In this document: piece by piece, positions 1 through 64,000 of the stretch
How positions within the stretch are numbered: position 1 is the stretch's first letter
Layout: every line of letters starts with the position of its first letter
Source: a virus
Lineage: Duplodnaviria; Heunggongvirae; Uroviricota; Caudoviricetes
Strand: one strand, 5' to 3'
Length of the DNA stretch: 64,000 nt
IMG/VR virus record: IMGVR_UViG_3300028887_000068
Coordinates: 178,490 to 242,489 of that record
Notes under the pieces: generated by a model
Database searches by the model: none
What the model was told of the DNA's origin: nothing
The model's input: the letters and a program-made list of their open reading frames with translations, nothing else
Made by a program: the position numbers and the translations under genes

Positions 1-107
1 ATCCCAGACCGTGAGCTTCGTGGTGAAGAGTAATAGCTGAATGGAACGTTCAAGTAATTCATTGCTGATAGGCAAGATGATTGTCGGTGCTCTTCTGCGT
101 CCTGGCA

Positions 108-1310
108 TTAGTTTTCTCCGGATATGATAAGACGTATTTTGTCAAGCTCAACTTTCGTGAGGAACTTCGTTTCAAGGAACTTCTGTATCTTCTCACTGTA
201 GTCGAGAGAAGGATCTGCAAGGAACGCAAGCTCGTTTTGTTCCTCTTCGGTCTCTTCCATTTCTTGAGTTTCGTCGGTCTTAACTTTGTCTACGGCTCGT
301 TTGATTTGGAAGTTAAGATTGCGAGCGTCTGTGGCAAAATCAGACACAACTTTTTTAATTTCGGGATGCTCGCTAGCAAGCTTTTCTGACATGACAAATC
401 GATAAGAAACCGCCGGATCGGTTGCTGTAGCAGCTAACGTCTTGACGAATACCTCAATATTTCCAGCAGAGCCGTTATAAAGATCATCTACAGAGAATGA
501 CTTATATACAGGTGCGTCAAGGTTCTCTTCGAATTCATGGTCGAATGTCCCGTTCTTGGGATTGTAAGTATAGATCATGAAACCTTTAGACTTCGGTTCA
601 CCTTGAGAAGTTCTAGAGAAGCTTCCATGATAGAATACTTTTTCCTTGTAGTCGCAAGCTACATGGATATGACCACCAGTGACAGGGCCTTTGCATACTC
701 GAATCAAGTCTTCGCTCTTAAACACTGGTGCAGATTCCATCGGCATTTCGCTCTCGTAAACCTGAGAAGCAAACGACTGAAAGTCCATTGTGCCGTGGAA
801 GAAGATAAAGTCATAAGCCTTGTCTGGAGCTTCATAGATGTATTCTTTGTAGAATTCTCTCATGTCCTTCGGATACTCTTCCGGAATGTAGAGAACCTTA
901 AAGCCTTCGTAAAGCTCTTCGACAGTGCATGTCGTAATAGTCTTAAAGCACTTGTAACCGCTGAGGAAGAGACCAAGGGTTTCAACCTGTCCACGGTCAT
1001 GAGACAATGTTCCCTGAAGGAGTCTTACAGGAATGTTATTGCGTTCACAGATGTTGAGCGTTCTGGAAAAGCATCCTGCTAAAAGTCTCATCGTACTGGA
1101 AGACATCTTGATTTCCTTATGGAAGAGGTCTCCAGATATGACCACAAGGTCAATCGCGTCTGTGTTTGATTCAATCAGCTTATTGAAGTAATCGTCGTAT
1201 TCCTTGGCAAGATGCTCATCATCCTTAGCTCCGAAATGGAAGTCTCCCGCATCAATAGCTACGAAAAGTCCATCGCCCTTGGGCTTGTAAAAGCTCTTTA
1301 TGGTATTCAT
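108..1310 (-). CDS. sbcD: SbcD/Mre11-like metallophosphoesterase nuclease
   Basis: Motifs GDFHFG, SGDLFH, GTLSHD, HG and GGHIH..YHGSFSR; an SbcC partner lies nearby. Confidence 0.9.
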   Translation of the reverse strand: MNTIKSFYKPKGDGLFVAIDAGDFHFGAKDDEHLAKEYDDYFNKLIESNTDAIDLVVISGDLFHKEIKMSSSTMRLLAGCFSRTLNICERNNIPVRLLQGTLSHDRGQVETLGLFLSGYKCFKTITTCTVEELYEGFKVLYIPEEYPKDMREFYKEYIYEAPDKAYDFIFFHGTMDFQSFASQVYESEMPMESAPVFKSEDLIRVCKGPVTGGHIHVACDYKEKVFYHGSFSRTSQGEPKSKGFMIYTYNPKNGTFDHEFEENLDAPVYKSFSVDDLYNGSAGNIEVFVKTLAATATDPAVSYRFVMSEKLASEHPEIKKVVSDFATDARNLNFQIKRAVDKVKTDETQEMEETEEEQNELAFLADPSLDYSEKIQKFLETKFLTKVELDKIRLIISGEN

Positions 1311-1327
1311 TGTATACTCCTTTGCAG

Positions 1328-1360
1328 CAATGATAAGTTACGGGCATAAACTTATCAATG
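1328..1360. promoter_or_regulatory. Back-to-back AACT-N6-TG putative late promoters (1328-1339 on -, 1349-1360 on +)
   Basis: AACTTATCATTG on - and AACTTATCAATG on +, each about 20 nt upstream of a start codon with SD. Confidence 0.7.
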
Positions 1361-1383
1361 AATAACACCATTTTGAGGATTCT

Positions 1384-2313
1384 ATGAAACGTCTTTCTGA
1401 ATTGTCTATTATTACTGAGGAAAGTAAGGCGGCTACGGCTAAGAAGATTACTCTCCTCAATCCGAAGCTTGATACTGCTCCCAAAGCCTTTATCACCGAA
1501 ATGGTTCAGCAAATGCAAGCCAGAGAGAAGCGTCCTCTTCGTGCCAGACTCATCAGCGAAATTGAAAACGGAACCGTTGTTCCTGTCTTCTCTCCTGCTG
1601 CTTATGGCACTGGTCTTCCGTTCCTCCCGGTCTGGGTTGCTAGAAATGGTTCCGAAGCCGTTGGTGTTGCCAACTTAACCAATCGTTTCAAGGTCGATAA
1701 GAAAGGCGAAATCGCTTCCAACCCGAGACAGTTTTACAATCTCTGTGCTGCTGCCTTGATCTTTAAGGAAATCACCCTCAACCCTGAAGCCTTCACCCGT
1801 AATGTAAAGCTAGTCACTGCTCTTAGCCGTATCTATTCCAAGATTATGACCAAGGTGACTGACAAGCTCTACGGGATTAGCTACAATGAACTTGTGCTTG
1901 ACCAGATCCGTTACCTCTATGCGAAATTCTTTTTGATTTCTTCCATCGGTAAAGCTGGTGAAGCTGCTTCGCTCATTGCTCTTAAGTCTGTCAAGAATTC
2001 TTCTAGACAGGCGGTCATGGACATCGACAGATTGGTTCCGACAGCAGACTACGAGAACTTTGATAAGTTCACCGACCGTCTTGCTATCACATTCAACAAC
2101 CTGAGCAAGATTTCCATGCGTTCTGTCATTGCAGAAATCGTGAAGTCTTATGGTTCAACTTCGTTCCTCATTCCAGAATTTGCGCCTATGTTGATCATCA
2201 ACGTAATGCTTGCAATCTGGGATAGCGGAATCAACGTCTCCTTCGCTTACAATTCTGTACTCGAAAAAGACGGTGAAGATGTCCTGACTGAAATTCAGAA
2301 CATCATTAAATAA
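1384..2313 (+). CDS. Hypothetical protein, possibly virion-associated
   Basis: 309-aa ORF, SD gagga, AACT-N6-TG promoter, downstream hairpin. Confidence 0.7.
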   Translation: MKRLSELSIITEESKAATAKKITLLNPKLDTAPKAFITEMVQQMQAREKRPLRARLISEIENGTVVPVFSPAAYGTGLPFLPVWVARNGSEAVGVANLTNRFKVDKKGEIASNPRQFYNLCAAALIFKEITLNPEAFTRNVKLVTALSRIYSKIMTKVTDKLYGISYNELVLDQIRYLYAKFFLISSIGKAGEAASLIALKSVKNSSRQAVMDIDRLVPTADYENFDKFTDRLAITFNNLSKISMRSVIAEIVKSYGSTSFLIPEFAPMLIINVMLAIWDSGINVSFAYNSVLEKDGEDVLTEIQNIIK

Positions 2314-2347
2314 AAATAGAGAGAGATCTTGCGATCTCTCTATTTTT
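2312..2347. terminator. Bidirectional intrinsic terminator between convergent genes
   Basis: agagat-cttgcg-atctct stem (GCAA loop on - strand) flanked by A and T tracts. Confidence 0.75.
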
Positions 2348-4154
2348 ACTGCTCTCCAACGAAGAAGTCATCATAGACACCTTCAACGACTCTCTCATAC
2401 GTGTCGATTTCTTGAAGCTTCTTACGAAGATTCTCGAACGACAGGATCGTAGAAAGATTCTTGGTGTTGATGCCCTCGCTCAATCTGAGAACAGTAATCG
2501 GGCCAGTATCTGGCAACGAGAAGTCTGGTTTGTTTCCATTGATATCTCTCAACAGTGCCGACAAGATCGTTTCTGCATGAACAGATACAATCGGAATCTC
2601 ACCATCAACGATATACTTGAGGAACGCATTTGCGATAGCCACATAGTTGTTACCGATTCCGTTATGGCTGTCGGTCTGAATCAAGCTAATGAGATTCATC
2701 AATGCTTCGTTAAGCTCAACACTCTGACGACGCAACGTAAACAGTTCTTCGCTGTCTTCGATGTTGATGTTATACTCATGCTTGTATACTTCGAGTTCCT
2801 CTTTCACTCGTCCTGTCGGATACAGTGGTACAGGAAGATCGAATGTTTCCTGTGATTTCTTGTTCTTCACAGTCAGTCTGTTGACCACCAAGTTTCCTTC
2901 ATCGTCTTCACCAAGGTCTTCTCTTGCGATAGAGAACTTGCGAAGATCCTTTCCGGAAAGCAGCACATTCTTAGATTCTTCAAACAGTTCCGTGAATCCA
3001 GCTGGCCACTCGATGGGCTTAGTCTTTGCCATGAGAAGATGCTTTGCAGACAGAAGTCTCTGTGTCAAGCATGATGTAAGCAACAACACACCCACAGACC
3101 CAACACGGTAGTGTTCTTCGTTTGCCATATCGAACAAGTCGCCATAGCATCTTCTACAGATACCTGTCTTGCATGAACAAGTGATCGGGCTATAAATCTT
3201 AATCTTGCCTTTCATTCGTTCAAACTGTTCGGCACTTCCGTCAATCTTCTCTCCTGATTCCGTATATCTTCCTATCAGGCGAGTAAATGTCTTCATGTTC
3301 GGAACATCCACTTCCAACGGATGCTTCGTGTCACAGCACTCTTCATCTGACAATACAATGTCAGATGTGAGCAACAGCAACTTTCTTGCAAGGTATCCTG
3401 AGCGTCTCACTTGATGGTGAGAGATAACCAGTGCCTTTCTTGCACCAGTTGCAGATACCCAAAAGTCTTCAATACTTCTAAGTCCACGGATAAAGCTCGT
3501 GTTCACTGGGTGTTCGCAGATATTGTCATCGAGGTCTGGCTTCAGACCTACACACGCCACCATCTGAGTCAGCTGTTTCTTGTTAACAGCTTCTCCTCGG
3601 ATCAATTCTCTATACGGAGAATCTGGGGCGGAGAATACTCTACCGACTTCTTCAGTCAGCTTGGACATATCTTCTGACATTTCATCCAAGGTCTTGTGCT
3701 CATCGAGTTTGAAGTCGATGAGTTTCTTGGCTTCAGGATTACTCTTATACATCTTTGCAAGACTGTATAAGTCAACGGTAATACCGTGGATCTCATTTGT
3801 CTTTGTGGACAGAATGAGAAGATCCTGAATCACCTCAAAGATTTTCTCTTTCAGATTGTCTACTCCGGCTTCTCTTGCCATGTTCGCTAAGCGTCTGATA
3901 TACGCATCAACGTCCTTGGCACTATCACCGTCAAACAAATCGCTCTCATCGAACTCCATGTCCAAACCCTTGGACACAGCTCTCAATGCCGTAAGAGAGA
4001 TGATGGCTCGACCGACTGTCGTATCCTTGGTCAAAATCTTGATCGGAGTAGACTTTCGTTCTGCAATCGTTCCCTCTCCGTTAAAGAGGAATTCCCTGAG
4101 ACCAGTGTAGCTCTTTTCAATGCTTTCACTTGTCAGCGAAGTAATGCTATTCAT
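2346..4154 (-). CDS. Multisubunit RNA polymerase beta' subunit, C-terminal half (probably non-virion RNAP)
   Basis: Bridge helix GARKAL..RSGYLARKL, Zn site CCDT..SPITC..GICRRCYG, trigger loop TQRLLSAKH, C-terminal HAETIL/ILSFEN; lacks the DxDGD motif, so the gene is split. Confidence 0.9.
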   Translation of the reverse strand: MNSITSLTSESIEKSYTGLREFLFNGEGTIAERKSTPIKILTKDTTVGRAIISLTALRAVSKGLDMEFDESDLFDGDSAKDVDAYIRRLANMAREAGVDNLKEKIFEVIQDLLILSTKTNEIHGITVDLYSLAKMYKSNPEAKKLIDFKLDEHKTLDEMSEDMSKLTEEVGRVFSAPDSPYRELIRGEAVNKKQLTQMVACVGLKPDLDDNICEHPVNTSFIRGLRSIEDFWVSATGARKALVISHHQVRRSGYLARKLLLLTSDIVLSDEECCDTKHPLEVDVPNMKTFTRLIGRYTESGEKIDGSAEQFERMKGKIKIYSPITCSCKTGICRRCYGDLFDMANEEHYRVGSVGVLLLTSCLTQRLLSAKHLLMAKTKPIEWPAGFTELFEESKNVLLSGKDLRKFSIAREDLGEDDEGNLVVNRLTVKNKKSQETFDLPVPLYPTGRVKEELEVYKHEYNINIEDSEELFTLRRQSVELNEALMNLISLIQTDSHNGIGNNYVAIANAFLKYIVDGEIPIVSVHAETILSALLRDINGNKPDFSLPDTGPITVLRLSEGINTKNLSTILSFENLRKKLQEIDTYERVVEGVYDDFFVGEQ

Positions 4155-4241
4155 TAGCTCTCCTTGTGGATAATTTATAGTTACTTCAATTTCTTTATAT
4201 ACAAAAGAAAAGACTCTAAGGAAGTCCTTAGAGTCCTTGTA

Positions 4242-7025
4242 TTACTTTTCGTAATTAAAGATGATTGTCTTGTTAGCCATGAGAGTTTCGTTGTTAGTCT
4301 CGATACCGTGATTCTTCAATAGGATGAGGTTACATGGTTCTTGCATGAATTCTCGGTTATGGCTAATGACGAAGCACTGTTCCACCTTGAGATCGGCAAT
4401 CTGTCTTCTCAGCATCTTGACAAACCCAGTACGGTTCTGTTCATCAAGCACACCGTCTACTTCATCAAGGTATACGATGTTGTAGGAGTTGTTGATAGCC
4501 TTATTCAAGATAGCCAGAGACAGAGCTTGCTTGACAAACGACTGTTCAGCACCGCTTCCGAGCTTGCAGTCATCCAAGACGGTTCCATTGCTCTTCACGA
4601 TAGGGATAGAGAAATCCTTTTCTGTGATAACAAAGTCGCCGATGAGCAGCTCACCGTTAAAGGCAATCTGGAGCAGGTGGTTAGCCTTCTCACGGATCTC
4701 TTCAAGGTAAGTGTCAATGAGGTATAACGGAATACCCTTGGTCTGGTCGCAAGCAGCCTTAACAGCTTCAACGGCATTGTACTCGTCCTGAATCTTGGCA
4801 ATGCTAGCTTCGAGTTCATCACGCTTCTGCCTTTCGTACTTGTAGTTGTTAAGCTCGGTCTCCATAGCCTCTTTTTCCTTACGAGCATCAGTGATCTTTG
4901 TCGTAAGTTCCAAGAGAGCTTGACGGCTCTTAGCAATATCAGCAAGATATTGAACCATCTTTTCAACCTTAGCCTTGTTCTCTTCGATTTCCTTTCGTTT
5001 CTCTTCAAGAACAACAAAGGCTTTCTTCAGGTTCTTCAGATGTTCGATACGATCGCTGATAGAAGTAACTTCCTCGTTAGCAGCTCTGAAGCCTTCTTCT
5101 TCGGTACTGTAGCTAGACTGAAGCTCTTCGACCTTAGACGATGCCTTGGAGAGAGTTTCTCTGGCTGCACCAATGGCTTCGGCTTCACTGCTTACAGCCT
5201 TGAGCTGAAGCTTAGCATTAGCCAATGAAGAACGAGTATTTTCAAGTTCAAGTCTGGCATTAACGTAATTCTCGATATCGGAGACATCAAACAAGTCAAA
5301 CAGCTCGTCTTCAGTACCCTTCAAGTACTTCAGATAAGTCATCGTGTCGTTCAGCATCTGGATCTTAGAAATCAACCTGAGAGACAGCTTCTTCGAGAGT
5401 TCTTTCTTGAAGTTCTCGTAAATATCGCCACAGGAAGACAAGAAGCTAATCTTGTTGGTAAGATACATGGCTTCATTGTTCAATGAGTCACGGTCAATGG
5501 AAGCGAATTCTTCCTGTTCCTTCCTAAGAGCTGCAAGACGGATGATGGAACCCTTAGCTTCAACAGCTGCTGCAATGAACGGACAAGAGTCATTCTTACA
5601 AGAAGCCGGACGCTTGTTCAGCACTTCTTCAAGCTTAGCCTGAGCTTCAAGGAACTTGATGTCACTAGCGATAGTGATAATCTTGTTACGCTTTTCTTCA
5701 AGCTTTTTTAGCTCGGTTGTAGCCTCGAACAAGAGCTTGTTCACAACAGAGTGATCTGTCAAATCAACATCAGACAGGTCGTAAGACTTCAGCTGATCAC
5801 GAATGCCAGAAAGCAGAGTGTTAGCTTCGATGGATTCTCTCTTGAGAATTGCCAGTTCAGCTGCTCCGTAAGTGGTAAACTTCTTGTACTTGATATCCAC
5901 ATACTTAGACTTCATTTCTTCTGTGCATTGCTGAAGCTTTGTTTCGCCATCAGCGATCATTTCATTAAGACGATCCACTGTTCCCTGAGAGTCTTCAAGA
6001 GACTTCAGCTTAGCCTCTGCTCTTTCCTTTGCTTCGATGGCTTCATTAAGACCAGTCTTAGCGTTATTCATCATAACAGAATGAGTAGTCTTAGCTTCTC
6101 TCGCTTTATCAAGGTCAGGCTGAATATGCTCTATCTCTTCATCAGCACTTGTCAGAGAGAAGCCTTCCGGAATCTCAGCTTTCTGAATATCATAGATGCT
6201 TTCGAGTTCCTTGATCTTCTCATCGACCGGATTCTTACCTGTTCTTGCGAATACACGGAGTTCAGGGATAGACTTATCAGTCTCTGTCAGGATCCCATCA
6301 ATGATACCCTTTTCCTTTCCGTAATCCTTGTTAAGATCTTCAAGGATGGTATCCTTATCCTTGATAGCGATCTCAAGATTATCGATAGCGACTTGGCACT
6401 TCTCCTTGGAAGAGAGCTTGAGGAGTTCATCCTTGAATGTAGCCATCTGTCTACGGAGAGCCGTAAACTGTTCTGCTGCTTTCTTGTGGAAATTCAAGTA
6501 TGGGTCAATAGCCGGAAGGAACTGTCCGATGAACTTCTTACGATCGCTCTTAGAAAGGTCAACGAAGTTAGCAATCCCACCAATACGACCGACGACGAAA
6601 TAGTCTTCGGTTACGCCAAGATTGTCTTGAACACAGTCTCCGTATGACTTAATCTTACCAGACGAGTTCAGATTCTGCCATCTGCCGTTTTCAAGCTTGT
6701 AGAAGAAACACTTAGACTCATGTCTCTGTTCTTCATCGTTCCATACGTAGTTGATAACGGACTTGAAGACATTGTTCTCATCTTTCCTGAAGATGAGTTC
6801 CTTCATACCGTTTTCTTTTTCAATAATGATACGCTTACGGTTATCAAGAGAAGAAGGGAACGGATGCAGAACAGAAATGAGTGTAGTCTTTCCAGAGAAG
6901 TTCTTACCGAAGAGCATTGTAATAGGCTCATCGAGAGACTTCGTAAAATCGATTTCCAAAGTCCTGAGACCCATGCCTGTATAGAACCCAGCAAAGTTCT
7001 CAAACTTAGCTTTCAATATAATCAT
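4242..7025 (-). CDS. sbcC: SbcC/Rad50-like SMC ATPase
   Basis: Walker A GKNFSGKT, long coiled coils, hook CKNDSCPF, signature GSGAE, Walker B/D-loop YLDEVDGVLD, H-loop ISH. Confidence 0.92.
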   Translation of the reverse strand: MIILKAKFENFAGFYTGMGLRTLEIDFTKSLDEPITMLFGKNFSGKTTLISVLHPFPSSLDNRKRIIIEKENGMKELIFRKDENNVFKSVINYVWNDEEQRHESKCFFYKLENGRWQNLNSSGKIKSYGDCVQDNLGVTEDYFVVGRIGGIANFVDLSKSDRKKFIGQFLPAIDPYLNFHKKAAEQFTALRRQMATFKDELLKLSSKEKCQVAIDNLEIAIKDKDTILEDLNKDYGKEKGIIDGILTETDKSIPELRVFARTGKNPVDEKIKELESIYDIQKAEIPEGFSLTSADEEIEHIQPDLDKAREAKTTHSVMMNNAKTGLNEAIEAKERAEAKLKSLEDSQGTVDRLNEMIADGETKLQQCTEEMKSKYVDIKYKKFTTYGAAELAILKRESIEANTLLSGIRDQLKSYDLSDVDLTDHSVVNKLLFEATTELKKLEEKRNKIITIASDIKFLEAQAKLEEVLNKRPASCKNDSCPFIAAAVEAKGSIIRLAALRKEQEEFASIDRDSLNNEAMYLTNKISFLSSCGDIYENFKKELSKKLSLRLISKIQMLNDTMTYLKYLKGTEDELFDLFDVSDIENYVNARLELENTRSSLANAKLQLKAVSSEAEAIGAARETLSKASSKVEELQSSYSTEEEGFRAANEEVTSISDRIEHLKNLKKAFVVLEEKRKEIEENKAKVEKMVQYLADIAKSRQALLELTTKITDARKEKEAMETELNNYKYERQKRDELEASIAKIQDEYNAVEAVKAACDQTKGIPLYLIDTYLEEIREKANHLLQIAFNGELLIGDFVITEKDFSIPIVKSNGTVLDDCKLGSGAEQSFVKQALSLAILNKAINNSYNIVYLDEVDGVLDEQNRTGFVKMLRRQIADLKVEQCFVISHNREFMQEPCNLILLKNHGIETNNETLMANKTIIFNYEK

Positions 7026-7627
7026 GAGAGAAACACCTCACGGTAGTTAATGTTGAAGTGGTCACGAGAGAGTTTAAGTGTTTCGTAGACCGAAGAGTAA
7101 TCCGTAGGCTCGCCGTTAAACTTGAACCACAACGGGTTGATCAGTTCTTCCTTCTGGAGAAGAGTCTTAAGACCGTTAGGAAATCTTTTCAAGAAGTACA
7201 TGTTCATTTCAATGAACACCTTAGAGCGTTCGAGAACATTCATAGACGGAAATACATTGTTTTCTCGCTTCACTGTTCTCCAAGTCTCTTCCTTGATAGC
7301 TCCTGCCGTCCTTGTAAGGAACGTACCAAGAGCGTAGTCCTTAGCTTCCATGAACGGAGTTACCCAGTAGATCTTTTCATTAATGGCGTCAAGCCAGTTG
7401 AACCTGTCGTAGTTATCCGTTTTCATGTCGTTCGGGAAGCTGTCAAGAAAAGCGTCCATAGTCATGACACCCTTCGTCTTATCAAACTGTCCAAGAGCTT
7501 CAAGCGGCGATACTACGGGGATAGGCTTGACCTTTGCAAGCATATGGATCATTTCTTCTAGCAAGTCCATTCTGTTAATAAATGGCACGAAGAAAGACAT
7601 GTCTACTACAATATTAAACATAGTCAT
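7022..7627 (-). CDS. Hypothetical protein
   Basis: 201-aa ORF, SD aggag, ATGA overlap with sbcC. Confidence 0.7.
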   Translation of the reverse strand: MTMFNIVVDMSFFVPFINRMDLLEEMIHMLAKVKPIPVVSPLEALGQFDKTKGVMTMDAFLDSFPNDMKTDNYDRFNWLDAINEKIYWVTPFMEAKDYALGTFLTRTAGAIKEETWRTVKRENNVFPSMNVLERSKVFIEMNMYFLKRFPNGLKTLLQKEELINPLWFKFNGEPTDYSSVYETLKLSRDHFNINYREVFLS

Positions 7628-7699
7628 GGTTCTCCTTTGGTTCGATATAAAGTTCGGGGTATGGATTCTTGAACTTTATAATGAACATATAAGGAGTCA

Positions 7700-8596
7700 A
7701 TGATGAATACTCTGTCTCTCAAGCTCAAAGAACTTCATTACATCACTATGCTTAACATTTCTGCCAACGAGGATCCTAACCTCAACGTCCCGACTATCCT
7801 CATCGGTAACGGTACGTCTGATGTGAAGAAGGAAATTCATGACAGATATATGGACAAGCTCCGTGACATCGTGAGGAAGTCTGAATCTGAGTACAAGGGA
7901 CTCAGTGATGGCTATGCTACGATGTTCGATCAGTTCATTAAGTCCTACAAGGAAAAGCTTGCTGGCAACATCAAGATGTCCAAAGAGCACAATAAGGAAC
8001 TGGACGGATATACGCCTACTTCTAGCTTCAACATCAGTGTCAAACCTTATGTGCTTGACTTGAAGACTAAGACCGATGCTCACAAGATGGCAATCACAGA
8101 ATTGCTTCAGAAGTACTTCATTCCGAAACTTGCTGTTATCACTAACAAAGTCGATACTTCTAGATTTGAGGGCCAGTGGAAGGATATTCTCCTGACTTCT
8201 GTAACTAGAACAGGAAAGGCTCCTGACGATGAGTTCAAGACTGTAGAGGTTCCGCCCAAGGTTATCTCTGAATACCTTGAAGGATTTGGAATCAACAACT
8301 TGACAATGCTTCAGGATCAGCATACTGAAATCGATAACTTTGTAAAGCGTCTCAGAGAAAACATTGAAGGAGCTATCAATAAGCTCAAAATCGATGTCGA
8401 TAACTTTGACGTTCATAAGGCAAAGGCCGAAAGTACTGAAATCGAAGGTAGAGCTAGGAAAGTGGCCAAGTTGCTTTACTTATTCAAGGATCTGAAAGAT
8501 TCAATGGCATTGTCCAATAGTATCACTATGGACAGACTTGCCACTGGAGAACAGATAGTTAAAGCTGTCCTCAACCTGAAAGATCCTCAAGAATAA
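7700..8596 (+). CDS. Hypothetical helical protein, late-type promoter
   Basis: 298 aa, SD aaggag, AACTTTATAATG at 7672-7683, terminator at 8601-8635. Confidence 0.75.
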   Translation: MMNTLSLKLKELHYITMLNISANEDPNLNVPTILIGNGTSDVKKEIHDRYMDKLRDIVRKSESEYKGLSDGYATMFDQFIKSYKEKLAGNIKMSKEHNKELDGYTPTSSFNISVKPYVLDLKTKTDAHKMAITELLQKYFIPKLAVITNKVDTSRFEGQWKDILLTSVTRTGKAPDDEFKTVEVPPKVISEYLEGFGINNLTMLQDQHTEIDNFVKRLRENIEGAINKLKIDVDNFDVHKAKAESTEIEGRARKVAKLLYLFKDLKDSMALSNSITMDRLATGEQIVKAVLNLKDPQE

Positions 8597-8600
8597 ATTT

Positions 8601-8638
8601 ATACCTCCATCGTGGGATGGAGGTATTTTTATTTTTTA
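8601..8638 (+). terminator. Intrinsic terminator
   Basis: atacctccatc-gtgg-gatggaggtat followed by a T tract. Confidence 0.8.
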
Positions 8639-8737
8639 TAGGTTATTATAAAGAAAAAAATAAAAACGTGAAAAATGTCTCCTAAGTCATATATTAAAGA
8701 ATGTAGTTAAAAACCATTAAACCAGGAGACAATAAAA

Positions 8738-9856
8738 ATGGCTGAAAATGAAAACTATGAAAAGATCGAAGTTGCTCTTAAGGAAACTCTTGAAAGAGCC
8801 AACGGAGACGCTCGCAGGGTCAACATGCGAGTATTCTGCGAGAATCAGGGGTTCGATTATAAAGAAGCTGCGAGTGTCATTCGCACCTCTTCAGAACTCC
8901 CGATCAAGTGGGTTGACAGGGAACAACTTCTTTCGACTTTCCCGAAGCCGGAAGAGGAAGAGAAGCTCCCGGCTAAGTGCTATGCTGACGCAGCAGATAT
9001 GAGCAAGAGGAAGCGCAAGAAGATTCGCGCAATGTTTTGGAGCAATCCGAAACTGACCGTTCAGGAATTCTTGGCTCATCAACCAGAAGGATGTCAGGTT
9101 ACGGAGAAAGCTCTCCGCGAAATCTTAGGGGAACTTTGGGAAGAAAGATACGAATATAAGAAACCCAGAAAGGACTGGGACTCCTATGTTGAAATCTTGA
9201 GATCCCTTCCGGAGAGCAAGTCCGTTGCATCATTCTGTCGAGAACAGGGTCTCAAGCAGGATCAGTTCAAGAAGAACTGTCCTCCGGATCTGTACGAGGC
9301 TCATAGCCCAGTTCGCATTAATTGGGAGCTTCATATTGAGGCTCTCAAGAGCGGCGACATCTCTTATCAAGAGTACTGTAAACGGAACAATATCAGGGTT
9401 CAAAGTTTCTGCTATCATTGTGACGCCGAAACTCTTGAGAGATTCGACGAAGCGAAAATGCGGGACAGAGAACGTGCTGCAAAGTACGATCCCGAAAAGA
9501 CTGTTCGCGAGAACGCTCAAATCTTGGGTGTTACCGAACAGTACATGTCCTTGTGGATTAAGGACAAACTCCAGGTCATTGATCCGGAAAAGTATGGTCG
9601 TATTCACGAAGTCCGCAAAGAGAACCGCTTGACGGATGAAGAGAAAAAGATCCTCGCTCTCGAAGCGATGGTCGAAACACTCCGCAAGAAGAATCTCGAA
9701 AAGGAAAGCGAGAACGCTTTGCTCAGATCAAAGATCTCGTCGCTGGAAACTTCCAATGCCGCTCTTCGTGGTGGTAAGGAAGCCCTCAATAGGGAACTCC
9801 TTGATCTTAAGCACAGGATCAAGGAAAACCTCATGGGTGTTATCAGCTCCCTTTAA
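8738..9856 (+). CDS. Putative DNA-binding protein with tandem HTH-like repeats and a C-terminal coiled coil
   Basis: Repeats MRVFCENQGF, TVQEFLAHQ, SVASFCREQGL, SYQEYCKRNNI, TVRENAQILGV; heptad-rich C-terminus; TATATTAAAGAATG promoter at 8690-8703. Confidence 0.6.
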   Translation: MAENENYEKIEVALKETLERANGDARRVNMRVFCENQGFDYKEAASVIRTSSELPIKWVDREQLLSTFPKPEEEEKLPAKCYADAADMSKRKRKKIRAMFWSNPKLTVQEFLAHQPEGCQVTEKALREILGELWEERYEYKKPRKDWDSYVEILRSLPESKSVASFCREQGLKQDQFKKNCPPDLYEAHSPVRINWELHIEALKSGDISYQEYCKRNNIRVQSFCYHCDAETLERFDEAKMRDRERAAKYDPEKTVRENAQILGVTEQYMSLWIKDKLQVIDPEKYGRIHEVRKENRLTDEEKKILALEAMVETLRKKNLEKESENALLRSKISSLETSNAALRGGKEALNRELLDLKHRIKENLMGVISSL

Positions 9857-9896
9857 ATAATAAAAGAATCGGTCTGTACAACCGATTCTTTTTTTG

Positions 9897-10709
9897 TTAT
9901 TCTCTGCTGGCATAGAAAGCCTTTTTATTCTGCGATATACGCAGAGCTTTCTTTTCTTGTACAGCCTCATCCGAAAGGAGGTAATCCCCGTTGGCGAAAA
10001 TATCTATACCGTAATTCTTAAATTCTTCATAGATACGATTATAGACACGGCGCTCGTCATTAGATAGATCAGATCTTGAGTGCTTGCCAAGACTAATAAG
10101 GTAATCGCGACATGGCTTCACTGCAGACTTCGCATTGCTTTGCCTGTCTTTTCTAAAATTGTCAATGAAAGCGGTGTCCTTGTACCTTCCATCAGAAAAG
10201 ATATCTATACCATACTTTCGATTGAAGTATTCTATGCGTTTATACGCTAATTTTTCTTCTTTTGTTAGTTCTGGTATCATCTTACCAAGCGACAAAAGAA
10301 ATTTTGCTGCTGGCTTGTCTTTCTTTTTGTTGTTATCGGAAACTCTTTGAATACGTGTTCCATAGGTAACATTATACTGGCGATCGCACCATTCCAAATT
10401 GTCGTATCTATTGTTTTCTTGGTTTTCATCTTTATGGTTCACCTCAAGAAAGTGAGTCGGATCCGGATTATGAACGAAAGCTTCGGCTACAAGGCGATGA
10501 ACATAAAAAGTAACATTATGTCTCGATATACGCATATAACCTGATCCAGTCTTTCCTATGTGAGCATCAATAAAGTCGTCTTCGCTAAAATCAGCTGAAA
10601 GAGCTCTGCTGTTAGCAGGAACCTTGATTTTTCCATCAGGAAAAACTAGAAATGTAAACATTTTTCCATTTTTCTTTTCCTGTAATCTTACTGGTTTGAG
10701 TTTTTCCAT
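9897..10709 (-). CDS. Free-standing HNH homing endonuclease
   Basis: VHRLVAEAF..EVNHKDENQENNRYDNLEWC..YN motif; duplicated C-terminal module. Confidence 0.88.
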   Translation of the reverse strand: MEKLKPVRLQEKKNGKMFTFLVFPDGKIKVPANSRALSADFSEDDFIDAHIGKTGSGYMRISRHNVTFYVHRLVAEAFVHNPDPTHFLEVNHKDENQENNRYDNLEWCDRQYNVTYGTRIQRVSDNNKKKDKPAAKFLLSLGKMIPELTKEEKLAYKRIEYFNRKYGIDIFSDGRYKDTAFIDNFRKDRQSNAKSAVKPCRDYLISLGKHSRSDLSNDERRVYNRIYEEFKNYGIDIFANGDYLLSDEAVQEKKALRISQNKKAFYASRE

Positions 10710-10761
10710 AAAAATCTCCTTAATGCGAACATTAAGGAGATAAATCTTTTGCGAAAATTAG

Positions 10762-11484
10762 CTAAAAAGACGTGAAGATTTTCCTGCGATTTGCCGATAG
10801 ATGCATGTTCTGACGGAACTTTTCGAGAAGTTCTCTTCGTTCATTAACGGCATCTTCGTAAGTACCAGTATACAGTTCAATCTCAGACTGCGTAGTATTC
10901 ACATTCGTAAATACATGGCGGAATCCAAGAATGTCCATACGGATATCGCAAGCCGCAAGCTGGAGGATATACTCACGGAGACCCGGATGGAATTCCGTAA
11001 AGTCAGAGTGAGCGACCTTAAGCTTTAAAGCCATTCTGTTGTCATTCATTCCTTCTGGCGGGTTAGGAGCAATGTTTATCTTGTTAGGAGGCAGGAAGTG
11101 TACTGTGTACGGGATAGCCGTGAAATTGGCAATCTCATCCTGCAAGAAACTCAAGACAAACTCAAACGGACAAACACGGTAAAAGCGATCGTAGAATGTA
11201 GTTGAGCTTCCGATACCATTGAGAGATGTCAGAAGTTCAGCACCAAGAAGCTGCGTAGGAGTTTCAACATAGTACATCCCCGGCTGTCCGTCAACCATGT
11301 CGTTCTTCATATCCACGATGTAGTGGATTATCTTCGGGAAGTATACAGAAAGCGTCGGTAAGGTTTCATCTTTAAGAATTTCAGCGATAGCATCATCGTC
11401 GAGTTCGAGATTTCTCATTCCCGCACCGACACGAGCCTTTACACGCTGAATAATCTTGGAAGTACTAAGCCACAAATTATCCAT
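10762..11484 (-). CDS. Putative neck/head-completion protein (T4 gp13-like)
   Basis: Size, N-terminal RVGAGMRNLELDDD pattern, C-terminal helices, position beside the prohead protease. Confidence 0.55.
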   Translation of the reverse strand: MDNLWLSTSKIIQRVKARVGAGMRNLELDDDAIAEILKDETLPTLSVYFPKIIHYIVDMKNDMVDGQPGMYYVETPTQLLGAELLTSLNGIGSSTTFYDRFYRVCPFEFVLSFLQDEIANFTAIPYTVHFLPPNKINIAPNPPEGMNDNRMALKLKVAHSDFTEFHPGLREYILQLAACDIRMDILGFRHVFTNVNTTQSEIELYTGTYEDAVNERRELLEKFRQNMHLSANRRKIFTSF

Positions 11485-11495
11485 AGCAGAATCCT

Positions 11496-11894
11496 CTATT
11501 TAGTTTTATTCTCGATTAACGTCTTTACGCTGATAACAATTTCCGTTAGCCGATCAACTTTCTCGGCTATCTTTTCAACTGTTTCAACTCTCTGTACCAT
11601 GACAGCCTGTCCTTGTTCAAGTGCCTTAGTAGAAGACTTGAGAGTTTCTATGCTCCGATAGTCATTGTCTAACTTAGTCTTAATGGTTCCCATGTCCTTA
11701 GTCTTATCTTTTAGCTCGGAGATTTCCTTATCGGAATTCTCTTTTGCTGTTTCTAGAGCTTTGATACGGGCTTCCATAGATTCGCCTTGCGTGGTATTTG
11801 TTTTGCTTTTCACATAGGCCGTACATGCAGCTATGAGACCAGCAAGACCTGTTAGAACACCTATGATAGCAAAAGTTAATCTCGGATCTTCCAT
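11496..11894 (-). CDS. Membrane-anchored coiled-coil protein (holin/XhlA-like architecture)
   Basis: N-terminal hydrophobic helix FAIIGVLTGLAGLIAACTAYV followed by heptad repeats. Confidence 0.5.
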   Translation of the reverse strand: MEDPRLTFAIIGVLTGLAGLIAACTAYVKSKTNTTQGESMEARIKALETAKENSDKEISELKDKTKDMGTIKTKLDNDYRSIETLKSSTKALEQGQAVMVQRVETVEKIAEKVDRLTEIVISVKTLIENKTK

Positions 11895-11897
11895 TAA

Positions 11898-12662
11898 CTA
11901 ACCCCCGAATACGTCATCCAAAACAGAGAAAGTCTTGGATCTCAAGTCACAGATAGAAATCATCCCATTTCCACCCTTAAGGTTCACAACACCCTTGTTG
12001 ATAGATGCTGTCTGCACCTTACCGTCAAGCATGTCCTCAATAGCGAACAGAGAGTTGATACCTTCAGATCCGAGCACTTCCTTCACCTGTTCATCAGTAA
12101 CAGCGATATCATCGAGCTTGATGAACGGATTTGGAGATTCAGTGGCAGATACCATTCGTGCAGCAGCATGAGACGGTACTGGAACCCAGTCATAGGTAGT
12201 GATCTTCAGGTTAACAACACGGAAGTGGTCTTGTTCTTGTTTAAGCTTGTGAAGTCCTCTCATGGAGAACGACAGCACCTTCTGCTTATCCACTTCTTTC
12301 TTCATCCAAGAGCCATTCTGGTTGACAGTCGTAGTAATGTCGCCATAGAACTTGTTGGCTTTCTTGTCGAGTTTCATGATAGCATGAGACACTTTAGTAT
12401 AGTCCGTATAAAGCTGTCTTTTGATACTCGTATCGAACGGGTGTCCTGCTTCACCATACCAAGTGCCGCACTGGAGAGCTTCTTGGAGAAGCGGATCATT
12501 CAATGCTGCGTCAATCAAACCAGTTGGATAAATCTTGCGGTTACGGTTCAGGATATCACCATCTTGCAAAATAGCACGAAAAGTCACGTCATCGTCAGTT
12601 TCTTTGATGATCGAAGGATTCGATCTTGCTTCAAAGTTGTTGGCTAAAAACACCGAAGGCAT
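11898..12662 (-). CDS. Prohead core protease (T4 gp21-like); start revised to MPSVFL
   Basis: NRNRKIYP, GEAGHP, VSHAI, SFSMRG, YDWVPVPS motifs; SD aaggag and promoter 12683-12694 favour the 12662 start. Confidence 0.88.
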   Translation of the reverse strand: MPSVFLANNFEARSNPSIIKETDDDVTFRAILQDGDILNRNRKIYPTGLIDAALNDPLLQEALQCGTWYGEAGHPFDTSIKRQLYTDYTKVSHAIMKLDKKANKFYGDITTTVNQNGSWMKKEVDKQKVLSFSMRGLHKLKQEQDHFRVVNLKITTYDWVPVPSHAAARMVSATESPNPFIKLDDIAVTDEQVKEVLGSEGINSLFAIEDMLDGKVQTASINKGVVNLKGGNGMISICDLRSKTFSVLDDVFGG

Positions 12663-12818
12663 AAGCTCTCCTTTTGATTTTTCAATATGAAGTTGCCATA
12701 AGATAAAGAAATAGAAATAGGTCAAAGACCTATTTCTATGAAATGTTACTTATGCTTTCCGTAGATGAAAATCATCGAGAGCACCGATAATGGAACCATA
12801 AGTATAGCTTTCAACGTC

Positions 12819-13340
12819 TTATGAAGCTTTTTCCTCATTGGCAACCTCACTTGTACTAGGGAGGTCAAGGGGCTTGTCGCCTTCATCGTTCGGGATAAAC
12901 TGCTTGTTCTTTTCGTAGAATTCTTCCGAAGAGACCGCACAGTGTTCGAAGTATTCCGGGAAGGTTTCATTCAACAGTTTAGTTTCTTCGCCGTTGCAGA
13001 TCCACTTCTTACCGATAATGAACTGCTTGTTCGTTTTGTCTCCCTTGATGATTTCGAAAGCACACCAGTGGATAGTGATACCGTTATCAGAGATAACAGC
13101 AACAATACACTTGTCACCACCAGCCAATACGGAGATATCGCACTCCTTCTGTTCCTTGATATTGGCTTCAGAGATTTCGTTGCAGTCGCAGTCAACGATA
13201 CGGCTGATTCTCAAACCATGAAGTTCGAGAGCATGACCCTTCTGGTCGAAACCCTTGTGAATATCCTGTTGCTTGGAGAATTCGACAAGGTAGAGTTTCT
13301 TAGAGTCAAGATAGGGTTTGATGTTCATTCCTTCGGGCAT
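12819..13340 (-). CDS. Hypothetical protein
   Basis: 173 aa, SD aggag. Confidence 0.7.
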   Translation of the reverse strand: MPEGMNIKPYLDSKKLYLVEFSKQQDIHKGFDQKGHALELHGLRISRIVDCDCNEISEANIKEQKECDISVLAGGDKCIVAVISDNGITIHWCAFEIIKGDKTNKQFIIGKKWICNGEETKLLNETFPEYFEHCAVSSEEFYEKNKQFIPNDEGDKPLDLPSTSEVANEEKAS

Positions 13341-13434
13341 GTTTACTCCTTAATTGATTTCATTTTTATAGTTCATACAATTCTTTGAAAGAGCAAAAAA
13401 TAAAACCGGGTTATCTTTCGATACCCGGTATTCT

Positions 13435-13983
13435 TTAGTCTAGATGTTTTGGAGCAGGAATCTCACCTTCGAATTCGAAGTCAATCGGGACAATCTGTCT
13501 CTTGCCTTCAAATGTTTCGATGATCTTACAACGCTCAAATTTATGAACAACATCCTTCGTTGCATTATACAGCTCCTGTAAAGCCATAGCCCAGATAGCA
13601 AAACTTCCATTAGGCTTATTCATCCTGTAGACGTCTCGCTCAAGTTCGTCGGGTTCTTGATGCCAGCATACTAAGCTCTTCATCTTTCCACGGACTTCAT
13701 CCGTTATAGATCTGAACATAATGTAAGCATGGTTGAATTCCGGGCCGTGGCCTGAACAACAGTACTGTGTTTCTACCCCTTCAATGCTGTTCAAACACAG
13801 AATGGGCAAGAGAATAGCATCATCAATATTATGGTATCCTTCCATAAACAGCTTTGCGCGGTCATAGACATCAGGCCACTGTACGATGTATTTCTTCTCT
13901 CTGAAGTTAACAAAGGCTTGGGATGTAGAGGTGCTGTTAGCACCATTACACACCAAGTCAAACGCTAATTCGTCTGGCGTCAT
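13435..13983 (-). CDS. Hypothetical protein with a TQYCCSGH motif
   Basis: 182 aa, ATGA-coupled to the RNAP beta gene. Confidence 0.65.
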   Translation of the reverse strand: MTPDELAFDLVCNGANSTSTSQAFVNFREKKYIVQWPDVYDRAKLFMEGYHNIDDAILLPILCLNSIEGVETQYCCSGHGPEFNHAYIMFRSITDEVRGKMKSLVCWHQEPDELERDVYRMNKPNGSFAIWAMALQELYNATKDVVHKFERCKIIETFEGKRQIVPIDFEFEGEIPAPKHLD

Positions 13984-15872
13984 TTCTTGATCCTTAATCC
14001 GAGTCCGCTGAGATAACCGTTAAGCATACTCTTCGGAACATTGTTGCCTTTCCTTTCGAGAATGATCTCTTCGCCTTCTTTCTTTTTGATGAGAGCTTGT
14101 GCAAGCGCTAATCTATCTTCAGAAGACTGAGAAGAGAACGACAACAAGTCAGAAATGTCTTTGAGGTTTCCAGAGAACATCAGGTTGGAGGTTTCTTGTT
14201 CACCAAGTCTAATCGGGGTCTTGCTAAGAATATCAGTACTCTTCGCACTCTTACTCTTGTTCGGCACACCCTTGGAACTAAGTAAGCCGACACATCTTGC
14301 AGACTGCTTGCCAGACGGTTCTTGTTTCAGACGCATAAAGTACGCCTTGGCAAACGTCAACGGACGGTCGATACCCTTGAACTTGGTCTGTTGAATTCCG
14401 AGTTCTTCAACCAGGTCAGCGTATTCTTCGAAGCTGATGTTATCAAAGAATGGCGGCATGTGAATCGGGAAGCCCTTGTCGTACATCTCATTGATGAACG
14501 TCGTCAGAGCTGTTTCATCCAACGACTCGATGTACTTATCAAAGGACTCCTTCTGGTCATAGTTCAGAGCAAGATAACATTCACGAATACCTTCGATCTT
14601 CCCATCGAGTTTATCGTTCATGTGTCTCTTTCTGAAGTTGTCCGCTATTTCGTTGATTGCAAGTTCAAACAACGCACCGGGGTTCAATCGACCGATGATA
14701 CCGAGAGGCGACATACAAACTTCTGCATGGTCTCCATCAATGGTTTCCGGCATCTGGTCATCGGGCAGGATCTTAGAAATCACGCCCTTAGAGCCATAGC
14801 GATTTGTAATCTTACAACCTTCTTCAAGCGGTCTCTGATGACAGACTTTCACGTTCAGATACAAGAAGTCAAATTCATTCTTAGCTATCCACGGCTTCTT
14901 TTCGCTATGCGGGCCGTTCACCGACTCCGTATACCTAGCTATCGCATACGATGCATCCGGTGTAAGCAAACCCGTTTGCTTATAGGGCCATAAAGTTTCA
15001 ATGATTTCCAACCAGTATCTTTCCTGATTTTCCAAGATATCTCTAATCTGCTTCGACCACGGTTCGTTCAGAACTTCGGACGCAACGTTAGAGTATACCG
15101 TAATGTCTTCCACATATCCTACTCCACTGAAGACTGCGTCTGATGCGATAATCTTCTGTGCTGTAGCATCTGTAAATCTTGCAAACGAAGAACGCTTTTC
15201 GTATCTACGTCTTGCACAAATGATACCATTACTAATCTCTTGGAAGATATCCGGGAGACACTTGTAGTCATTGCTGTCGCCGTAAAGATTAAGTAACACG
15301 TCGTTCGAGTTGATAAGAACGCCGTATTCCATGATCTCAGTGAAAGCCATCTTTTGCGCAGCTGTTTCCGATACCAAAATGGCGTCTTCGATGGTTCCAT
15401 CCTTATGGTTATAGAAGATCGTTTTCAGATTCTTTCCATAAGCCAAGTTTAAGTGGTCGTCATATGCCGAAGCCGAGCTAATCACTTCCCCTGCTTCAAT
15501 TTCCATTCCTTCCGTAATGTTCTCGAAATCGGGAACACGGTTAAGATAACCGAAGTGCTCGGTGAGTCTCTTCGAGCTTGTGATTTCTTTAAAGTCAATC
15601 TTTTTCGTCTCTTGATCTTCTAGTATCAAGGCATAAGTAGAGTCGTTCTTTTTGATAGCCTTGACTACCTTCTGCTTATGGTCATATCGAAGAATGGACG
15701 AAGAAACTTCTCCGACCTGATTCTCGAAATTCGTAAAGAGCAGAGGCGGTTCCGGATCATCCAATACAAGAGCCTGATTTAGATGGTTGCAGACCATGTT
15801 AAGTCTTGGGCCATCGATCTTGTTCGCATTGGGAACCAGCAGTTCACTTTCGAGAAAGCTGTGATCTGCCAT
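13980..15872 (-). CDS. Multisubunit RNA polymerase beta subunit, C-terminal half (probably non-virion RNAP)
   Basis: PRLNMVCNHLNQAL, EDAILVSE, GCKITNRYGSKGVIS, IGRLNPG, RLKQEP..SAR, IRLGEQE. Confidence 0.92.
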   Translation of the reverse strand: MADHSFLESELLVPNANKIDGPRLNMVCNHLNQALVLDDPEPPLLFTNFENQVGEVSSSILRYDHKQKVVKAIKKNDSTYALILEDQETKKIDFKEITSSKRLTEHFGYLNRVPDFENITEGMEIEAGEVISSASAYDDHLNLAYGKNLKTIFYNHKDGTIEDAILVSETAAQKMAFTEIMEYGVLINSNDVLLNLYGDSNDYKCLPDIFQEISNGIICARRRYEKRSSFARFTDATAQKIIASDAVFSGVGYVEDITVYSNVASEVLNEPWSKQIRDILENQERYWLEIIETLWPYKQTGLLTPDASYAIARYTESVNGPHSEKKPWIAKNEFDFLYLNVKVCHQRPLEEGCKITNRYGSKGVISKILPDDQMPETIDGDHAEVCMSPLGIIGRLNPGALFELAINEIADNFRKRHMNDKLDGKIEGIRECYLALNYDQKESFDKYIESLDETALTTFINEMYDKGFPIHMPPFFDNISFEEYADLVEELGIQQTKFKGIDRPLTFAKAYFMRLKQEPSGKQSARCVGLLSSKGVPNKSKSAKSTDILSKTPIRLGEQETSNLMFSGNLKDISDLLSFSSQSSEDRLALAQALIKKKEGEEIILERKGNNVPKSMLNGYLSGLGLRIKK

Positions 15873-15938
15873 TTTTCTCCTTGAGGTTAAAGATAGGAGA
15901 ATCCCAAGCGTTTCCTGAGATTCTCCTTATCTAATATA

Positions 15939-16832
15939 CTATTTTATGGCATTGCTGACAAACGTGCCATCAACATATTCGCCCTTAGTGAGCTTACAGT
16001 AGATCTTGTGAAGGGCTTCTTCGGAGATTTCTTGTCTTTCTCCAGAAGGCCATTCCAGAATAGTCGTGTAGATCTTTGCTACAAGATTAGTGCCAAGCGA
16101 CTTGCGAGGGTCGCTCATACTGAATTGCTCAATAGGGAAAGGCCTTGCTACAATCCACATGCACCTGCCGGACGGTTCATCGAGCTCGACGGCGTTAACT
16201 AAGTGGTTGACATTGACGTAGATAGCGTTGCATCTTCCGTTATACGTCTTGACCTTTATCTTACTTCCGAAGTTAAGACACTTAATCTGGTTATCTTCAA
16301 AGTAAGTGTATTCCTTAATCGTTTCCTTGATGTCGTAATCCTTCGGATTCCTGTCTTTGTAACGGACAGTAACCGAGCTAACGAAACTGCCTTCAGTGTT
16401 AAGCACGGAGATAGGCCATGTTCCTTCATGGATCTCGACTTCTCTGTAATTCTCGAGTCTACGAGAGCAGAGAGTTCTCTTGTTAAGCGTCTCTACTTTA
16501 CGCTCTTTGTCATAGTTGTAGAGGAATTCCTTTTTCATAATGAATTCCGGGCTGACAAGCACAGAGAAATTCATCTTGCCACAGTCATCAAAGAAGTCGC
16601 AAGTATAGACATCATTTCTCGGAAGCAGAGCTTTGAAGCCGTGAACACGAACAAAGCTAGACTGCTTGTAGATTTCCGGAAATGACTTAAATATTGTTGT
16701 CTTGTCCTTGTCAGAAATGTCGTCAAGAGCAAGCATCAAACTATACGGGCCGAAGTGTCTTCCCGTAATTCTGAAGGATGTGAAGAAGCTACTTCCGTCC
16801 GTAAGGAAAGTGCGTTTGGTGAAAATACCCAT
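15939..16832 (-). CDS. Hypothetical protein
   Basis: 297-aa ORF within a co-oriented run. Confidence 0.65.
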   Translation of the reverse strand: MGIFTKRTFLTDGSSFFTSFRITGRHFGPYSLMLALDDISDKDKTTIFKSFPEIYKQSSFVRVHGFKALLPRNDVYTCDFFDDCGKMNFSVLVSPEFIMKKEFLYNYDKERKVETLNKRTLCSRRLENYREVEIHEGTWPISVLNTEGSFVSSVTVRYKDRNPKDYDIKETIKEYTYFEDNQIKCLNFGSKIKVKTYNGRCNAIYVNVNHLVNAVELDEPSGRCMWIVARPFPIEQFSMSDPRKSLGTNLVAKIYTTILEWPSGERQEISEEALHKIYCKLTKGEYVDGTFVSNAIK

Positions 16833-16833
16833 C

Positions 16834-17106
16834 TTATGCCTCTGTCAGATAGCAGAATGTTACTTCAAGATCCTTCCGTGCTTTTTCAATTTCTTCTTCG
16901 TTTCCTTTTCCGATAGTTGCGAGCAGAGTGGCACCTCTGTCATACGCTTTGAACAGAGCGACACACTTGTCGTAGATTTCTGTATTGGACTCGCTATAGT
17001 CCTTGACTTTCGGGTTACGGCTCTTCAGAATTTCTTCCGGAATCACTCTGTTGATTTCTTCTTTAGAATAGCCGTTGATTGAGGTTAAGGCTTCTACCAA
17101 TGTCAT
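16834..17106 (-). CDS. Hypothetical protein
   Basis: 90 aa, abuts its neighbours. Confidence 0.6.
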   Translation of the reverse strand: MTLVEALTSINGYSKEEINRVIPEEILKSRNPKVKDYSESNTEIYDKCVALFKAYDRGATLLATIGKGNEEEIEKARKDLEVTFCYLTEA

Positions 17107-17114
17107 AAGCGTAC

Positions 17115-18110
17115 CTATGCGTTTGCTACAACATACTCGTTAAAGCTAAGCATCTCTCCATATAGAGACTGTGCAGCATCCTTGAAGTTCTTCAAAGCTA
17201 CTGGCTCATCCCCTCTGGAGTTGATGATGAATCTTGTAACTACGAACGGATAGAAGCATGAGAAGTCTACTATCGCCATCGTAGCTAAAGCTTGCGGGAA
17301 TGTCGTAAGTGAATTAAGGATTTCTTCTTTGAATCCTCTCACCGTTCTGGTGTCAGAAGAGAGGATGTAATTCTCTTTGTAGTCTTCTAGAAAGAGTGTC
17401 TTGATGGTCTTTTCTGTTCCCGGTATCACAAGCGTATCGAAGAATTTCGTGCTATTGAAGAATGTGAAAAAGTTCTCGGCGGGACTATACACACTCAAGA
17501 AAGTAGCGGTGATAACAAGGATACGGTGCAGAAGAGAAGCATCATAGACATAGCCATCACGGATGGCGTTTCTTGCCGTAAGACCGAGAATTGTGGTTCT
17601 GTCAAAATGCTTAATGAGTTCCGTTCTAGCTAGTCTCGGATCCGGAATCAACAGAGGAATACCCTTAGACTTCGTGCGAAATTCTCCGAAAGATGTCGGG
17701 AAGAATTCACTATCGAAATTATCTAGAGCCTTGTCTGAAGCGGAATCAGAGAACATGGCTAGATACGAATTGCGAAAGACATTCATAGCCATAGAGAGGG
17801 AGCTGCCAACATACTCAGACTCGATGTACTTGCTGATAGCCTTATACCTTGCTGCCTTTTCGCTTGGCGATATAGACGCAGCAAAGACCTCATCGGAATC
17901 ACTCTTATCGAGTTCTTCGAACGGTTTGAATGTAACATTCTCCCAGCTGAAGAATCTCTCGAACAATGTCTTGCGTCTATGGATAGACTCAAGGCCATCT
18001 ATGATATCCCTGACATCATTTGCGCAGCTGCTATTCTCGTTAAGATAGTTAGATACAGCCTCGTAGATAGTGTCGATGATGTTAAAAGCGTTTCGTATAT
18101 TATTTGCCAT
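17115..18110 (-). CDS. Hypothetical protein; start revised to MANNIR
   Basis: SD gagga before 18110; promoter AACTTTACAATG at 18126-18137 overlaps the longer-ORF start. Confidence 0.65.
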   Translation of the reverse strand: MANNIRNAFNIIDTIYEAVSNYLNENSSCANDVRDIIDGLESIHRRKTLFERFFSWENVTFKPFEELDKSDSDEVFAASISPSEKAARYKAISKYIESEYVGSSLSMAMNVFRNSYLAMFSDSASDKALDNFDSEFFPTSFGEFRTKSKGIPLLIPDPRLARTELIKHFDRTTILGLTARNAIRDGYVYDASLLHRILVITATFLSVYSPAENFFTFFNSTKFFDTLVIPGTEKTIKTLFLEDYKENYILSSDTRTVRGFKEEILNSLTTFPQALATMAIVDFSCFYPFVVTRFIINSRGDEPVALKNFKDAAQSLYGEMLSFNEYVVANA

Positions 18111-18137
18111 ATGTCCTCGCATGTTCATTGTAAAGTT

Positions 18138-18800
18138 CTACCTCAAAATCTTCATATACCTAATGAGGATTTTGTATTTCTCATGTTCGGTAAAGAGGAT
18201 CGGGTAGATAAAATTGTCGTCGCTAGCTTCAATAGAGACATAACAGCCCTCTCTTACATTGGGCTTTGGAACAATCTTAGAGTCAATGTAAAGCACAGGG
18301 CCGAGAGTATCTTCTTCGCCCGGTCTGTAGAGATTCCCAGTTTCGAAGTTGTACTTGAGAACATCGAACTTGTCCGGTAAGTCAAGTACAGCCCATTCAA
18401 GCTGTTCTACCAAGGCGAAAGGATTGTCTTTTCGTTTATTCCCCCATGAGTGTTCCTTAAGAGCAACCCTTGTAGATGGGTCGTCCATAGTCGGAATCTT
18501 TGTGATAATCACCTCTCCGTTATCTCGTCTGATGTCGGTGATAACATTCGGTTTCTTCAATTCCTTCAGAGTTGCCATCGGAACAGAGAAAAACCAGTCA
18601 GCCCCAACTTCAGGAGCAAGCAGAGAATGGTCATTGTTAGCCACAAAGATCTCTGTAATCCCACGTTCCTTGGAGAAGATGCAAGAGGCATAATCACCCT
18701 CGAAGGTGACTGTCTCAGGCTTCTCTCCGAAGGAGTTGGTGAGTTTGTAAATAGTCTCAAAGACCTTTTTGGCGGATTTTGACACAGATTGTATAGCCAT
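18138..18800 (-). CDS. Hypothetical protein
   Basis: 220 aa, SD aaggag, TATATAAAGAAATA promoter at 18818-18831. Confidence 0.7.
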   Translation of the reverse strand: MAIQSVSKSAKKVFETIYKLTNSFGEKPETVTFEGDYASCIFSKERGITEIFVANNDHSLLAPEVGADWFFSVPMATLKELKKPNVITDIRRDNGEVIITKIPTMDDPSTRVALKEHSWGNKRKDNPFALVEQLEWAVLDLPDKFDVLKYNFETGNLYRPGEEDTLGPVLYIDSKIVPKPNVREGCYVSIEASDDNFIYPILFTEHEKYKILIRYMKILR

Positions 18801-18834
18801 AAATCTCCTTGTGTGACTATTTCTTTATATACTG

Positions 18835-20286
18835 CTAATCCCTTATTACTTCTTTCGCAAGAGTTTCTACAATTATCTTGCGTCTACGGTTGAAGTTGCT
18901 CTTCGTCTTGGGGAAAGAGATATCAAAGATATCGTAGACAAAGTACGGAGTCGGATGGTCTACTCTTCCACGGATACGACCAAGTACCTGTGTAAGCTGA
19001 ATGTCGCTGGTAATTGGAACAGTGAGAATGAGATTATCGATGGCGCTATCAGTAGCACTGTCCATAGACTTCTCCGTGGATAGGATAATCTTCTTCTTGA
19101 GCTCTAAGATACGAGTCTTGGTAGAAATCATAGAAGTAAAGTTACCAATCGGAATCTCAGGATAGTCCGTAGTGAGACCATCATAGAGCCACTGAACGAG
19201 ATCGAGAGTACCAACTAAGATAGCGATCTGTCCATCCGGGTTTACCTTAAGAATCTCATCAATAGCGGTTTTGATCTTTTCATAGAGCGCTAACTGTGCC
19301 TCTTCGCACTCCATGAGATACCCGCAGTATACACTCATTCTAACACCGACAACATTGTTGAACTGCTTAGCCCAACCGCTACAGGAAGGTGTCGTGAATG
19401 GTCTCGGACAGTAGGTGATAATCTTCTTATCAGCAACATAGACGTTACTGCGGAATGTATCCATCTCTGGTACGATATACTTGAAGATCTTGTTTTCCTT
19501 ATAGTCAACACGACCGAGAGTTGCAGTAAGGTATAGTGTATACGGCACACAAGATAGCATGTTGATATAGAACACGCTGAGGAGTTCCTTATGGGCTTCG
19601 TCAACAATGTTCATACCGATTCCAAGATCAGCGTACATGTTTCTGATGATTTCTTCGCCGTCGGCGCGTCTTGCAAGTACTTCGAATGTACGATGAACAC
19701 AGATAAAAATCTTGTACTTATCTTTGTTTTTGATAGCCTTCGGGATACTATCGGCACCTTGAATTACACAGATTTCGTCACGCTGAATATCAGTGAATTC
19801 TAGAATGTCTTTAATCCACGGTGTTTCAATCATCGTTACTTTGTGAACAAAGATACACGCCTTCACGCTAAGTCTAGATGCAGCACACAAAGCGAGGAAT
19901 GTCTTTCCGGATCCTGTCGGAAGGTCAAGCACACGAATTCTTGTTTTAAATCTGTTCAGGGAGTCGAACATGTAGTCCAGTGCTTCTCGCTGAAGGTCAT
20001 CTTTAGGTGTGTACTTCATGTTGATGCGAACAGCCGGAGCTTTGATAAACGCATTATCATTATCCTGATTGTCTACTTGAAGACTGTTATTGTAAACAAG
20101 AAACTTCCTTGGGATGAATCTTGGGAGAATAAGATCTCCGTTAGATCTTTCCAAGATAGCTGTCCAGAGAATCTTGGGCCACTTACAGTAGCTATCGTAG
20201 ACAGCCAAGACAGACTTTAAGAATTTCTTGGTTTTCTCCGATACGTCAGAGATAATGAGTCTGAAAGGTTCTATTGTTAGTTTCAT
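18835..20286 (-). CDS. Superfamily 2 DNA helicase (UvsW-like); start revised to MKLTIE
   Basis: Q motif, LPTGSGKT, VDEAH, LTAT, QVLGRIRG. Confidence 0.88.
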   Translation of the reverse strand: MKLTIEPFRLIISDVSEKTKKFLKSVLAVYDSYCKWPKILWTAILERSNGDLILPRFIPRKFLVYNNSLQVDNQDNDNAFIKAPAVRINMKYTPKDDLQREALDYMFDSLNRFKTRIRVLDLPTGSGKTFLALCAASRLSVKACIFVHKVTMIETPWIKDILEFTDIQRDEICVIQGADSIPKAIKNKDKYKIFICVHRTFEVLARRADGEEIIRNMYADLGIGMNIVDEAHKELLSVFYINMLSCVPYTLYLTATLGRVDYKENKIFKYIVPEMDTFRSNVYVADKKIITYCPRPFTTPSCSGWAKQFNNVVGVRMSVYCGYLMECEEAQLALYEKIKTAIDEILKVNPDGQIAILVGTLDLVQWLYDGLTTDYPEIPIGNFTSMISTKTRILELKKKIILSTEKSMDSATDSAIDNLILTVPITSDIQLTQVLGRIRGRVDHPTPYFVYDIFDISFPKTKSNFNRRRKIIVETLAKEVIRD

Positions 20287-20401
20287 ATACGCTCCTTGCA
20301 ATGTTTAGTTAGGAATAAGCCTCTATGACTGTTTTTCTGTTTGTTTTTTTATTTTTAATAAAAGAGAAAAAAAAACAAATCTCCGCGAGGGAGATTTATT
20401 C

Positions 20402-20638
20402 TTAAATGGGTTTTAATAACAACATCTTATCAGCGACAGAGTTGAAGTTAGGCTTAGAGATGACTTCATCATCCATCTGCAGCTCGATGATGTCTTTATA
20501 GTATACTTGCATCGGAGTGCCATTAGTGGTCTTGAACGTAAAGTAGTCCTGCATTGCGATGAAGGAATCGGCAGCAACAGAGTAGACGTTCGGAAGAGTA
20601 GAATAGCCTTTAGTCTTTAAACGAAGTTCGCAGATCAT
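20402..20638 (-). CDS. Small beta-rich protein (one copy of a local repeat domain)
   Basis: 78 aa, YKDIIELQMD motif, ATGA overlap. Confidence 0.6.
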   Translation of the reverse strand: MICELRLKTKGYSTLPNVYSVAADSFIAMQDYFTFKTTNGTPMQVYYKDIIELQMDDEVISKPNFNSVADKMLLLKPI

Positions 20639-21129
20639 CTTACCTCCAGATTCTTTAAGACTCTTTCCATCTTTTCATAATCGTATTCATCAATGTCGAG
20701 TATCTCACCATCGATAGACATTTCAAGGATCTCGTCATAACGGAACATGTTGCTAGCAAATCTGAAGTCACGGATGGTAAGATTCTCCGGATTAGCAGTA
20801 AACATCACAGAAGAGAATGTCTGACAGCACTCTTGACAACTACGGAAGAAACGAATGGTACAACTGTGTCCTATCTTATTCGGGATCTGTCCTTTGTAAG
20901 ACGGATACGAGCATGAATCAAGGAGAGCTTCTACATTCTTCGGGAAAGGTCTATCAAGAACATTGTTATCTATCCTTAGATAAATGATATCACGAACACG
21001 AGTGGATATCTTTACTTTCCCAGAATGTTCGATCTCTAGTACGTCGCCGAACAAAATGACGTCACCTAGACCAGTGAACTCGCTCTTCACGCCGTATAAG
21101 TTGTATTTTATTTGGATAGAGTGCAGCAT
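20635..21129 (-). CDS. Protein with two copies of the same small domain
   Basis: VRDIIYLRID and YDEILEMSID halves; promoter 21143-21154. Confidence 0.6.
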   Translation of the reverse strand: MLHSIQIKYNLYGVKSEFTGLGDVILFGDVLEIEHSGKVKISTRVRDIIYLRIDNNVLDRPFPKNVEALLDSCSYPSYKGQIPNKIGHSCTIRFFRSCQECCQTFSSVMFTANPENLTIRDFRFASNMFRYDEILEMSIDGEILDIDEYDYEKMERVLKNLEVR

Positions 21130-21210
21130 AATCTCTCCTTTTCATTAGGAAGTTACCCTATGGTGTCAACTAGTTAATGATGTTTGCATACTTCAAAAGG
21201 AGATCTCATT

Positions 21211-21630
21211 ATGCAGATTCAACTTACTTGGAAAGAACACGGCAATAACTTTGCTGGTGTTTATGAATTCTCTTCTATGGAAGCACAGCATGACTTCCTC
21301 GTTCTTCGTACTAGTGCTGGTACTGTTACGGTTCCGTACAAGTGCATGACAGGTGCCATTGTTGGTACTAATGACGCTATGACTATCTTCAATCAGGAAG
21401 CTTTTGCCGACGAGATTACTGATTTGCTGACAGAAGACAAGAAGTTCCCTGAACTTCCGTCTACTCAGATCGAAGACCTCGAACCGACATATCCGGATAC
21501 GGACACTAAACCGGACAAGACTCCGGCTGAGGCACAGGAAACGAATGGAACGCAGACTCAGGGTGGCTCTGATCCGGCACCGAGCGGTGAAGGTGGTCAA
21601 GGAGCTGGCGGTTCTGATCCGAATACCTAA
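21211..21630 (+). CDS. Small-domain protein with a low-complexity acidic/Gly-Pro tail; start revised to MQIQL
   Basis: SD aggag, promoter AACTAGTTAATG at 21168-21179. Confidence 0.65.
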   Translation: MQIQLTWKEHGNNFAGVYEFSSMEAQHDFLVLRTSAGTVTVPYKCMTGAIVGTNDAMTIFNQEAFADEITDLLTEDKKFPELPSTQIEDLEPTYPDTDTKPDKTPAEAQETNGTQTQGGSDPAPSGEGGQGAGGSDPNT

Positions 21631-21692
21631 GGCCAAAATTCTTTTGCCATTAAAGAAATATTCTCTATACCTAAGTGGTATAGAGAATATTT

Positions 21693-23369
21693 TTAATACG
21701 CTTCGGTAGGAACTGTGAAGTCTGTAGTCCACTTGCAAGCCTTGCAGACTGCAAGCTGAGCCCAAAGGCCACATATTCCATTGCCTTCGCCTGATTCAAA
21801 GCTGGTTATGAGAATTTTTGACGGCATTAGTCCTATCCACTCGTCTAATGTCTTAGTAACAGAGTTTTCGTTCGTTATGGTTGTGCTTAAAGCTAGAGTA
21901 GCGTATAATTTTCCATCGACGAATACATATAGATTACTCGTATCTACAGTTACAGCAAAATGATGCCAAGATGCGATCCAAGTTGTAAAATATGGGCCGC
22001 CTTGTGCAGAATCAGGATTTATTCCATCTGGTTCAAAACCTAATAATTTATGGTCATCTGTATATTCATCAGTTAGATATAAGCCAATATGGGTATCATT
22101 AGGATCTTCTGAGTCAAGGAACCTTGATATCTTTAAAGCTAAATGTAGTTCATTAGGATCTTCAGGTCTATATTTAGCAGCCCCGATATAGAAAATAAAA
22201 TTATGATTAAATTCATAAGGTTCACGACATGCAAAGAATGTTTCTACAGTAAATGGGGTAGATATATTGCCAGAATCAAATGAGAACGCTAAATCAGTAT
22301 GCCACCCGTAATCGCAGGTTACTGTAGCAACTGGTGTACCAGAACTAATACCATATTTGCTGCAATCTATTGGGCTTCTATTATCCACTAAGGTAGCTCC
22401 AGCAGTAGTATCGTCAAACATAGATAAATTGGAATCCCATTGGTATAAGTCATCATACCAATCATTAGGAACGGTCGTTACCCATTGACCATTATCAGGC
22501 GTACCTATACTATGTCCACTTATAAAATTCTGAAGAAGCACATATTCAACACCTTCACTTGGCGGGTCAATGAATTTGTCTATCCGCCAACATTGTCCAA
22601 CTACACACAGCTGATAGCATTCGCCCGGTAATACAGTTAATGTATTTCCAGTAACCGGACAGTGTAAAGTTTCGACACCAGCATGCTCGGTAGCATTAAT
22701 CGTCCAAGTTACATTTATTTTTAGCGTTTCGATTGATGCACCTGGATCAATATGGATGTCGATAACAAAGTTAGGGAAGTCGTGAGTGCTGCTTGTTGTT
22801 ACATTAAAGGTGATATTATTACAGGAGTCAACAGTAACGTTCCTATAAGAATTATTATCGATTTCGATTGTGGCATCGTCAGGCTTATTGTTAAACCATT
22901 TTAACGGCGTGACATACTTCCAGTCATATCCGTTTTCGGTCTTGGTCAATACTTGGCCAGCTTCTCCTCCGGTTGGAAGATCTGAACCGCCACCAACTGG
23001 TTTTCCGCCAATCTCGGTGACTTTATCTTCTTCGATAGTCAAAGTTAAGGAGTTACCATTTTCATCCTTCTTAGCTCTTTCCGCTAAAAGACTCTTGCCG
23101 TTGATTCCTGAAACGAAAGTTACTGAATTAGAATCGCCGATAGCCTCATTACTAGAGTCAAGGATATCATCACCGTTAGAATCTTGGATACTACTGCTGA
23201 CTGTAGTTTCAGTAATACTAACAGAAGAGCCACCGCCAACTGGTTTTCCGCCAATCTCGGTGACTTTATCTTCTTCGATAGTCAAAGTTAAGGAGTTACC
23301 ATTTTCATCCTTCTTAGCTCTTTCAGCCAGCAAACCTGCGTTGCCGAAGCCATTAATAAATTCGCTCAT
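21693..23369 (-). CDS. Tail fibre/receptor-binding protein with a C-terminal LamG/ConA-like domain
   Basis: WHHFAVT..VFVDGKL and FTVPTEAY end; LPTGGEAGQVLTK fibre motif; duplicated N-terminal segment. Confidence 0.7.
   Translation of the reverse strand: MSEFINGFGNAGLLAERAKKDENGNSLTLTIEEDKVTEIGGKPVGGGSSVSITETTVSSSIQDSNGDDILDSSNEAIGDSNSVTFVSGINGKSLLAERAKKDENGNSLTLTIEEDKVTEIGGKPVGGGSDLPTGGEAGQVLTKTENGYDWKYVTPLKWFNNKPDDATIEIDNNSYRNVTVDSCNNITFNVTTSSTHDFPNFVIDIHIDPGASIETLKINVTWTINATEHAGVETLHCPVTGNTLTVLPGECYQLCVVGQCWRIDKFIDPPSEGVEYVLLQNFISGHSIGTPDNGQWVTTVPNDWYDDLYQWDSNLSMFDDTTAGATLVDNRSPIDCSKYGISSGTPVATVTCDYGWHTDLAFSFDSGNISTPFTVETFFACREPYEFNHNFIFYIGAAKYRPEDPNELHLALKISRFLDSEDPNDTHIGLYLTDEYTDDHKLLGFEPDGINPDSAQGGPYFTTWIASWHHFAVTVDTSNLYVFVDGKLYATLALSTTITNENSVTKTLDEWIGLMPSKILITSFESGEGNGICGLWAQLAVCKACKWTTDFTVPTEAY
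22993..23324. repeat. Exact 89-bp intragenic direct repeat (22993-23081 and 23236-23324)
   Basis: Identical nucleotide copies 243 bp apart, encoding ERAKKDENGNSLTLTIEEDKVTEIGGKPVG. Confidence 0.95.
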
Positions 23370-23453
23370 ATAGAAAATCTCCTATAGATATTAGACAATT
23401 AGGAGTTTGTGCTATAAAAAAGTACTAACCATTACTGGTTAGCACCTTAAAAT

Positions 23454-24062
23454 TTAGTCATAATACGAATCCATAGGGATAAGAATAGCTTGCTTTCCAA
23501 AAATTCTAAAAGCAAACAAATTTTTAATGCTTGTAGTTGAAATACTACTAGGAGGATTAGACTTTAGCTGAGCAAAATTGTTGATATAATTTTTGATGTA
23601 CTCTTTGATATTGAATAAGGGTAAATCTTCCCTATCTGGCATTTCGGCATATATAGCTAAAGAATCTTGTAGTTTATATTCTCCGACTGTCTGAATCACA
23701 ATATCATAGTAATCATTAGCTTCAATGGCAGGAAGTTTTACAAATATCCCACATAGATCGTATCCTTCTGAAGAAGGAGCTGTTAATTGGCTAATGTCTA
23801 TAAAGTACATAGTATTGTTTTGAACTTCTAGGTCAATATGATCGCCGTATATGTCTGCGTTCGTTAGAGTTTTATTAACGACTGTGTACTTTCCGCTTCC
23901 TCCGCTGCTTCCGCCAAATTCACTAAACGGAATATTGATATCAGTCGTAGCACCATCAGCAGTGGTCTTGCCCTGAGCTAAGATAGTAGCTGTTTCTTTA
24001 AACTTGGCTTTTTGTTCGGCTGTAAGTTCGCTAAGTTTTTTGTATGAGCTGGCTTGGGCCAT
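23454..24062 (-). CDS. Hypothetical protein, likely fibre-associated
   Basis: 202 aa with GGSSGGSG linker, AT-rich like the adjacent fibre genes, own AACT promoter at 24090-24101. Confidence 0.6.
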   Translation of the reverse strand: MAQASSYKKLSELTAEQKAKFKETATILAQGKTTADGATTDINIPFSEFGGSSGGSGKYTVVNKTLTNADIYGDHIDLEVQNNTMYFIDISQLTAPSSEGYDLCGIFVKLPAIEANDYYDIVIQTVGEYKLQDSLAIYAEMPDREDLPLFNIKEYIKNYINNFAQLKSNPPSSISTTSIKNLFAFRIFGKQAILIPMDSYYD

Positions 24063-24144
24063 ATAAACCTCTCATGTTATAATGTTTAACAATTTGGAGT
24101 TTAAGTATAAAAAGGACTAGCCTATGAAGCTAGTCCTTATAAAT

Positions 24145-27100
24145 TTAAGACACAATTGTAGTATTCATGGTAATCCAAGCATAAGTCGGTGTACCGTTAG
24201 TCATTGTACAAGTCAAGATATAACTACCATTACCTGACGGAGCTGGAGGGAGAGTCATCCGTGGCTTATCATCAGCTACAACTTGCCAAAGTGTATTTGC
24301 GCCAGTATAAGACTGTGTTACAGAAGCTGTACCTTCATGCATCACATGCGCAATAAACTTGAAGTTCGTATGCTTTGCAGGGTCATTATCTGCTTGGCCA
24401 GTCGTACCATCATTGAAGTAAGCATACCAAGCCGTGTTATCCTTTTCAACTACGCCAATATTAGAAATGAGGTTAAAGTTGATAGGAGTAGCATAAGAAG
24501 AGTCATAGATATTGTATCCACTAATCTTGCCATGTTTAGTGATTCTACCGATATCAAGAGTAGCATTGATTTCTCTCATCTTGTATGTCTCGTCAGAATA
24601 CAGACCCTTAGTAGAGAATCTAAGCTCAGTATCGAGAATACCAGTATTCACAGTAACGTTGCTGTTAACGAACTCGATTGCAGAATTGTCTACAAAGGTA
24701 TCCGGAACTTCAATGCTAAACTGAGGATAGCATGGCTTTATTTCAGGAGACGAGATAAATGAAGGTTCATCATATACATTTCCGAGTACAGACGAACTGA
24801 TAGCGCTCCTACGTTTATACCCATAGTCTACTGAGAATAGGTGTGTTTCAACAATTATCTCTGAAGACGCAATAAAGCTACAATGGAAGAACGGGAGTCT
24901 ATCAGCCGGGTTAGTGCCATTACCAATAGTCAGAGTATCTGCTATGATAGATAATCCGTTAGGGCCAATCGGATCAGACAAAGCAGCAGCACCTGAATCG
25001 TATGTCTTAAGGTATACTCTCGGTGCATTAGCATTAATACCTACGCAACCATAGAAACCACGCTGTGCGTTAAGTGTAAAATCAGCTTGATTTGTTGCAT
25101 TAAGTCTTATGCTAGCTCCTGTCATTTTGAACTTAGAAAGATCAGCAATAATTTCGTCAGAATTAATTTCAATAGCAAATCGTTCAGTCGTAGTTGACGT
25201 AGATATATACGGAGATTTTGCTGCATCAGTATTGAACTGAACAAAGTATTTTGATTCCAAGACAATATCACAGGCAGCAAACCTACTGTTTTCATAGTAC
25301 AAATATCCTTCAGTTTTCAGTCTGAAGGTGTTTGCACAAACACCGTAGACTTCCATGCGTTGACCGCACTGAGCAGAGAATACGCTATACCATGCCGTTT
25401 TAGTATAGTCTACTATGTCATATTTGAAATCTCCAGTGACGTTACGAACGAACAAGAGTGTACCGCTATTATTGATACCACTGCTCATTTCGCTAGTATC
25501 GGGATACAGTTTCAGACTTCTGAAGTCATAGAATGAATAGACATTCTGATTTGAGCCCTTCGGAAGATTTGCGACTGTAACATCTAAGTTAAGGTTGCCC
25601 TGAATAGCAAGAATACCAGAAGTATTCTGTTGACCAGTAGCCTCCCAAATTTTCTTGGCATCAAGTGTAATATTAGAACCACCGTTTCCCAAGATATGAA
25701 TAAGAATCGGATAGTTGCTATGTTCCACCTTGCTGATAGCTCTGTACAAACCTTTCGGAGTGCAAACAGGAGTCTTTTCTGAGAGACCGTCATTAAGATC
25801 GATAGATGTTACAGAGCTATACGGATGAATGTAGAATTCTCTAATCAGCTTATGGTCAAACGTTGCTGTAATCTTGCCAGTAGGCTTAATGTTGCCATTA
25901 GTATCCAGCGGAGGCTGATAATCAACAGAGGAGCCGATAGAAGAATTACAGAATCCTAAGATAATAAAGTTATCCCACGGATAGAGACGGAGTTCGCCAT
26001 TGAGGAAGATACCGCCAATACGACCTGCAATATTACCAGTAAAGTTAACACTGCCGCCATTCGTATAGAAAGCGATAGGCTTATAATAGACACCGTAATA
26101 GTTGCTTCCATAGTTAAATACGCCGACGTCGATTAGCGCATACTGACCAGCTTTTTGATTACCATAAGGGCAAAGATGAAGCATGGTAGTATAGTTGTTC
26201 ATCACATAGACTGAATCAGCGTTGATAATAGCACTATACTTTGTATCAGTGTTTATATCTTTAGTTTCCCATCCAAGACCTGCGATTTTGTCATTGACGG
26301 AGGAGTTGCCACCAACAATGATATAACCACCACCGCTACCTGTATACAAGGATACGCAGTCAATCTTAAGGAACATAGCCGAGATATATGCACCAGTTGA
26401 AATACAGACATCACCATCAGAAGAAGAGTCATCTACACCAGTAGTCTTGATATAAATGGCATATGCCAGAACTTCATTGCCGCCATTTGCAACTTCAAAC
26501 TTTCTGGCTCTAACATCCAAGAAGTCAAAATAGCTAATGCTGCTTCCATATGTCTTGGTACCAATCTTCTTGACGGATGAATTAAACTTAAGGTTTTCGC
26601 AAGTAATATGAACTGATCTGTTTGAAGCAGCATTTGCTGGGAGGATGTTATTAATTTCAACATTTCCTTCAGACTTGATGATAACTTTCTTTCCGATAAT
26701 ATCAGGAAGATTTGTCGTGCCAGATCCGCTGTATGTATTAATTAGGACTATTTTACCATTGATAGGCGGAACTGTTTCCCTAGAATTGGAGAATGTAATA
26801 CGTTCCGCAGAAATTTTGATTCTTTCAGCACCAAGGATATATTCATTTGATGCGTCATTATTATAGAAATAGATTTCGCCAGCTTCAGAAGTGATGTTGA
26901 TATTGGCATAATTACCATCACCATAGTTTGTAATGGCAATTTGGTTCTGTATTTCAATATTACGGGTACTATGAATATTAACATCGCTATAAGAATCTAT
27001 TTTAGGAAGATACCCAGATTCGCAAGTAAGATTAAATCTTCCGCAAGTAATAGCACTAGCCCTATGGGTCTGAAGCTTCCAGCAACTAACAAGACATTCA

Positions 27101-28230
27101 CCAGTAACATTAATGGTATGATTGCCATTGTTATAAGAGAAGTAAACTTCGGTACCAGCAGTATAGCCGCCAGTTCCAGTGAGATCAGTATAACCAATAG
27201 TGTCAGAAGTTACAGCTAAACGATAGCATGTAATATCTGCATCACGGAGGTCTATGACTACACCTCTTACAGTATGGAACTTAACTTCAGAATTTTCTCT
27301 GTTACATTGAATATTAGCGTTCTTAGCGTAAATATTAGCAAACGCTTTAATATTCACGAACTTAGAAGAAATATTCGTAGTATAGCCTTCATTGATAGTA
27401 ATATAATTACCACTTTCAACGCTAAAGCTATTACCAGATACATCAAGATTCTTGATTAGAATATGGCTATAAGACTGAATCTTAATATTGCCATTGAGCT
27501 TGACTAGGTTAATGCTTGCAGTAGCATCGCTAAAGTTAAGGTCAAGATAGCCTTCACAGAAAAGCGTAAAGTCCATAGCAAGAACTTTGTTGCTAGATCC
27601 ATCAAGGCTTAAAATTCCTAAAGCATTTGCGCCATTAAGAGTATAATCACCGCCAGCAAGTGCATAAATAGTAGCACCCTTGTTGTCTTTAAGAATACTC
27701 AAAGCCTTAGCAAACGTGGCAACTGGCTTCGCAGATGATAAACCATTATTAGAATCATTACCGTAATTTCTGTCAAGATAGATAATCGGTGTCTGACCTT
27801 GAGGAGCAGGTGACATCCATGCGGGTACACCATTAACTACTGTTAAGACATCACCCGGGTTTCTTCCTGTTGTGCTCGGAACCGGAACTATAGCTCGTAT
27901 CTTTTGCAACAAGACTGAGCTCAGAGACGGGTCGGCAAGCCACTTGCTTGCATCCCAAGCTCCGGCAGGAATATCCTCTTTAGCGCAATAGAACCTTCCC
28001 TCACGATAGACGAAGTCGTCTTTGATATAAGAAACGTCGTCTCTAAAGCCAAAGGCGATATCAAGAGAGGCGGCTACATCAGAGGCAGGAACGCTTTTGG
28101 ATTCCTGCCCGAGACTAAGCACACCCAGATATCTGTCATCGCCACTAGACGACTTAGTAGTTCTGGCTTCTCTAAGACTAATCGTCTGTAATTCATTGGC
28201 GAAACATGAGTCAAATTCAGTATTCGGCAT
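24145..28230 (-). CDS. Large tailspike/adhesin with two beta-helix-like regions
   Basis: Two cap motifs (IYLDRNYGNDSNNGLSSAKPVAT; FYIHP..NDGLSEKTPVCT), N/S/I/T-rich strands, aromatic carbohydrate-binding-like motif YIKDDFVYREGRFYCAK..WDASKW. Confidence 0.7.
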   Translation of the reverse strand: MPNTEFDSCFANELQTISLREARTTKSSSGDDRYLGVLSLGQESKSVPASDVAASLDIAFGFRDDVSYIKDDFVYREGRFYCAKEDIPAGAWDASKWLADPSLSSVLLQKIRAIVPVPSTTGRNPGDVLTVVNGVPAWMSPAPQGQTPIIYLDRNYGNDSNNGLSSAKPVATFAKALSILKDNKGATIYALAGGDYTLNGANALGILSLDGSSNKVLAMDFTLFCEGYLDLNFSDATASINLVKLNGNIKIQSYSHILIKNLDVSGNSFSVESGNYITINEGYTTNISSKFVNIKAFANIYAKNANIQCNRENSEVKFHTVRGVVIDLRDADITCYRLAVTSDTIGYTDLTGTGGYTAGTEVYFSYNNGNHTINVTGECLVSCWKLQTHRASAITCGRFNLTCESGYLPKIDSYSDVNIHSTRNIEIQNQIAITNYGDGNYANINITSEAGEIYFYNNDASNEYILGAERIKISAERITFSNSRETVPPINGKIVLINTYSGSGTTNLPDIIGKKVIIKSEGNVEINNILPANAASNRSVHITCENLKFNSSVKKIGTKTYGSSISYFDFLDVRARKFEVANGGNEVLAYAIYIKTTGVDDSSSDGDVCISTGAYISAMFLKIDCVSLYTGSGGGYIIVGGNSSVNDKIAGLGWETKDINTDTKYSAIINADSVYVMNNYTTMLHLCPYGNQKAGQYALIDVGVFNYGSNYYGVYYKPIAFYTNGGSVNFTGNIAGRIGGIFLNGELRLYPWDNFIILGFCNSSIGSSVDYQPPLDTNGNIKPTGKITATFDHKLIREFYIHPYSSVTSIDLNDGLSEKTPVCTPKGLYRAISKVEHSNYPILIHILGNGGSNITLDAKKIWEATGQQNTSGILAIQGNLNLDVTVANLPKGSNQNVYSFYDFRSLKLYPDTSEMSSGINNSGTLLFVRNVTGDFKYDIVDYTKTAWYSVFSAQCGQRMEVYGVCANTFRLKTEGYLYYENSRFAACDIVLESKYFVQFNTDAAKSPYISTSTTTERFAIEINSDEIIADLSKFKMTGASIRLNATNQADFTLNAQRGFYGCVGINANAPRVYLKTYDSGAAALSDPIGPNGLSIIADTLTIGNGTNPADRLPFFHCSFIASSEIIVETHLFSVDYGYKRRSAISSSVLGNVYDEPSFISSPEIKPCYPQFSIEVPDTFVDNSAIEFVNSNVTVNTGILDTELRFSTKGLYSDETYKMREINATLDIGRITKHGKISGYNIYDSSYATPINFNLISNIGVVEKDNTAWYAYFNDGTTGQADNDPAKHTNFKFIAHVMHEGTASVTQSYTGANTLWQVVADDKPRMTLPPAPSGNGSYILTCTMTNGTPTYAWITMNTTIVS

Positions 28231-28238
28231 AGAATCTC

Positions 28239-31184
28239 CTATTCAATAATTCTATTTTCGGTTTTTAGGGCAAGAAGCACTGGGCCATTACCCGTTCGTA
28301 ACACAGTTCCAGAAGGATTAACCTTGAGAAAATAGATTACGCTTACTGGCGGTTTTATAAATCCTTCCCCACTTCTCAATGGGAATCTTTCATTAATCGC
28401 CCTGCGGCTAATAAAGCTAGCTTCCTTATAGAGAATGTAATCGAAGTCATATTCGCCAGGTTGTATATCACTAGCCGTGACGATATGAGCAAATACTTCT
28501 TCACGGAAATGAAGAATAGACTCTAAACCAGCTTCTCCAGTATCGTCATCGTCCCCATCAGGAATATCAAGATTCCTCAGAACTTCCGGTTTGTCCAATG
28601 GTGAGTTAGTGAAAGATTCAAGGATGGCATCTGTGCTACCAGTTACTCCATCCTTGAACAAACTCGTGCTAGCCATCTCATTCATTGAGAAATGTGGAGA
28701 GTCCTTCAGAGTAAGACTGCCAAAGACAGCCATTCCGCTATCATCCAAAACAGAGCCGTCTAAGAGGATTCCCTGCTGTTCGGTCTCGTAGAAGAGACCG
28801 TCCATCAGGGTCATCTTATCTTCGCTGCCTTCATTGATCTCCACTTCGAGAGTGTTGTCAGCAGAGGATCTAATCTGAAGAGTGATACTCTTAATGAAAG
28901 CAATCAGGGACGAAGCGAATGCTGCAATAGCAAGGCTATCGAGAGAAGTGAAGCTGATATCATTCAGTTCATATCTACGGAAGATGGCATCGATCTCAGA
29001 AGCGAGACTGGAAGAAATCATTTCGATTTCCGGCAGAGGATCATCGCTTTCATTAATGATACGCATGATTCTGGCAGTAAACTCGGGCTGATTTTCCTTC
29101 AAGTACTTCTCATAGGTGTCTTCGCCAGCATAGTTCTCATTGGAGATATTGTCTTCGGACGCAATGAGGGCTTCCTTAATATGAAGAGCGTTCTTCATTT
29201 CAAAGTAGTTATTAAGACCGTATGTCTTCAGTCTATTATAGAATACTTCGGAGGCTCCGTCTCCTACACCATACTTGAGCAGGGTGTGCTCAGTATCACC
29301 AGAAGAGATTACACGAATGATATCTTTCTCTAATCTATCAATCGTGTTCGCACTGAACGTTGGAACATTACCGAACTTCTGCGAGAGGATACTGTAATCG
29401 ATGGCATAATTACCATGCGGAGTCTTCTTCACAAAGTCCGGGCTATAGTATTCAAGACCTTGTTCGATGTTCTCAACGGCATACTTCATGTCATCAAGGA
29501 ATTCAGAGATAGATTTAAATTCTCTGATGAGATCCGGGATAGAGCTAATACGAGCGAAAAGTTCATCGCGATTCGGGAATTCTTCAGCACCGTATCCAGA
29601 AGAGTCTTCTACGGCACAGACCACAGAAGCAGCCTTGCTAATGGGATCTTCGCTTGTAGGATCCGGTTGAATGATGTTCGTAACCTTCCTGGAAGCAAAG
29701 TCATAGAGCTTTAACGGATCGAGAGACGGGTTGTTAGGGTCATCATTCGTCAAGATGCTGTTAAGCATGATGATGAAATGCTTAAACTCGCGGTTATTGG
29801 AGTATGGGTCTGTAGAGTAACAGTTACCAACAGCGATGTTCTCCGGATTGAGCTTAGTGATAAGCAGTGCTCTGGTATAGACAAATGCTATCATGAGATC
29901 AAACAGAGAGACATTTCCTCTCATTGCAGAAGATTCCACATTGAGACGAGCTGTATTAACATGATGAAGCATTGCGAAGAAGAGAGCAAGCTTCTCTGCC
30001 GAGCTCACAAGGTTATCATTCTTGTATGTGACAGAGATATACTTGGTCTCAAGAACACTAACATCCCTATTAGCCTTGAGCTGTGCTTCCCCTCGGTCAT
30101 CTTCGTTAGGGAACCAGAATCTATCTTCAGATACGAAGTCACTGTAAGCAACTGGAGAAAGTTCGTCTTTGTGAGCTTTAATATACGCAATGCTGTCCTT
30201 AACACTGTAAGGAATCTTGTAGAACTTCAGGCTGACAGAATCCGGATTCGGTTCATCGATAGTATCTTCAGAGAAGAACTTGCTCTTGTATTCGCTATCG
30301 GCGATTTCCTTAACAAGCACGTACTTGTATATCTTGATACTTTCAGACTTGAAGATATCGTCAACTACAATGTCAAAAGCTGCATCAGTAGCTTTTGCGT
30401 TGATAAGTTTGTAGAGAGCCTTAGCCACATCTTCCTTGAAAGAAGACGGGATGATACTATCATTAAAGAAACCGAAACTGTAGAAGAGGTTTCTAAGATC
30501 CTTGGCAGTGTAGTTCTTGTAGATGGTAAGATCCGCAAGTTTCTCATCGAGGTATCTGGTAATAGTCATCACGATGAGAAGGAAGTTAACGAGCTCACGA
30601 TAAGTGTTCGTATACTCGAAAGCCTTATTGAACAATCTCTCCATGAAGAGATTGCGGCATTCATCGTAGATCTTATTGAACCTGAAGAGGTCAATATTGG
30701 AAGTAACTGCGCCAGTGTTGTAAGCGATGATGGACATATCCTGAGCTCTACGAGCATCATACGGATCGCATCCATAGGTATAGAACAACATTCTGTAATA
30801 CGAGTTAGCTTCGTACACATTGCCCCTATACGGAGCAGTGAGATTGCCATAGTTGGTGTTGAAGGCAGCTTCAGAAACTTCTTTCAATCTCCTATCATTG
30901 TTACCAATGTACAGGGAGTTTCTGCGATAGCAATCAATGAAGTAAGCAGTGTTATCCGGAATTGCGTTATATTCGCGCAATTCGCTTGTGGTAAAACACG
31001 GAACACCGTTTTCAATAGGAAGAGTACCTTCGATAGCGGAAATGTAGTTGTTCGCATAGGTAACAGACTTGACACTTTCATGCTGGTCTGCTGAAGTCTG
31101 GTCTTTGAGAATCAGCGTAGAGGCGAAAGTAATCAGTTCCTTTAGGATCTTCGCATCTTGTTTCTGCTTTTCTGCCAAATACAT
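28239..31184 (-). CDS. Putative baseplate/virion structural protein; start revised to MYLAEK
   Basis: LRNLFYSFGF..LYKLINAKAT pattern resembling baseplate wedge proteins; promoter 31205-31216 and SD aaggag. Confidence 0.55.
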   Translation of the reverse strand: MYLAEKQKQDAKILKELITFASTLILKDQTSADQHESVKSVTYANNYISAIEGTLPIENGVPCFTTSELREYNAIPDNTAYFIDCYRRNSLYIGNNDRRLKEVSEAAFNTNYGNLTAPYRGNVYEANSYYRMLFYTYGCDPYDARRAQDMSIIAYNTGAVTSNIDLFRFNKIYDECRNLFMERLFNKAFEYTNTYRELVNFLLIVMTITRYLDEKLADLTIYKNYTAKDLRNLFYSFGFFNDSIIPSSFKEDVAKALYKLINAKATDAAFDIVVDDIFKSESIKIYKYVLVKEIADSEYKSKFFSEDTIDEPNPDSVSLKFYKIPYSVKDSIAYIKAHKDELSPVAYSDFVSEDRFWFPNEDDRGEAQLKANRDVSVLETKYISVTYKNDNLVSSAEKLALFFAMLHHVNTARLNVESSAMRGNVSLFDLMIAFVYTRALLITKLNPENIAVGNCYSTDPYSNNREFKHFIIMLNSILTNDDPNNPSLDPLKLYDFASRKVTNIIQPDPTSEDPISKAASVVCAVEDSSGYGAEEFPNRDELFARISSIPDLIREFKSISEFLDDMKYAVENIEQGLEYYSPDFVKKTPHGNYAIDYSILSQKFGNVPTFSANTIDRLEKDIIRVISSGDTEHTLLKYGVGDGASEVFYNRLKTYGLNNYFEMKNALHIKEALIASEDNISNENYAGEDTYEKYLKENQPEFTARIMRIINESDDPLPEIEMISSSLASEIDAIFRRYELNDISFTSLDSLAIAAFASSLIAFIKSITLQIRSSADNTLEVEINEGSEDKMTLMDGLFYETEQQGILLDGSVLDDSGMAVFGSLTLKDSPHFSMNEMASTSLFKDGVTGSTDAILESFTNSPLDKPEVLRNLDIPDGDDDDTGEAGLESILHFREEVFAHIVTASDIQPGEYDFDYILYKEASFISRRAINERFPLRSGEGFIKPPVSVIYFLKVNPSGTVLRTGNGPVLLALKTENRIIE

Positions 31185-31260
31185 TAGATGACTCCTTATA
31201 AATTCATTATGAAGTTCCGCCATAAAAAGGTGCATAGGCTTTTGACCTATGCACAATTTC

Positions 31261-32094
31261 TTAGAAACCCTTGAGATCTTTGATTCCGGCAGGAATACCA
31301 CCGTGTACGAATCCACCTAGCGGACAGTTGGTAATGATATTGGGAGCCCACTTCTGAGAATCATTAGACTTTAGGCTGATGACCTTAGAATCTAGGTACG
31401 TCTCGTCGGCTGTCACATTTACCTTTGAAGCCTGAACATTGACTTCATTGGCAATGATTTGGATCTTGTCATTATCGAGAGAGATAACAGCAGCATCTTC
31501 GGCTGTATTGATGACAATCTTCTTCTCCTTAGCGTCAACAAGCACACCACTCTTGTCGCTCATCTGGAGGAAGAACTGCTGGTCGTCATTCTCGAATCCG
31601 ATGGTATCGCCATTGATAGTCTCATGGATAAGATCTACGCCAGTGTCACCTTCAATGGTAGAATTCTTCAGAGTACTGCTTCCTTCAACAGCGGGGCCGA
31701 AAGGAAGATAGTACGGGTATCTGATGTCCTCATTGAGGAATATGACAAACACCACAGCACCGATAGGCGGAACGATAAAGCTACCAGTCTCTGCTCTCTT
31801 GTTGGCCTCTTCATCGTGATACTCGAATCGATTGGAAGCACGGTTACACCAAATGAAGTTCGTAGCTTTAAGACCTTGGCTAGTACCGCTGATATTGTCA
31901 TTAGAGTCCTTGTTGTCATTTTTCACAACAGTCTCACGGTTTTCCACTATCTTAGTATAGCTACCCGCAAATGGCATCAATCTCTTAATAGCAACACCTA
32001 CACGACCCTGCTTCTTAGGGTCATCATTCGTGACTACGGTGCCTTCAAAGAATCCAGAAAAATCAAGAGGACTTCTCATTTTGTTATTGAACAT
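31261..32094 (-). CDS. Baseplate hub/central spike (gp5/VgrG-like OB fold plus beta repeats)
   Basis: GTVVTNDDPKKQGRVGV, PPIGAVVFVIF..DIRYPYY, C-terminal CPLGGFVH. Confidence 0.8.
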   Translation of the reverse strand: MFNNKMRSPLDFSGFFEGTVVTNDDPKKQGRVGVAIKRLMPFAGSYTKIVENRETVVKNDNKDSNDNISGTSQGLKATNFIWCNRASNRFEYHDEEANKRAETGSFIVPPIGAVVFVIFLNEDIRYPYYLPFGPAVEGSSTLKNSTIEGDTGVDLIHETINGDTIGFENDDQQFFLQMSDKSGVLVDAKEKKIVINTAEDAAVISLDNDKIQIIANEVNVQASKVNVTADETYLDSKVISLKSNDSQKWAPNIITNCPLGGFVHGGIPAGIKDLKGF

Positions 32095-32165
32095 AAGCTC
32101 TCCTTTCTATTGTGAAGTTTCGAGAATATAAAAACCCGTATCTTGCGATACGGGTCTTTATTACT

Positions 32166-35100
32166 TTAGCGTTCAACAATGAAGGAGAACACGAAGCGTT
32201 CCATGATGTCAACGAACGCCACAGCCACATCAATACGGCAGATTTTCTGCTGGACATCGTAGTCCGTAGAGGAGATCGTCGGAGTGATGTACTTGAATGC
32301 ACCCTGAAGGATGTATTCAGCAGCACAAGAATTCAGTTCGCTCATGAGCTGAGCCTGAACAGTGCCGATAGCGTCCTCGCTGCGGTAGTTACGGCTAATC
32401 TTGAGGAAGTCTCTCTTGACAGCCAAGATAGCACGAACAGCATGGATAAGCGTCAACGGAGTATTCTTCGTCTGAGAAGTCAGTTCGGTTGCGAAGAAGA
32501 CACCTTGAGCGTCACGTTCAATGTAGTTGACCTGATGCTTGTAGAGTTCGCTCATTTCATAGGTCGTCGGCATGTAGGAAATGCTACGGAAGCCAGCGAT
32601 CGTTCCACGGCGAGCGCCCACAAAGTTCTTGGTCTTACCATTTGCCACATCGTTAGACGGGATCTTGGAAGACAAGAAGAACGTCGGAGTAACCTTGATG
32701 ACCTTACCAGACCAGATATCATTCACAACCAGATGCTGGGTGAAGATAGAGGCATAGAAGGTATCGTAGTTCTGTTCATTCTGTCTCTTATCGATAGCCT
32801 GAGTAGCGTTGGCAATAGACAAGCCTTGGTCGAGCAACACAATGCAGTCCTGACGGGTGACAGATGCAAGATCCACCATTGCCTTACGGACAGTTTCATC
32901 GTAGTTAGCGTCGAACATCAAATCGAACTCACAGAGGTTCACGTTGGTGATGAACGGATCAGTCGTACCATTGTAGGCACGGACAAGAGCCTGAGCCAAA
33001 GTGCTCGTGTAAGCAGGTTGACCTTCATCGTCTTCATATTCGAAGCCCCAACCATTACCATACGAACCACCACCGAGATACAGCGAGGTAGCCGGGGTGA
33101 GGGTATTGTAGAACCAGAAGGAGACAAACGGTTCAGTATACATCAACAGATCAGAGTTATCTCTGGAGTAACGAGTCTGGTCGAGCGTGCAACCATCCAC
33201 GTCAGCACCGATAGCACTCATGAGGGAAGTGAACGCATACTGTGCAAGTTCAGTCGTTTCGTACTTTTCACCGAACGTTCTGGTGTTGAATTCATCGAGA
33301 TCGATACGGTTGAAGATGTACTTAATCACAGTGTCAACATCGACGTAGATTTCGTTATCATCTTCGTCAGTAACAACCTTGTTGTTAGCATCCTTCACTG
33401 CAAGCTTCGTTTCAATGAAGTTCTGGAGGTTGTCGTAGTTGACCACGCAAGTCAAGTAAGAAGAGTAGGTGTTCACCACGTCTTCAATAAAGAGGCTTTC
33501 CTTAGTAGCAGCCACAGCATCCGGATCGAAGGATACAGAGAACTGTTCACGAACAATTTCTTCACCCTTGGATTTTTCAATCACGGAGAGCTTGAACATA
33601 CTCCAATCAGGATAAGTACCATCAAAGTTGTCATCGTAGGTCAGAGACACTGCGAGGTTGTTGTACCACTTACCAGAACCCTTCGGCAAGAAGCGGCAGA
33701 ATTCAACAAAGTTAGCAGAGTTCAAAGTAGCCTGGTCTGCTTCCGTGATTTCGTCGCGGATTGCACCAACTACATAACCTTCCTTGGCATCTTCAATCTT
33801 ATCCCAGATGTCGCTGTTCTTGACCTTGATACCGTCTTCGATACGGTATGCTTCATAGTCAGCAGCAGCTTCCGGAGAGAAGTCAGAGAATGTCGTAGCC
33901 ACGAGACCGATCGTGTCATAAAGACGTTCGAGATAGTCGAAGTTGCCTTCGAAAGCACTACCATCGAATTCAACGATCTTGCGAACATAAGCAATCTTTT
34001 CACCCGGAATCTGAGATGCCGTGATGGAGGTCTTGCCTTCGTCAACATCGTCGTATGCACGAAGAGTCAGGTTTTCAAGAGAGTCAGAAACAAACGTGAG
34101 AGCAGCAGTACCATTGAAGCCAGCCACGGACATGTTACCAGAGAGAACTGGAACAAGACCTGCGAACGTGAATTCAAAAGCAGTTCCATAGACGGTGTCG
34201 AGCGTAGCCGTACCAGTCGTAGCACCGTTGGCGAGCTTTTCCATCACCTTGGATACCGGGATGTCAGAAACGACAATGTTCTGCAATCTGCCATTTTCTT
34301 CGGCAGTGAGGTAAGCCGCGATGACGTTCGGGACTTCAGTTGCGTCGATATCCGTTCTGAGCTTAATGGACGTAGTCGTCACATTGTCATTAGTCGTGGT
34401 CACCGTTGTAAACAGTTTACCATAGGACGTACCACGGATGGTGTTGAATTCATCGGCGGTGATAGCCTTAGTAGTATCAACGGTTACAGAAAGCTTACCT
34501 TCAGAAGCGGAAAGCGTATAGAGCGACGGAGTGGCGTTGAAGTAGTTGACATATTCAAGGTCATTGACAGCCAGCTTTCTTGCAGTACCGCCATCTACAG
34601 CAACTTTCCAGTTAGTTTCAGTGGAAACATCAGCACTGAAAGCAACCCTCGTTCTCACGATGCTTGCATACTTGGTTTCCATTGCCTTGACCGGATAGGA
34701 CTTATCGGTCGTCGGAACCATAGCTTCGCTGCTATCGCTCGGCTTGATACGGTTGAAACGATATGCTTCCGGAATAGTCACGGCTTCAGAGAACACCGGA
34801 GAACCATCCACGATTCTCTTCACGTAGAAGAGGGAAACATTCTTCGTTGCGCCAGTTGTTTCTGCTGCATTAACGAGAGCTGTAGCGGTTACTTCATTAC
34901 CAAGCTTGTAGTTGAGGGCATGGAGAGAGTTCCATTCGTCCACTTCAACCTTAGTGAATGCAGTGTTGTCGTTGATGAGATCCGAGGATACCGGAATATA
35001 CTGACCGACAGTTGCTTCCTTGTAAACTTCGTAAGAGAAATCCCAAGATGCTTCATCAGCAGTACCAATCACGAGAGACAGACGGGTCGTAAGCTTTGCA

Positions 35101-36338
35101 GTGCCGTTCGTAGCGGAAGCGACAATTTCATCGCCACCGAAGAAAGTCGTAATATCGACATTTCTGAATACTGCGCGAGCATTGCCAGCAGCGGTTCTGT
35201 TATCCTGCAACCAGAGAGACGTGTGCTTTTCGTCCTTCTTGATTTTAGAACCGAACCCCGGCTTCTTTCCGGTTTCTTCGATTTCGCTTCCTTCAAGTTC
35301 AGCCTTGAACTGGTCTGCGGTAGTAGAACCAACGCGACCAAAGAGAGCTACAAGAGCGCCGTCAAGTGTCGTTGCGATGTCGGTGGTAGCAGCTGCTGCA
35401 TAAATGCGAACCGTACCAGAGAAGATAAGAACATGAGAAGCCTTGTCGGCATCTGCGACATCCGGGTCAACAGCTGCAAGAGCCTGTTCATAGGTTTCAT
35501 ATACCTTGATGGAGGTAGCAGAACCAGCAGTTTCAGTTTCAATAGCCGTACCAACTTCGTCAGTAATGCAGAAATGGTCAGCAAGAATCGTTGCCACAAA
35601 GCTCGTAGCAGACGTCGGATCAGCAAAAGTTACACCGCCAACTTCACCAACGAAGTAACCATTAGCATTGGAGACAAGCTTAATATCTTGGCTGAAGATA
35701 CCAGAAAATTCGACATACGGATTGGAGTATGTAACGACATTCTTCTTAGCCACGGCAGTGATGGTCTTAGTCGTATCAGTGTTCTTGGCCTTGTAGAGTT
35801 CGATTTCATCGAGCGTCTGAAGACGGAGAGCAGTGTTGATAGTACCATTTTCTTCCACGTAGAACAACGGGAGGATAGCGAAATTGCCGGAACGACCGTC
35901 AACAGCAACCTTCTGCTTGTCGTCAGTCTGAGCAAGATTCCAGAGCTTAATCTGGTCAGTCGTCATTTCGAGACGACGATACTTTTCCTGATCGTTGGTG
36001 AAAGCCTGTTCCTTACGGAAACCAATGCCAAGAGAAAGGGCAGCAAATCTTTCATCATCCGGGACTACACGGATCACCCAAGCGCCGCCACCAGCATTGA
36101 TATAATTGAGAGCGTTCAGAGCCGATTGACCGTACTTAGCGTAGGACGGTTCACCGAAGTTGAAGATCCATTCACTCTGAGTAGTGATGTAAGTAGCTTC
36201 ATTCGGCATACCCTTTTCGGCTTCCAAGGCAATGAACATGTTTGTCAAGCCGCTAGACGATACAGTCAGGACGGCATTATCGATAATACGAGCACTCGAG
36301 TGCGGGTGCATGTATTTCGGCAGAGAATCAGCAGCCAT
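32166..36338 (-). CDS. Contractile tail sheath protein with a large internal insertion
   Basis: Sheath N-domain (FNFGEP..YGQ..NYINAGG.AWVIRV), PKGSGKWYN, C-domain (FDANY..RQDC..LYKHQVNY..ERF); strong codon bias. Confidence 0.88.
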   Translation of the reverse strand: MAADSLPKYMHPHSSARIIDNAVLTVSSSGLTNMFIALEAEKGMPNEATYITTQSEWIFNFGEPSYAKYGQSALNALNYINAGGGAWVIRVVPDDERFAALSLGIGFRKEQAFTNDQEKYRRLEMTTDQIKLWNLAQTDDKQKVAVDGRSGNFAILPLFYVEENGTINTALRLQTLDEIELYKAKNTDTTKTITAVAKKNVVTYSNPYVEFSGIFSQDIKLVSNANGYFVGEVGGVTFADPTSATSFVATILADHFCITDEVGTAIETETAGSATSIKVYETYEQALAAVDPDVADADKASHVLIFSGTVRIYAAAATTDIATTLDGALVALFGRVGSTTADQFKAELEGSEIEETGKKPGFGSKIKKDEKHTSLWLQDNRTAAGNARAVFRNVDITTFFGGDEIVASATNGTAKLTTRLSLVIGTADEASWDFSYEVYKEATVGQYIPVSSDLINDNTAFTKVEVDEWNSLHALNYKLGNEVTATALVNAAETTGATKNVSLFYVKRIVDGSPVFSEAVTIPEAYRFNRIKPSDSSEAMVPTTDKSYPVKAMETKYASIVRTRVAFSADVSTETNWKVAVDGGTARKLAVNDLEYVNYFNATPSLYTLSASEGKLSVTVDTTKAITADEFNTIRGTSYGKLFTTVTTTNDNVTTTSIKLRTDIDATEVPNVIAAYLTAEENGRLQNIVVSDIPVSKVMEKLANGATTGTATLDTVYGTAFEFTFAGLVPVLSGNMSVAGFNGTAALTFVSDSLENLTLRAYDDVDEGKTSITASQIPGEKIAYVRKIVEFDGSAFEGNFDYLERLYDTIGLVATTFSDFSPEAAADYEAYRIEDGIKVKNSDIWDKIEDAKEGYVVGAIRDEITEADQATLNSANFVEFCRFLPKGSGKWYNNLAVSLTYDDNFDGTYPDWSMFKLSVIEKSKGEEIVREQFSVSFDPDAVAATKESLFIEDVVNTYSSYLTCVVNYDNLQNFIETKLAVKDANNKVVTDEDDNEIYVDVDTVIKYIFNRIDLDEFNTRTFGEKYETTELAQYAFTSLMSAIGADVDGCTLDQTRYSRDNSDLLMYTEPFVSFWFYNTLTPATSLYLGGGSYGNGWGFEYEDDEGQPAYTSTLAQALVRAYNGTTDPFITNVNLCEFDLMFDANYDETVRKAMVDLASVTRQDCIVLLDQGLSIANATQAIDKRQNEQNYDTFYASIFTQHLVVNDIWSGKVIKVTPTFFLSSKIPSNDVANGKTKNFVGARRGTIAGFRSISYMPTTYEMSELYKHQVNYIERDAQGVFFATELTSQTKNTPLTLIHAVRAILAVKRDFLKISRNYRSEDAIGTVQAQLMSELNSCAAEYILQGAFKYITPTISSTDYDVQQKICRIDVAVAFVDIMERFVFSFIVER

Positions 36339-36494
36339 AATTGGACTCCTTGTATTTGCTAAAGTTAATATTCATAAGACATTTATGAAATATCGATGCT
36401 CATTTTAGAGTTTCTGGAAGGATGATAAAATTGATAGTTTCTTCCTGAGTAAAATTCAGACTGCTGAGAGTATATTAAACTATGAGGTAAGATT

Positions 36495-36614
36495 ATGTTT
36501 ATACTACCAGTCTTATTCATCATGCTTCTTTACGGCATCTTTACGATGCGTAAGAAGATGCTTGTAGCATTTATCGTGGGGGTGCTATATGGCATTATAT
36601 CCAGTTCCCACTAG
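36495..36614 (+). CDS. Small hydrophobic membrane peptide (39 aa, not in the ORF track)
   Basis: MFILPVLFIMLLYGIFTMRKKMLVAFIVGVLYGIISSSH; SD gaggt; TATATTAAACTATG promoter at 36471-36484. Confidence 0.55.
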   Translation: MFILPVLFIMLLYGIFTMRKKMLVAFIVGVLYGIISSSH

Positions 36615-36633
36615 CAGCTACAGGAGGCTGAAT

Positions 36634-36780
36634 ATGGCACAGGTAATCATTGGGGGAATGATCCTCCTTATCTTATTGTTTGTTATGTTGATAGCAACAT
36701 TCCTCATCCCCATTATCCTTATGGGCGGTGGAATCATGTTCTTGTTATACCAGATAGCCTTGCACATGGGCTGCTTCTAG
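36634..36780 (+). CDS. Small hydrophobic membrane peptide (48 aa)
   Basis: SD aggagg before MAQVIIGG; almost entirely hydrophobic. Confidence 0.6.
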   Translation: MAQVIIGGMILLILLFVMLIATFLIPIILMGGGIMFLLYQIALHMGCF

Positions 36781-36827
36781 TATGACAAAAAAAAAATAAG
36801 TGGTCTATACAACCACTTATTTTTTTT

Positions 36828-37559
36828 TTAACAGTGAATGACTTTCTCGAACGGAGAGTCAATACCCTTGATGCCCTTCTTTCCGGCTACACAACCCACA
36901 GACACAGCTGAGGTAACATCTTCGAATGCAATACCGGAGAATGTTGAGGTAACTCTCGGTAATTCCTGAATTCGGATGTTCGTATAGTCAGAATCAGAGC
37001 CAGTTCTACCAGCGATCTTACGATACGGAGTATAGATGTCTTTAGAGCTTCGACACATTTCCCCGATCATAGCTTCAGTAACCGACATAGGCACACCCAA
37101 GGCAGTGCCATTGAGAGATGACACTTCTTTCAGGAAGTTTGCGATATCGGAGTACTTCAGGTTATCAGGGAGCTTACCGCCAAGCAGGAAGTTCAGGAAG
37201 AGTTCAGAGTTCTTTCCGTTCTGCACATTGAGAGCTTCTTGGAACATGACAGAATTACCTTTGATGGTAAATGCCATGTACTCATCCTCTTCGTGAGTAC
37301 CCTTGAATTTTTTCTTCTCTTTTCTAGATTCAGCAAAGGGAATAGTAAGCTTCAAAGGGCAATCAAGCTGCCAGAGTTCCGGCTTGGATGTAGGTGTCTT
37401 GTAAATCTCAATGAAAATGAATCCTATGGTCTTAACCAGTTCGCCTTCGACAACAGAGATTCTCTCATTATCGAAGAAGTACAGAGGGACGTACACCACA
37501 GCTTGCGGAGCTGTAAGATAGTAGTCATTCTCAACACGTTTCAGAAATGGTAATGCCAT
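36828..37559 (-). CDS. RNA polymerase beta' extreme C-terminal fragment (probably virion RNAP)
   Basis: LNG..GVP...TEAMIGEMCR and STFSGIAFED..SAV...VAGK..SPFEKVI resemble the RpoC C-terminal HIEVIVRQM and SFISAASFQET..AG..LKENVI regions. Confidence 0.65.
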   Translation of the reverse strand: MALPFLKRVENDYYLTAPQAVVYVPLYFFDNERISVVEGELVKTIGFIFIEIYKTPTSKPELWQLDCPLKLTIPFAESRKEKKKFKGTHEEDEYMAFTIKGNSVMFQEALNVQNGKNSELFLNFLLGGKLPDNLKYSDIANFLKEVSSLNGTALGVPMSVTEAMIGEMCRSSKDIYTPYRKIAGRTGSDSDYTNIRIQELPRVTSTFSGIAFEDVTSAVSVGCVAGKKGIKGIDSPFEKVIHC

Positions 37560-37586
37560 AGGATATCCTCACTTTCATATTGGAGT

Positions 37587-38462
37587 TTACTTAGATTCGC
37601 TGACATACTGGCCGAGGAGCTTATCAAAGTCTTCGACAGCATGGGCGAATTCTTCAACGATGCTCATATCAAGACGTTCGAAGACATCTTTCGGCAGGGA
37701 TCTAGAAGCCATAGCAGCCACGGAAATGGTACTGAGAGTCTTTGCCAAACCCTTGACGAACTGTCTGGAGTCATAACCGCCGAGTTTGTGGCAGTAATTG
37801 GCTACAGCGATGGCGAAGCAACGATAGAGAGATTCCATCGGAGTCTTCACACAGAAGCGAAGAGCAAGGAGAAGATTCTTGAATGCTGGCTTACCAAGAA
37901 TTTCGTCAACGTACTTGACAGAGGCTTCGAATTTGTCCTTATCATTCCATACGTTGACGATAGCAGACGGACGGACATTTTCTTCTTCGAAGAAGCCCAT
38001 CGTCACTTTCTTCAGCGTAATGCTTTCTTGGAACTGGATATGGTTACGGTGAAGCTTCTGGAATTCGATCTTAAGCTTGTTCTTAAGGGAACTCTTACGC
38101 TTCGAGCCCTTGTATTCCTTCATCTTTTCGTTGATGAACTTATCGAGACCAACGGCATACGGTTGTGCAAGGAAGGCACGGGAGACCTTATGGGCAAGAT
38201 TGAAACCCTTGAGAGTTTCGCCAACGAGAGCCACAGCAGCAGCTTCACGCATGGCAGCAGCTTCTTCCTTTTCATCCTTTCCGCTAGCAGATTCCATGAT
38301 CTCCTGAGCTTTGTCAAGAGCGATGGTTTCATCTTCGCTCATCTGAGAACGGAGTTCAGCGTTGTCCTTAGCAATTTCTTCGGTTTTCTGTTCAAACGAG
38401 TTGATAGCTTCAAGAGCCTGTTCAGCTTGTTCTTCAATTTTCGGTTCCTGAGTTTCGCTCAT
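37587..38462 (-). CDS. Hypothetical protein
   Basis: 291 aa, SD aggag, acidic N-terminus. Confidence 0.7.
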   Translation of the reverse strand: MSETQEPKIEEQAEQALEAINSFEQKTEEIAKDNAELRSQMSEDETIALDKAQEIMESASGKDEKEEAAAMREAAAVALVGETLKGFNLAHKVSRAFLAQPYAVGLDKFINEKMKEYKGSKRKSSLKNKLKIEFQKLHRNHIQFQESITLKKVTMGFFEEENVRPSAIVNVWNDKDKFEASVKYVDEILGKPAFKNLLLALRFCVKTPMESLYRCFAIAVANYCHKLGGYDSRQFVKGLAKTLSTISVAAMASRSLPKDVFERLDMSIVEEFAHAVEDFDKLLGQYVSESK

Positions 38463-38470
38463 GGTTACTC

Positions 38471-39289
38471 CTATTGATTTTTGATAGCGATCTCGCTCAA
38501 CTGTTGGTATACAGAGAGCGTAATTAAATGCTTTGCTTCAATGTTAGATTGATCATTCACAGATTTGATAAGGGAATCAAATGCTGTCGGAAGCACAACC
38601 AGTTCCAACTTATCAAGAAGAATAGCGTTCTGCCATTCGTCTTCATTGTCGGCACAGTAGACTTCGAGTTCCTTGTAGAAGTCCGTAGAAGCGGTGGTTC
38701 CTTCAATCACGTCATTGACGACATCTTCAAGACAGTCAAGCAACACGAGAAGACCTGTATCTGTAGCCCCAGTATACTTCTTCTGTGCGCCGATATTCTT
38801 TCTCGAAGACTTCGATTTATATGTATTTATGAATTCCTTCTTGTGTTTGAGAATGGATTTCACGATGTAGTTAGCCAGACCTTCCTTGCGGTTAATAACA
38901 AGGAACGAGTAGAAAGCTTGAACTAGATCGGCGAAGTCAGCTCCACTTCCTTCAGTGCTACCGAAGGCATTGCTAGCTGCATCGATCCCAAAGAATTCCT
39001 TAAACTTGGTGAGAAGCCTGATGCGGATGTCATAAAGGTATTCCGTAAGGAAGTTAGCCTTATCGGTGCATCCTTGTTCTCTGGCTCTTTCCCTGAGAGC
39101 CATCACAGTGTTAGTAACGGCTGTAAGGGCATCCTCCTGAGTTTCGGTAGGAATCTTCTTCAGATCGTCCATCTGCTGAAATAGTCTCTCTTCAAGAGCC
39201 AACACATTGTCGTCCATTCGGAACTCTGAATTCCCTGTTCCGAACTCAAGATCTTCTGTATCGGTCATTAAATCGTTGTACTTGCCCAT
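38471..39289 (-). CDS. Hypothetical protein
   Basis: 272 aa; internal promoter AACTTTTCAATG at 39312-39323 within the terL 3' end. Confidence 0.7.
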   Translation of the reverse strand: MGKYNDLMTDTEDLEFGTGNSEFRMDDNVLALEERLFQQMDDLKKIPTETQEDALTAVTNTVMALRERAREQGCTDKANFLTEYLYDIRIRLLTKFKEFFGIDAASNAFGSTEGSGADFADLVQAFYSFLVINRKEGLANYIVKSILKHKKEFINTYKSKSSRKNIGAQKKYTGATDTGLLVLLDCLEDVVNDVIEGTTASTDFYKELEVYCADNEDEWQNAILLDKLELVVLPTAFDSLIKSVNDQSNIEAKHLITLSVYQQLSEIAIKNQ

Positions 39290-41234
39290 AGAACGTATCC
39301 TTCATGGTTTTCATTGAAAAGTTCGGCTCATTCCCGAAATTGAGAGAAAAGATCTTCCTCATTTTCAGGTCGTCGTGAACCACGTTTTCTTCAGAGCTAA
39401 TGATATGTTCAGTGATTGTCGTCATCTTCTCTTCCGGTACTGCAACACTCTTGCGTTCCCTGAGAGACGATGCACAGACTCTTCGCTTAAACATCTTAAA
39501 GCTATCGAACGATGCGGCATATCTGCCGATGAGCATGGACATAAGGAAGTCGTCATGAGCGCCGTTAGAATGTTCAACCTTTCCGTTGCTCTTGCGTTCC
39601 AGTGTCTTAAGCTCTTCATAGGTGAATCTAGACCGGATTGTATGCGGTTCTTCTTCAACATACATGAACAGATTAGCAATCATGATATCACGAGATCCGG
39701 AAGTAGTGTCAATACCGTAGACCTTCTGTACCTTGTTACCCTGTCCTGGGATCGGGTTATTGATAGTACGATAGAAGACTTTATTGGCAGTGACAGAACT
39801 CTCGAGCAATGTCGTAATCACGTCTAGACCATAGCTGTTTCTTTCAACCACTAAGAGCGAGTTATAGAACAGGTTACGGACTACTTCAATCAGAATTCTA
39901 GCAAACGGGATTGGGTTAATCCTATTCGAAGAGAAGTAACCCTTCTCGTGGAAATCATCAATATCAAGCATATGAATGACAGAGAAGTCAGTGCCGACAC
40001 CACCGCCAACGTCAACAGAGAGGATGACAGGATCATGGAAGTCCACTGGTTCAAGCATAGTGAACTTGTGGTTTCCTTGGTCTCCGATTCTAAGATAGGT
40101 CTCTTGTTCCTTACGGACAACAAAGTTGCTAACCCTTTCAAGACAGTCTTCGGTGAACGGAGACTTATCGGAAGAGAGCGTCCATTCAAGGTCAACTTCA
40201 CGCTTAATCTTCTGTCTATCGTACTGAAGATCACGGCACTGCTGTTCGTACCACTTTTCATCACGACCGAGTTCTCTCCATGTGAATTCAATGTGGACGA
40301 AGTTATTGGTAGATCTTTCGTAGACATAATCCCTAAGCTTGTCAGCCGGAACGTCATACATTTCTTCAGTAAAGTCACAAGCAGCTTCAATAAGGTTATG
40401 CTTAGCCCATCCGCCTTCATCAGTATCGATAGAGTTCGGCGTAGTGGTAAACATCTTGAAATGAGGCACACCATTCTTCTCAGCTTCGATAGCAGCCTGA
40501 GATACAGCCGGAGCAGCAGCTGCATAGATGATGTTATTATATTTGGCGAACGCAATTTCATCGAAGAACCAGCACGGCATCGTAAGACCACGACCAAGCT
40601 TGTCTGCTTCTTCAGGGGATGTAGCAGCTGGCATAGCCGTGATTATATTCTTCAATAGCTTGTTACGAGAGAAAGTCGTAGAAGATTCTTGGTCTTCTCT
40701 GGACTGCTTCGGTTCAATCATCCATGCCGGAATCAATTCAACGATGTTCTTGAATCTCTTAAGGTTCACTTGTGCATCGCCATATTTCTTGTTCATGAAC
40801 GTTGACTGCGTGTTTTTTGTTCCGAAGAAAAATAGCCAAGAAAATAAAGACACAGCACCGATGGTCTTACCGTGTTGACGAGGCATCAATGTGATCGTGT
40901 CTATGTTATGAAGGCTCATGTAAGTCAGAGCAAGGTTTCCGCGATGGAGATTATAGGGGATAGAGCCACCCGGAACAGGAATTCGTACTACCTCTCTAAA
41001 ATAGTACCAAGGATTTATCTTGCACTCCGTAATTATTCGAGCCTTTATCTCTGTAGAAAGTCCTTCAGCTCTAGGATCAACAAATCTTAATCCTTCATCA
41101 TACAATGCTAAGAAAAACTTGTTGTTCTTGATTCCTTTTTCCTTCAGGTATTGGTGCATCTGAAGGAAGCTGGTATTTTTAGTTAGCTGGTAGGATACTT
41201 TCCGTTGAGTGAGATCGGAAAGTTGTGCTGCCAT
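39246..41234 (-). CDS. terL: Terminase large subunit
   Basis: NPWYYFRE, Walker A PRQHGKT, Walker B FFDEIAF, TTP, nuclease motifs SVDVGGG, ERNSYG, HDD. Confidence 0.93.
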   Translation of the reverse strand: MAAQLSDLTQRKVSYQLTKNTSFLQMHQYLKEKGIKNNKFFLALYDEGLRFVDPRAEGLSTEIKARIITECKINPWYYFREVVRIPVPGGSIPYNLHRGNLALTYMSLHNIDTITLMPRQHGKTIGAVSLFSWLFFFGTKNTQSTFMNKKYGDAQVNLKRFKNIVELIPAWMIEPKQSREDQESSTTFSRNKLLKNIITAMPAATSPEEADKLGRGLTMPCWFFDEIAFAKYNNIIYAAAAPAVSQAAIEAEKNGVPHFKMFTTTPNSIDTDEGGWAKHNLIEAACDFTEEMYDVPADKLRDYVYERSTNNFVHIEFTWRELGRDEKWYEQQCRDLQYDRQKIKREVDLEWTLSSDKSPFTEDCLERVSNFVVRKEQETYLRIGDQGNHKFTMLEPVDFHDPVILSVDVGGGVGTDFSVIHMLDIDDFHEKGYFSSNRINPIPFARILIEVVRNLFYNSLLVVERNSYGLDVITTLLESSVTANKVFYRTINNPIPGQGNKVQKVYGIDTTSGSRDIMIANLFMYVEEEPHTIRSRFTYEELKTLERKSNGKVEHSNGAHDDFLMSMLIGRYAASFDSFKMFKRRVCASSLRERKSVAVPEEKMTTITEHIISSEENVVHDDLKMRKIFSLNFGNEPNFSMKTMKDTFYGQVQRFNDRYRRS

Positions 41235-41250
41235 AGATACTCCTATAGTT

Positions 41251-41281
41251 CAATAGGTAGTTAGGGCAGAACTCAATAATG
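41251..41281. promoter_or_regulatory. Back-to-back AACT-N6-TG promoters for terL and the RNAP beta fragment
   Basis: AACTACCTATTG (-, 41251-41262) and AACTCAATAATG (+, 41270-41281). Confidence 0.7.
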
Positions 41282-41294
41282 AAAAGGAGTATTT

Positions 41295-42026
41295 ATGAGT
41301 ACAGGCAAAAGAAAGAAGGTCGAAGACCTCGTGTACAGCGTGATGGATGCCCTAGACAAGACTGGTGAAAACACTGACAAGTATCGCAAGATGTTCAACA
41401 AGATGAGCGATACTCAGTTCAATACTTGGATGAGCAAGTTCTTGTCGGATCCTACAGCCAACTTTAGACTTGAAGTTCTCCCTCATAAGAACGAACCGGA
41501 ATTCGACCAGATAGAGAAAGCCCTGAAGATTCTCAATATTCCGCTAGAAGAATATGTCTATTTTCGTGACCAGAAGGATACTAACGGTAATCCGGTCAGA
41601 ACAGCTACCCGTGTTCCGGTGTTCTATCTTTCCATCAAGCGATTGGAGCAGGTCGTTACCCATAAGTCTGGTGTTACTCTCGACATTGATAAGAGAAACC
41701 AGCTTACTGGTACTGTGACTTCTGACTCCAAGGTCGCTAGAAACTCTGACGTGGAATCCTACGCTCTGTTGCTTCAGCAGAATGAAGACTCTATGAAGGA
41801 ATTGAATGGTGCTCGAAGCGACAACATGGGTGCTAAGAGAGTTCTCTATTCTAAGATTCAGGCTGACGGATTCGTTAATCTGAAAGATGTCGAAGAAGGT
41901 TCTTCTGCATTTGAAAAGGTTGCCCTCAATACCTTCGATGCTTATATGCTTGGAGCTGGTGTCAAGACCGATACCATTACGGATTCCAATCTGCTCCCAG
42001 TGTCTCTTATCCCAGACATTGACTAA
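41295..42026 (+). CDS. RNA polymerase beta extreme C-terminal fragment (probably virion RNAP)
   Basis: YLSIKRLEQVVTHK, RNSDVESYAL, MKELNGARSDNMGAK..LY..I..DG, FDAYMLGAG parallel the RpoB C-terminal LKL.H..K / RFGEME..AL / EMLT.KSDD motifs. Confidence 0.75.
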   Translation: MSTGKRKKVEDLVYSVMDALDKTGENTDKYRKMFNKMSDTQFNTWMSKFLSDPTANFRLEVLPHKNEPEFDQIEKALKILNIPLEEYVYFRDQKDTNGNPVRTATRVPVFYLSIKRLEQVVTHKSGVTLDIDKRNQLTGTVTSDSKVARNSDVESYALLLQQNEDSMKELNGARSDNMGAKRVLYSKIQADGFVNLKDVEEGSSAFEKVALNTFDAYMLGAGVKTDTITDSNLLPVSLIPDID

Positions 42027-42064
42027 CAAAAAATTCAGTATACTTGCGTATACTGAATTTAATT

Positions 42065-44860
42065 TTACGATACGAACTGGATGAAGATATCGTTCTCTTT
42101 CTTGAGGGAACGGCTTTCATTCAATACACCAAGGTTCACAGTCGGGAAAGACGGAACGAAGCCAGTGTTGCTCTGTTCACTATCCAACAGTGTCTTGTAA
42201 TCAGGATCCGGCACGATGTACTTGACATGGTCGATCCCATTGATAGACTTGATGTTGATTGAATCACAGTCCGTAATCTGATTCTCCAATTCCTTGAGAA
42301 GATTGCTAAGAGAGATTCTCTCGGTGATGAGGACATTATTGTACACGAGATTGAACAACTGCTCAGTCCAATCTCTGACAATAGTGGAGATCTTCTTTTC
42401 CACTTCCTCATCGTAACCGTTCTGACGGTCAACAACGATCTCGTAATACAGGTTCGGTTTGTAGAACTTCTGTACTTCCGTGGCTGAATCTTCTGAAGTC
42501 TTGAGCAGTTGTGCTCCCCAGAAGTTCGTACGCCCGTAGGTATTGAAGAATTTAATGTTGAGTCTGGTGTTGTTATGCAATCTCTTAGCAGCATTACGGA
42601 TTGCTTCGATAACACTCTTAAAGAGAGTCATAAAGCTATCGTAGACAGAGTTAGAGAAGAGCATACGACCACCGACAACCGGAAGCATATAGAGACATCT
42701 TGCACTGTCTTGTACGGTTGTTCCGATGGTAACAACATCGTTAAGGTTTTCGAAGAACTTGAAACCGCCATTGATAGTGCTAATAGACTTCAGACGGTAC
42801 TCATTGAGACCACGAGGGGCTTCAGAGCTGCTATTGATAGCACTAAGTTCCTTGTATTCGTTCTTATTGTCGTCGATGAGGTTGTTCTCATCTATCGGCT
42901 CCATGCAGTAGATGAAAGCTTCGGCATTGCTAAGGAAAGAAACATTCTCCAATGCAGACCACTTGCCATTGGAATCGTAAGTAGCATAGAACTGGTTTAG
43001 ACCCTTGCTCTTTACGCTCATAGTGTACTTTTCGTCGCTTTGAATACTGCCAATCTCAACAGTCGGGATAGCACATTCGAAACATCCTTCATCTTCGTTT
43101 CTCTGCATTTCAATGGCTACAAGCTTGTCGTTGGAGTCCTTGACCATAAGGAAATATCTGTTACGGGCAAGTTCACCTTCGGTCACATAAGCGTAGACAT
43201 TAATAAGCTCACCGAGCGCAGGATTCCTCTTAGCCTTAACATAGTTCACGATCGGTGTATCGACAGATTCTGAAGTGAGTGTCTTGATATAGACAGAGTA
43301 AGTCTCATCAACATTTTCGTCAAACACATAAGTATGAACCGTATCTCCGCCGTTGTCTACATAATAAGAAAATGGTGAGAAATAGATGAACTCATTGCGA
43401 TCAAGCAAACATTCCTTAATGTCTTGTATTGGGTTCGTTTCATCAATGACTTTTCCCACAGTAAGGAAGTGTTCTTCATCCACCGGAGTAGAGCTGTGCC
43501 TGTCTTCATAGCGAATAGGCATGTATGGAAGAATCTTTACTAAGGTTGTTCCATCTTGAGAAGGCGGGATCTTTACATACGGGATAGTATTAGTTTCATA
43601 CGTACAAGTATCATCGGACATCATACAGAAGGCATTGAATTCACGGGTGATGATATCATCACGTTCTTTGAATACGATAACCTTCGTCTTTTCATTTCCG
43701 ACGGAGGTACTAGCAAAATACTCGTTAAGGTCATTCTCAGATCCGAGAAGCTTTGCTCTAGTTCTATTGGTATAAATGTCCTTCTTGTGGGTCATCAGAG
43801 AATCTTCGTCAGATCCACCTGCCGGAGAAGAGAACACCCAAGAAGAAAACTCAGAAGCATAGTCAACCTTGTCTATACTGATAGCAGGAGTACCCTTAAA
43901 AGTGAAGTTACCTGCTTCGCCGTCGGTAGTAGCAACAATGAATCTAAGGTTCGTTCCATTATTCGGAATGTAAGATCTGTCGCCACGACCAAAGTAAAAC
44001 AATACGGTATCGCTGTCAAGTCTCTTCAGGAAGACACTCGGATCTTCACCTGCGCTCTTCAGAGCCGATGTAATGATCTTCAGTTCACTCCATTCGAAGC
44101 TATCATTGACACGCTGAAAGGCTGTAGCACCGACATACTTCCTTCCAAAATCAATCATGTATTTACTGATACTGGAGTTCGAGGTATCGGTATACACGTC
44201 CTCATGGTATTCATAGATGACGTTAAAGACTACAATGGAAAAAGAAATCATCGTAGCTTTTCTGGTGTCATCATAGTATTCCTTAATCGGAACATAGAAG
44301 TTGCTCTTGAAGTCGTAGACCGTATCGAACAGCGGTGTTTCGCTTGTGATAGTCATACTTCCATTAGTGATAGGAACGCTCTTATAGAGACCACGAACAC
44401 CATTGGCATTACGGCTGAAGATAAGAGAATACGGAAGTCTGAATTCCGTTTCGTCTAACTTAACAAGGAAGTCTTCTCTGTCAATGGTAAGCCAACCGTT
44501 CTCATTAGCATCAATGAGGCTGAGAAGCTTAGCCTTTTCAATTTCCATGATGATGGTACAAGAAGCCGGACGAGAAGCCTTGAGTTCAACGCCTTCAGAT
44601 TCAGCCGTGTTATAAATGGTAGACGGCATCATGGCGGTATTAAGGAAGAATTCGTTGAAGAGCATGTTTCTGTGGAACTGTGCGCTCTTAGACGAATGGG
44701 CGGCTATCTCAGTGAGATAGCCGAACATACCAAGCTTATTGGTTTCGTTAGTACCCGGAACCTGTGTGAAACACTTCTCGGCAAGCTTCATGAAAGCTTC
44801 CATAAATCCATACTGGTCATTACTTATTGTATTGAGGGCAGCATCAACTTCATTTGCCAT
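42065..44860 (-). CDS. Baseplate wedge protein (T4 gp6-like)
   Basis: GMFGYLTE..NEFFLNTA, YFGRG..YIP..G, TTDGEAGN, AGGSDEDS..K motifs. Confidence 0.78.
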   Translation of the reverse strand: MANEVDAALNTISNDQYGFMEAFMKLAEKCFTQVPGTNETNKLGMFGYLTEIAAHSSKSAQFHRNMLFNEFFLNTAMMPSTIYNTAESEGVELKASRPASCTIIMEIEKAKLLSLIDANENGWLTIDREDFLVKLDETEFRLPYSLIFSRNANGVRGLYKSVPITNGSMTITSETPLFDTVYDFKSNFYVPIKEYYDDTRKATMISFSIVVFNVIYEYHEDVYTDTSNSSISKYMIDFGRKYVGATAFQRVNDSFEWSELKIITSALKSAGEDPSVFLKRLDSDTVLFYFGRGDRSYIPNNGTNLRFIVATTDGEAGNFTFKGTPAISIDKVDYASEFSSWVFSSPAGGSDEDSLMTHKKDIYTNRTRAKLLGSENDLNEYFASTSVGNEKTKVIVFKERDDIITREFNAFCMMSDDTCTYETNTIPYVKIPPSQDGTTLVKILPYMPIRYEDRHSSTPVDEEHFLTVGKVIDETNPIQDIKECLLDRNEFIYFSPFSYYVDNGGDTVHTYVFDENVDETYSVYIKTLTSESVDTPIVNYVKAKRNPALGELINVYAYVTEGELARNRYFLMVKDSNDKLVAIEMQRNEDEGCFECAIPTVEIGSIQSDEKYTMSVKSKGLNQFYATYDSNGKWSALENVSFLSNAEAFIYCMEPIDENNLIDDNKNEYKELSAINSSSEAPRGLNEYRLKSISTINGGFKFFENLNDVVTIGTTVQDSARCLYMLPVVGGRMLFSNSVYDSFMTLFKSVIEAIRNAAKRLHNNTRLNIKFFNTYGRTNFWGAQLLKTSEDSATEVQKFYKPNLYYEIVVDRQNGYDEEVEKKISTIVRDWTEQLFNLVYNNVLITERISLSNLLKELENQITDCDSINIKSINGIDHVKYIVPDPDYKTLLDSEQSNTGFVPSFPTVNLGVLNESRSLKKENDIFIQFVS

Positions 44861-44947
44861 ATCAGCCTCTTGAATGATTTTTTCATTAGAAAGTTCCCAT
44901 AGGCAAAAAATAAAAGCTCCCTTTCGGGAGCTGGAAAATGGTCTAGC

Positions 44948-46123
44948 TTATGCCGACAACAGGATGCAGTAGTCTTTAAGCTCTTCATCCATGTCTTTAT
45001 AAGCCTGGCTGTAGTCATGACACATAGTATCAATTTCCATTCTGGGAATAAGTCTTCCTTTAGAGTCATGCTTGAGCACAACCGCAGGAAGGTTGCGATA
45101 CTTGTAAGCCGGAAGTTCCGGAGCCATTTCACAAGGCCAGACGATATACGGCGTTTCTGTGGAGTCGATAGTGCGTACATACTTCACGAACTTTTCCGGT
45201 TCTCTGATGAGATCACGGAATTTCACGATCGTACCAGAACCTACACTGAGCTGAACATGGGTGTATCCATCCTTGTCAACCCAAACCATCTTGGACTTGT
45301 TATAGCCTGCCATACGCCAGATAACCGGAATATCGCGAGTATAGAACAAGCTAAGATAAGTGTTAGAGTTACTCTTACGGAACGCATCAGCACTAGTAAA
45401 CAACGGTTCATAGTCTTTCGCATTTTCAAGATTCCTGAACAAGTCTTCTGCATTGACATCAACAATAGAAACTCGATCTCTCCAGTATCCCGCAATGTCA
45501 GTGCTTTCACCTGCAACTAGCAAGAGCAGAGTATAATCTTCATACCCCGGCTTACTAACATCAAGCGGTTCAGGCTCAAGAGTATCTTTATTGAGAGCGA
45601 AGTACCATGCTGGAACATCCATTGTATTATTGTCCGTATCCGTGATCATGATAGAATTATTTTCTGTACCTTTGATGATAGCATCAAGACATGTTCCAAC
45701 GTAGTCATAGCCTTGAGCCATCTTCTGTCTCATCTTGCTCACATAACGGAACAGAGACTTATGCTTAACAAATTTAGCAAACGGGTCTTCCTTGGCAGGT
45801 TCAACTTCTACCTTCGGGGCTTCTGGAGCAGGTGCTTCTTCCGTAGCCGGAGGAACTGCAACTAGAGCTTCTTCAGTCGGTGTTTCAGAAGCCGGAGCTT
45901 CTTCTGCAGCGGGAGTTTCTGGTGCAGGTGCTTCTTCAGCCGGAGCTTCGTCAAATTCAGGAGCTTCATCGGTAGCTTCGGGAACTGTCGTAGGGCGGAT
46001 TCCAGCTTCTTCCTCATCAAGAACATCCACTGGGCCTGTCGGAGCCGGGTCAAAGTCTGCACGGATTCCGGTATCAGCCGGAGCTTCTTCGATTTCGGCT
46101 TCTTCTACTTCATTATTCTCCAT
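44948..46123 (-). CDS. Hypothetical protein with an acidic Pro/Ala/Glu-repeat N-terminus
   Basis: EEAPA-type repeats over about 110 aa, then a globular domain. Confidence 0.7.
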   Translation of the reverse strand: MENNEVEEAEIEEAPADTGIRADFDPAPTGPVDVLDEEEAGIRPTTVPEATDEAPEFDEAPAEEAPAPETPAAEEAPASETPTEEALVAVPPATEEAPAPEAPKVEVEPAKEDPFAKFVKHKSLFRYVSKMRQKMAQGYDYVGTCLDAIIKGTENNSIMITDTDNNTMDVPAWYFALNKDTLEPEPLDVSKPGYEDYTLLLLVAGESTDIAGYWRDRVSIVDVNAEDLFRNLENAKDYEPLFTSADAFRKSNSNTYLSLFYTRDIPVIWRMAGYNKSKMVWVDKDGYTHVQLSVGSGTIVKFRDLIREPEKFVKYVRTIDSTETPYIVWPCEMAPELPAYKYRNLPAVVLKHDSKGRLIPRMEIDTMCHDYSQAYKDMDEELKDYCILLSA

Positions 46124-46241
46124 AAACTACCTCTCTGAAGAGCATATTGACTTCTTCATTCAATTCTTCCTTGGATTCCGCTTCCACTTCTTCAAATGTC
46201 TTCGGCTTTTCCTCGGTTTCTTCTGTCTGTTGTGTACTCAT
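46113..46241 (-). CDS. Small acidic protein (42 aa, not in the ORF track)
   Basis: MSTQQTEETEEKPKTFEEVEAESKEELNEEVNMLFREVVYGE; SD aagga; TATATAAAGAAATG promoter at 46267-46280. Confidence 0.55.
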   Translation of the reverse strand: MSTQQTEETEEKPKTFEEVEAESKEELNEEVNMLFREVVYGE

Positions 46242-46320
46242 TTGTTTGCTTCCTTATGGTTAAGGTCATTTCTTTATATAAAATTATCTGCCAAGCCTTT
46301 AAGCTTGGCAGATAATGTGT

Positions 46321-46628
46321 TTATGCGAGAGAGAGAATTCGTTTTGTCCACTCGGTATGTGACGGAAGTCCGAAGTACTGCTCGCCGATCTTAATATCAT
46401 TTCTCGTCATGATATAATTGGCAAGCGTAGCGGAGTACTCGATATCGTTCGTGTTATTCTTCGGAAGAATCTTCCCAAGCATCGTAGTGATAAAGAGATT
46501 CCATGCAATCTTGATGGACGGATACAGTGACGACAAGTCAGAGTCACAGACAAAGTCATAGATAAGAGTACTGACTTCACCAAGAATCTCAACACCGTTA
46601 GCGATAAGAAGATTAGGATCAGCTACAA
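46321..46628 (-). CDS. Family B DNA polymerase N-terminal subunit, exon 2
   Basis: Splicing restores KGAFVADP; contains motif A DSDLSSLYPS. Confidence 0.88.
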
Positions 46629-47420
46629 CATTATGTTACGAATGTTCGCTACACATTCTCTCTATATCTCTATAGAGTTCAGACTATATTATACGCTAAA
46701 AGCGCTCATGTCTTTCGGTCTCGCTTGAGACCTACTCCCTTACGGGATAGTCGTTGAACGTTCTCACTTTTCGCTAAGAATATTAAGCTCTCTTTCCTTC
46801 ATGGCACGATACTCAGATGCTTGTTTAAAAGCCTCTTCGTAGCCTAAATCTCTTATAGAGAAACACTTGCAGAAATGTCTATCGTTCTCATTCCACTGTG
46901 CTATAAAGAGATCAGACCTATTTCCCTGTGCCTTTTTGAAGTATACTCCTGTCCTTCCGCTAGAGTTATTTCGTGATTTTCGGCAGTTCAGATTATTCTC
47001 TGTCGAAGATACAATACGAAGATTCTCTCTTCGGTTATCAAGAGTATTGCGATTAATATGGTCAACAATATCTGTTCGTGACATGGCATTAAGGACGTAT
47101 CTATGCAACTTGCAAGTCTTTCCGTTCATTTTGCAAGCCACATAATGATTCTCATTTGTTGAATCCTTTATGTACCATTGTCTAGAAGACACTCGTTCAA
47201 GATCTTCTCTTGAGATGAGCACTTCGCCATCGATTTTGTTGCCTGTAATCACAAGCTTAACAGTCTTGCTATCTAAGATTTCAAATTTATTCATATTGAA
47301 AAGTTAGATGTAAGCTTCGCTGCTGATTGTCCAATCCCAAAGATTGTCACCATTTGGTACTTTGGGCTCTAAGGAGTTTCCAGCAATTAACATGATTTAA
47401 CGTGCGCATGTAGATTGTTT
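46629..47420 (-). ncRNA. Group I self-splicing intron (792 nt)
   Basis: 5' splice site after U (GGUGCGU) paired U.G with GCGCAC; P AAUUGCUGGAAA, Q AAUCAGCAG, R UUCAACGACUA, S AAUAUAGUCU; terminal G; in-frame exon junction. Confidence 0.92.
46764..47294 (-). CDS. Intron-encoded HNH endonuclease with a C-terminal AP2-like domain
   Basis: LHRYVL..VDHINRNTLDNRRENLR..N; NNSSGRTGVYF..FIAQW..FSI..GYEEAF..A..YR. Confidence 0.9.
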   Translation of the reverse strand: MNKFEILDSKTVKLVITGNKIDGEVLISREDLERVSSRQWYIKDSTNENHYVACKMNGKTCKLHRYVLNAMSRTDIVDHINRNTLDNRRENLRIVSSTENNLNCRKSRNNSSGRTGVYFKKAQGNRSDLFIAQWNENDRHFCKCFSIRDLGYEEAFKQASEYRAMKERELNILSEK

Positions 47421-49029
47421 ACGCACCCTTGAATTTGACCTTCTTTTCAGCCTGAATGTTAGCAACTTGAGATTCGACTTCCTCAAGATTGTCATTAACC
47501 AATTCTTCGTCTTCTTCGTTCTCAGCTTCACCCACTTCAGTATAGTCTACAGCCGTCTTGTCAGAGCGATACGGCTCTAGTTCAGGATACTTGATTGGGT
47601 TATCACCATTTGCTCGTTTCTTGTCATAAATCTTATTGAACAATCTGGTACGGTTGTTAGACAATACTAGACCGCATTTCGTAATGAAGAACCACTCGAT
47701 GAAGTTGCGAAGCATGGTTGTCTTTGTAAGCACTTTATTTTCACGAGTATGGGTCAACCCACGGAACAACATGATAGTATCAACGTCACTGACCTTCTCT
47801 TCAATCCAGTACATGACAAGAGTATCTTGCCCAGAGTATTTACAGAACAACGGATAATTTTCATACGGAAAGTCAGCCATTTCGATATCATCATGTTCAA
47901 CCTTACGAACCTTGATGACATTCTCAGCCAACCAGTCAAGAGAGTAGTCTTCAGGGCTAGAGTTACGGATGGCGTAATAGTTCTGCTGCATGTCTATGAT
48001 AGAATAGAAAGCAGGAATATAGTAACCATCGTGCTTCTTCTTGATATCCTTAGCGAAGCGGTCAGCCTTATAGTATGCTCTGCGATAGTCCTTCGGGAAT
48101 TCCTTCGGAGCAATGATATCACCAGGATCGTACCCGAGATTCTCCAATCTTCTGATGGTGAAACCCCAGTCGAAGCCGTGGTTGAAAGCGATGACAACAT
48201 CTGCTGCAAACCTGTAGTTGAGATCATTGAAGTGATCCGTAATCAAGTCAATTTCTTTTCCATAGAACTTGATTTCAACATTGATGTGCGGTTTCGGAAT
48301 TTCCTTAAAGATAGATTTCTGAATAGCGTTCCACTCGTCTTCGTATTTCTTACGAATGTTCTCAATGTCTGCCTTGAATTCGTTAATCTGCGGATTCTTT
48401 TCCACATACTGACCGTCAACAGAGTCATCGAGGAATCTCAACACAAGCGTAGATGTTCTTGTATCGAAGCAAGAGATAGCGTTAATCGGAGTGATGGCTT
48501 CATCTGCTTCCACGAAACGACGAATCTTTCTGTTATCGCATTCGATATCCCAAAAGACTTTGTTAAGGCGAATGGATTTATCTTCGCCACCATTCGGTTC
48601 GAGCTTAGTATCGAAGAATCTACGAATATAGTGGTCAGCCAAGTCAACATCTGCACCGTGAACGAACGGACAGAGGAAGAAGTTCTCAGGACTGACTTTG
48701 TTCTTTCTAAATCTGTCTAAGAGAGCATAGTTGGCATCTGCCTTTTCCTTATCGAAGGTGGCTTGATAGTCAATGATGGCTTCATAAATGTTCTTATACT
48801 CGCACTCAATCTCTTCCGTTTCGTTAACCGGAACGACATACGGGTTACTACCATGCTTCTCAACAAACTCAGGCTTCGATACATGGAACCTGACTGTCGG
48901 ATTGTCATCGAAGTCGAACTTGCGTACACCATTCTCATAATAGACAGTGAGAACGCCAGTATTGTATGGCTTCACGTCCGTCTTAGTAACGAGCTTCTTT
49001 ACTGAAATAAGCTTGTACTTCTTTTCCAT
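47421..49029 (-). CDS. Family B DNA polymerase N-terminal subunit (3'-5' exonuclease), exon 1
   Basis: ExoI WDIE, ExoII FNHGFDWGF, YSLDWLA, ExoIII YSGQD; ends at KFKGA. Confidence 0.88.
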
Positions 49030-49088
49030 AATGTTCCTCTCTAGTTTTCTCGCATTTATTAGTTCGGAATATAAAAAGATAGAGAGTC

Positions 49089-49835
49089 TTAGCTCTCTAT
49101 CTCTACGACTTCAATATCCTTGCCACGGAATTTAGCCTTGGGAATGATACCGGACGAGTCAATCACGGCTTTCTCGTCGGCTTCAATACCGAGCAGATCC
49201 TTATCCATAAGAACTGTTCCGGCGTCGCTGCTGGCTGTAAGGTCAATGACAAAGATCTCGCCATCTTTATTGGCAACAATCTCGTACTCATCGGTAGTAA
49301 CTGGGATGTCTACAAGTTCTTCAATACCTTCGCTCTCGGGGTCTGCTTCAGGTTCAGGCGGAACATAGGCTTCCTGTTTAAAGTCAGGGGCTTCATTTTC
49401 TGCCTGGGATACCTTGGCAACTTCCTTAGACTTCTCTAGCTGTTCCTTTGCTTGGGCCTCAAAGTCTTCCTCATCAAGCACTTCGGCTTCTATGGTTTGC
49501 TTAGGACGATACCCAACGCCATTCTGCGATAGGATATCGACAAGCTCGCCGACATTGAAACTTCCGCCACCGCCATCGAGAAGCTGCTTTTGAAGTTCTT
49601 GCTTGTACTTCTTTTCCTTCAGGGTCATGATACCCTTAATAGCAGATATCTTGGCATTCTTGATAGCGATAAGATTACCAGTCTGAAGATGGGTGAATGC
49701 TAGACTTCCTCTAGACCTAGAGTTTATCACATTCTGAAGCATAGCCTTGGAGTTGTTATACAGAGCGTCCAACTCGGCTGCTTCATTCTTCAATGCGTTA
49801 ATCTCTTCATCAAAATTGGATCCTTGAACTTCCAT
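49089..49835 (-). CDS. Hypothetical protein (coiled-coil N-terminus, acidic)
   Basis: 248-aa ORF. Confidence 0.7.
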   Translation of the reverse strand: MEVQGSNFDEEINALKNEAAELDALYNNSKAMLQNVINSRSRGSLAFTHLQTGNLIAIKNAKISAIKGIMTLKEKKYKQELQKQLLDGGGGSFNVGELVDILSQNGVGYRPKQTIEAEVLDEEDFEAQAKEQLEKSKEVAKVSQAENEAPDFKQEAYVPPEPEADPESEGIEELVDIPVTTDEYEIVANKDGEIFVIDLTASSDAGTVLMDKDLLGIEADEKAVIDSSGIIPKAKFRGKDIEVVEIES

Positions 49836-49885
49836 ACATTAATCCTTCGGTTAGAAAATAGTGTCTCCGTTAAGAGACACTGTAT

Positions 49886-50281
49886 TTATTTCAGGTGGAG
49901 AGCCTTGTTGACAGCTTCTCCTAGGTTCTCGGCATTGACACCACCATTGGATAACACGATGGCCCTAGCACGACCGCCGTACTTCTGTCTGAGTTTCTCT
50001 CTGAAGAATCTCCACTTATCGCGGAATATCTTGAATTTTCCGTAGAGAGGATCGCCGTTAGCCTTGGCAAGTAGGACGCACACCTTTGAGACCTTCTTAT
50101 CGATGACACCTTGGGTAGTCCAGTTCATACGCTTAACCATCAAGCCTTCGTTAGCGGTGTCTTCTTCGTTTCCATAGTCTTCACGGAATACATCCATAGT
50201 GTCATTCATAATCTCCGTGAAGATCTCTCTATCTTCTACAGAGAGCTTGTCCATAAATTCTTTGATTTCAGATGCTTCCAT
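49886..50281 (-). CDS. Putative internal head protein; start revised to MEASE
   Basis: Acidic leader ending TANE/G then a basic domain; promoter 50300-50311, SD gagga. Confidence 0.5.
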   Translation of the reverse strand: MEASEIKEFMDKLSVEDREIFTEIMNDTMDVFREDYGNEEDTANEGLMVKRMNWTTQGVIDKKVSKVCVLLAKANGDPLYGKFKIFRDKWRFFREKLRQKYGGRARAIVLSNGGVNAENLGEAVNKALHLK

Positions 50282-50377
50282 AGTATCCTCATTATTTTTC
50301 AATCATGAGTTAAGGGAAAAATAAACCTATAAGGTTTTACCCTTATAGGTTTACGAAACACTAGAAACGAAGCCGAA

Positions 50378-51448
50378 TTAGTCTTCCTTATAGTCGTCCT
50401 TTTCCATCGAGCCAGCCATAGAATAGAGGCGCATAACGAGGGCAGTAGCCTTCTTGTAAGCACCGAGCTGACGACGGCAGAAGAGTGTAGCAGTCGTACC
50501 GACCTTAGACACAGCCTTCTGAATCTTCTTGATGCGCTTGAGTTCACGAGCACCAGACTTGCCAGCATCAGCAGCGAGCTTCTTAGCGAGGTTCACTTCG
50601 GTGTCGAGGAGCTTGATAGCATCGTAGCACTTGAGGATCGGATCAGCTTGCATCTTGCCAACGAGGAGCTTTGCAGCAGCCAAGGCAGAGCGGATGATCT
50701 GTTCGTTGTTCTGGTCACTATTGAGAGTCAAAGCGCCGATAAAGTTGCCGTCAAGACGTTCGAGCCACTTGCTGTTTGCACCCTTGGTTTCAACATCAGC
50801 GTGCAACTTGTTTGCGTAACCCGGCGTACTGCCATTTTCATCCTTAATCTTCGGAATTTCGTCAAGGATGGATTCGAGTTCGCCAACATTGTCATTCTGG
50901 CTGTCGCTGTAGCTGCCACCGAATGCTTCGGACTTGCCCATCTGGGTATTAAGCTTCTTGAAAGCCTTGTCAGTCTGGGTAAGGAACTTGTCCACAGCAG
51001 TCTTGGTGATAAACCAAATGCCGTTGGCGGCCTTCTTGACTTCAACGTTCCACTTGGTCACACGTTCCGGCTTCGGAGCATTTTCCTTCCAGTCATCATT
51101 CTTAGCCTTGGCAGTAGCCTTAGCGATGATACGCTTGAGAGCGCTTGCGATAGCACCAGAACGGAGGGACACGATAGCCTGAGACACGAAGGCACGAACC
51201 TTACGAGCAAATTCAACGAGCCATTTCCAGATCTTAGTACCAACTTCTTTTGCCTTGTCAGCCACAGCTGCCATAGCGTCACCGATAGCTTCGGCACCAA
51301 CGGTCATGCAAAGACGACCATCTTCTTCGATGAGAGCGACTTCTGCTTCACCGCAGAATTCAGCACCTTCGCAGGCCATCGTAAGAATGTCGACGTGAGA
51401 GACGGGTTCAACAGAAGCACCGCCGTTTGCGAATTGTTCAAAGTACAT
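50378..51448 (-). CDS. Putative internal head/virion protein; start revised to MYFEQF
   Basis: Acidic leader with ACE/GAE sites, then KIWKWLVEF amphipathic helix; codon bias of highly expressed genes; promoter 51515-51526. Confidence 0.55.
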   Translation of the reverse strand: MYFEQFANGGASVEPVSHVDILTMACEGAEFCGEAEVALIEEDGRLCMTVGAEAIGDAMAAVADKAKEVGTKIWKWLVEFARKVRAFVSQAIVSLRSGAIASALKRIIAKATAKAKNDDWKENAPKPERVTKWNVEVKKAANGIWFITKTAVDKFLTQTDKAFKKLNTQMGKSEAFGGSYSDSQNDNVGELESILDEIPKIKDENGSTPGYANKLHADVETKGANSKWLERLDGNFIGALTLNSDQNNEQIIRSALAAAKLLVGKMQADPILKCYDAIKLLDTEVNLAKKLAADAGKSGARELKRIKKIQKAVSKVGTTATLFCRRQLGAYKKATALVMRLYSMAGSMEKDDYKED

Positions 51449-51543
51449 AATTATGTTCCTTGTTTGAAAAGTTTTACATAGAATTACGGATTTTCTTCGG
51501 TCATGACCCGTATTCAATGCTTAGTTAAAAATATCACTCAATT

Positions 51544-51957
51544 TTAAAGCGAATTTTCTATATCTTTTACAGTGAGACCATTGAAGTCTCCTTCGGCTAT
51601 AGTTACGAGATTAATCTTCCTTGAGAGTATTTCTTCCCGTATCTTATCTGGGAATGCGCCAAATGCACCGCCGGAGAGTCTAGCCCAAATATTATTCCCC
51701 ATTATAGCAATCCTTTCAGAGACAAACCATATGAGAATCTTTAACTCCTGTTGAAACCCAATCTCTCTACCGAGTCTCTTTCCTATGATGGAGACTAGTT
51801 TCGTATCCTTATTCTCCAATATCTTCAGAACAAGAGTGGAAAGCATTTCCTTATTGCCTACTGGTGTCTTGGAAACAAACTGCTTGGCAACGTCATTATA
51901 TTTATTTAGAAAGTCTTTCAGTGTGATTTCAGTAACATCGACAGATATTTCTTCCAT
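51544..51957 (-). CDS. Hypothetical protein
   Basis: 137 aa, TATATT-type upstream motif. Confidence 0.6.
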   Translation of the reverse strand: MEEISVDVTEITLKDFLNKYNDVAKQFVSKTPVGNKEMLSTLVLKILENKDTKLVSIIGKRLGREIGFQQELKILIWFVSERIAIMGNNIWARLSGGAFGAFPDKIREEILSRKINLVTIAEGDFNGLTVKDIENSL

Positions 51958-52010
51958 CAGAACCCCACTATATAAATATAGCTGAAGATTTCTCTTCAGC
52001 TATGAGTTCA

Positions 52011-52730
52011 TTACTTGATGCAGTGATCAGGCTGTGTAAGACCGAATCTGCCGAGCTTACGGTTTTCTTCGAGGAACGGAGAGAGGGTCTGCATAAAGTC
52101 CACGAGGAGCTTTTCGACTTCGTCAGGAACAATATAACGACCACGCTTGATCTGTGTATAGAACCACTTAATCGGGTCTACACCGAGTTCTTCAGCGACA
52201 GAACACCAGTCAGCTGCCATTTCCATGAGAGAATAGTAGTTGTATCTGTACGGCTTATGGTCTTCGCCAAACATGGTGCAACGAGCCAAATGATACATAC
52301 CGCATTCAACATGGTGATCATTGTTGCGACGGTGAAGCATCATGTAGTATTCACCCATTTCACGTTCTTTTTCAGTGATTTGGAATTCGCCGTTAGTAGC
52401 GTGATTGAAGTGACGAAGAGCAAGATAACGAAGTGCTTCAGGATCCTTGAACTTGTCTTCATCGTGATGCTTGACAACATTTTCAAAGTGTGACAATGCT
52501 GCTGCTTCAAATCCCGGAATAGGATGCTTGCCAGACAAGTCTGTACGCTTCTTGAGTTCGTAGTAAAGCGTCTTGTAATAGGAACGAGTGACCTTGGCAT
52601 GTTGGATGGTTTCAGCCTTGTAGATTTCAATGATCTTATCTACATCAATCGTTTCCTTTTCGGGAGTTGCAACCTGTGCTTCTGCCTGTTCAGTTTCTTT
52701 GAGTTCTTGAGACTGTGTTTCTTCAGCCAT
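52011..52730 (-). CDS. HD-like metal-binding protein (DUF5662-like)
   Basis: H..V, HDEDKF, HRRNNDHH.E, EMAADW pattern. Confidence 0.6.
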   Translation of the reverse strand: MAEETQSQELKETEQAEAQVATPEKETIDVDKIIEIYKAETIQHAKVTRSYYKTLYYELKKRTDLSGKHPIPGFEAAALSHFENVVKHHDEDKFKDPEALRYLALRHFNHATNGEFQITEKEREMGEYYMMLHRRNNDHHVECGMYHLARCTMFGEDHKPYRYNYYSLMEMAADWCSVAEELGVDPIKWFYTQIKRGRYIVPDEVEKLLVDFMQTLSPFLEENRKLGRFGLTQPDHCIK

Positions 52731-52846
52731 AGTGTTTCTCCATTGTTAGGTGGTTTCCATTCCTTAGTTCGGTATATCGTAGAATTACCACTGGCGATCG
52801 TATATAATTATAGGCTATTAACCACTAAAAAATAACAGGAGTAAAA

Positions 52847-52948
52847 ATGAAACTAGATTACAAATCACTTTGCCCGGTATACACATTTGGCCCAATTTTT
52901 AAGATTCCGATAGGGAGCTCACAGTTCCCGAAGATTCCGAAAAAGTAA
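52847..52948 (+). CDS. Small peptide (33 aa, not in the ORF track)
   Basis: MKLDYKSLCPVYTFGPIFKIPIGSSQFPKIPKK; SD aggag; TATATAATTATAGG upstream; hairpin plus T tract downstream. Confidence 0.45.
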   Translation: MKLDYKSLCPVYTFGPIFKIPIGSSQFPKIPKK

Positions 52949-53045
52949 AATACCGTGCAACGAGCGGTGACCACAAGGGCGGTATGACATTTGTCATATC
53001 GCTCTTATTTTTTTGTTGAACTATAAAATGAAAGGAGTAAAATAA

Positions 53046-53759
53046 ATGGAAAATATTGAAGAGATTATAAATGCTCACATTGAGAAGGAAAACCAGATTA
53101 ATGTGAAGCATCATGACGGAACCGTCACTGCGGATTATTTTCGCGAGACTTTTAAAAGAGAAAAAATTTTAGACTCTAGAGACTACAACACATTCATTAA
53201 AGCATGTGAGCGTATGGTGCGTCAGTCTGACGAGTATAAGACCTTTATTTATAAAGTGCATAATGAACTCGGTGGCGAAGGCATTAAGTCATGCAATATT
53301 CTTGGAATGGTTACTGGGGAAGAAGCTACGCTTGAGGTAGACCACTATCCGTTTACTCTCTATGAGATCTGCTCTGCCGTTACCAATAAATTTATCCGCC
53401 AGAAGATACCTTTTAATACTTTCATGGTTGCCGATGAAGTCATGCGTCTGCACTTCGACCTGAAGGTAGGCTTTACTGTTCTCGCTAAGACTGTGCATCA
53501 GCTCCGCCATAGTGGAAAGGTATTTATCCCATTGAACAATGTTGCAGGTCACTTCATGGAATTCTTTAAGGAATACAAAGAAGACCTTGAACCGGAGACT
53601 CTTACCAGCTTTACTAAGCTCATCGATATGACACAGAAGGGATACAGAATGAATAAGGATGAGAACTTCCTAACGGTTAAACAACAGGAGATCTATTCTC
53701 CAGACGAAATCCCGCAGATAGGTTTCAATGGAACGTCCGATCTCTCTAATGATGATTGA
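53046..53759 (+). CDS. His-rich HNH-like protein, paralog 1
   Basis: ERMVRQSDEYK, C.ILG, EVDHYPFTL, H..KVG..L.KTVHQLRHSG. Confidence 0.6.
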   Translation: MENIEEIINAHIEKENQINVKHHDGTVTADYFRETFKREKILDSRDYNTFIKACERMVRQSDEYKTFIYKVHNELGGEGIKSCNILGMVTGEEATLEVDHYPFTLYEICSAVTNKFIRQKIPFNTFMVADEVMRLHFDLKVGFTVLAKTVHQLRHSGKVFIPLNNVAGHFMEFFKEYKEDLEPETLTSFTKLIDMTQKGYRMNKDENFLTVKQQEIYSPDEIPQIGFNGTSDLSNDD

Positions 53760-53767
53760 GGTAAACA

Positions 53768-54535
53768 ATGAAATTGCCGACAGACTTGATAGAAGAAGAA
53801 AAACAAAAATCACAAGAGAATTCCTTACAGAAAGTAACGATTAAAGATACGGACAAATTTGAGGGTTACGCTTCATTCGCGAATCTTGAATACCTGAAAG
53901 ATGACTACAAAGCCAAGGCTAAGTATATAAAATATTTAGAGAGGCTTGTAAGAGGATCTCAGGAGCTGAAGGATTATCTCTCATTCCTGAAGGAAAATGC
54001 AGAGATGAATGATTGTGCCATCCTTGCGGGCGTCAACCGTGAAGATTGCCGTATCGAGATCCATCACTTCCCGTTTTCTCTATTCGATATTACCCGTATT
54101 GTATTGGATGATGCTCTCGCTAATAACGAAGATGTATCGAGCTTTACTATTGTAGGGAGAGTGGTGCTGGAGCACTACTTGGGCCATGTTGGTCTCATTC
54201 CTCTATCCTTAACGGCTCACGAGCTTGCTCACAGTGGTTCCATTACTCTATCACTGAAGAATGTGACCGGAGACTGGCAAGCGTTTGTGAAGAAGTTCGC
54301 CTATGTGATGACCAAAGATGACAGTGAGAGACTTCAGTTTCTCATTAGAGCATCGGCATCACCTGCACTTCAGACTACAAACATCCGTAAGCTTAGGATT
54401 ATCCCTAGGAAGATAGAAACTATCACAGCAATAACCAACCAAACCGGAGAATCAAATGTTTCAGTGGATACGAAACTACCTGAAGAAGAGAAGAGAGAAG
54501 AAGCAGCAGTTGATGGCTGCGAACTTCCGTTCTAG
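53768..54535 (+). CDS. His-rich HNH-like protein, paralog 2
   Basis: ERLVRGSQELK, CAILA, EIHHFPFSL, H..HVGLIPL..TAHELAHSG. Confidence 0.6.
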   Translation: MKLPTDLIEEEKQKSQENSLQKVTIKDTDKFEGYASFANLEYLKDDYKAKAKYIKYLERLVRGSQELKDYLSFLKENAEMNDCAILAGVNREDCRIEIHHFPFSLFDITRIVLDDALANNEDVSSFTIVGRVVLEHYLGHVGLIPLSLTAHELAHSGSITLSLKNVTGDWQAFVKKFAYVMTKDDSERLQFLIRASASPALQTTNIRKLRIIPRKIETITAITNQTGESNVSVDTKLPEEEKREEAAVDGCELPF

Positions 54536-54878
54536 CTACCTAATGAAATACGGTCTCAACCAGGAGCGTGACTTCTCACTCCTGAAAGACCTTATTAATA
54601 AGCACACGAAGCACTATGTATCAGTGCTTACAGCCGTAGCCAAGAACCGTGAACAGACCGAGCTAGTGAACTCCACCAAGAGTATGGAAGACATTACTAA
54701 TCTCGTCTCGCAGACGGTAGGCGAGATTTCCGAATCATATAGGAATATCTTGTTCATCTACTTCGGAACTATGGACAACCTTGTCAACTACATTACACTT
54801 GAATACAATGTAATTCAACACGCTGTAATTGAGTGCAATAAAGCTAAGATAAGCCAGATAAAAGGCTTTCCCATCTAA
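54456..54878 (+). CDS. Hypothetical protein (start uncertain)
   Basis: ORF filling the gap; overlaps the upstream gene. Confidence 0.55.
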   Translation: MFQWIRNYLKKRREKKQQLMAANFRSSYLMKYGLNQERDFSLLKDLINKHTKHYVSVLTAVAKNREQTELVNSTKSMEDITNLVSQTVGEISESYRNILFIYFGTMDNLVNYITLEYNVIQHAVIECNKAKISQIKGFPI

Positions 54879-54920
54879 AAATCGAAAGAACTCCTTGTTG
54901 AGAACAACAAGGAGATTTTT

Positions 54921-55469
54921 ATGTACGATAAAGTAGAAGAGACCGTCTTAATCTTGCCGAAGTCTGGCATTAGAATGTCTTTATTGGTGAGAACCGATGA
55001 AGAGACATTCCGTGAGACGACTACAAACAACGGAGACAAGTGTCTGAGAGTCATGACGAGCGATTACATCATGATTTCATTGAGGGATCGTGATGTCTAC
55101 GCTTCAGTCTCTATTTCCTATTTCTGTCTGGAGACTTTCAAAGAAGGTCTGAAGGAATGTTTGCAGTTCATTCAAGATTCTATCATTGATGACGGCAGCT
55201 CTTACAGCGTGGATCCTAAGAAAGCAGCTGGGTTTAAGATCGAGAATCTGTGTAACAACCGTTCGCTTCTGTTCACTCCATACATTGATGCGGACGAAGA
55301 CGGCAACCAGACTCCGGGTGTAACAATCTGGTTCTCAGATGAAATCTCGGCGTTCGTGGCTTACAATGACTTTGAAGCATTGGTGAATACCTGTTTGCAC
55401 TTCGATCTCTATATGGCTTCGAAACTGTTGCTAAATAATGCCATGCTGTACGAAATGCAAAAGAAATAA
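54921..55469 (+). CDS. Hypothetical protein
   Basis: 182 aa; SD lies inside a 10-bp hairpin. Confidence 0.7.
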   Translation: MYDKVEETVLILPKSGIRMSLLVRTDEETFRETTTNNGDKCLRVMTSDYIMISLRDRDVYASVSISYFCLETFKEGLKECLQFIQDSIIDDGSSYSVDPKKAAGFKIENLCNNRSLLFTPYIDADEDGNQTPGVTIWFSDEISAFVAYNDFEALVNTCLHFDLYMASKLLLNNAMLYEMQKK

Positions 55470-55504
55470 AAAAAAAACATAGGCGAAAGCCTATGTTTCT
55501 ATTT

Positions 55505-56677
55505 TTATTTTAGTCTGTCAACATCGATGTTACGGACGTGGTCAATAGCGTCCAATATCACATCGGTCAATGAGATATTGCAGAACCAGTCTACCTTTTC
55601 GATATACATGTCGTCCCTAGCTTCAGGCTCAAGGATTCTACGGATACTGTCGGGAAGTCTTCTAATAAGGAACCCGAGTACAGCTTTAGCATTATCCGTG
55701 AACTTGCAATCTTCAAAGACTAACGGGCCAAGATCGTATGAAACGATTTGGTCGTATGCACAATCGAAATTGGTAACATAAGGTTTAAAGTTCGTGTAGA
55801 AGGTCTCGGATTTCCCATCCTTGACTTTCTCACGTATTTCCTTCATGCGTTCGAGAGGCGTAGGGTCAAGCTTGTCACCGCCTTCTGCGTTTTCTCTCAG
55901 GTAGCTGAGGATCTCAATCATACCGTCAAGAGTCATCAGAGAGACATAATAAGGCTTTTCCATTATCTCGCGATTGGTAAGACTGATGGCAAGAGTTATG
56001 CCACTGGTGTTATTATCCAGAGAGATAGTAGTGCCACGCTCAGGATTCTTCTTAGCCATACGGTCTGCATAAGCTTGCGCCACCTTGTAATCGGAGAATC
56101 TCAGAATGTCAGACAGGCATCCATTGATGTCCATTTCATCGGCTGTTTCAACACCGTTTCTTAGCATGATGTTAAGCAGCTTGGTAGTCATGGTGCAATC
56201 CGGATCATCCTTGAGATTGAACATCTCCGGGTTTTCTTTAGCCATCCGCTGTATGCGTTCAACACCCTTAGAATTCCAGTATGTGATCTGCCCAAGAGTA
56301 GCCATCATTCTGGCAAAGCCATCAGTCTCGTTCTTAACCATGAAGCAGATTGCGGAATCGATGTATGCTGTAAGAACGAGGGCTTTTCCTGTTAGTGTCT
56401 GGCTTATTTCCATCTTTCGCTTTGCAAATACGTTGAGAGTTCTTACAATACTCTCTGACATGTTTCTTGCGTTTATAACCCAGACATCGTCGTATGCCTT
56501 GTATGTCGTTCTCGTCGATACAACGATGGCGGCATTCAGCATAGCTTCAAAATTCTTTTCAGTTTCTTCTTTGGTATCGGAAGAGATAGCCTTGATCATG
56601 TTCTCATTGAACGAGGTCATGGCTACCGCTACCGAGAGTCTTCCTGATGTAGTATTAGGCAGACTGTCTATTTTCAC
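55505..56677 (-). CDS. Hypothetical protein
   Basis: 390 aa, GTGA-coupled to rusA. Confidence 0.7.
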   Translation of the reverse strand: MKIDSLPNTTSGRLSVAVAMTSFNENMIKAISSDTKEETEKNFEAMLNAAIVVSTRTTYKAYDDVWVINARNMSESIVRTLNVFAKRKMEISQTLTGKALVLTAYIDSAICFMVKNETDGFARMMATLGQITYWNSKGVERIQRMAKENPEMFNLKDDPDCTMTTKLLNIMLRNGVETADEMDINGCLSDILRFSDYKVAQAYADRMAKKNPERGTTISLDNNTSGITLAISLTNREIMEKPYYVSLMTLDGMIEILSYLRENAEGGDKLDPTPLERMKEIREKVKDGKSETFYTNFKPYVTNFDCAYDQIVSYDLGPLVFEDCKFTDNAKAVLGFLIRRLPDSIRRILEPEARDDMYIEKVDWFCNISLTDVILDAIDHVRNIDVDRLK

Positions 56678-57195
56678 TTTTTCGGCTCCCTGAATTTGAT
56701 ATGGAATAATACCCTAGGAGTAGCAGAGTAATACTTATCGCAACCTTCGTTTACAACAAGCTTATCATCATCCCAGAGTACGTTGTTAGCCGCATCCATG
56801 AACAACTTTGCGTAGTTATCCACGTCCGGCTTCGTAAGCGGACGGAGTAATCCTTCTTCATACAAAGGCATCTCGTAATCCTTAACGGTCTTAGGAGCTT
56901 TCTTGTATGAATCCATCTTGAAATAGATGGCTGTATCGCGAATCATGGAGACCCCAGCATCTTTCATCGCATCCAGAATGTAATCCCTAAAGATCTTCTT
57001 GGTAGAAGTATTGGGGTCATACATGGACAGGAACTTACCGTTCTTATCCATTCTGGCACGTTCGCGTTGCCAAGCCTTCGGTTCTCCCATAATCTCTATC
57101 GTGATTTCCTTCCACTGGAAGTCATTGATGAGATGGATGCGGAGTTCCTTAGTCTTCTGAGCTATCTTCTCTTCTTTAGTAAGGGTGCTAGCCAT
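56674..57195 (-). CDS. rusA: RusA-family Holliday junction resolvase; start revised to MASTL
   Basis: GEPKAWQRER, KPDVDNYAKLFMDA.N..WDDD.LV..K.Y. Confidence 0.88.
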   Translation of the reverse strand: MASTLTKEEKIAQKTKELRIHLINDFQWKEITIEIMGEPKAWQRERARMDKNGKFLSMYDPNTSTKKIFRDYILDAMKDAGVSMIRDTAIYFKMDSYKKAPKTVKDYEMPLYEEGLLRPLTKPDVDNYAKLFMDAANNVLWDDDKLVVNEGCDKYYSATPRVLFHIKFREPKK

Positions 57196-57438
57196 AATTT
57201 CCTCTTTGTTAGATTGTGAATTATAATCTATAAAAAGTTCATTTGATACATGAATTATTCGTCCTTGATATAATATGGCGTCCAAATTTGCACTGAAATT
57301 ATAGTCTTTTCCGGAGGCCCATCTAACTATACATTGAAAATGTCTAGGATCCTAGTACAGTAGACATTTCTCTTGGAGCTAGGATAACATTAAGTCCTGG
57401 TTCCGTTTTCTCACAATCAAAAATAAAAGGATACAATT

Positions 57439-59331
57439 ATGTCCGTTTCTTACATGCAACCTTCTCAGAAGATGGCTGCTTGCAATGACTCGTTCACCTC
57501 CACTCTTCGCGAAGTGGCTGAAGAATTCAGCGCAAGCAATGTTAACATCTTCAACGCCGATGACTTCAAAGACGTCTTGGGCGATGATGGCCTCTTTGGT
57601 CGTTATTCTGAAATGCTCGCTGCTGGCCTTGATGAAGCCGAAGCAGAACAGTTCAAGACTATTGCACAGTCTTCTCGTATTGAAGCTCTCGAAGCTGCCT
57701 CCCTTGGTACAGTTGCTCCGATGTCCTTCCTCCAGACCCCGATGCTCCGTAAGTCTTGGGCTCGTACGGCTATGAACAAGGCTATCCCGACGGAAGCTGT
57801 TGAAAAGCCGAAGTTCACCATTAACTACCTCCATCCGTGGCTCAAGGATCTTCAGGGCAACAAGCACTATGTGCCGGAAAACCTCATGGACATCGATACC
57901 GCTGTCTCTAAGGTTCGCCTTGCTGAAGATGTGAAGTTCTATTTCGGCGCAGGTAACTGCTTCTCCATGAATCTCCTCACTGGTCTTGATGTTGACGAAT
58001 TCGGCAACGACATTGCTAATTCTAAGAACTACAAGACTCCGACTGGCGGTACTGCGGATTCTACTCCGAAGTATGATGCAGCTATCGGCATGGTCAACCA
58101 TGAAAATGACGAAGTTGACGTGAACGTTTCTGTCATTACGGCTGGCTTCGATTCTTCGAAATATGTTGCCAATGCTGGTGTTCTCGTTAACGGTGTTTCG
58201 AGAAAGCTCTTGGCTCCGGCTTCCGGAACAGTCGCTCTTACTCTTAACGGCACCGCTCTCACCGATGCTGATCTCGTCAAGAACTGCAAGATCGAATGCG
58301 GCACCCGTCGTGGTGGCATCAAGGGTGTTGTGACCCTCGACGTTGAAGTTGATGCAGCTTGCATTGATTCTGGTGCAACTGGTACCGTCATCGTGACGCT
58401 CGTTGACGCTATCTACGGTGACGTTGATGTGAAGACTGGTCGTCTCACTCTCATGCAGCAGCATGGCAACCTCAAGTTTGTCATGATCAAGGCATTCGTG
58501 TCCTCTGTCATGAACAACAGCACTCTTCAGGTTGGCTTCGATATCCGCGACAAGGAAATCCACATCGGTACTGGTGAACACCTTGAAGCTCCGGTTCCGA
58601 ACGAATACATCACGGACTTGCTCCGTATGTTTACGCTCAACGGTGTTTCCAAGCTCGTGGAAATCCTCTCCAGCTTCCTCGCTCAGAAGATGGACTTGGA
58701 TGGCGTTAACTTCATGGATGAAGTTATTGATGACGCTATCGAACAGGCTCCGAATGGCGACTTCGTTCGTGCATTCTCTGCAAAGCCGGTGGGTAACTAC
58801 CAGCTGAACCCGGCAGAATGGCCCAAGATGCTTACCAAGGTGCTCGACCACCTCTCCATGAGCATCATCAACATGTACCATTACGAACAGGGTTACTTCG
58901 TTGCGGCTTGCAACCCGCTCGATGCAGCTCTCATTCCGGACATCAACTGGGTGTTCCACGGTAATGGTCAGTCCGAATATGCTGGCGTGAATGCTAACAT
59001 TGCCTTCGGTCAGTATCAGGGTATCAACTCTTGGAAGGTTGTCTCCTCTCCGAACATCCCGCAGGGCGCTATCCGCGTTCTCTTCATCCCGACTGTTCAG
59101 GATCAGATGACTTACAAGCTCTATACCTACAGCTTCATGCTCGAACAGGCTGGCTCTGGCTACAACAGCCCGAAGAACACTTACGTTCCGACCATCCTCA
59201 CCTCTCGTCGTTACGCCTATGTTGACGTGATGCCGGGCGCAGGTCGTGTGACGATCACGAACAACAGTGCAAACTTCTACAGTTTTGCAGGCGTGTCGCC
59301 TTATTTGCCGACTGAAACGTTCATCCACTAA
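57439..59331 (+). CDS. Major capsid protein (T4 gp23-like, with propeptide)
   Basis: 630 aa, extreme codon bias, C-terminal PTILTSRRYA, acidic leader ending ALE/A, late promoter 57325-57336, strong terminator. Confidence 0.8.
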   Translation: MSVSYMQPSQKMAACNDSFTSTLREVAEEFSASNVNIFNADDFKDVLGDDGLFGRYSEMLAAGLDEAEAEQFKTIAQSSRIEALEAASLGTVAPMSFLQTPMLRKSWARTAMNKAIPTEAVEKPKFTINYLHPWLKDLQGNKHYVPENLMDIDTAVSKVRLAEDVKFYFGAGNCFSMNLLTGLDVDEFGNDIANSKNYKTPTGGTADSTPKYDAAIGMVNHENDEVDVNVSVITAGFDSSKYVANAGVLVNGVSRKLLAPASGTVALTLNGTALTDADLVKNCKIECGTRRGGIKGVVTLDVEVDAACIDSGATGTVIVTLVDAIYGDVDVKTGRLTLMQQHGNLKFVMIKAFVSSVMNNSTLQVGFDIRDKEIHIGTGEHLEAPVPNEYITDLLRMFTLNGVSKLVEILSSFLAQKMDLDGVNFMDEVIDDAIEQAPNGDFVRAFSAKPVGNYQLNPAEWPKMLTKVLDHLSMSIINMYHYEQGYFVAACNPLDAALIPDINWVFHGNGQSEYAGVNANIAFGQYQGINSWKVVSSPNIPQGAIRVLFIPTVQDQMTYKLYTYSFMLEQAGSGYNSPKNTYVPTILTSRRYAYVDVMPGAGRVTITNNSANFYSFAGVSPYLPTETFIH

Positions 59332-59351
59332 TCTGGAAATGGGTTTTAAAT

Positions 59352-59905
59352 GGTCTAGACTTCGGTCTAGACCATTTTTATAACTCGCTAATGAAAGGAG
59401 ATTCTTCTATGAACACAACAGCTAATGAAAGTGTTATTTCCGAAATTTCTGACCTCTGGGAGCGTTACGAGGACTACATGGCTCCTAAGCTTAAGGAAGG
59501 TACAGATTCTATCATTGAAGAGCTTAAGAAAGCAAAGACAGCACCTGAAATTAATGCTATTGATGACCGTATCGATAAAGCCATCAATCAATGCACGAAG
59601 CTCTCTAATGCTCATGCCTATACTCTCGAACACCTAATCGTTGATATTAAGCAATGCCTCATTTTCCTTATCCCAGTCTTATGGCTTCCAAGTATCGTTG
59701 CCGCTATAATCAGTGACTTCTACAAGCATGGCCCGTTACTTAAAGAGAATCTGGACAAGTCGCTCTATTTCCGTATCGCTAAAACGGCTAAAGAGTGTCT
59801 TCCCAGACTCAAAAAAGCTAAGGCTGAAGCTACGGCTAAACTCGCCAAGGCTAGGGCACAAAAATAAAATAACCTTTACGGTCTAGACTTCGGTCTAGAC
59901 CATTT
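59352..59905. repeat. Two identical 26-bp UUCG terminator hairpins (59352-59377 and 59880-59905)
   Basis: ggtctagacttcggtctagaccattt occurs twice, flanking one gene. Confidence 0.9.
59409..59867 (+). CDS. Putative virion protein with a hydrophobic segment; start revised to MNTTANES
   Basis: Promoter AACTCGCTAATG at 59382-59393, SD aaggag. Confidence 0.6.
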   Translation: MNTTANESVISEISDLWERYEDYMAPKLKEGTDSIIEELKKAKTAPEINAIDDRIDKAINQCTKLSNAHAYTLEHLIVDIKQCLIFLIPVLWLPSIVAAIISDFYKHGPLLKENLDKSLYFRIAKTAKECLPRLKKAKAEATAKLAKARAQK

Positions 59906-59965
59906 CTTATACAAAAAAGAACAGGTATCTTGCGATGCCTGTTCTCTTCTTGTTTCTTGTTCTCG

Positions 59966-60259
59966 TTACTTCAGGGTCACACGCAACCACTTGAAAGAGA
60001 ATCCTTCGGGAAGGGTAGTAGAACCTTCCGGAAGTCTTCCTCCAGTGAGTTGTGCTACGATGACAGTATCGTCCTTGTTGAGCTTGACATTTTTGCGAAC
60101 GCAAGCAACGCCAAGGACATTGGCTGTATCATTATGACCGACGGCGCTATCAAAAGAACTAAGTTCTTCCTTGCTTGGTTCAGGGATCTCAGTGATCTCG
60201 ACCATTGCAGGGAATTCCCCAATCATTTGAAGGCTGAAAGCATTGCAGAGAAAAGTCAT
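59966..60259 (-). CDS. AcrIII-1/DUF1874-family cA4 ring nuclease (type III anti-CRISPR)
   Basis: FLCNAFSLQM..FP, SAVGH..TA, R..VKL..DD.V.VAQL..RLPEG match the DUF1874 pattern, including the catalytic GH. Confidence 0.82.
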   Translation of the reverse strand: MTFLCNAFSLQMIGEFPAMVEITEIPEPSKEELSSFDSAVGHNDTANVLGVACVRKNVKLNKDDTVIVAQLTGGRLPEGSTTLPEGFSFKWLRVTLK

Positions 60260-60314
60260 GTTTTTATCTCCTATAAGAGTGGTTAAGCTGGTCTACGGGC
60301 CAGAACGTTTATGA

Positions 60315-60764
60315 CTAAAAATCAAAGATAAGCTTGCCAAATCTCAGTTGAGCTTCCTCAACTGTGATTAATTCGTATCCTCTGCCATTACCCAAGCACA
60401 GTTCCTTTATTAGATCATCGGAACTGTTAATCTTAGCCGCTTCTTCCTCCTTTAGAAAGATATCAGTATGATTAATTTCGAGCTTATGCTCAGCTTGGTT
60501 TGTGCGTCTTTCGACGAATGTTCTGCAGAAGTTTACTCGAATATACGACACATCCTTGTCGAGGAAGTCGTATGCGGCGAGCTCTCTTTCGTTGGGCTTG
60601 CGAGGATTATAGAACACGCAACTAAGAGCGAGCGATACCGCCCACTTGTAACTGTACATGTCATCATACTCCTCTCCCTCCTTGAAGAGGGCAAGACCGA
60701 CGCCTCTTTTCTTTTCGTATTCATGATAGATTTTTTCAAGCTTTTCTACAATTTCTACTGTCAT
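60315..60764 (-). CDS. Hypothetical protein, paralog A
   Basis: KRGVGLALF..YKWAVSL..ELAAYDFL.KDVSY..CRTFVER..HKLEIN..NGRGYE..EAQLR.GKLIF. Confidence 0.75.
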   Translation of the reverse strand: MTVEIVEKLEKIYHEYEKKRGVGLALFKEGEEYDDMYSYKWAVSLALSCVFYNPRKPNERELAAYDFLDKDVSYIRVNFCRTFVERRTNQAEHKLEINHTDIFLKEEEAAKINSSDDLIKELCLGNGRGYELITVEEAQLRFGKLIFDF

Positions 60765-60872
60765 TTTTATCTCCTGTTTAATTATGGCACTTTTTAATAT
60801 ACCATCGGATCACAGAAATTTACAAAAAAGAAAGGGCATCTTGCGATACCCATTCTTTTGAACATATCTAGA

Positions 60873-61343
60873 TTAGCAAGCGAAGATGAGCTTTCCAATT
60901 CGCAATTGCGCTTCATCTGCGGTTAGTATTTCATACTCTCTGCCATTGCAAGAGCATAAAGCCTTTACAAGCTTTTCAATACTGTCAATCTCTTTGGCTT
61001 CTTTATCTGTCAAGAAAAGACAAACAGTGTTTATTTCAACCTTATGAATTGGTTGATTTGTCTGTCTTTCAACAAACGTTCTGCAAAGTGTTATCTTGAC
61101 ATAAGAAGTATCTTTGCATAAAAATGGATATGCCGCGAGTTCTCCTTCCGTTGGTTTAGAGACATTTTGCAGTATACTGCTAGATAGAGACATCGCCACT
61201 GCCCATCTGTAGTTGCGTATACCGTCATGTTCCTCATTCTCGGCGAAGAGCGCAAGACCAGTGCCACGTTTATTAATGAATTCGCGGATAAGGTCTGCTA
61301 GTTTAGACACAGTTTCACTTGCTGTTTTCTTGTTCATTGTCAT
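60873..61343 (-). CDS. Hypothetical protein, paralog B
   Basis: Colinear, full-length similarity to 60315-60764. Confidence 0.75.
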   Translation of the reverse strand: MTMNKKTASETVSKLADLIREFINKRGTGLALFAENEEHDGIRNYRWAVAMSLSSSILQNVSKPTEGELAAYPFLCKDTSYVKITLCRTFVERQTNQPIHKVEINTVCLFLTDKEAKEIDSIEKLVKALCSCNGREYEILTADEAQLRIGKLIFAC

Positions 61344-61395
61344 TTTTCTCCTTTAAAAAGAGAGTATGCTTTCGCATACCCTCCTATGAAATAGG

Positions 61396-61923
61396 CTAGA
61401 GAACGACACATTCACTAACATTGGTGACATGGCGTTTCCTGCCGTTGGGTAGATGACAGTATCCGCTAACGTGATACTGGTCATCGATTTTACCCACAAA
61501 TTTATAACCGTCTTTCTCGGCTACATATTCATCGCATCCCTTCTGAAAGAAGAAATTTTCTCTACAGCCATAATCAGCCGTGGAGATTAATTCAATCAGA
61601 TTATCTGCCGAGAAGCTGTTCTCACGAATTTTTGCAAACCCGTAAGTTAATTCTACCTTCCCGTTAGATAGGACTTCAACCTTGTCTACATGACGGCATA
61701 CAATACCGTCATAAGACTTGGTCTTTCGCATCGGTACGCCATTGATGCGAATATTGAGGGTCTTATATACCACGCCCTCTTCCTGACGACAGCTCATGCT
61801 ATCAGCGGTAATATTGGGTACCACCTCCAAGACTTCATGATCGCAGGATCTAAAGTCGTAGCATCCTTCTCCTGCCTGAAGTAATGCCGCCATAGCGAGA
61901 ATGAATAAAAGAATTTTCTTCAT
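61396..61923 (-). CDS. Secreted Cys-rich protein
   Basis: Signal peptide MKKILLFILAMAALLQA; 8 Cys in the mature region. Confidence 0.65.
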   Translation of the reverse strand: MKKILLFILAMAALLQAGEGCYDFRSCDHEVLEVVPNITADSMSCRQEEGVVYKTLNIRINGVPMRKTKSYDGIVCRHVDKVEVLSNGKVELTYGFAKIRENSFSADNLIELISTADYGCRENFFFQKGCDEYVAEKDGYKFVGKIDDQYHVSGYCHLPNGRKRHVTNVSECVVL

Positions 61924-62103
61924 CCTGTTGTTTTTGATGCTAGTAACGGAATTGTCACTAGGATGTGTCTCCTAATTATCACACCATCGTTTAATATAAT
62001 GTTAGACCCATTCTAAAATACGCTGCAATTTTTTTCTGTAAGTTTAAATAAAATAAAAAAAAAATAAAATATAAAAACTAAGCCTTAACTATAGGAGAAT
62101 CAA

Positions 62104-62418
62104 ATGTTACTAGAACTCAAAGCATCCCAAGCCAGACTAATCTCAGATACCAGCTTCTACAGATATGGAAAGACTCCGCATAGAGCTACTGTTCTTACAA
62201 TGGCTATCGCTTTCATTAGCGCAAAGATTTTCGAGCATGCTTCTAAGAAAGAGAAAGTATACTCTATTGAGCTGCCTAGGCTTTACATCTTAGAAGAAAA
62301 TCTCGAAAAGGAAGAACGTGAAGAAATGGTAAAAGAGCTTAAAGCATACTTTACAACCCTCGGTTACATGGTTACCGAAGATACAAATGGTTTTACATAT
62401 TTCCACTGGGAATTGTAG
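62104..62418 (+). CDS. Hypothetical protein
   Basis: 104 aa, SD aggag, downstream terminator. Confidence 0.65.
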   Translation: MLLELKASQARLISDTSFYRYGKTPHRATVLTMAIAFISAKIFEHASKKEKVYSIELPRLYILEENLEKEEREEMVKELKAYFTTLGYMVTEDTNGFTYFHWEL

Positions 62419-62468
62419 GATCATAGAAAAATATAAGAGGAGCGACTGTGTGTCGCTCTTCTTTTTTT

Positions 62469-62894
62469 TTATTCTGCAATGAGATCGTGGTCTGTGTTCT
62501 CCGATAGAACATTGGGCAGATCTCTCGTAACTTTGTACAAGAAGTTGAATCTCTTGCTGTACTCGAACAAGTCATCATCCGATGGGATATCATCCGGATT
62601 ATCCCCACGGTCTTTTAATCTTGCTTTGCTCTTAGGCGTAGTACAAAAGAGAATCACAAACATCGTATCACTAGCAGCTTTTACCTTTTCTCTGAACGCT
62701 TCGGCAAATGCCTGAAGCCTGTCAGGATTGTTAGCATCTTCTAACGAGATATAATTTTCGTCACTTACCTGGTCTGTGTACAATCCTTCGTCAATGATCG
62801 TACAATCAGGAAACATTTTCTTTAACATTTCAGCTCGGAAGGTCTTTCCAGTACCGGGAATACCGTCCAACTCTATCTTCTTAATTTGTTCCAT
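62469..62894 (-). CDS. Small P-loop NTPase/nucleotide kinase-like protein
   Basis: IELDGIPGTGKT, IIDEG, VILF..P..S.ARL..RG. Confidence 0.7.
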   Translation of the reverse strand: MEQIKKIELDGIPGTGKTFRAEMLKKMFPDCTIIDEGLYTDQVSDENYISLEDANNPDRLQAFAEAFREKVKAASDTMFVILFCTTPKSKARLKDRGDNPDDIPSDDDLFEYSKRFNFLYKVTRDLPNVLSENTDHDLIAE

Positions 62895-62981
62895 GTGTCT
62901 CCTTGGATAGAAGCTTATCTTAATATATGACTGTATATTAATCTATGCTTTAACCATAAATTTTTAAATCAAGGAGGTTTA

Positions 62982-63596
62982 ATGGCTGAAGAAAAAGTAG
63001 AAATCACTCTAGACAACATTGACAAAATCGTTGATGACCGTATTAACGAATGCTATGCAAAAGCTGAAGCTGGATCAGCCTTTGTTGCCAAACAGAGAGA
63101 AGAAATAGCAAAACGTTCTTTTGCAGTGGAGATCCCGAAGGAAGAACCCAAAGAAGAACCTAAGCCCAAACCGAAGGTTGTAGAACAGCCGAAGGTGGTT
63201 AATAGACGCAGCTATGAAGAGATATTTAAGAAGATCGCTACTAGCTTTGGCTTTAAAGTCCGTAAAGAAGAAGACGGCTTAGTCTCTGCTTACGACGATA
63301 CATTCTACTTTATAGCAGGCGATGGTTCTAAACGAAAGCTTGAACGAATTGCCGCACAACTTGGACATAACGGTCTAACCACTTGCTGTACCAGATTCGT
63401 CTCCGATCCAGAAGGTAAGATGATTATAGACAGATGTCCGAGACCAGTCGGCAATACATTGTTCGATCTTGACAAAGAGGAAGAAGCCTTAAAGGAAACT
63501 TTCGCAAAGCTCACTCTATCTCGTAAGAACGCTCTCTTAGGGTTTAAAGCTCCTAGAGAACGGAGTTCGCATGGTAGAATGGGCTGGTCTGGCTAA
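62982..63596 (+). CDS. Hypothetical protein
   Basis: 204 aa, SD aggaggt, TATATTAATCTATG promoter at 62934-62947. Confidence 0.7.
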   Translation: MAEEKVEITLDNIDKIVDDRINECYAKAEAGSAFVAKQREEIAKRSFAVEIPKEEPKEEPKPKPKVVEQPKVVNRRSYEEIFKKIATSFGFKVRKEEDGLVSAYDDTFYFIAGDGSKRKLERIAAQLGHNGLTTCCTRFVSDPEGKMIIDRCPRPVGNTLFDLDKEEEALKETFAKLTLSRKNALLGFKAPRERSSHGRMGWSG

Positions 63597-63690
63597 TAAC
63601 TTTATGGAATGATATTATTCTATGAATCCGGGGATAGTGTCATTCTTTTAACCACAAACGGATTCAACAATCACAACAAAAGGAAACCTA

Positions 63691-64000
63691 ATGGAACTTA
63701 CTCCAATGCTTATTGTAGGACTGGCAGTTGCTGCGCTCGTCTTGCTTCTTTTAATTATCTTCCTGGCTGGATATGTTAAGGCTCCGCCTAACACGGCTTT
63801 TGTCATCTCTGGTATCCGCAAGGAACCGCGATTCCTCGTTGGTCGTGCTGGCTTGTGCATCCCGTTCCTTGAACAGAAAAACTCTCTTACTTTGTCTGTT
63901 GTTACGATCGACGTTAATACAACGGAAGCTATTCCCACAGCCGACTGTATTAAGGTTCAGGTTGACGCTAATGTGAACGTCCAAGTTGACACAGAAGAAG
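63691..64000 (+). CDS. Flotillin/SPFH-domain membrane protein (truncated by the window edge; not in the ORF track)
   Basis: TM helix then GYVKAPPNTAFVISG..VGRAGLCIPFLEQ..L.LS..TIDV.T..IPTAD.I.V.VDA. Confidence 0.85.
   Translation, partial: MELTPMLIVGLAVAALVLLLLIIFLAGYVKAPPNTAFVISGIRKEPRFLVGRAGLCIPFLEQKNSLTLSVVTIDVNTTEAIPTADCIKVQVDANVNVQVDTEE

Follow-up and report, generated by a model that had tools for sequence, protein, structure and literature searches.

A 12-base AACT-N4-A(A/T)TG motif as a probable late promoter of the non-virion RNA polymerase in an uncultivated jumbo phage

A short AACT-containing element recurs before genes throughout a 64,000-nucleotide stretch of phage DNA (the window), which raises the question of what this signal is and which enzyme reads it. 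The window makes up the end of an IMG/VR jumbo-phage contig of 242 kb (estimated completeness 94%) from an uncultivated phage, whose split RNA polymerase is nearest to those of the deoxyuridine-DNA phages AR9/PBS1, phiR1-37, and S6. The first-pass annotation described the element as AACT-N6-T(G/A), cited 28 copies, and interpreted it as a variant of the AR9 late promoter. The AR9 facts on which it drew are correct. Late promoters of AR9 follow the consensus A(-11)ACA-N6-T-A/G(+1) and need uracil in the template strand at -11 and -10, with gp226 serving as specificity subunit (PMC5312081, PMC5449584, PMC7598289, PMC9209446).

All 28 cited copies carry the AACT-N6-T(G/A) pattern on the strand assigned to them, but the pattern in this form is too loose and is unenriched; AACT-N6-TR was found 70 times in the window versus 84.8 +/- 8.6 expected, and 246 times in the genome versus 270 expected. 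The actual signal is a tighter, 12-base motif, AACT-N4-A(A/T)TG (hereafter the strict motif), usually followed by AA. It occurs 26 times in the window versus 6.75 +/- 2.49 expected, a number reached in none of the 100 shuffles used as control, and 67 times in the genome versus ~19 expected. Sixty of the 67 copies are non-coding, though non-coding DNA, as delimited by our own simple gene caller that picks Shine-Dalgarno (SD)+ATG starts, makes up 12.6% of the genome; the shuffle, orientation, and conservation tests are independent of these gene calls. Within genes there are seven copies compared with ~17 expected, which suggests avoidance. Among the cited copies, 23 match the strict motif exactly and five (4171, 32108, 37576, 47294, and 54889) are one-mismatch variants.

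The spacer is strictly 4 nt, with 60 non-coding matches versus 0-5 for the other spacers in the 1-8 nt range tried. A 4-nt spacer before AWTG equals AACN-N6-TR, that is, the AR9 distance from AAC (-11 to -9) to T(-1)/purine(+1). All core positions are base-specific. The proposed change from A to T at the fourth position is borne out (T, 60 non-coding matches; A, 3), but A(-3) and A/T(-2), which are also part of the motif, had been missed and correct the earlier consensus. For an unbiased count, every 4-mer/gap/4-mer pair was tallied in the 80 nt preceding each of 237 gene calls, with coding controls. AACT pairs outranked the ribosome-site/start-codon pairs, the top ones being AACT-N6-TGAA (36), AACT-N4-AATG (32), and AACT-N5-ATGA (29), with 0-2 in the coding controls; applied to AR9 as a positive control, the count yields AACA-N4-ATTA.

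Placement of the motif is directional (Table 1). About 60 genes in the genome have a strict copy just upstream; 59 of the 60 non-coding copies aim at the adjoining gene start, the regions between convergent genes hold none, and leaders have a median length of 21 nt, with a few copies having leaders above 120 nt or lying inside genes. An SD+ATG that begins an ORF of 40 aa or more follows 27 of the 28 cited copies, 13-103 nt past the last motif base; the lone exception, 47294(-), is the weakest cited copy. Because its last three letters spell ATG or TTG, the motif creates false start codons. For seven copies (12683, 18126, 20299, 31205, 50300, 51515, and 59382) the start of the longest ORF falls on the putative +1 or upstream of it, with a good SD+ATG farther downstream. 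Provided that it acts as a promoter, the motif therefore puts right seven or more gene starts in the window alone, as first claimed. In the case of 21168, a TTG without SD lies 5 nt past the putative +1.

Table 1. Motif copies and polymerase genes in the window. Leader lengths are counted from the last motif base; candidates were not cited in the first-pass annotation.
Feature	Position	Strand	Context
Strict motif AACTTATCATTG	1328..1339	-	18-nt leader, SbcD-like gene 108-1310; back-to-back with 1349(+)
Strict motif	1349..1360	+	24-nt leader, virion structural protein gene 1384-2313
Variant, ATTA end	4171..4182	-	17-nt leader, nvRNAP beta'C gene 2346-4154
One-mismatch candidate AACTTTATATCG	7643..7654	-	16 nt upstream of gene 7022-7627; divergent partner of 7672(+)
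Strict motif	7672..7683	+	17-nt leader, gene 7700-8596
Strict motif	12683..12694	-	21-nt leader, head maturation protease, ATG 12662; longest ORF (TTG 12725) would take in motif
Strict motif	18126..18137	-	Motif ATG is longest-ORF start; SD+ATG 18110, 16-nt leader; heads minus-strand gene run ending at nvRNAP betaC
Strict motif	20299..20310	-	13-nt leader, DNA helicase gene, ATG 20286; longest-ORF TTG 20301 in motif
Strict motif	21143..21154	-	14-nt leader, gene 20635-21129; back-to-back with 21168(+)
Strict motif	21168..21179	+	32-nt leader, ATG 21211
Strict motif	23396..23407	-	27-nt leader, gene 21693-23369 (lectin-fold domain)
Strict motif	24090..24101	-	28-nt leader, gene 23454-24062
Strict motif	31205..31216	-	21-nt leader, virion structural protein, ATG 31184; longest-ORF GTG 31316 would take in motif
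Variant, AATA end	32108..32119	-	14-nt leader, gene 31261-32094
Strict motif	36401..36412	-	63-nt leader, tail sheath gene 32166-36338
Variant, TATG end	37576..37587	-	17-nt leader, virion structural protein gene 36828-37559
Strict motif	39312..39323	-	In 3' end of terminase ORF; 23-nt leader, gene 38471-39289
Strict motif	41251..41262	-	17-nt leader, large terminase gene 39246-41234
Strict motif	41270..41281	+	14-nt leader, RNAP beta-like piece 41295-42026
Strict motif	44884..44895	-	24-nt leader, baseplate-wedge-like gene 42065-44860
Variant, AATA end	47294..47305	-	Final A is A of ATG, HNH endonuclease gene 46764-47294; no SD
Strict motif	49053..49064	-	24-nt leader, DNA polymerase piece 47419-49029
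Strict motif	50300..50311	-	19-nt leader, ATG 50281 (virion structural protein); longest-ORF TTG 50302 in motif
Strict motif	51515..51526	-	67-nt leader, ATG 51448; longest-ORF TTG 51517 in motif
Strict motif	52758..52769	-	28-nt leader, gene 52011-52730
Strict motif	53019..53030	+	16-nt leader, gene 53046-53759
Variant, GTTG end	54889..54900	+	21-nt leader, gene 54921-55469
One-mismatch candidate AACTTTTTATAG	57228..57239	-	33 nt upstream of RusA-like gene 56674-57195
Strict motif	57325..57336	+	103-nt structured leader, major head protein gene 57439-59331
Strict motif	59382..59393	+	Motif ATG (59391) is longest-ORF start; SD+ATG 59409, 16-nt leader
nvRNAP beta C-terminal subunit gene	13980..15872	-	7S00_C, E 6e-113
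nvRNAP beta' C-terminal subunit gene	2346..4154	-	7S00_D, E 2e-62

The genes behind the motif encode the major head protein, tail sheath, protease, terminase, baseplate, and virion proteins. At genome position 117456 the gene behind the motif is homologous to one annotated in AR9 as a virion-RNAP subunit, and the RNAP beta-like piece at 41295-42026 has no match among the chains of AR9's non-virion RNAP (nvRNAP) and is therefore probably a virion-RNAP subunit. Replication genes (helicase, DNA polymerase, and SbcCD) also lie behind it, so 'late' may, as in AR9, stand for 'late plus continuous'.

Strand-specific placement near ribosome-binding sites would also suit a motif acting in RNA, as a 5'-UTR element (for instance a processing site for an endonuclease, or a translational operator) with the true promoters elsewhere, and sequence alone does not tell whether an element serves as a promoter or is transcribed along with its gene. 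However, 60-nt divergent intergenic regions hold two outward-facing copies, as with 41251(-) and 41270(+), leaving no room for a further promoter upstream of either. The distance to the start codon varies over the whole 13-103 nt range, and the geometry is that of the promoter that experiments have mapped in the nearest relative studied, the reader protein being encoded in the source genome. These points make an RNA element very unlikely. A promoter could stand back-to-back because it would span only 12 nt and need no upstream element.

Conservation follows the core of the motif. In the relative G003 (~72% nucleotide identity), 46 of the 60 sites could be aligned, with the core 96-100% identical and the N4 spacer 78-89%. 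The core is likewise kept while the spacer drifts in L003 and L004; AACT at 39312 is kept in both, and the 36401 motif with most of its leader is near-identical in L004. G003 contains 59 motif copies versus 12 for a reversed control pattern, and 53 of 53 copies aim at the adjoining gene start. A short, conserved sequence at a fixed place before many genes of several functional classes could also be the site of a separate phage transcription factor that activates or represses promoters with weak or unrecognised elements. This is very unlikely, since the 59/60 orientation, the lack of dyad symmetry, and the AR9-like -11 to +1 layout suit a core promoter better, and the unbiased word-pair count left no other shared signal upstream of the AACT-motif genes.

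T at -8 is found only in the clade of G000, G001, G002, G003, and L003, plus the metagenomic relative L080, and is not unique to the lineage because L080 carries it too. The same word-pair method gives AACA in AR9, phiR1-37, and LPJP1; the metagenomic contigs L079 and L081 also yielded an AACA-type motif. Substitutions at -8 abolish transcription in AR9, and together these results indicate that the shift in -8 specificity is real.

A gp226-related enzyme, as the first-pass annotation supposed, is encoded in the source genome (76781-78217). AR9 gp226 (chain 7S01_A) is the only PDB match of this homologue (E 1.4e-12), at only 27% identity. The promoter-binding helix 2.1bis (AR9, YSDVVIWTYL; source phage, YTDMLIWSYL) is conserved, and residues D204, I207, W208, and Y210 are kept; in AR9, Y210 stacks on -9G. 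All four split beta/beta' core pieces of the AR9 nvRNAP have homologues in the genome, those of betaC and beta'C matching the AR9 nvRNAP chains 7S00_C and 7S00_D (E values in Table 1) and those of betaN and beta'N giving BLASTP E values of 6e-69 and 2e-40. R363 of the beta-N subunit is kept, and the beta' lid is four residues shorter than in AR9. The RNAP proteins are 27-36% identical to their AR9 counterparts.

The genome also contains an AT-rich motif distinct from AACT, TATAT(A/T)A; 57 of its 74 copies are non-coding and 46 of these 57 aim at a gene start. All five nvRNAP genes are instead preceded by this class of motif, in variant form for the beta-N gene. The betaC gene has TATATTA upstream of it at 15932(-), and TATATAA at 4195(-) lies just upstream of the 4171(-) copy in a tandem early-plus-late arrangement. 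Virion-RNAP promoters are extended AT-rich elements in every studied relative, and TATAT(A/T)A is likely the early promoter of the virion polymerase. The AACT motif was rejected as such an extended (~10-13 nt) early promoter, as it is not of this type. The phage encodes two RNAPs, and the motif is assigned to one by analogy; the reader might instead be the virion RNAP, or the host RNAP together with a sigma factor from phage or host. This is highly unlikely given the distinct AT-rich motif; moreover, the virion and virion-RNAP genes behind AACT cannot be early products of the enzyme they build, and the motif is unlike the -35/-10 elements of sigma-70.

AACT-N4-A(A/T)TG is thus very probably a late-class promoter, read by the phage nvRNAP through its gp226-like, sigma-like subunit. 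By homology to AR9, we infer that the template strand of -11 to -8 would be recognised, as 3'-(U/T)(U/T)GA-5' versus 3'-UUGU-5' in AR9. The conserved G followed by AA, together with the AR9 analogy, points to a start at the final G; mRNAs would then begin with GAA, and leaders of ~13-30 nt would carry the ribosome-binding site. The virion polymerase, acting on TATAT(A/T)A, would drive the nvRNAP genes in a two-polymerase cascade as in AR9 and phiKZ.

The first-pass annotation also raised the possibility of uracil in the DNA. ThyA, ThyX, and dUTPase were not found in the source genome or G003, and the same holds for AR9, phiR1-37, S6, and LPJP1; the source genome does contain a dCMP deaminase. 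The thymine-DNA phages phiKZ and Simmy50 have ThyA. Val206 of gp226 is uracil-selecting and has been called absolutely conserved (PMC9209446). The equivalent residue is Val in AR9, LPJP1, S6, and phiR1-37 but Leu in the source genome, P0002-P0004, L062, and L063. Uracil DNA in the source phage is plausible. It is a serious though tentative possibility that the lineage is a new branch of dU-DNA jumbo phages, whose nvRNAP would read template 3'-UUGA-5' through a Leu-lined pocket in place of Val. If so, with 172 gp226-family clusters in metagenomes, uracil genomes and template-strand reading would be far more widespread and variable than cultured phages suggest.

To our knowledge, the AR9 nvRNAP is the only enzyme of its type with a defined promoter and a solved structure. 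No upstream signal in the genome is stronger than the putative late promoter described here, which is kept across a small clade and differs where AR9 tolerates no change. Natural specificity variants at -8, +1, and residue 206 may offer a handle on template-strand reading by a sigma-like protein, and the thymidylate-synthase profile combined with the motif could serve as a cheap metagenome screen for candidate uracil-DNA phages.

The motif most resembles the AR9 late promoter, which the nvRNAP holoenzyme with gp226 reads on the template strand (PDB 7S01, 7UM0, 7UM1), and departs from its consensus in one letter, at -8. The two share AAC at -11 to -9, the same distance to T-purine at -1/+1, the absence of a -35-like element, short leaders, virion genes downstream, and tandem arrangement with early promoters; the source phage also encodes a gp226 homologue with the 2.1bis helix and four split beta/beta' homologues. 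Unlike AR9, it has T at -8, conserved A(-3) and A/T(-2), a start base that is almost always G, and Leu at the V206-equivalent residue. The late promoter of phiKZ, T(-3)ATG(+1), read by an nvRNAP with gp68, has a similar (A/T)TG end and presumed G start, and the split multisubunit polymerase with a fifth subunit is homologous. However, phiKZ has no conserved upstream element, whereas in the source phage AACT at -11 to -8 is integral to the pattern, and phiKZ has thymine DNA and ThyA. A phiKZ-type TATG promoter was rejected: position -3 is A rather than T, AACT is conserved, and TATG is not favoured (AACT-N4-TATG, 4 in the genome versus 9.7 expected). Yersinia phage phiR1-37, Listeria phage LPJP1, L079, and L081 encode gp226 homologues and have AAC-N-N6-T-purine upstream of genes, but with A at -8.

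All 28 copies of AACT-N6-TR reported in the first-pass annotation carry this sequence on the strand assigned. As a signal, the loose pattern is not enriched (70 copies against 85 expected in the window, 246 against 270 in the genome) and was replaced by the tighter consensus of the same copies, AACT-N4-A(A/T)TG, usually followed by AA. The window contains 26 copies of the tight form, a number reached in none of 100 shuffles (6.75 ± 2.5 expected), and the genome contains 67 against about 19 expected. By our own gene calls, 12.6% of the genome is non-coding, and this fraction contains 60 of the 67 copies; 59 of the 60 face an adjacent gene start, none lies between convergent genes, and the start codon follows the last motif base by a median of 21 nt. 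Inside genes, seven copies were found against a chance expectation of about 17, a scarcity that fits selection against spurious promoters within genes. A spacer scan revealed enrichment at 4 nt only, and relaxing the core bases one by one showed strong specificity, with 60 non-coding sites for T at the fourth base and 3 for A. When all 4-mer/gap/4-mer pairs were counted without prior assumptions in the 80-nt regions preceding every gene call, AACT pairs ranked first, above Shine-Dalgarno/ATG pairs, and were nearly missing from coding controls. This is a strong and genuine signal, and its earlier interpretation is supported.

The source is a single IMG/VR virus contig of 242,489 bp (43% G+C, 94% complete by CheckV), of which the window is the final 64 kb (178490-242489); a megablast search of 12.5 kb against GenBank phages returned no match, and thus no near-identical phage. 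The contig encodes pieces of a split multisubunit RNA polymerase, whose β-C piece best matches AR9/PBS1 (36%), followed by phiR1-37 (35%), Listeria phage LPJP1 (32%) and Staphylococcus phage S6 (31%) in tblastn. Because of this ranking, and because 56 of the 237 gene calls have BLASTP homologues in these phages at 21–51% identity, the phage, which is uncultivated, belongs as judged from sequence to the AR9-like group, as one of its distant members. Cultured members of this group, AR9/PBS, phiR1-37 and S6, have deoxyuridine DNA (PMC7598289). Other relatives were found solely as metagenomic contigs, namely loci L003 and L004 (the latter on contig G001), G002 (136 kb) and G003 (235 kb, 91% complete), the last being about 72% identical in nucleotide sequence across 46% of the phage genome. 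G003 contains 59 strict copies of the motif; 53 are non-coding, and every one of these faces a gene. Where the phage could be aligned with G003, at 46 sites, identity is 96–100% at the eight core positions versus 78–89% in the N4 spacer. The L003 and L004 alignments show the same footprint, including the two copies that lie back to back between the terminase gene and an RNA polymerase piece.

At individual sites, a Shine-Dalgarno sequence and ATG follow 27 of the 28 copies in the window. The suggestion that the motif corrects start calls also stands: at seven sites the longest open reading frame opens no later than the putative +1, frequently at an ATG or TTG belonging to the motif. Two further candidates with one mismatch were found (see table). 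The leader of the major head protein gene (103 nt) contains two stable hairpins (−25.8 kcal/mol, z −3.05), the first beginning at the putative +1; this fold may be an mRNA-stabilising 5′ stem-loop. Over about 60 nt, the tail-sheath leaders of the phage and L004 are nearly identical, with flanking DNA about 73–81% identical. Compared with shuffled sequence, no stable fold was seen in the sheath leader (z 0.5) or the leader at 51515 (z −0.6). Separately, an HNH endonuclease gene lacks a Shine-Dalgarno sequence, and a motif variant ends precisely on the A of its ATG; this could reflect a leaderless mRNA or a chance match.

Coordinates of features discussed in the text (window positions unless marked otherwise)
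Feature	Position (strand)	Match
Non-virion RNA polymerase β-C gene	13980-15872	7S00_C, E 6e-113
Non-virion RNA polymerase β′-C gene	2346-4154	7S00_D, E 2e-62
gp226 homologue	genome 76781-78217, beyond the window	7S01_A, E 1.4e-12
One-mismatch candidates of the tight motif	7643(-), 57228(-)	
Motif variant at HNH endonuclease gene	47292-47305 (-)	
Major head protein gene leader	57336-57441 (+)	
Tail-sheath leader	36339-36412 (-)	
TATAT(A/T)A	4195(-), 8690(+), 15932(-), 18825(-), 46274(-), 60795(-), 61992(-), 62921(-), 62934(+)	
GATC-N-TAGAA, examples	2445(+), 5361(+), 14769(+), 30491(-), 62419(+)	
TNB genes in related contigs	L080:3070-3381, L084:2291-3454	IS605 OrfB / Cas12f1-like

The late promoter of AR9 is A(-11)ACA-N6-T-A/G(+1), with the start site at the last base (PMC5312081), and changes at −11, −10, −9 or −8 abolish transcription (PMC5449584). 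Its template strand, 3′-UUGU-5′, is read by gp226, a sigma-like subunit in which V206 excludes thymine at −10, with I207 lining that pocket as well and Y210 stacking on −9G (PMC9209446). The AR9 facts given in the first-pass annotation agree with these reports. The motif described here has exactly the same geometry, with T at −8, the fourth base, where AR9 has A. As a positive control, the same pair count yielded AACA-N4-ATTA in AR9, as well as AACA-type motifs in phiR1-37 and LPJP1. The motif therefore has the AR9 layout with T for A at −8, the very shift that had been proposed. The gp226 homologue sought in the genome was found, and its sole PDB match, to a solved chain, settles the homology at the sequence level. 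Its helix 2.1bis reads YTDMLIWSYL versus YSDVVIWTYL in AR9. The window genes for β-C and β′-C match the AR9 non-virion polymerase chains 7S00_C and 7S00_D, respectively. β-N and β′-N homologues are encoded elsewhere in the genome, with R363 of β-N kept.

We consider AACT-N4-A(A/T)TG very probably a promoter, and infer that transcription starts at the final G. The motif could instead act as an RNA-level element or as the binding site of a separate factor. Both explanations are less favoured, and a core promoter is preferred, because 60-nt divergent regions contain two outward copies and nothing else, leaders vary in length while orientation is strict, and the motif is homologous to a promoter that has been mapped and for which the genome encodes the reader protein.

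A protein change accompanying T at −8 was sought across the gp226 family, for which a full HMMER search yielded 172 cluster representatives in metagenomes. W208 is invariant. Of about 155 aligned sequences, 85 have Val in the V206 column, the uracil-selecting position; the rest vary, Leu occurring only in the phage's clade and one other sequence. Among proteins P0005-P0153, about 10 have Gly or Ala and others have Lys, Arg, Ile or Thr, which may be natural thymine-tolerant variants. Promoter types were assigned at three loci with Val at residue 206: AACA-N4-WWTG in L079, AACA-N4-WTTA in L081 and AACT-N4-A(A/T)TTG-like sites in L080. L064, the contig of a 65%-identical gp226 relative, was too short for typing, and L082, L083 and L084 were too short, too AT-rich or too GC-rich. 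Given these three types, −8 has switched between A and T on more than one occasion, uncoupled from V206L; V206L was rejected as the partner of −8 T since L080 combines Val with AACT. The β′ lid, which contacts −8 in AR9, is four residues shorter in the phage, but the phiR1-37 lid is equally short yet goes with AACA, and this cause was rejected too. Around K375 of β-N the alignment was ambiguous. In phiR1-37 (NC_016163.1, loci L021-L034), for which a late promoter consensus was reported as not findable (PMC5312081, PMC4848604), a clear late-type motif AACA-N5-TTAGT is present genome-wide, with AACA-N6-TAGT in 31 upstream regions versus 0.7 in coding controls. LPJP1 (MZ422438.1, loci L049-L060), whose gp226 homologue has Val, carries AACA-N6-TATA upstream of genes (27 versus 0.3). 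No clear motif was recovered from S6 because its genome is very AT-rich. TNB genes were also noticed near the GroEL-gp226 gene block in related jumbo-phage contigs.

Copies of the AACT motif stand ahead of genes encoding the major head protein, tail sheath, head protease, large terminase, a baseplate-like protein and several virion proteins. They also precede RNA polymerase pieces without a match to the non-virion polymerase chains, as well as a gene homologous to one annotated in AR9 as a virion-polymerase subunit. A second motif, TATAT(A/T)A, often TGTATAT(A/T)AAGA, lies 25–47 nt ahead of start codons, the range being 25–69 nt for the window copies in the table; 57 of its 74 genomic copies are non-coding. 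It resembles the AT-rich promoters used by the virion polymerases of AR9 and phiKZ, is found ahead of each of the five non-virion polymerase genes (in variant form at β-N), and probably serves the virion polymerase as its early promoter. Early and late motifs occur in tandem ahead of the β′-C gene (4195 and 4171) and of the gp226 homologue, matching the 'continuously expressed' class of AR9. As in the AR9/phiKZ cascade, the virion polymerase would make the non-virion polymerase, which would then transcribe the late genes. Two other early-promoter or promoter candidates were rejected: GGATC(T/A)TAGAA, the commonest 12-mer, because most copies lie within genes, and TTTCTTTTTTG, which are T-tracts of terminator hairpins. 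The broader GATC-N-TAGAA, mostly GGATC(T/A)TAGAA, has 24 copies genome-wide; the majority fall within genes, and several non-coding ones adjoin hairpins.

Whether the phage DNA contains deoxyuridine is finely balanced, and we lean slightly towards its presence. The nearest cultured relatives are deoxyuridine phages, AAC is kept and hence (U/T)(U/T)G on the template, and the uracil-pocket helix is kept too. Also in favour, ThyA, ThyX and dUTPase were not found in the phage genome or G003, which is weak evidence with a phage contig 94% complete; dCMP deaminase is present in the phage genome. AR9, phiR1-37, S6 and LPJP1 likewise have none of the three enzymes, whereas phiKZ and Simmy50, jumbo phages with thymine DNA, encode ThyA. 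What may count against deoxyuridine is that the valine reported as absolutely conserved in deoxyuridine phages is Leu throughout the phage's clade. An NT5C-type deoxynucleotidase, considered as a dTMP-depleting marker, is uninformative because it is missing from the phage, AR9, phiR1-37 and S6 and also from phiKZ. Taken against known systems, the motif belongs to a known promoter class as a sequence variant from a new, uncultivated lineage, and does not represent a new kind of system.

Follow-up and report, generated by a model that had tools for sequence, protein, structure and literature searches.

Two split multisubunit RNA polymerases and two promoter-like motif classes in an uncultured jumbo phage related to AR9

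The window is a stretch of 64,000 nucleotides at the end of a metagenomic jumbo phage genome of 242,489 bp (IMG/VR; completeness, about 94%). It contains C-terminal regions of both the beta and the beta' subunit of RNA polymerase (RNAP) in duplicate, raising the question of whether the phage encodes two enzymes and which promoters each would read. An initial annotation assigned the larger pair of genes to a nonvirion RNAP (nvRNAP) and the smaller pair to a virion RNAP (vRNAP). We find it very probable that the phage has two split multisubunit RNAPs of the known AR9/phiKZ type, each with its own promoter class. This two-RNAP system has already been described, and the phage adds a new lineage member and no new mechanism. 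When 8 kb of the window was compared with GenBank phages by megablast, no match was obtained, and an exact-protein contig look-up was likewise empty. The distant relatives of the phage are Bacillus phages AR9/PBS1, Yersinia phage phiR1-37, and the Staphylococcus S6-like phages, at 30 to 50% amino acid identity, with AR9 matches found for 48 of its 266 genes.

Ten RNA polymerase genes

Ten RNAP genes were identified in the genome, five for each enzyme, and four of them lie within the window (genome coordinates are listed, with window coordinates and strand in parentheses):

143503-144882: nvRNAP beta'-N, orthologue of AR9 gp270
180835-182643 (window 2346-4154, -): nvRNAP beta'-C, orthologue of AR9 gp154
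68737-70224: nvRNAP beta-N, orthologue of AR9 gp105
192469-194361 (window 13980-15872, -): nvRNAP beta-C, orthologue of AR9 gp089
76781-78217: nvRNAP sigma-like specificity subunit, gp226-like
171649-173130: vRNAP beta'-N, orthologue of AR9 gp145
117477-118706: vRNAP beta'-M, orthologue of AR9 gp264
215317-216048 (window 36828-37559, -): vRNAP small beta'-C, orthologue of AR9 gp125
51899-56542: vRNAP beta-N (1547 aa), orthologue of AR9 gp189
219784-220515 (window 41295-42026, +): vRNAP small beta-C, orthologue of AR9 gp078

Each gene is a single intact ORF that has a ribosome-binding site. The four nvRNAP core pieces (beta'-N, beta'-C, beta-N, and beta-C) together cover beta' and beta, and the vRNAP genes have the composition of the jumbo-phage virion enzyme, which consists of five polypeptides: N-, M-, and C-beta' and N- and C-beta (PMC7598289). 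The two-enzyme proposal was accompanied by a call for two catalytic beta' N-terminal halves, and both were located elsewhere in the genome: the nvRNAP piece carries the catalytic loop NADLDGD at residues 400 to 406 (PF00623, 27.8 bits; cutoff, 25.3), and the vRNAP piece carries DADFDGD and likewise passes the PF00623 cutoff.

The four ORFs of the window were found exactly where the initial annotation had placed them, and all are RNAP pieces; profile and hhalign matches agree with its reading that the beta-C and beta'-C regions each occur twice with different split points. The 630-aa product of 13980-15872 matched PF00562 Rpb2_6 (4.9e-16) and phrog_3295, "RNA polymerase beta subunit" (1e-93), and shares 36% identity over 90% of its length (1e-105) with AR9 gp089, annotated as the nvRNAP beta C terminus. 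The 602-aa product of 2346-4154 matched phrog_3015 (1e-56), AR9 gp154, the nvRNAP beta' C terminus (tblastn, 4e-49), and, weakly, PF04998 Rpb1_5. The assignment of the large pair to the nvRNAP and the small pair to the vRNAP is thus in agreement with orthology to experimentally characterized AR9 subunits. Homologues of the vRNAP subunits are virion proteins in AR9, phiKZ, SPN3US, and phiR1-37. Divergence between the two sets is extreme; most pairwise blastp comparisons were insignificant, and only the beta-N/beta-C, beta'-M/beta'-C, and beta'-N pairs reached 1e-6 to 1e-8. The four window pieces have intact orthologues, 77 to 91% identical, in related metagenomic phages.

The sigma-like subunit was recognized by phrog_25005 (3.7e-16) and by blastp to AR9 gp226 (5e-15). 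Its 2.1bis helix is conserved, reading YTDMLIWSYL against YSDVVIWTYL in AR9, with Leu replacing Val206.

Early- and late-class motifs

Two motif classes, both far more common and more intergenic than by chance, are present in the genome, 7.4% of which is intergenic. TATATWA-N6-G is spacing specific and occurs in 34 copies, 29 of them intergenic, while AACT-N4-AWTG occurs in 67 copies (48 intergenic), and altering either its -11 to -8 bases or its spacing leaves at most four intergenic copies. As far as sequence can tell, these classes parallel the AR9 early promoters, AAATATATATTAT-N6-G, which are read by the vRNAP, and the AR9 late promoters, AACA-N6-T[A/G] (AACA at -11 to -8), which are read by the nvRNAP (PMC5312081). 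As the initial annotation had noted, TATAT-class motifs lie upstream of the large pair and AACT-class motifs upstream of the small pair; those near the large pair are as follows (window coordinates):

4187-4201 (-): early-class promoter-like motif TATATAAAGAAATTG, 33 nt upstream of the beta'-C start codon; PWM score, 11.0
4171..4182 (-): late-like motif AACTATAAATTA, in tandem with and downstream of TATATAAAGAAATTG
15925-15938 (-): early-class promoter-like motif TATATTAGATAAGG, upstream of nvRNAP beta-C; PWM score, 10.3

The early class has the TATATTA element and the fixed-distance G of an AR9-type early promoter; the AAATA that lies farther upstream in the AR9 consensus is not kept. Scores against the early matrix were 7.8 to 19.2 for the nvRNAP genes and no higher than 4.6 for the vRNAP genes, with the motifs of nvRNAP beta-N (7.8), beta-C (10.3), and beta'-C (11.0) being imperfect. 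The motifs are kept in relatives while their flanks diverge. The counterpart of TATATAAAGAAATTG lies at the same place in a relative as CATATTAAAGAATG, and for TATATTAGATAAGG both the motif and the stems of a conserved hairpin (15895-15925), opened by the predicted start G at 15925, are kept in relative G001.

Because TATATTA resembles TATAAT, the early class might be read by the host sigma-70 RNAP as an extended -10-like element, in which case early transcription would depend on the host, leaving the virion enzyme with a different role or a different motif. We consider this improbable, as exactly 6 nt separate the motif from the G (usually ATG) and there is no -35 partner. The motif shares its TATATTA core with the AR9 early promoter, and its fixed start-G spacing is within 1 nt of that in AR9; the AR9 promoter works without new protein synthesis, an activity attributed to the vRNAP. 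A complete and intact five-piece vRNAP is also encoded, and reading of the early class by this enzyme remains the preferred interpretation.

The late class has the architecture of the AR9 late consensus but T at -8, making it a variant and not the same consensus. The genome shows no enrichment of exact AR9 late promoters of the AACA type: AACA-N4-AWTG has 13 copies, 2 of them intergenic. Late-matrix scores were 14 to 15 for vRNAP beta'-M and beta-C, and weak motifs precede beta'-C (7.4) and beta'-N (5.4). No late motif was found within 130 nt of vRNAP beta-N; thus, operon transcription of this gene is probable. The initial annotation had also placed both motif classes before the beta'-C gene starting at 4154. 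The tandem stands at the sequence level, being conserved in a 77%-identity relative, with AACTATAAATTA kept as AACTAAAAATTA in G001, but the second motif scores low and ends in TA, not TG. The same TA-ending variant is found in tandem before the nvRNAP beta'-N gene.

Judged from sequence comparison with AR9, the new features of this phage are the late-motif T at -8 (A in AR9) and the Leu of the sigma-like subunit at the AR9 Val206 position. It is an evenly balanced possibility that the nvRNAP reads a retuned template-strand promoter, 3'-UUGA-5' (or TTGA), and not the 3'-UUGU-5' of AR9, with a strict need for nontemplate T at -8 and extra contacts at -3/-2. If true, this would be a natural specificity variant that could reveal the part played by the beta' lid and the 2.1bis helix in setting base identity at -8, and whether recognition still depends on uracil. 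Searches for ThyA, ThyX, and dUTPase found none in the genome, and tblastn found no homologues of Ugi or dCMP deaminase. The residue that is Leu in this sigma-like subunit is a Val reported to be absolutely conserved in dU phages.

When promoter class was cross-tabulated with homology to AR9, virion homologues comprised none with an early and five with a late motif, and nonvirion homologues comprised three early, seven late, and one with both, a comparison that is underpowered with AR9 matches for 48 of 266 genes. The association is in the expected direction with too few genes, and the seven nonvirion cases indicate that late motifs also precede many nonstructural genes. An overrepresented 12-mer, GGATCTTAGAAA, resembled a promoter at first sight, but most copies are inside genes, and it therefore belongs to neither promoter class.

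The small beta' and beta pieces and their locus

The initial annotation described the small pair as lying among virion genes, and the surrounding order of terminase, two ORFs, C-beta', and tail sheath is that of AR9 gp121-gp126. In window coordinates, the locus comprises the following features in addition to the two RNAP genes:

32166..36338 (-): tail sheath gene (phrog_19666, 7e-109), adjoining C-beta' as in AR9 gp125-gp126
37576-37587 (-): late-class motif AACTCCAATATG upstream of C-beta'; PWM score, 7.4
37587..39289 (-): two ORFs of unknown function, in the positions of AR9 gp123 and gp124, with no PHROG match
ending at 39312: late motif AACTTTTCAATG, upstream of these two ORFs
39246..41234 (-): terminase large subunit (phrog_32359, 8e-65)
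41251-41262 (-): terminase late promoter AACTACCTATTG, by motif match
41270-41281 (+): late-class promoter AACTCAATAATG for vRNAP beta-C; PWM score, 15.1

The AACTCAATAATG and terminase promoters are back to back, 7 bp apart, and the former is kept in three relatives, with the +1 G changed to A in two. AACTCCAATATG lies 14 nt ahead of the ribosome-binding site and start, overlapping the stop codon of the preceding ORF; one relative has it as AACTCCATTATG, and in two others its spacer is one base longer.

The 243-aa product of 36828-37559 is the small C-terminal beta' piece of the AR9 gp125/phiKZ gp176/SPN3US gp244 family. A 100-sequence profile of its family matched AR9 gp125 (7.5e-94), phiKZ gp176 (1.4e-14), and SPN3US gp244 (2.7e-7). 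Against PDB, single-sequence phmmer gave noise only and the family profile found nothing by sequence; thus, profile-profile and fold comparisons were needed to make the link to beta'-C. By hhalign, the family aligned with residues 389 to 585 of the 602-residue nvRNAP beta'-C family (probability, 93%; E value, 3.3e-7). An AF2 model (pLDDT 92.9) was used for a Foldseek search, in which the best 50 matches listed were all RNAP beta' chains, with AR9 nvRNAP (7s01_D) first. VIA-align placed residues 112 to 243 on the extreme C terminus of the RNAP largest subunit (Z scores, 4.4 to 6.5), with matches spanning phage, bacterial, archaeal, plastid, and eukaryotic RNAPs. In a natural protein of 601 aa, the middle beta' family (phrog_2962) is fused to the small C-terminal beta' family (phrog_2926). 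Genetics and proteomics have identified the SPN3US gp244 family as the missing vRNAP beta' C terminus (PMC5105663; PMC7598289). The alignment to RNAP C termini proposed as a check was therefore obtained, and the C-terminal identity of the protein stands, but the two-way split of the virion beta' subunit does not: it is in three pieces, and the 243-aa protein is the last segment only.

PHROGs and most GenBank records name this family "virion structural protein," and the protein could be a mere head or virion structural component with no polymerase role and a fortuitous likeness to beta'. This structural-protein-only reading looks unlikely, indeed very much so: the missing PDB matches by single sequence or profile and the Z scores of just 4.4 to 6.5 are set against an hhalign match collinear with the C-terminal third of nvRNAP beta'-C, listed best Foldseek and VIA matches that are all RNAP largest-subunit C termini, and the natural fusion to the middle beta' piece. 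SPN3US virions lose gp244 along with the other vRNAP subunits (PMC5105663), and gp125 is counted among the vRNAP subunits of AR9.

The second 243-aa protein, encoded by 41295-42026, matched phrog_3233, "RNA polymerase beta subunit" (1.5e-39). Over its first ~136 residues it is approximately 51% identical to the RNAP exons of gp078, a subunit of the AR9 virion RNAP; the remainder gave weaker high-scoring segment pairs (39 to 43%). By sequence comparison, it matches AR9 gp078 (beta-C) in its RNAP portion and lacks the HD domain. The alignment to the beta C terminus proposed as a check was recovered in two ways: its family profile matched bacterial RpoB at residues ~1220 to 1340 (best E value, 0.006; top matches all RpoB), and hhalign found it collinear with residues 428 to 628 of the 630-aa nvRNAP beta-C (E value, 4e-4). 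A single-sequence phmmer search of PDB gave noise only. The AF2 model was poor in the RpoB-aligning part, with a pLDDT of 61 overall and below 50 over most of residues 110 to 176. The beta homology of this protein combines individually weak scores (0.006 and 4e-4) with strong family-level links.

Proposed cascade and comparison with known phages

In AR9, expression of the vRNAP genes is late; early and late promoters stand in tandem before most nvRNAP genes, which are continuously expressed (PMC5312081). By analogy, we infer the pairing of enzymes with motifs, the packaging, the timing, and the host independence of transcription in this phage. Packaged vRNAP would be injected and start at the TATATWA-N6-G promoters before the nvRNAP genes, the nvRNAP holoenzyme would then start at the AACT-N6-TG promoters before the vRNAP and structural genes, and new vRNAP would be made late and packaged.

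The ten genes have one-to-one orthologues in AR9/PBS1 (nvRNAP gp270/154/105/089/226 and vRNAP gp145/264/125/189/078), with the same split sites and the same terminase, C-beta', and sheath order. Shared features extend to the early TATATTA core with a downstream G, the late architecture of four bases, N6, T, and the start base, and the tandem early and late-like motifs at nvRNAP beta' genes, as at the continuously expressed nvRNAP genes of AR9. However, amino acid identity is just 27 to 51%, the vRNAP beta-C has no fused HD domain, and the ten genes are intron free, whereas AR9 gp145, gp189, gp078, and gp270 are interrupted by introns. The AR9 late motif is AACA, whereas that of this phage is AACT, plus A-W at -3/-2, and the uracil-selecting Val206 of the AR9 sigma-like subunit is Leu.

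That one set is a decaying duplicate, leaving a single functional enzyme, is hardly credible: the extreme divergence of the sets would fit decay, but all ten ORFs and both catalytic loops are intact, the four window pieces have intact orthologues in related metagenomic phages, neither dN/dS near 1 nor frameshifts were seen in relatives, and the ten-gene layout is common to AR9, phiR1-37, and Staphylococcus phages. Two functional enzymes thus remain the favored reading.

SPN3US gp244 and phiKZ gp176 resemble the small beta' piece in being ~240 aa, encoded among virion genes, and carrying the last conserved beta' region (PMC5105663), but they are very distant (profile E values, 3e-7 and 1e-14, respectively), and single-sequence tblastn misses both. 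phiKZ has the same logic of packaged and nonpackaged split enzymes (vRNAP gp178/149/180/80/176; nvRNAP gp55/68/71-73/74/123) (PMC7598289), and its nvRNAP beta' is the best VIA-align structural match of the small beta' piece. However, it belongs to another clade, and its late promoter is TATG, which is not recognized as a template-strand element of the AACN kind.

In this uncultured, deeply diverged jumbo phage, sequence alone is enough to recognize the whole AR9/phiKZ two-polymerase strategy, including a virion enzyme in five pieces, a sigma-like subunit, and two promoter classes. This gives a distant point of comparison for how split RNAPs evolved and a natural late-promoter variant (AACT with Leu versus AACA with Val) that is testable with recombinant enzyme. 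Homologues of the four window proteins, at 27 to 38% identity, are also present in phiR1-37 and the Staphylococcus S6/Madawaska-like dU-DNA jumbo phages, which differ in host and lineage; phiR1-37 retains the Val in the 2.1bis helix, and in the Staphylococcus records the homologues of the 243-aa proteins bear the annotation "viral RNA polymerase beta / beta-prime subunit."

RNA polymerase genes and their neighborhood

The window, G000:C1:178490-242489, is the end portion (64 kb) of one 242,489-bp IMG/VR record whose completeness was estimated by CheckV at 94%. No near-identical GenBank phage was found for the window; its proteins are 27 to 51% identical to those of Bacillus AR9/PBS1, Yersinia phiR1-37, Listeria LPJP1, and the Staphylococcus S6/Madawaska group, and closer uncultured relatives (77 to 91% identity) are present in IMG/VR and other metagenome collections. 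The four open reading frames (ORFs) that the initial annotation read as C-terminal pieces of a non-virion RNA polymerase (nvRNAP; the large pair) and a virion-packaged one (vRNAP; the small pair) are present at exactly the coordinates it gave. All ORFs of the genome were compared with the ten AR9 RNAP genes by tblastn, with confirmation by PHROGs and Pfam, and one clear orthologue was identified for each, ten in all, which supports this assignment of the two pairs.

RNAP genes, with upstream scores against the early (TATATWA-N6-G) and late (AACT-N6-TG) promoter matrices; window positions unless marked "genome"
nvRNAP beta-N: genome 68737-70224, minus; early 7.8, late 3.6
nvRNAP beta-C: 13980-15872, minus; Pfam Rpb2_6 4.9e-16, phrog_3295 1e-93, AR9 gp089 orthologue; early 10.3, late -3.0
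nvRNAP beta'-N: genome 143503-144882, minus; early 19.2, late 8.2
nvRNAP beta'-C: 2346-4154, minus; phrog_3015 1e-56, AR9 gp154 match (non-virion beta' C-terminus); early 11.0, late 3.4
nvRNAP gp226-like (sigma-like subunit): genome 76781-78217, plus; early 14.3, late 16.1
vRNAP beta-N: genome 51899-56542, plus; early -3.1, late -5.6 (without motif)
vRNAP beta-C: 41295-42026, plus; phrog_3233 'RNA polymerase beta subunit' 1.5e-39, RNAP exons of AR9 gp078; early -2.2, late 15.1
vRNAP beta'-N: genome 171649-173130, minus; early -3.2, late 5.4
vRNAP beta'-M: genome 117477-118706, plus; early 4.6, late 14.3
vRNAP beta'-C: 36828-37559, minus; early -2.1, late 7.4

AR9 gp089 is annotated in the AR9 record as the non-virion beta C-terminus. 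Unlike in AR9, no intron interrupts any of the ten genes. Both beta' N-halves exceed the PF00623 gathering score, with the catalytic loops NADLDGD and DADFDGD; both of the DxDGD-bearing subunits sought elsewhere in the genome were thus found, and the genome therefore encodes two catalytic halves rather than only one.

The small pair lies among virion genes, as had been noted, with terminase, tail sheath, and baseplate-like genes as neighbors. On the minus strand the order, which is that of AR9 gp121-gp126, is as follows.

39246-41234, minus: terminase
between terminase and C-beta', minus: two ORFs without assigned function
36828-37559, minus: C-beta' of vRNAP
32166-36338, minus: tail sheath

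The terminase and vRNAP beta-C genes point away from each other, their two late promoters standing back to back with 7 bp between them; the baseplate-like gene flanks beta-C on its other side. On the opposite strand of this late structural cluster, a strong early-class promoter, TATATTAAACTATG (score 22), was observed at 36465-36486(+), together with a 63-aa ORF between the sheath and C-beta' genes (36589-36780, plus). A 1,416-aa ORF antisense to the sheath gene (32112-36362, plus) gave no family match and is almost certainly a shadow ORF.

Identity of the 243-aa beta and beta' pieces

Before testing, the beta' identity of 36828-37559 was the weakest point of the assignment, its sole matches being phrog_2926 ('virion structural protein') and AR9 gp125 (annotated 'virion protein') plus phage homologues. 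The homologue is named 'viral RNA polymerase beta-prime subunit' in three Staphylococcus phage records. The question was approached along several independent lines. An exhaustive HMMER search yielded 339 representative homologues, nearly all of about 240 aa, and a 100-sequence profile of the family finds AR9 gp125 (7.5e-94), phiKZ gp176 (1.4e-14), and SPN3US gp244 (2.7e-7). AR9 gp125 is counted among the vRNAP subunits (PMC5312081), and it was this family that genetics and proteomics of SPN3US revealed to be the C-terminal beta' segment previously missing from the virion enzyme (PMC5105663; PMC7598289). When this profile was compared with an alignment of the nvRNAP beta'-C family, 202 columns aligned, at residues 389 to 585 of 602 (hhalign, probability 93%, E 3.3e-7). 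The AlphaFold model built from the profile was confident (pLDDT 92.9), and RNAP beta' chains made up all of the best 50 PDB matches listed by Foldseek, with 7s01_D, which is AR9 nvRNAP beta'-C, at the top (1e-4). VIA-align placed model residues 112 to 243 at the very C-terminal end of the RNAP largest subunit (for example phiKZ nvRNAP, 533-675; AR9 gp154, 510-631; Thermus beta', 1234-1469; E. coli beta', about 1131-1356; and archaeal A''), with Z scores of 4.4 to 6.5 that are middling alone; what carries weight is that the matches all fall in one family and one region. Single-sequence and profile-to-sequence searches for the piece gave no PDB sequence match; therefore, the relation to the beta' C-terminus is remote, though consistent, and the alignment anticipated in the initial annotation is borne out.

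The small beta piece begins past the HD phosphohydrolase domain carried by AR9 gp078, a domain peculiar to Bacillus phages (PMC7598289); according to the AR9 record, only the RNAP domain of gp078 occurs in virions. The top matches of a 15-sequence profile were solely bacterial RpoB chains, at E. coli residues of about 1220 to 1310, the best (E 0.006) covering residues 1235 to 1338 of a 1,358-aa RpoB across the conserved GEME...SDD region. In an hhalign comparison with nvRNAP beta-C sequences aligned from six phages, residues 12 to 225 aligned to 428-628 of 630 (E 4e-4); this piece, too, aligns to the beta C-terminus as proposed.

The different split points are likewise recovered. As the 1,547-aa virion N-beta covers nvRNAP beta-C as far as residue ~400 and the small piece aligns at 428-628, the virion beta is cut some 430 residues farther along than the non-virion one; in the virion beta', a further cut falls close to nvRNAP beta'-C residue 385. 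This extra split is not universal, as P0109 shows: in this 601-aa metagenomic protein, the small beta'-C family is naturally fused to the middle beta' family (phrog_2962), to which the beta'-M of this genome also belongs.

Promoter classes

Apart from the Shine-Dalgarno sequence, upstream k-mer enrichment singled out AACTAA and TATATTA. Late-type instances align as (g)AACTW-N3-AWTG(aa), and 48 of the 67 genomic copies of AACT-N4-AWTG are intergenic, intergenic sequence being 7.4% of the genome; a change of base at any one of the four positions, or of spacing, left no more than 4 intergenic copies, and the AR9 version AACA in the same frame has 13 copies (2 intergenic). The architecture is that of the AR9 late promoter AACA-N6-T[A/G] (PMC5312081), except that -8 is T and not A. 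Early-type instances align as (g)TATATTAA-N3-ATG; TATATWA-N6-G has 34 copies (29 intergenic), the count dropping at N5 and N7, and its core also occurs in the AR9 promoter, AAATATATATTAT-N6-G. In relatives, the motifs hold their position while the flanks diverge, and, as is the case in AR9, either G or A stands at +1. The matrix scores uphold the division by gene, the TATAT class preceding the large pair and the AACT class the small pair; vRNAP beta-N is probably transcribed within an operon.

Both motifs were indeed found at 4154, as TATATAAAGAAATTG followed by AACTATAAATTA, the second a TA-ending variant. This variant is rare (7 copies, 3 intergenic), and two of the three intergenic copies stand in this tandem arrangement, one ahead of each nvRNAP beta' gene; the arrangement at 4154 is kept in the related metagenomic phage G001. 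Positive feedback of nvRNAP, as first suggested from these motifs, is plausible by analogy, since four of the five AR9 nvRNAP genes are 'continuously expressed' via tandem early and late promoters (PMC5312081).

With the initial observation confirmed and its interpretation supported, the most likely working of the system, shown directly at the sequence level only, is that a packaged five-piece vRNAP would enter along with the DNA and fire TATATWA-N6-G promoters, those ahead of the nvRNAP genes among them. In turn, the five-subunit nvRNAP would fire the AACT-N6-TG promoters before structural and vRNAP genes, and the vRNAP products so made would be packaged. The putative assignment of enzyme to motif follows homology to AR9 (PMC5312081, PMC5449584, PMC9209446).

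A hairpin, GGAGAATC-loop-GATTCTCC (15895-15925, minus), opens the early transcript predicted for nvRNAP beta-C. Its stems, though not its loop, are identical in an 82%-identical relative; it may be a 5'-terminal stabilizing or regulatory stem-loop. The most over-represented 12-mer of the genome, GGATCTTAGAAA (10 exact copies; GGATCATAGAAA, 5), occurs for example at window positions 5360, 14768, and 30501 and genome positions 8472, 17893, and 144959, mostly within genes and on either strand, with some copies beside early promoters or terminators.

Sigma-like subunit and deoxyuridine

The strict T at late-promoter -8 sets this phage apart from AR9. The 2.1bis helix of the sigma-like subunit is conserved (YTDMLIWSYL; YSDVVIWTYL in AR9 and YSDQVIWRYL in phiR1-37). 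AR9 Val206, which excludes thymine at -10 and is reported as absolutely conserved in deoxyuridine phages, is Leu here (within residues 209 to 217 of the gp226-like protein) and in the 84%-identical G001. Uracil dependence of late-promoter recognition may persist, because Leu still has a C-beta. Across the whole genome, no ThyA, ThyX, or dUTPase was detected, and tblastn found no Ugi or dCMP deaminase homologue; this is compatible with, and no proof of, deoxyuridine DNA like that of AR9 and phiR1-37. The phage is a new, deeply diverged carrier of a well-described system and shows a modest variation in promoter specificity.

Homing-endonuclease homologues, free-standing or intron-borne, were also observed at 9897-10709(-), 46764-47294(-), and genome 149400-151043(+), resembling AR9 gp271 HNH, gp190 HNH-AP2, and gp146 Hef-like; that at 46764-47294 adjoins a DNA polymerase fragment (47419-49029; phrog_3011).

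Follow-up and report, generated by a model that had tools for sequence, protein, structure and literature searches.

Which RNA polymerase (RNAP) reads the short AT-rich elements that stand ahead of many genes of a rumen jumbo phage, and which genes does it serve? The question is raised by a 64-kb window, the final part of the 242,489-bp record of an uncultivated, AR9-like phage with a G+C content of 43%, whose proteins are only ~25-50% identical to those of AR9. An earlier note had listed eleven TATATWA sites and two variants in this window as putative early promoters recognized by a virion RNAP. The literature comparisons made below draw on excerpts of PMC5312081, PMC7598289 and PMC8244752. 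In these, RNAP-encoding jumbo phages are all described as carrying an AT-rich motif of ~10 nt near -10 upstream of early operons (review PMC7598289). The early promoters of AR9, mapped by dRNA-seq and chloramphenicol-insensitive, read AAATATATATTAT-(6N)-G+1 (PMC5312081). The TATATTA core that the note had ascribed to AR9 is present in this excerpted consensus and in the 34 promoters annotated in the AR9 entry KU878088, which yield TATATTAT-N5-TG.

All eleven listed TATATWA sites were recovered in place and on the right strand (Table 1). Ten also have the full pattern TATATWA-N5-DR, while at 4188(-) the last place is T and the G comes one base later. The sequence TATATAAAGAAAT, said to be identical at three sites, has exactly three copies in the entire record, all inside the window. 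The two variants did not withstand inspection: the one at 51967(-) is part of the T-tail that belongs to the terminator-like hairpin 51978-52003 and is just 23 nt ahead of a start codon, and the one at 63611(+), a GATATTA-N5-TG placed 80 nt ahead of an ORF, falls under the 8-bit weight-matrix threshold. Terminator hairpins directly precede many of the sites.

Counted over the whole window TATATWA shows no excess, with 20 occurrences against 16.6±4.7 in shuffled DNA (31 of 100 shuffles reach 20); the full pattern occurs 12 times against 6.3±2.6 (2 of 100 reach 12). Genome-wide 52 of the 74 copies are intergenic, though intergenic DNA makes up 7.7% of the record by our own gene call of 279 genes, a crude heuristic that leaves some error in promoter-gene distances and in the label 'intergenic'. 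Correcting for the AT-rich composition of this DNA brings out a strong excess. Dinucleotide shuffling of intergenic DNA alone gives 50 TATATWA against 16.1±4.4 for the genome (maximum 33 in 300 shuffles) and 13 against 5.1±2.4 for the window (shuffle maximum 14). Upstream regions, defined as -95 to -14 and searched for sense-strand TATATWA, carry it in 34 of 156 cases genome-wide against 6.5±2.3 (maximum 14 in 300 shuffles) and in 10 of 46 cases in the window against 2.35±1.4, a count that none of 1000 shuffles reaches. The motif is also oriented, with 19 sense and 4 antisense copies in the 103 tandem intergenic regions, and stands 31-75 nt (median 43.5) from the start codon.

Conservation extends to the flanks of TATATWA at intergenic sites only. 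Of 52 intergenic sites, 31 have a G 13 nt past the first T, versus 3 of 22 coding ones. The 34-site logo features G at -1 (21/34), A at +7 (24/34) and G at +13 (24/34), the latter 6 nt past the 7-mer core or 5 nt past an 8-mer, as well as a T-rich stretch 7-10 nt ahead of the core. A and T are equally common at the sixth core place (17 TATATAA in 34), and the first is sometimes C. The consensus of the sites is a-T-t-G-[T/C]ATAT[A/T]A-A-N4-T-G, and transcription is predicted to begin 13 nt past the first core T, on the G (or A) found there; the placement of the core near -10 is deduced from this conserved G. A conserved AT-rich element of ~10 nt, over-represented upstream of operons, is what characterizes virion-RNAP early promoters of the AR9/phiKZ type, and the motif has this form. 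Such promoters also have a conserved start nucleotide ~6 nt past the element, for which the G at +13 would be the candidate.

Table 1. Early-type promoters of the window and the genes associated with them.
Feature	Position	Strand	Remarks
Early-type promoter	4188..4201	(-)	TATATAA core 4195-4201; directly after terminator-like hairpin; G at 14, not 13, nt past first T; 47 nt from non-virion RNAP beta' C-terminal gene
Non-virion RNAP beta' C-terminal subunit, 602 aa	2346..4154	(-)	AR9 g154 (tblastn 5e-61); phrog_3015
Early-type promoter	8690..8703	(+)	TATATTA-N5-TG; 48 nt ahead of 372-aa gene 8738-9856
Early-type promoter	15925..15938	(-)	TATATTA-N5-GG; 66 nt from non-virion RNAP beta C-terminal gene
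Non-virion RNAP beta C-terminal subunit, 630 aa	13980..15872	(-)	AR9 g089 (1e-112); RNA_pol_Rpb2_6
Early-type promoter	18818..18831	(-)	TATATAAAGAAATA; 31 nt ahead of 220-aa gene 18138-18800
Early-type promoter	36471..36484	(+)	TATATTA-N5-TG; then two small hydrophobic ORFs
Hydrophobic ORF, 39 aa			Begins 24 nt past first T of 36471(+)
Hydrophobic ORF, 48 aa	36634-36780		Behind 36471(+)
Early-type promoter	46267..46280	(-)	TATATAAAGAAATG; directly after terminator hairpin 46283-46316
42-aa ORF	46113-46241		39 nt from 46267(-) promoter; overlaps start of 391-aa gene 44948-46123
Early-type promoter	52801..52814	(+)	TATATAA-N5-GG; 46 nt ahead of 33-aa ORF 52847-52948
Possible extra site, weak	57264..57277	(-)	C-first, CATATTA-N5-AG; 82 nt from RusA-like gene 56674-57195; absent from earlier list
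Early-type promoter, 60801(-)	60788..60825	(-)	TATATTA 60795-60801; -35-like TTGTAA 60820-60825, 18-nt spacing; preceded by terminator hairpin 60834-60851; heads 149-aa gene 60315-60764 and 97-aa gene
97-aa protein like STIV B116/DUF1874	59966..60259	(-)	Second gene behind 60801(-)
Early-type promoter	61985..61998	(-)	TATATTA-N5-TG; 75 nt from 175-aa gene 61396-61923
154-aa gene	60873-61337		Next after 175-aa gene
Early-type promoter	62914..62927	(-)	Half of back-to-back divergent pair; 33 nt from 141-aa gene
141-aa gene	62469-62894		Weak AAA_18 match
Early-type promoter	62934..62947	(+)	Other half of divergent pair; 48 nt from 204-aa gene 62982-63596
TATATAAAGAAAT copies	4189-4201, 18819-18831, 46268-46280	(-)	

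The genes behind the motif were said to include RNAP subunit genes, small orphan genes, membrane peptides and an anti-CRISPR operon, and none of the recognised virion genes. This description holds, and its first item can be sharpened, since the RNAP genes are specifically those of the non-virion set (orthologues of AR9 g154 and g089 in the window). The genome codes for two split beta/beta' sets, with nine RNAP-related genes in one-to-one correspondence with AR9 (four virion, five non-virion), a tally that covers the virion set apart from its small beta' C-terminal part. The early motif is found 33-66 nt upstream of all five non-virion orthologues (g105, g226, g270, g154 and g089), in one case as CATATAA, and upstream of none of the four virion orthologues (g189, g264, g145 and g078) of this genome. 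A different pattern, AACT-N6-TG, precedes none of the five. It does precede the third RNAP gene of the window (41295-42026), the virion orthologue of g078, which has no early motif. Until some non-virion RNAP has been made, another enzyme has to transcribe its genes, so the reader of the motif would have to be present at time zero.

Small orphan genes stand behind several of the sites, and the membrane peptides are the two hydrophobic products of 39 and 48 aa encoded behind 36471(+). The supposed anti-CRISPR operon is the two-gene unit behind 60801(-), whose second product resembles the DUF1874/STIV B116 family (PF08960 6e-5, below cutoff; phrog_5063 1e-12; 2j85 7e-6; 6scf 1e-3; Csx16 1e-4). 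This family includes the AcrIII-1 ring nucleases, and the 97-aa protein is a candidate ring-nuclease anti-CRISPR. Virion-type genes lack the early motif (0 of 21, against 46 of the 258 other genes; Fisher p = 0.03, of modest significance alone). AACT-N6-TG is enriched and heads 13 of these 21 genes. The two classes are nearly exclusive, both motifs occurring at only 2 of 279 genes; next after the 33-aa ORF behind 52801(+), genes 53046-54535 have an AACT-N6-TG site of their own. The late promoter of AR9, read by its non-virion RNAP, is given in the excerpts as A-11 ACA-(6N)-T-A/G+1 (PMC5312081, PMC7598289). It is the counterpart of AACT-N6-TG, identical in the first three bases and in spacing and differing in the fourth base, which is T in this phage. 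The literal AR9 pattern AACA-N6-TR shows no enrichment anywhere in the genome, and AACA-(6N)-TA/G is absent from the early-type sites under review.

The motif is retained in relatives. The relative G001 can be aligned over 46% of the genome at 72% nucleotide identity, with 154 reciprocal best hits of median 61% amino acid identity. In G001, YATATWA is kept at nearly equal distance in 13 of 16 orthologous upstream regions and not kept in three; a fourteenth retained case was missed because its start codon was called differently. Retained sites include 8690(+), at 51 nt, and 18818(-), at 31 nt, and several adjoin proteins just 25-35% identical. Where the present genome has no motif, G001 has matches in 14 of 138 orthologous upstream regions. 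One of these gained matches, ahead of the virion RNAP beta gene, is embedded in an AACT-N6-TA site and seems fortuitous. Among six metagenome-contig loci with 160 nt upstream of a non-virion RNAP beta-C orthologue, five carry YATATWA, one of them being 19% G+C and thus little informative; two of the five, at 39-40% amino acid identity, have TATATTA-AAAGA-TG. The leader following 15925(-) contains a hairpin, which is found in relatives too.

The likeness to the AR9 early promoters, which were mapped while those described here are known from sequence alone, concerns both form and gene content. A TATATTA core near -10 is followed at a fixed short distance by a conserved T-G, there is no sigma-70-type -35 box, and many sites feature an A-rich box ~35 nt before the start. 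In both phages the promoters head non-virion RNAP subunit genes and small uncharacterised genes, virion genes lack the motif, an orthologue of a Hef-like homing endonuclease (AR9 g265; positions 149427-151043 of the present genome) is headed by it, and the order g226-primase is found behind a promoter. The present phage differs in that the G lies 13 and not 14 nt past the first T, the spacer being 1 nt shorter, in the equal use of A and T as sixth core base and tolerance of C as the first, and in an upstream flank a-T-t-G where AR9 has AAATA. Unlike in AR9, the early box stands out because the genome is 43% G+C. The more distant phiKZ lineage has 28-32 early sites, described as an extended -10 box preceded, beyond -19, by T-rich sequence (PMC8244752). 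Compared by description and not by letters, it shares with the present phage the AT-rich element near -10, the T-rich upstream part and, in all probability, an injected multisubunit RNAP as reader; its middle and late classes have another form (TATG) in the excerpted review (PMC7598289).

It is thus highly likely that the sites serve this AR9-like jumbo phage as early promoters, most probably read by an RNAP packed in the virion. Homology to AR9 suggests that the virion RNAP orthologues are carried in the particle; this multisubunit enzyme would be injected with the DNA and read the early sites. Its targets would be the five non-virion RNAP subunit genes, several replication genes and small candidates for host takeover and anti-defence. 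Once synthesized, the non-virion RNAP would read AACT-N6-TG ahead of the virion genes. Rumen metatranscriptome RNA contigs overlap parts of the region and show neither 5' ends nor timing.

The promoters could instead be read by the housekeeping RNAP of the host with sigma-70/sigma-A, which is likewise present at time zero, and so be early but host-dependent. TATATW would then serve as the -10 element, and the core does resemble TATAAT, being AT-rich, hexamer-like and situated at about -13 to -7. Moreover, -35-like YGTAW boxes are found 16-28 nt upstream of the core in 8 of 64 intergenic sites, four of them at exactly 23 nt, and in 18 of 84 G001 sites, all at exactly 23 nt (an 18-nt spacer); 60801(-) scores 9/12 as TTGTAA-18-TATATT in a loose sigma-70 scan. 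The host enzyme may thus read the boxed subset. Several features nevertheless render reading by the host enzyme unlikely. Among the six listed sites in 44001-64000 only one passes that scan, and sigma-70-like matches are not enriched there (46 vs 35.5±6.5). There is no general -35 box, the -35 region carrying no information across 34 aligned sites, and the box, where it occurs, is YGTAAA and not TTGACA. A-11 and T-7 are described as important in the -10 hexamer (PMC7598289), yet 17 of 34 sites (TATATAA) have A at the T-7 place. A 7-mer followed by a rigidly spaced G exceeds, in our judgement, the usual invariance of host promoters. The phage also retains a full virion RNAP set, and the AR9 motif of the same kind functions, according to the excerpts, without host RNAP.

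It is very unlikely that the sites form a middle class whose reader is the non-virion RNAP, unmodified or modified. The excerpts on phiKZ offer a precedent, in that its middle promoters are a class of their own, served by one form of the non-virion enzyme. All five non-virion RNAP genes have this motif and not the other, so that nothing would start their expression if their own product were the reader, and the motif fits the early and not the late AR9 consensus as excerpted. That the sites are functionless products of AT-rich intergenic composition or terminator T-tails is barely credible: whole-window counts are at chance, many sites directly follow hairpins and 51967(-) is such a tail, but the intergenic-only shuffles, the strand bias, the fixed start-codon distance, the conserved G at +13 and retention beside strongly diverged proteins all speak against it.

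If the sites are early promoters of a virion-packed RNAP, the upstream boxes hint at a further, rather doubtful possibility, namely that the injected polymerase of the rumen lineage uses a two-part promoter composed of the -10-like core and a YGTAAA box 23 nt upstream. In AR9 a TTnAAA box is found equally far from the start site. An enzyme packed in the virion and lacking any known sigma-like factor would then read duplex DNA at -35 plus -10, and the boxed subset would form a separate regulon tier, perhaps immediate-early or stronger.

The motif provides a means, from sequence only, to divide an uncultivated 242-kb genome into temporal classes. A rough assignment of genes to the nearest upstream promoter yields ~142 early-class and ~106 late-class genes. 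The early-class genes have a median length of 158 aa and only 12 have an AR9 homologue. This set is a search ground for host-takeover and anti-defence genes, such as the DUF1874-like candidate behind 60801(-). Detection of the late class from sequence alone usually fails according to the excerpted 2020 review (PMC7598289), while in this lineage it is achieved. AR9-type early promoters were already known and the present phage adds a further case, in which the AR9-type pairing of two polymerases with two promoter classes, itself an established principle, reaches ruminant gut phages at 43% G+C.

Each of the 11 early-type sites that the earlier note had placed in the window bears the core TATATWA, and ten also match the full pattern TATATWA-N5-DR, the exception being 4188(-), where the G lies one base further on. 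The 13-mer TATATAAAGAAAT, noted as identical at three sites, has three copies in the whole record, all inside the window. Over the whole window, TATATWA (20 copies versus 16.6±4.7) is at chance level and the full pattern (12 versus 6.3±2.6) is counted as such, so the caveat that AT-rich spacers might explain the motif was the right test. The motif is strongly enriched after this correction. Genome-wide, 52 of the 74 TATATWA copies are found in the 7.7% of DNA labelled intergenic by our own codon-usage and ribosome-site heuristic (279 genes), on which this label and all distances depend; intergenic DNA alone has 50 copies, where 300 dinucleotide shuffles yield 16.1±4.4 and at most 33. The sense core is present in 34 of 156 upstream regions (6.5±2.3 in shuffles) and in 10 of 46 in the window (2.35±1.4), a number reached in none of 1000 shuffles. 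Motifs in tandem spacers are oriented toward the gene in 19 cases and away in 4. The first T of the motif is 31-75 nt (median 43.5) from the start codon.

The 34 aligned sites yield the consensus a-T-t-G-TATATWA-A-N4-T-G, in which G at -1 is shared by 21 sites and A at +7 and G at +13 by 24 each. G at +13 is found in 31 of 52 intergenic copies but in 3 of 22 coding ones. CATATWA, with C as first base, was likewise found at promoter-like positions. Variants were sought with a weight matrix that was built from the sites it scores and is not used as evidence. Of the two variants proposed earlier, 63611(+) is a possible one that reads GATATTA-N5-TG; 51967(-) was rejected, since its letters are the T-tail of a terminator-like hairpin and a start codon follows 23 nt on. 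Early-type sites often form back-to-back or overlapping divergent pairs, TAATATA-N6-TATATTA, that use the near-palindromic core (Table).

The genes behind the motif are those announced by the earlier note. AR9 orthologues were assigned by local tblastn with the annotated record KU878088: all five non-virion RNAP genes have the early motif and none of the four virion RNAP genes does. It is also absent from all 21 virion-type genes, a set comprising homologues of AR9 virion proteins, portal, sheath, major head, protease, terminase and PHROG structural hits. The remaining window sites precede genes of unknown function (141-372 aa) and small peptides of 33, 39, 42 and 48 aa, of which two are hydrophobic. 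One site heads a pair of genes, the second of which encodes a protein resembling STIV B116/DUF1874 and Csx16. On the basis of these matches this 97-aa product is a candidate DUF1874-type ring nuclease and a possible type III anti-CRISPR; the DUF1874/STIV B116 family includes the AcrIII-1 ring nucleases.

At genome 96677-96760(+) (1677-1760 in the segment L009), an early-type site is directly followed by a tRNA-like sequence with GGTTCGAATCC, not called by ARAGORN; tRNA-Met adjoins it (L009 1542-1614) and a CATATTA site lies ~110 nt beyond. At genome 72287-73271(-) and 32724-33270(+), two high-scoring early-type sites are followed by ~1 kb and ~0.55 kb without credible ORF, possible non-coding RNAs or intron-like stretches. 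The window also has two HNH homing-endonuclease genes, 9897-10709(-) and 46764-47294(-); the latter has an AP2-like domain and resembles AR9 g190, which sits in an intron of an AR9 virion RNAP gene.

Coordinates of genes and sequence elements (genome, whole-record numbering; window, 64-kb numbering)
Feature	Position	Strand	Observation
Non-virion RNAP, AR9 g105 orthologue	genome 68737-70224		early motif CATATAA, 42 nt upstream
Non-virion RNAP, AR9 g226 orthologue	genome 76781-78217		early motif 33 nt upstream
Non-virion RNAP, AR9 g270 orthologue	genome 143503-144882		early motif 49 nt upstream
Non-virion RNAP, AR9 g154 orthologue	window 2346-4154		early motif 47 nt upstream
Non-virion RNAP, AR9 g089 orthologue	window 13980-15872		early motif 66 nt upstream
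Virion RNAP, AR9 g189 orthologue	genome 51962-56542		no early motif
Virion RNAP, AR9 g264 orthologue	genome 117477-118706		no early motif
Virion RNAP, AR9 g145 orthologue	genome 171649-173130		no early motif
Virion RNAP, AR9 g078 orthologue	window 41295-42026		no early motif
97-aa protein	window 59966-60259	-	STIV B116 (2j85, 7e-6), 6scf (1e-3), PADLOC Csx16 (1e-4), phrog_5063
Divergent early-site pairs	window 62921-62940; genome 42102-42133, 89443-89452, 102616-102623, 149387-149394		
YGTAAA box sites	window 60819-60825(-); genome 32724(+), 96677(+), 151119(+)		18 sites in G001
Leaders with (G)ACCTTAACCATAAGGAG	window 46245-46266(-), 62948-62965(+); genome 42140-42160(+), 102585-102608(-), 4612-4630(+)		
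AACT-N6-TG examples	window 1349-1360(+), 7672-7683(+), 31205-31216(-), 41270-41281(+), 44884-44895(-), 57325-57336(+)		

The phage record of 242,489 bp, whose bases 178,490-242,489 form the window, is rated 94% complete in IMG/VR, and the phage is present in runs labelled bovine gut metagenome. The phage collection gave no match to 12.4 kb of the window in a megablast search; relatives of the window were detected at the protein level only, with ~25% identity to the AR9/PBS1 group and to large Staphylococcus and Yersinia phages. Searches of viral_contigs, one using the beta-C protein of the non-virion RNAP and one a two-sequence alignment as query, gave only one relative, G001 (IMGVR_UViG_3300031992_000008; 235.3 kb), with which 46% of the phage genome aligns at 72% nucleotide identity and which shares 154 reciprocal best hits (median identity 61%). 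Motif statistics in G001 are alike: of its 100 copies, 57 fall in intergenic DNA, and for 36 a gene begins 20-80 nt downstream. YATATWA is kept in 13 of 16 G001 orthologues of motif-bearing genes, within a few bases of the original distance, versus 14 of 138 where the phage gene has no motif (odds ratio ~38, own arithmetic). A 14th conserved case, non-virion RNAP beta-C, was overlooked only owing to a different start call. Several conserved sites flank proteins just 25-35% identical. A metagenome scan for beta-C found seven loci, one of them uninformative with just 49 nt upstream; the core precedes beta-C in five of the other six, the sixth having no match, and two loci at 39-40% identity read TATATTA-AAAGA-TG.

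The leaders behind early sites have features of their own. Several share (G)ACCTTAACCATAAGGAG, where pairing of CCTT with AAGG could mask part of the ribosome site. The beta-C leader, window about 15885-15920(-), has a strong hairpin AGGAGAATC…GATTCTCCT. G001 has a hairpin at the matching place, as does a relative of 69% protein identity whose sequence differs there; this may be a regulatory or stabilising element. In G001, where 18 early sites have a -35-like YGTAAA box, a ~50-nt cassette (…tctaagatccgtaaaatttttgtctatgatccCATATTA…) is repeated six or seven times.

In AR9 the early promoters, located by dRNA-seq together with primer extension, already work at 5 min, are unaffected by chloramphenicol and have the sequence AAATATATATTAT-(6N)-G+1 (PMC5312081). 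The AR9 record annotates 34 promoters, which give TATATTAT-N5-TG and, ~35 nt ahead of the start, a TTnAAA box; the TATATTA core attributed to AR9 is seen in both consensus and annotation. The phage motif has this core and the T-G in common with AR9, but the G follows the first T by 13 nt in the phage and 14 nt in AR9, and the upstream flanks differ. A review (PMC7598289) states that an AT-rich motif near -10 ahead of the early operons is common to all jumbo phages encoding RNAPs, that late promoters are usually missed by sequence prediction and that purification of a virion RNAP had not been achieved by 2020; PMC8244752 describes the phiKZ early motif in words.

The literal AR9 late pattern AACA-N6-TR was discarded, as it does not exceed shuffle level in the phage (6 of 110 non-early upstream regions versus 8.2; 3 of 42 early ones versus 4.6). 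It was replaced through the word AATGAA, enriched in upstream regions without early motif (24 versus 5.6), whose contexts are gAACTttatAATGAA, i.e. AACT-N6-TG. Of 162 upstream regions, 64 have this pattern in sense orientation (4.2±1.9 in shuffles), its G lying a median of 21 nt from the start codon, and G001 retains it in 50 of 60 upstream regions of orthologues. The pattern precedes 13 of the 21 virion-type genes, two virion RNAP genes among them; the virion RNAP beta gene has AACT-N6-TA, and before the major head gene the site is further upstream, 57325-57336(+). AACT-N6-TG differs from the AR9 late consensus AACA-(6N)-TA/G by the T at its fourth base, and just 2 of 279 genes have both motifs; from this likeness and near exclusion, the genome has two nearly exclusive predicted promoter classes, divided as in AR9.

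Small parts of the last 10 kb are represented in twelve RNA runs, of which four, available as assembled contigs, were compared. Their contigs are 90-99% alike to the phage. The major head gene is covered in each of the four, and parts of 60306-60590, 61136-61322, 61519-61961 and 62998-63785 are covered too; such contigs carry no 5' ends, strands or timing, and uncovered parts have no meaning. Contig ends 11-24 nt short of predicted starts (57253 versus 57264; 61961 versus 61985) were too weak to use. In three studies the head-gene contigs run from 57352, 57360 or 57361 to 59331-59341. These starts are 16-25 nt beyond the G in the late-type site, which is a weak hint.

The reader of the early motif would have to exist before any phage protein is made. 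Since the non-virion RNAP genes bear only this motif, the reader should be present at time zero, which leaves the injected virion RNAP or the host RNAP. We infer start sites, timing and polymerase alike, and consider it probable that the virion RNAP reads the motif. Reading by the host RNAP is improbable. What speaks for it is a -35-like YGTAAA box in a minority of sites, placed precisely 23 nt ahead of the core's first T, in G001 18 of 84, all at this offset; in the phage 8 of 64 sites have it 16-28 nt upstream, four at exactly 23 nt, 60801(-) included. However, the -35 is uninformative in the 34-site logo, half of the sites have A instead of the conserved T-7, and a loose sigma-70 scan, whose matches are not enriched in 44001-64000, is passed by one of the six listed sites there. 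A middle class served by the non-virion RNAP, whose own genes would then depend on it, is less probable still. That the motif has no function is hardly credible: enrichment, orientation and conservation bear out its earlier reading as a promoter class.

The early motif is thus a real, conserved promoter class, most probably read by the virion RNAP. It joins the known early promoters of jumbo phages, the principle itself being unsurprising, and is useful for annotation of the phage genome.

Follow-up and report, generated by a model that had tools for sequence, protein, structure and literature searches.

The 97-amino acid protein encoded on the minus strand at positions 59966–60259 is a confirmed member of the known DUF1874/AcrIII-1 family, and it is probably (about 0.72) an active homodimeric AcrIII-1 ring nuclease expressed in a two-gene unit from an early-class promoter. 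The window, which is the whole stretch of DNA analysed here, comprises the last 64 kb (64,000 nucleotides) of an IMG/VR phage record with a CheckV completeness of 94%. At 242,489 bp the complete record has the size of a jumbo phage genome, as the initial annotation had assumed. The family of the protein, its residue conservation and fold, the anatomy of the transcription unit, the motif statistics, and the conservation in related phages were all computed directly. The gene and its ribosome-binding site are as follows.

59966..60259, minus strand: acrIII-1 homologue of the DUF1874/PF08960 ring nuclease family, 97 aa, with an ATG start and a TAA stop
60268..60272, minus strand: Shine-Dalgarno sequence AGGAG, 8 nt 5' of the acrIII-1 ATG, as read from the sequence

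An HMM search against DUF1874, which the initial annotation had proposed as a check, returned a match of Pfam PF08960 (STIV_B116-like, formerly DUF1874) to residues 4–80 with an E-value of 6.1e-5, although the score of 23.5 bits lies slightly below the gathering score of 26 bits in the Pfam copy used. Precomputed annotation of a large protein collection assigns PF08960.17 to the 97-aa protein, which has 1,362 homologues in that collection, the best 120 of them all annotated as PF08960. PHROG 5063 also matches (E 1.1e-12). Among PDB sequences, phmmer found only STIV B116 (7e-6), SIRV1 gp29 (2.8e-5), and the H47A variant of gp29, and a profile built from the subfamily recovered SIRV1 gp29 (1.1e-12), STIV B116 (1.2e-10), and AFV3-109 (4.6e-9). 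Among 50,697 phage records, the closest hit is the DUF1874 protein of Thermoanaerobacterium phage THSA-485A, identical at 51.5% of positions across 98% of the query (E 5e-25); the same search matched the query to no cultured AR9-like phage. The PADLOC model for Csx16, a distant structural relative of Crn2, matches the protein weakly (E 1.2e-4), and this family was not adopted because the evidence for DUF1874 is far stronger. A second six-frame match to PF08960 at about 49185–49325 (E 0.01) falls in a 248-aa open reading frame (49089–49835, minus strand) and probably arose by chance; it was rejected because the 248-aa frame, scanned as a protein, has no Pfam match. The Pfam, PHROG, PDB-sequence, profile, and fold evidence and the catalytic residues thus agree with the AcrIII-1/DUF1874 assignment that had been made from the letters.

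The NAFS, GH, R, and RLPEG motifs pointed out in the initial annotation are present as N6-A-F-S9, G41-H42, R55, and R75-L-P-E-G79, and they are invariant or nearly so in the family alignments. In an alignment of 15 sequences, comprising the 97-aa protein, the THSA-485A DUF1874 protein, STIV B116, a Methanobacteriales virus protein, and eleven metagenomic homologues, residues N6, F8, S9, M12, G41, H42, R55, R75, L76, and G79 are invariant and E78 is nearly so. An alignment of 52 sequences of the subfamily adds D44, T45, Q70, P77, and E78, among others, to the invariant positions. HMMER alignments place SIRV1 gp29 residues N8, S11, H47, T50, R66, Q81, R85, and E88 at N6, S9, H42, T45, R55, Q70, R75, and E78, respectively, of the 97-aa protein. 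H42 is accordingly the predicted catalytic residue, and N6, S9, T45, R55, Q70, R75, and E78 are predicted contacts to cyclic tetra-adenylate (cA4); E88 of gp29, the counterpart of E78, we take to be a functional residue. From the set of gp29 cA4 contacts (N8, S11, N13, S49, T50, R66, Q81, and R85), six are kept in our protein as N6, S9, T45, R55, Q70, and R75, and two are changed (N13 to Q11 and S49 to D44). D44 is invariant throughout the bacterial and phage subfamily, the functional THSA-485A protein included, and H42 is invariant in both the 15- and the 52-sequence alignments. In SIRV1 gp29 the equivalent H47 is the absolutely conserved general acid, with the H47A variant losing more than 2,500-fold in activity, and R85 is the arginine that locks the closed dimer (10.1101/778746).

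An AlphaFold2 monomer model of the protein, built with 52 sequences, has a mean pLDDT of 95 and a pTM of 0.84. Comparison of this model with the PDB using Foldseek gave matches at a probability of 1.00 (E up to 7e-3) exclusively to AcrIII-1/Crn2 structures, namely 6SCF, 2X4I, 2J85, 2J6B, and the Csx1-Crn2 fusion 8Y7G/8Y7F, and the next, unrelated match has an E-value near 1.

By analogy with the characterized enzymes, the 97-aa homodimer would bind cA4 at the dimer interface and cleave it to linear A2>P, with H42 serving as the general acid. Type III CRISPR (Cas10) produces cA4 as a second messenger when phage RNA is sensed, and an enzyme that removes it would keep cA4-activated effectors switched off. 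It is from the computed features that we infer catalysis, specificity for cA4, early timing, and a cA4-signalling type III system in the natural host. Versions of Crn2 are known from the type III loci of cells and as fusions with Csx1, and the phage protein could by that precedent be a Crn2-like regulator of a cA4-dependent effector carried by the phage itself, or else a catalytically dead or sponge-like form. Both ideas are very improbable, as H42 and all key residues are intact and the phage has neither a CRISPR-like repeat array nor a match to the Csx1 HEPN domain. A search of the phage for SAVED domains gave no match, and its control was likewise silent.

The phage that carries the gene is distantly AR9/PBS1-like by sequence comparison, with split multisubunit RNA polymerases. 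Three genes of the window place it there.

57439..59331, plus strand: major capsid protein, 31–34% identical to those of Bacillus AR9/PBS1, Listeria LPJP1, Staphylococcus jumbo phages, and Yersinia phiR1-37
13980..15872, minus strand: homologue of the C-terminal beta subunit of the AR9 non-virion RNA polymerase (nvRNAP)
2346..4154, minus strand: homologue of the C-terminal beta' subunit of the AR9 nvRNAP

The two ends of the record share the 16-nt sequence GTTGACACAGAAGAAG (window 63985–64000 equals genome 1–16), so the record, although listed as linear, is probably a circular or permuted assembly. An SPFH/Band-7 gene begins at window position 63691 and runs on at the genome start. The family of the nuclear shell protein chimallin (phrog_4795) had no match in the carrier or in two related metagenomic phages, G001 and G006, that are described below; the phiKZ control scored an E-value of 1.8e-232, and very divergent shells could escape such a search. 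The published classification, in which AR9-like phages do not belong to the nucleus-forming Chimalliviridae (PMC13282480), agrees with this result.

On the minus strand, the unit that contains acrIII-1 runs from a GTATATTAAA-type motif through an orphan gene of 149 aa and then acrIII-1 to a strong terminator. Its elements and those of the preceding unit are listed in the direction of transcription.

61985..61998, minus strand: early-type motif TATATTAAACGATG upstream of the 175-aa gene
61396..61923, minus strand: 175-aa orphan with a signal-peptide-like N terminus, first gene of the preceding unit
60873..61343, minus strand: 156-aa paralogue of the 149-aa orphan (54% identity), in the preceding unit
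60834..60851, minus strand: terminator of the upstream unit, a GCAA-tetraloop hairpin with a T-run (dG -14.5 kcal/mol for 60856–60822)
60788..60802, minus strand: predicted early (virion-RNAP type) promoter core GTATATTAAAAAGTG, with the ATG of the 149-aa gene 38 nt downstream of its first base
60315..60764, minus strand: 149-aa orphan gene, apparently co-transcribed 5' of acrIII-1
59911..59945, minus strand: terminator after acrIII-1, a 13-pair GCAA-loop hairpin (59945–59918) followed by TTTTTTGT (dG -19.0 kcal/mol for 59950–59905)

The TATATT motif that had been reported at 60788–60801 is present and reads TATATTAAAAAGTG on the minus strand (60801–60788). The terminator at 60834..60851 is predicted to insulate the acr unit from the preceding one, and the 149-aa gene is separated from acrIII-1 by a spacer of 55 nt that contains AGGAG. 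The terminator-like intergenic hairpins of this region (59880–59901, 59918–59945, 60834–60851, and about 61355–61380) all carry stable tetraloops (GCAA, GAAA, or UUCG). The first of these is a perfect palindrome, GGTCTAGAC-TTCG-GTCTAGACC, of which a second copy lies upstream of 59391. In our reading of the locus, acrIII-1 would be the second gene of a two-gene unit ending at an intrinsic terminator, and the injected virion RNA polymerase would probably transcribe this unit from the early-class promoter; the enzyme would therefore be expected at the start of infection.

The motif upstream of the unit was assigned to the early promoter class by analogy with AR9, whose early promoter consensus, AAATATATATTAT-N6-G, is recognized by the injected virion RNAP with no need for newly made protein (PMC5312081). 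According to a review, all jumbo phages that encode RNA polymerases have such an AT-rich motif, about 10 nt long, ahead of their early operons (PMC7598289). In the carrier genome, GTATATTA[AT] occurs in 18 copies, compared with 2.9 ± 1.7 expected from shuffled sequences, and most copies have a TG about 5 nt after the motif. An open reading frame start led by a Shine-Dalgarno sequence lies 18–170 nt downstream on the same strand at 23 of 32 GTATAT[TA]A[AT] sites (72%), against 25% for random positions. Both nvRNAP subunit genes of the window also have this class of motif in front of them. These genes must be expressed ahead of the late genes, and the beta'-C gene of AR9 bears an annotated early promoter. 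The motif of the carrier resembles the AR9 early promoter in its AT-rich core of about 10 nt with TATATTA, in the conserved G or TG a few nucleotides downstream, in its over-representation, and in its position ahead of nvRNAP genes and of small orphans. It differs from it in the core, which here is (T/A)GTATAT(T/A)A(A/T)A, and in the spacing of the TG, which follows at about 5 nt rather than the 6 nt of AR9. A second, late-class motif, AACT-N4-A(A/T)TG, occurs 67 times in the genome against 26 expected and is found upstream of the capsid gene (57325, plus strand) and of the 59391–59867 gene (59382, plus strand). On the minus strand, this late-class motif (AACT-N4-AWTG) is absent upstream of the acr unit. 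Enrichment, placement before open reading frames, and association with the nvRNAP genes all show the motif behaving like the early promoter class of this phage, in keeping with the early operon proposed in the initial annotation, and early expression of the acr unit is, on the analogy with AR9, fairly likely.

An ordinary host sigma-70/sigma-A promoter read by the host RNA polymerase could also make expression early, in a host-dependent manner, and a consensus scan does list TTGTAA-18 nt-TATATT with an upstream TG at 60825–60796. A T-rich/GYRAA element about 18 nt upstream is, moreover, common to several of the motif sites. This explanation is possible but doubtful, since the region shows no enrichment of sigma-70-like sites (12 versus 9.0 ± 2.8 expected), and in many copies a T-run abuts the motif with no correctly spaced -35 element. 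The conserved core with its downstream TG instead resembles the virion RNAP consensus of AR9 and of G006, and it is the injected virion RNAP, not the host enzyme, that performs early transcription of the AR9 type.

The timing of expression matters for the role of the protein. The homologue gp37 of SIRV2 is a middle/late protein, and for that reason it has no anti-CRISPR action in native infection (Martinez-Alvarez et al., preprint 10.1101/2023.01.10.523387); family membership alone is therefore no proof of an Acr role. SIRV2 gp37 binds the lysine methyltransferase SiL_1451 (10.1101/2023.01.10.523387), and by extension the phage protein could have the ring nuclease fold and yet serve mainly in another natural role, either binding a host protein or clearing cA4-like nucleotides of another system. 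Such a role is unlikely here. The argument from gp37 is one of middle/late timing, whereas the only promoter-like element at the acr unit is of the early class, so that the promoter evidence, by its analogy with AR9, points in the opposite direction; in addition, the catalytic and cA4-binding residues are strongly conserved in the subfamily and the methyltransferase partner is limited to Crenarchaeota. An anti-CRISPR ring nuclease produced early remains the reading that we favor.

Homologues of acrIII-1 were found at 128 or more viral loci in IMG/VR. The closest, with 75% identity, belongs to a sister phage (G001, 235 kb) whose capsid protein is 81% identical to that of the carrier and in which the acrIII-1 homologue also adjoins the capsid gene. 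This homologue is preceded by a T-run/CGTAAAATTCTATG...ATTATATTATTAATGG element with the same architecture as in the 242-kb phage. In place of the orphan gene the sister phage has about 500 nt of largely non-coding sequence (L006 3510–4000) between the early-type motif and the acrIII-1 homologue; as it holds only one 30-aa open reading frame, this stretch may serve as a long leader or form a structured RNA. G006 (306 kb) is a distant AR9-like phage, its RNAP beta and capsid proteins each being about 31% identical to those of the carrier, and its acrIII-1 homologue (50% identity) lies about 90 nt downstream of TATATATTATAATTGTG. The G006 record (L051) contains 50 exact copies of TATATATTAT-N6-G, the one ahead of the acrIII-1 homologue among them, mostly as ...TATAATTGTG or ...ATG, against 4 for the reversed control, and its early consensus is therefore almost identical to that of AR9. 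Another copy of the AR9-type motif lies about 90 nt upstream of the nvRNAP beta homologue of G006. Two other AR9-like metagenomic jumbo phages thus have acrIII-1 homologues behind a similar motif.

Homologues of acrIII-1 are also present in unrelated large phages of 183–353 kb. In a tree of 122 homologues, which was made from short proteins by a quick method only and is poorly resolved, the carrier (G000) and G001 group together, and G006, the pair G003 and G004, G005, and G002 fall elsewhere. This distribution in the sequence tree suggests that large phages may have gained acrIII-1 several times.

The genes next to acrIII-1 had been put forward as anti-defence candidates. The 149-aa and 156-aa genes are tandem paralogues, and a search of 1.84 billion representative proteins with the 149-aa protein returned only itself and this paralogue. 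The 149-aa orphan is absent from the sister phage and from all other acr loci compared, and the 156-aa paralogue gene is likewise absent from the sister phage. Pfam, PHROGs, and PADLOC gave nothing for the genes at 60315–60764, 60873–61343, 61396–61923, 62104–62418, 62982–63596, and 59391–59867. An AlphaFold2 model of the 149-aa protein, made from two sequences only, shows an alpha/beta fold with a pLDDT of 84; it has no Foldseek match in the PDB at E ≤ 0.001, a best VIA Z of 4.2, and no usable look-alike in the Atlas. With no homologue, family, or fold match for these orphans, the proposal made for them found no backing beyond their position. The region from 59.9 to 63.6 kb is made up of short early-motif units on both strands that encode orphans, and it looks like an early accessory or counter-defence region, an anti-defence role being speculative. 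A 141-aa P-loop protein encoded at 62469–62894 (minus strand), behind an early-type motif, matches AAA_18 with an E-value of 2.7e-6, just under the cut-off, and may be a small nucleotide kinase. A more far-reaching proposal, which we consider improbable, is that the 149- and 156-aa paralogues form a new anti-defence family whose action would complement that of the ring nuclease, for instance through a block of the cA4-independent branch of the type III response or of a second signalling defence, and, more broadly, that AR9-like phages without a nucleus systematically put acrIII-1 under virion-RNAP early promoters.

A scan of genome contigs placed close cellular homologues of the protein in Treponema, Bacteroidota, Bacillota, Saccharibacteria, and other phyla. 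Most belong to metagenome-assembled genomes from the gut or rumen, and this spread over many gut and rumen phyla is not host-informative. The phage encodes one tRNA, a tRNA-Met. Strong use of Shine-Dalgarno sequences and the kinship to AR9 hint at a Bacillota-like host, and a host with cA4-based type III signalling is a reasonable deduction from the presence of acrIII-1. The initial annotation had supported this deduction with the effectiveness of type III CRISPR against jumbo phages, a premise that derives from work on nucleus-forming phages; the carrier is AR9-like with no chimallin detected, and the premise therefore does not transfer to it automatically.

Three aspects of the locus give it wider interest. 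The published arguments on jumbo phages and type III immunity concern nucleus-forming phages, and the carrier is an AR9-like jumbo phage with RNA polymerases of its own and no detectable nuclear shell. In three related metagenomic phages a predicted early promoter of the virion-RNAP type precedes the gene, an arrangement relevant to the criticism in the literature that the expression of some viral ring nucleases comes too late for an anti-CRISPR function. Finally, acrIII-1 marks a small, orphan-rich early accessory region that is a reasonable place to seek new counter-defence genes.

AcrIII-1 has been reported in 36 of 28,114 cultured phage genomes (10.1101/2024.09.24.614671), and a literature search found no published report of it in a jumbo phage. 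When the 97-aa protein is compared with the archaeal viral enzymes SIRV1 gp29, STIV B116, and AFV3-109 (6SCF, 2X4I, 2J85, and 2J6B), the folds agree (Foldseek probability 1.0, TM 0.63–0.73), and the catalytic His and the Arg, Asn, Ser, and Gln contacts to cA4 are kept. Sequence identity to the archaeal viral proteins is about 23–28% in structural and multiple alignments and reaches about 36–40% in local tblastn segments. The phage protein is shorter (97 versus 109–116 aa), has no counterpart of their 6-residue loop in front of R55, and closes with a beta-strand where the archaeal proteins have a helix. The THSA-485A protein is built in the same way. It shares its domain with Crn2 and Csx1-Crn2, as the match to 8Y7G indicates, but unlike these it is encoded by a stand-alone phage gene, in a phage with no CRISPR locus or detected effector. 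Among the closest characterized relatives is AcrIII-1 of THSA-485A (Tsac_2833), which resembles it in being short (102 aa) and in having the GGRLPEGSTTLP loop and the C-terminal beta-strand. In a plasmid assay, the THSA-485A DUF1874 gene abolished type III immunity that depends on cA4 and left cA6-dependent immunity in place (preprint 10.1101/778746). That gene comes from a 42-kb phage of a thermophilic Firmicute, in contrast to the 242-kb AR9-like jumbo phage described here, in which the gene is paired with an orphan gene and lies behind an early motif of the phage-RNAP type. AcrIII-1 is a known and well-characterized family, and the enzyme itself is therefore not new; it is this setting that merits keeping.
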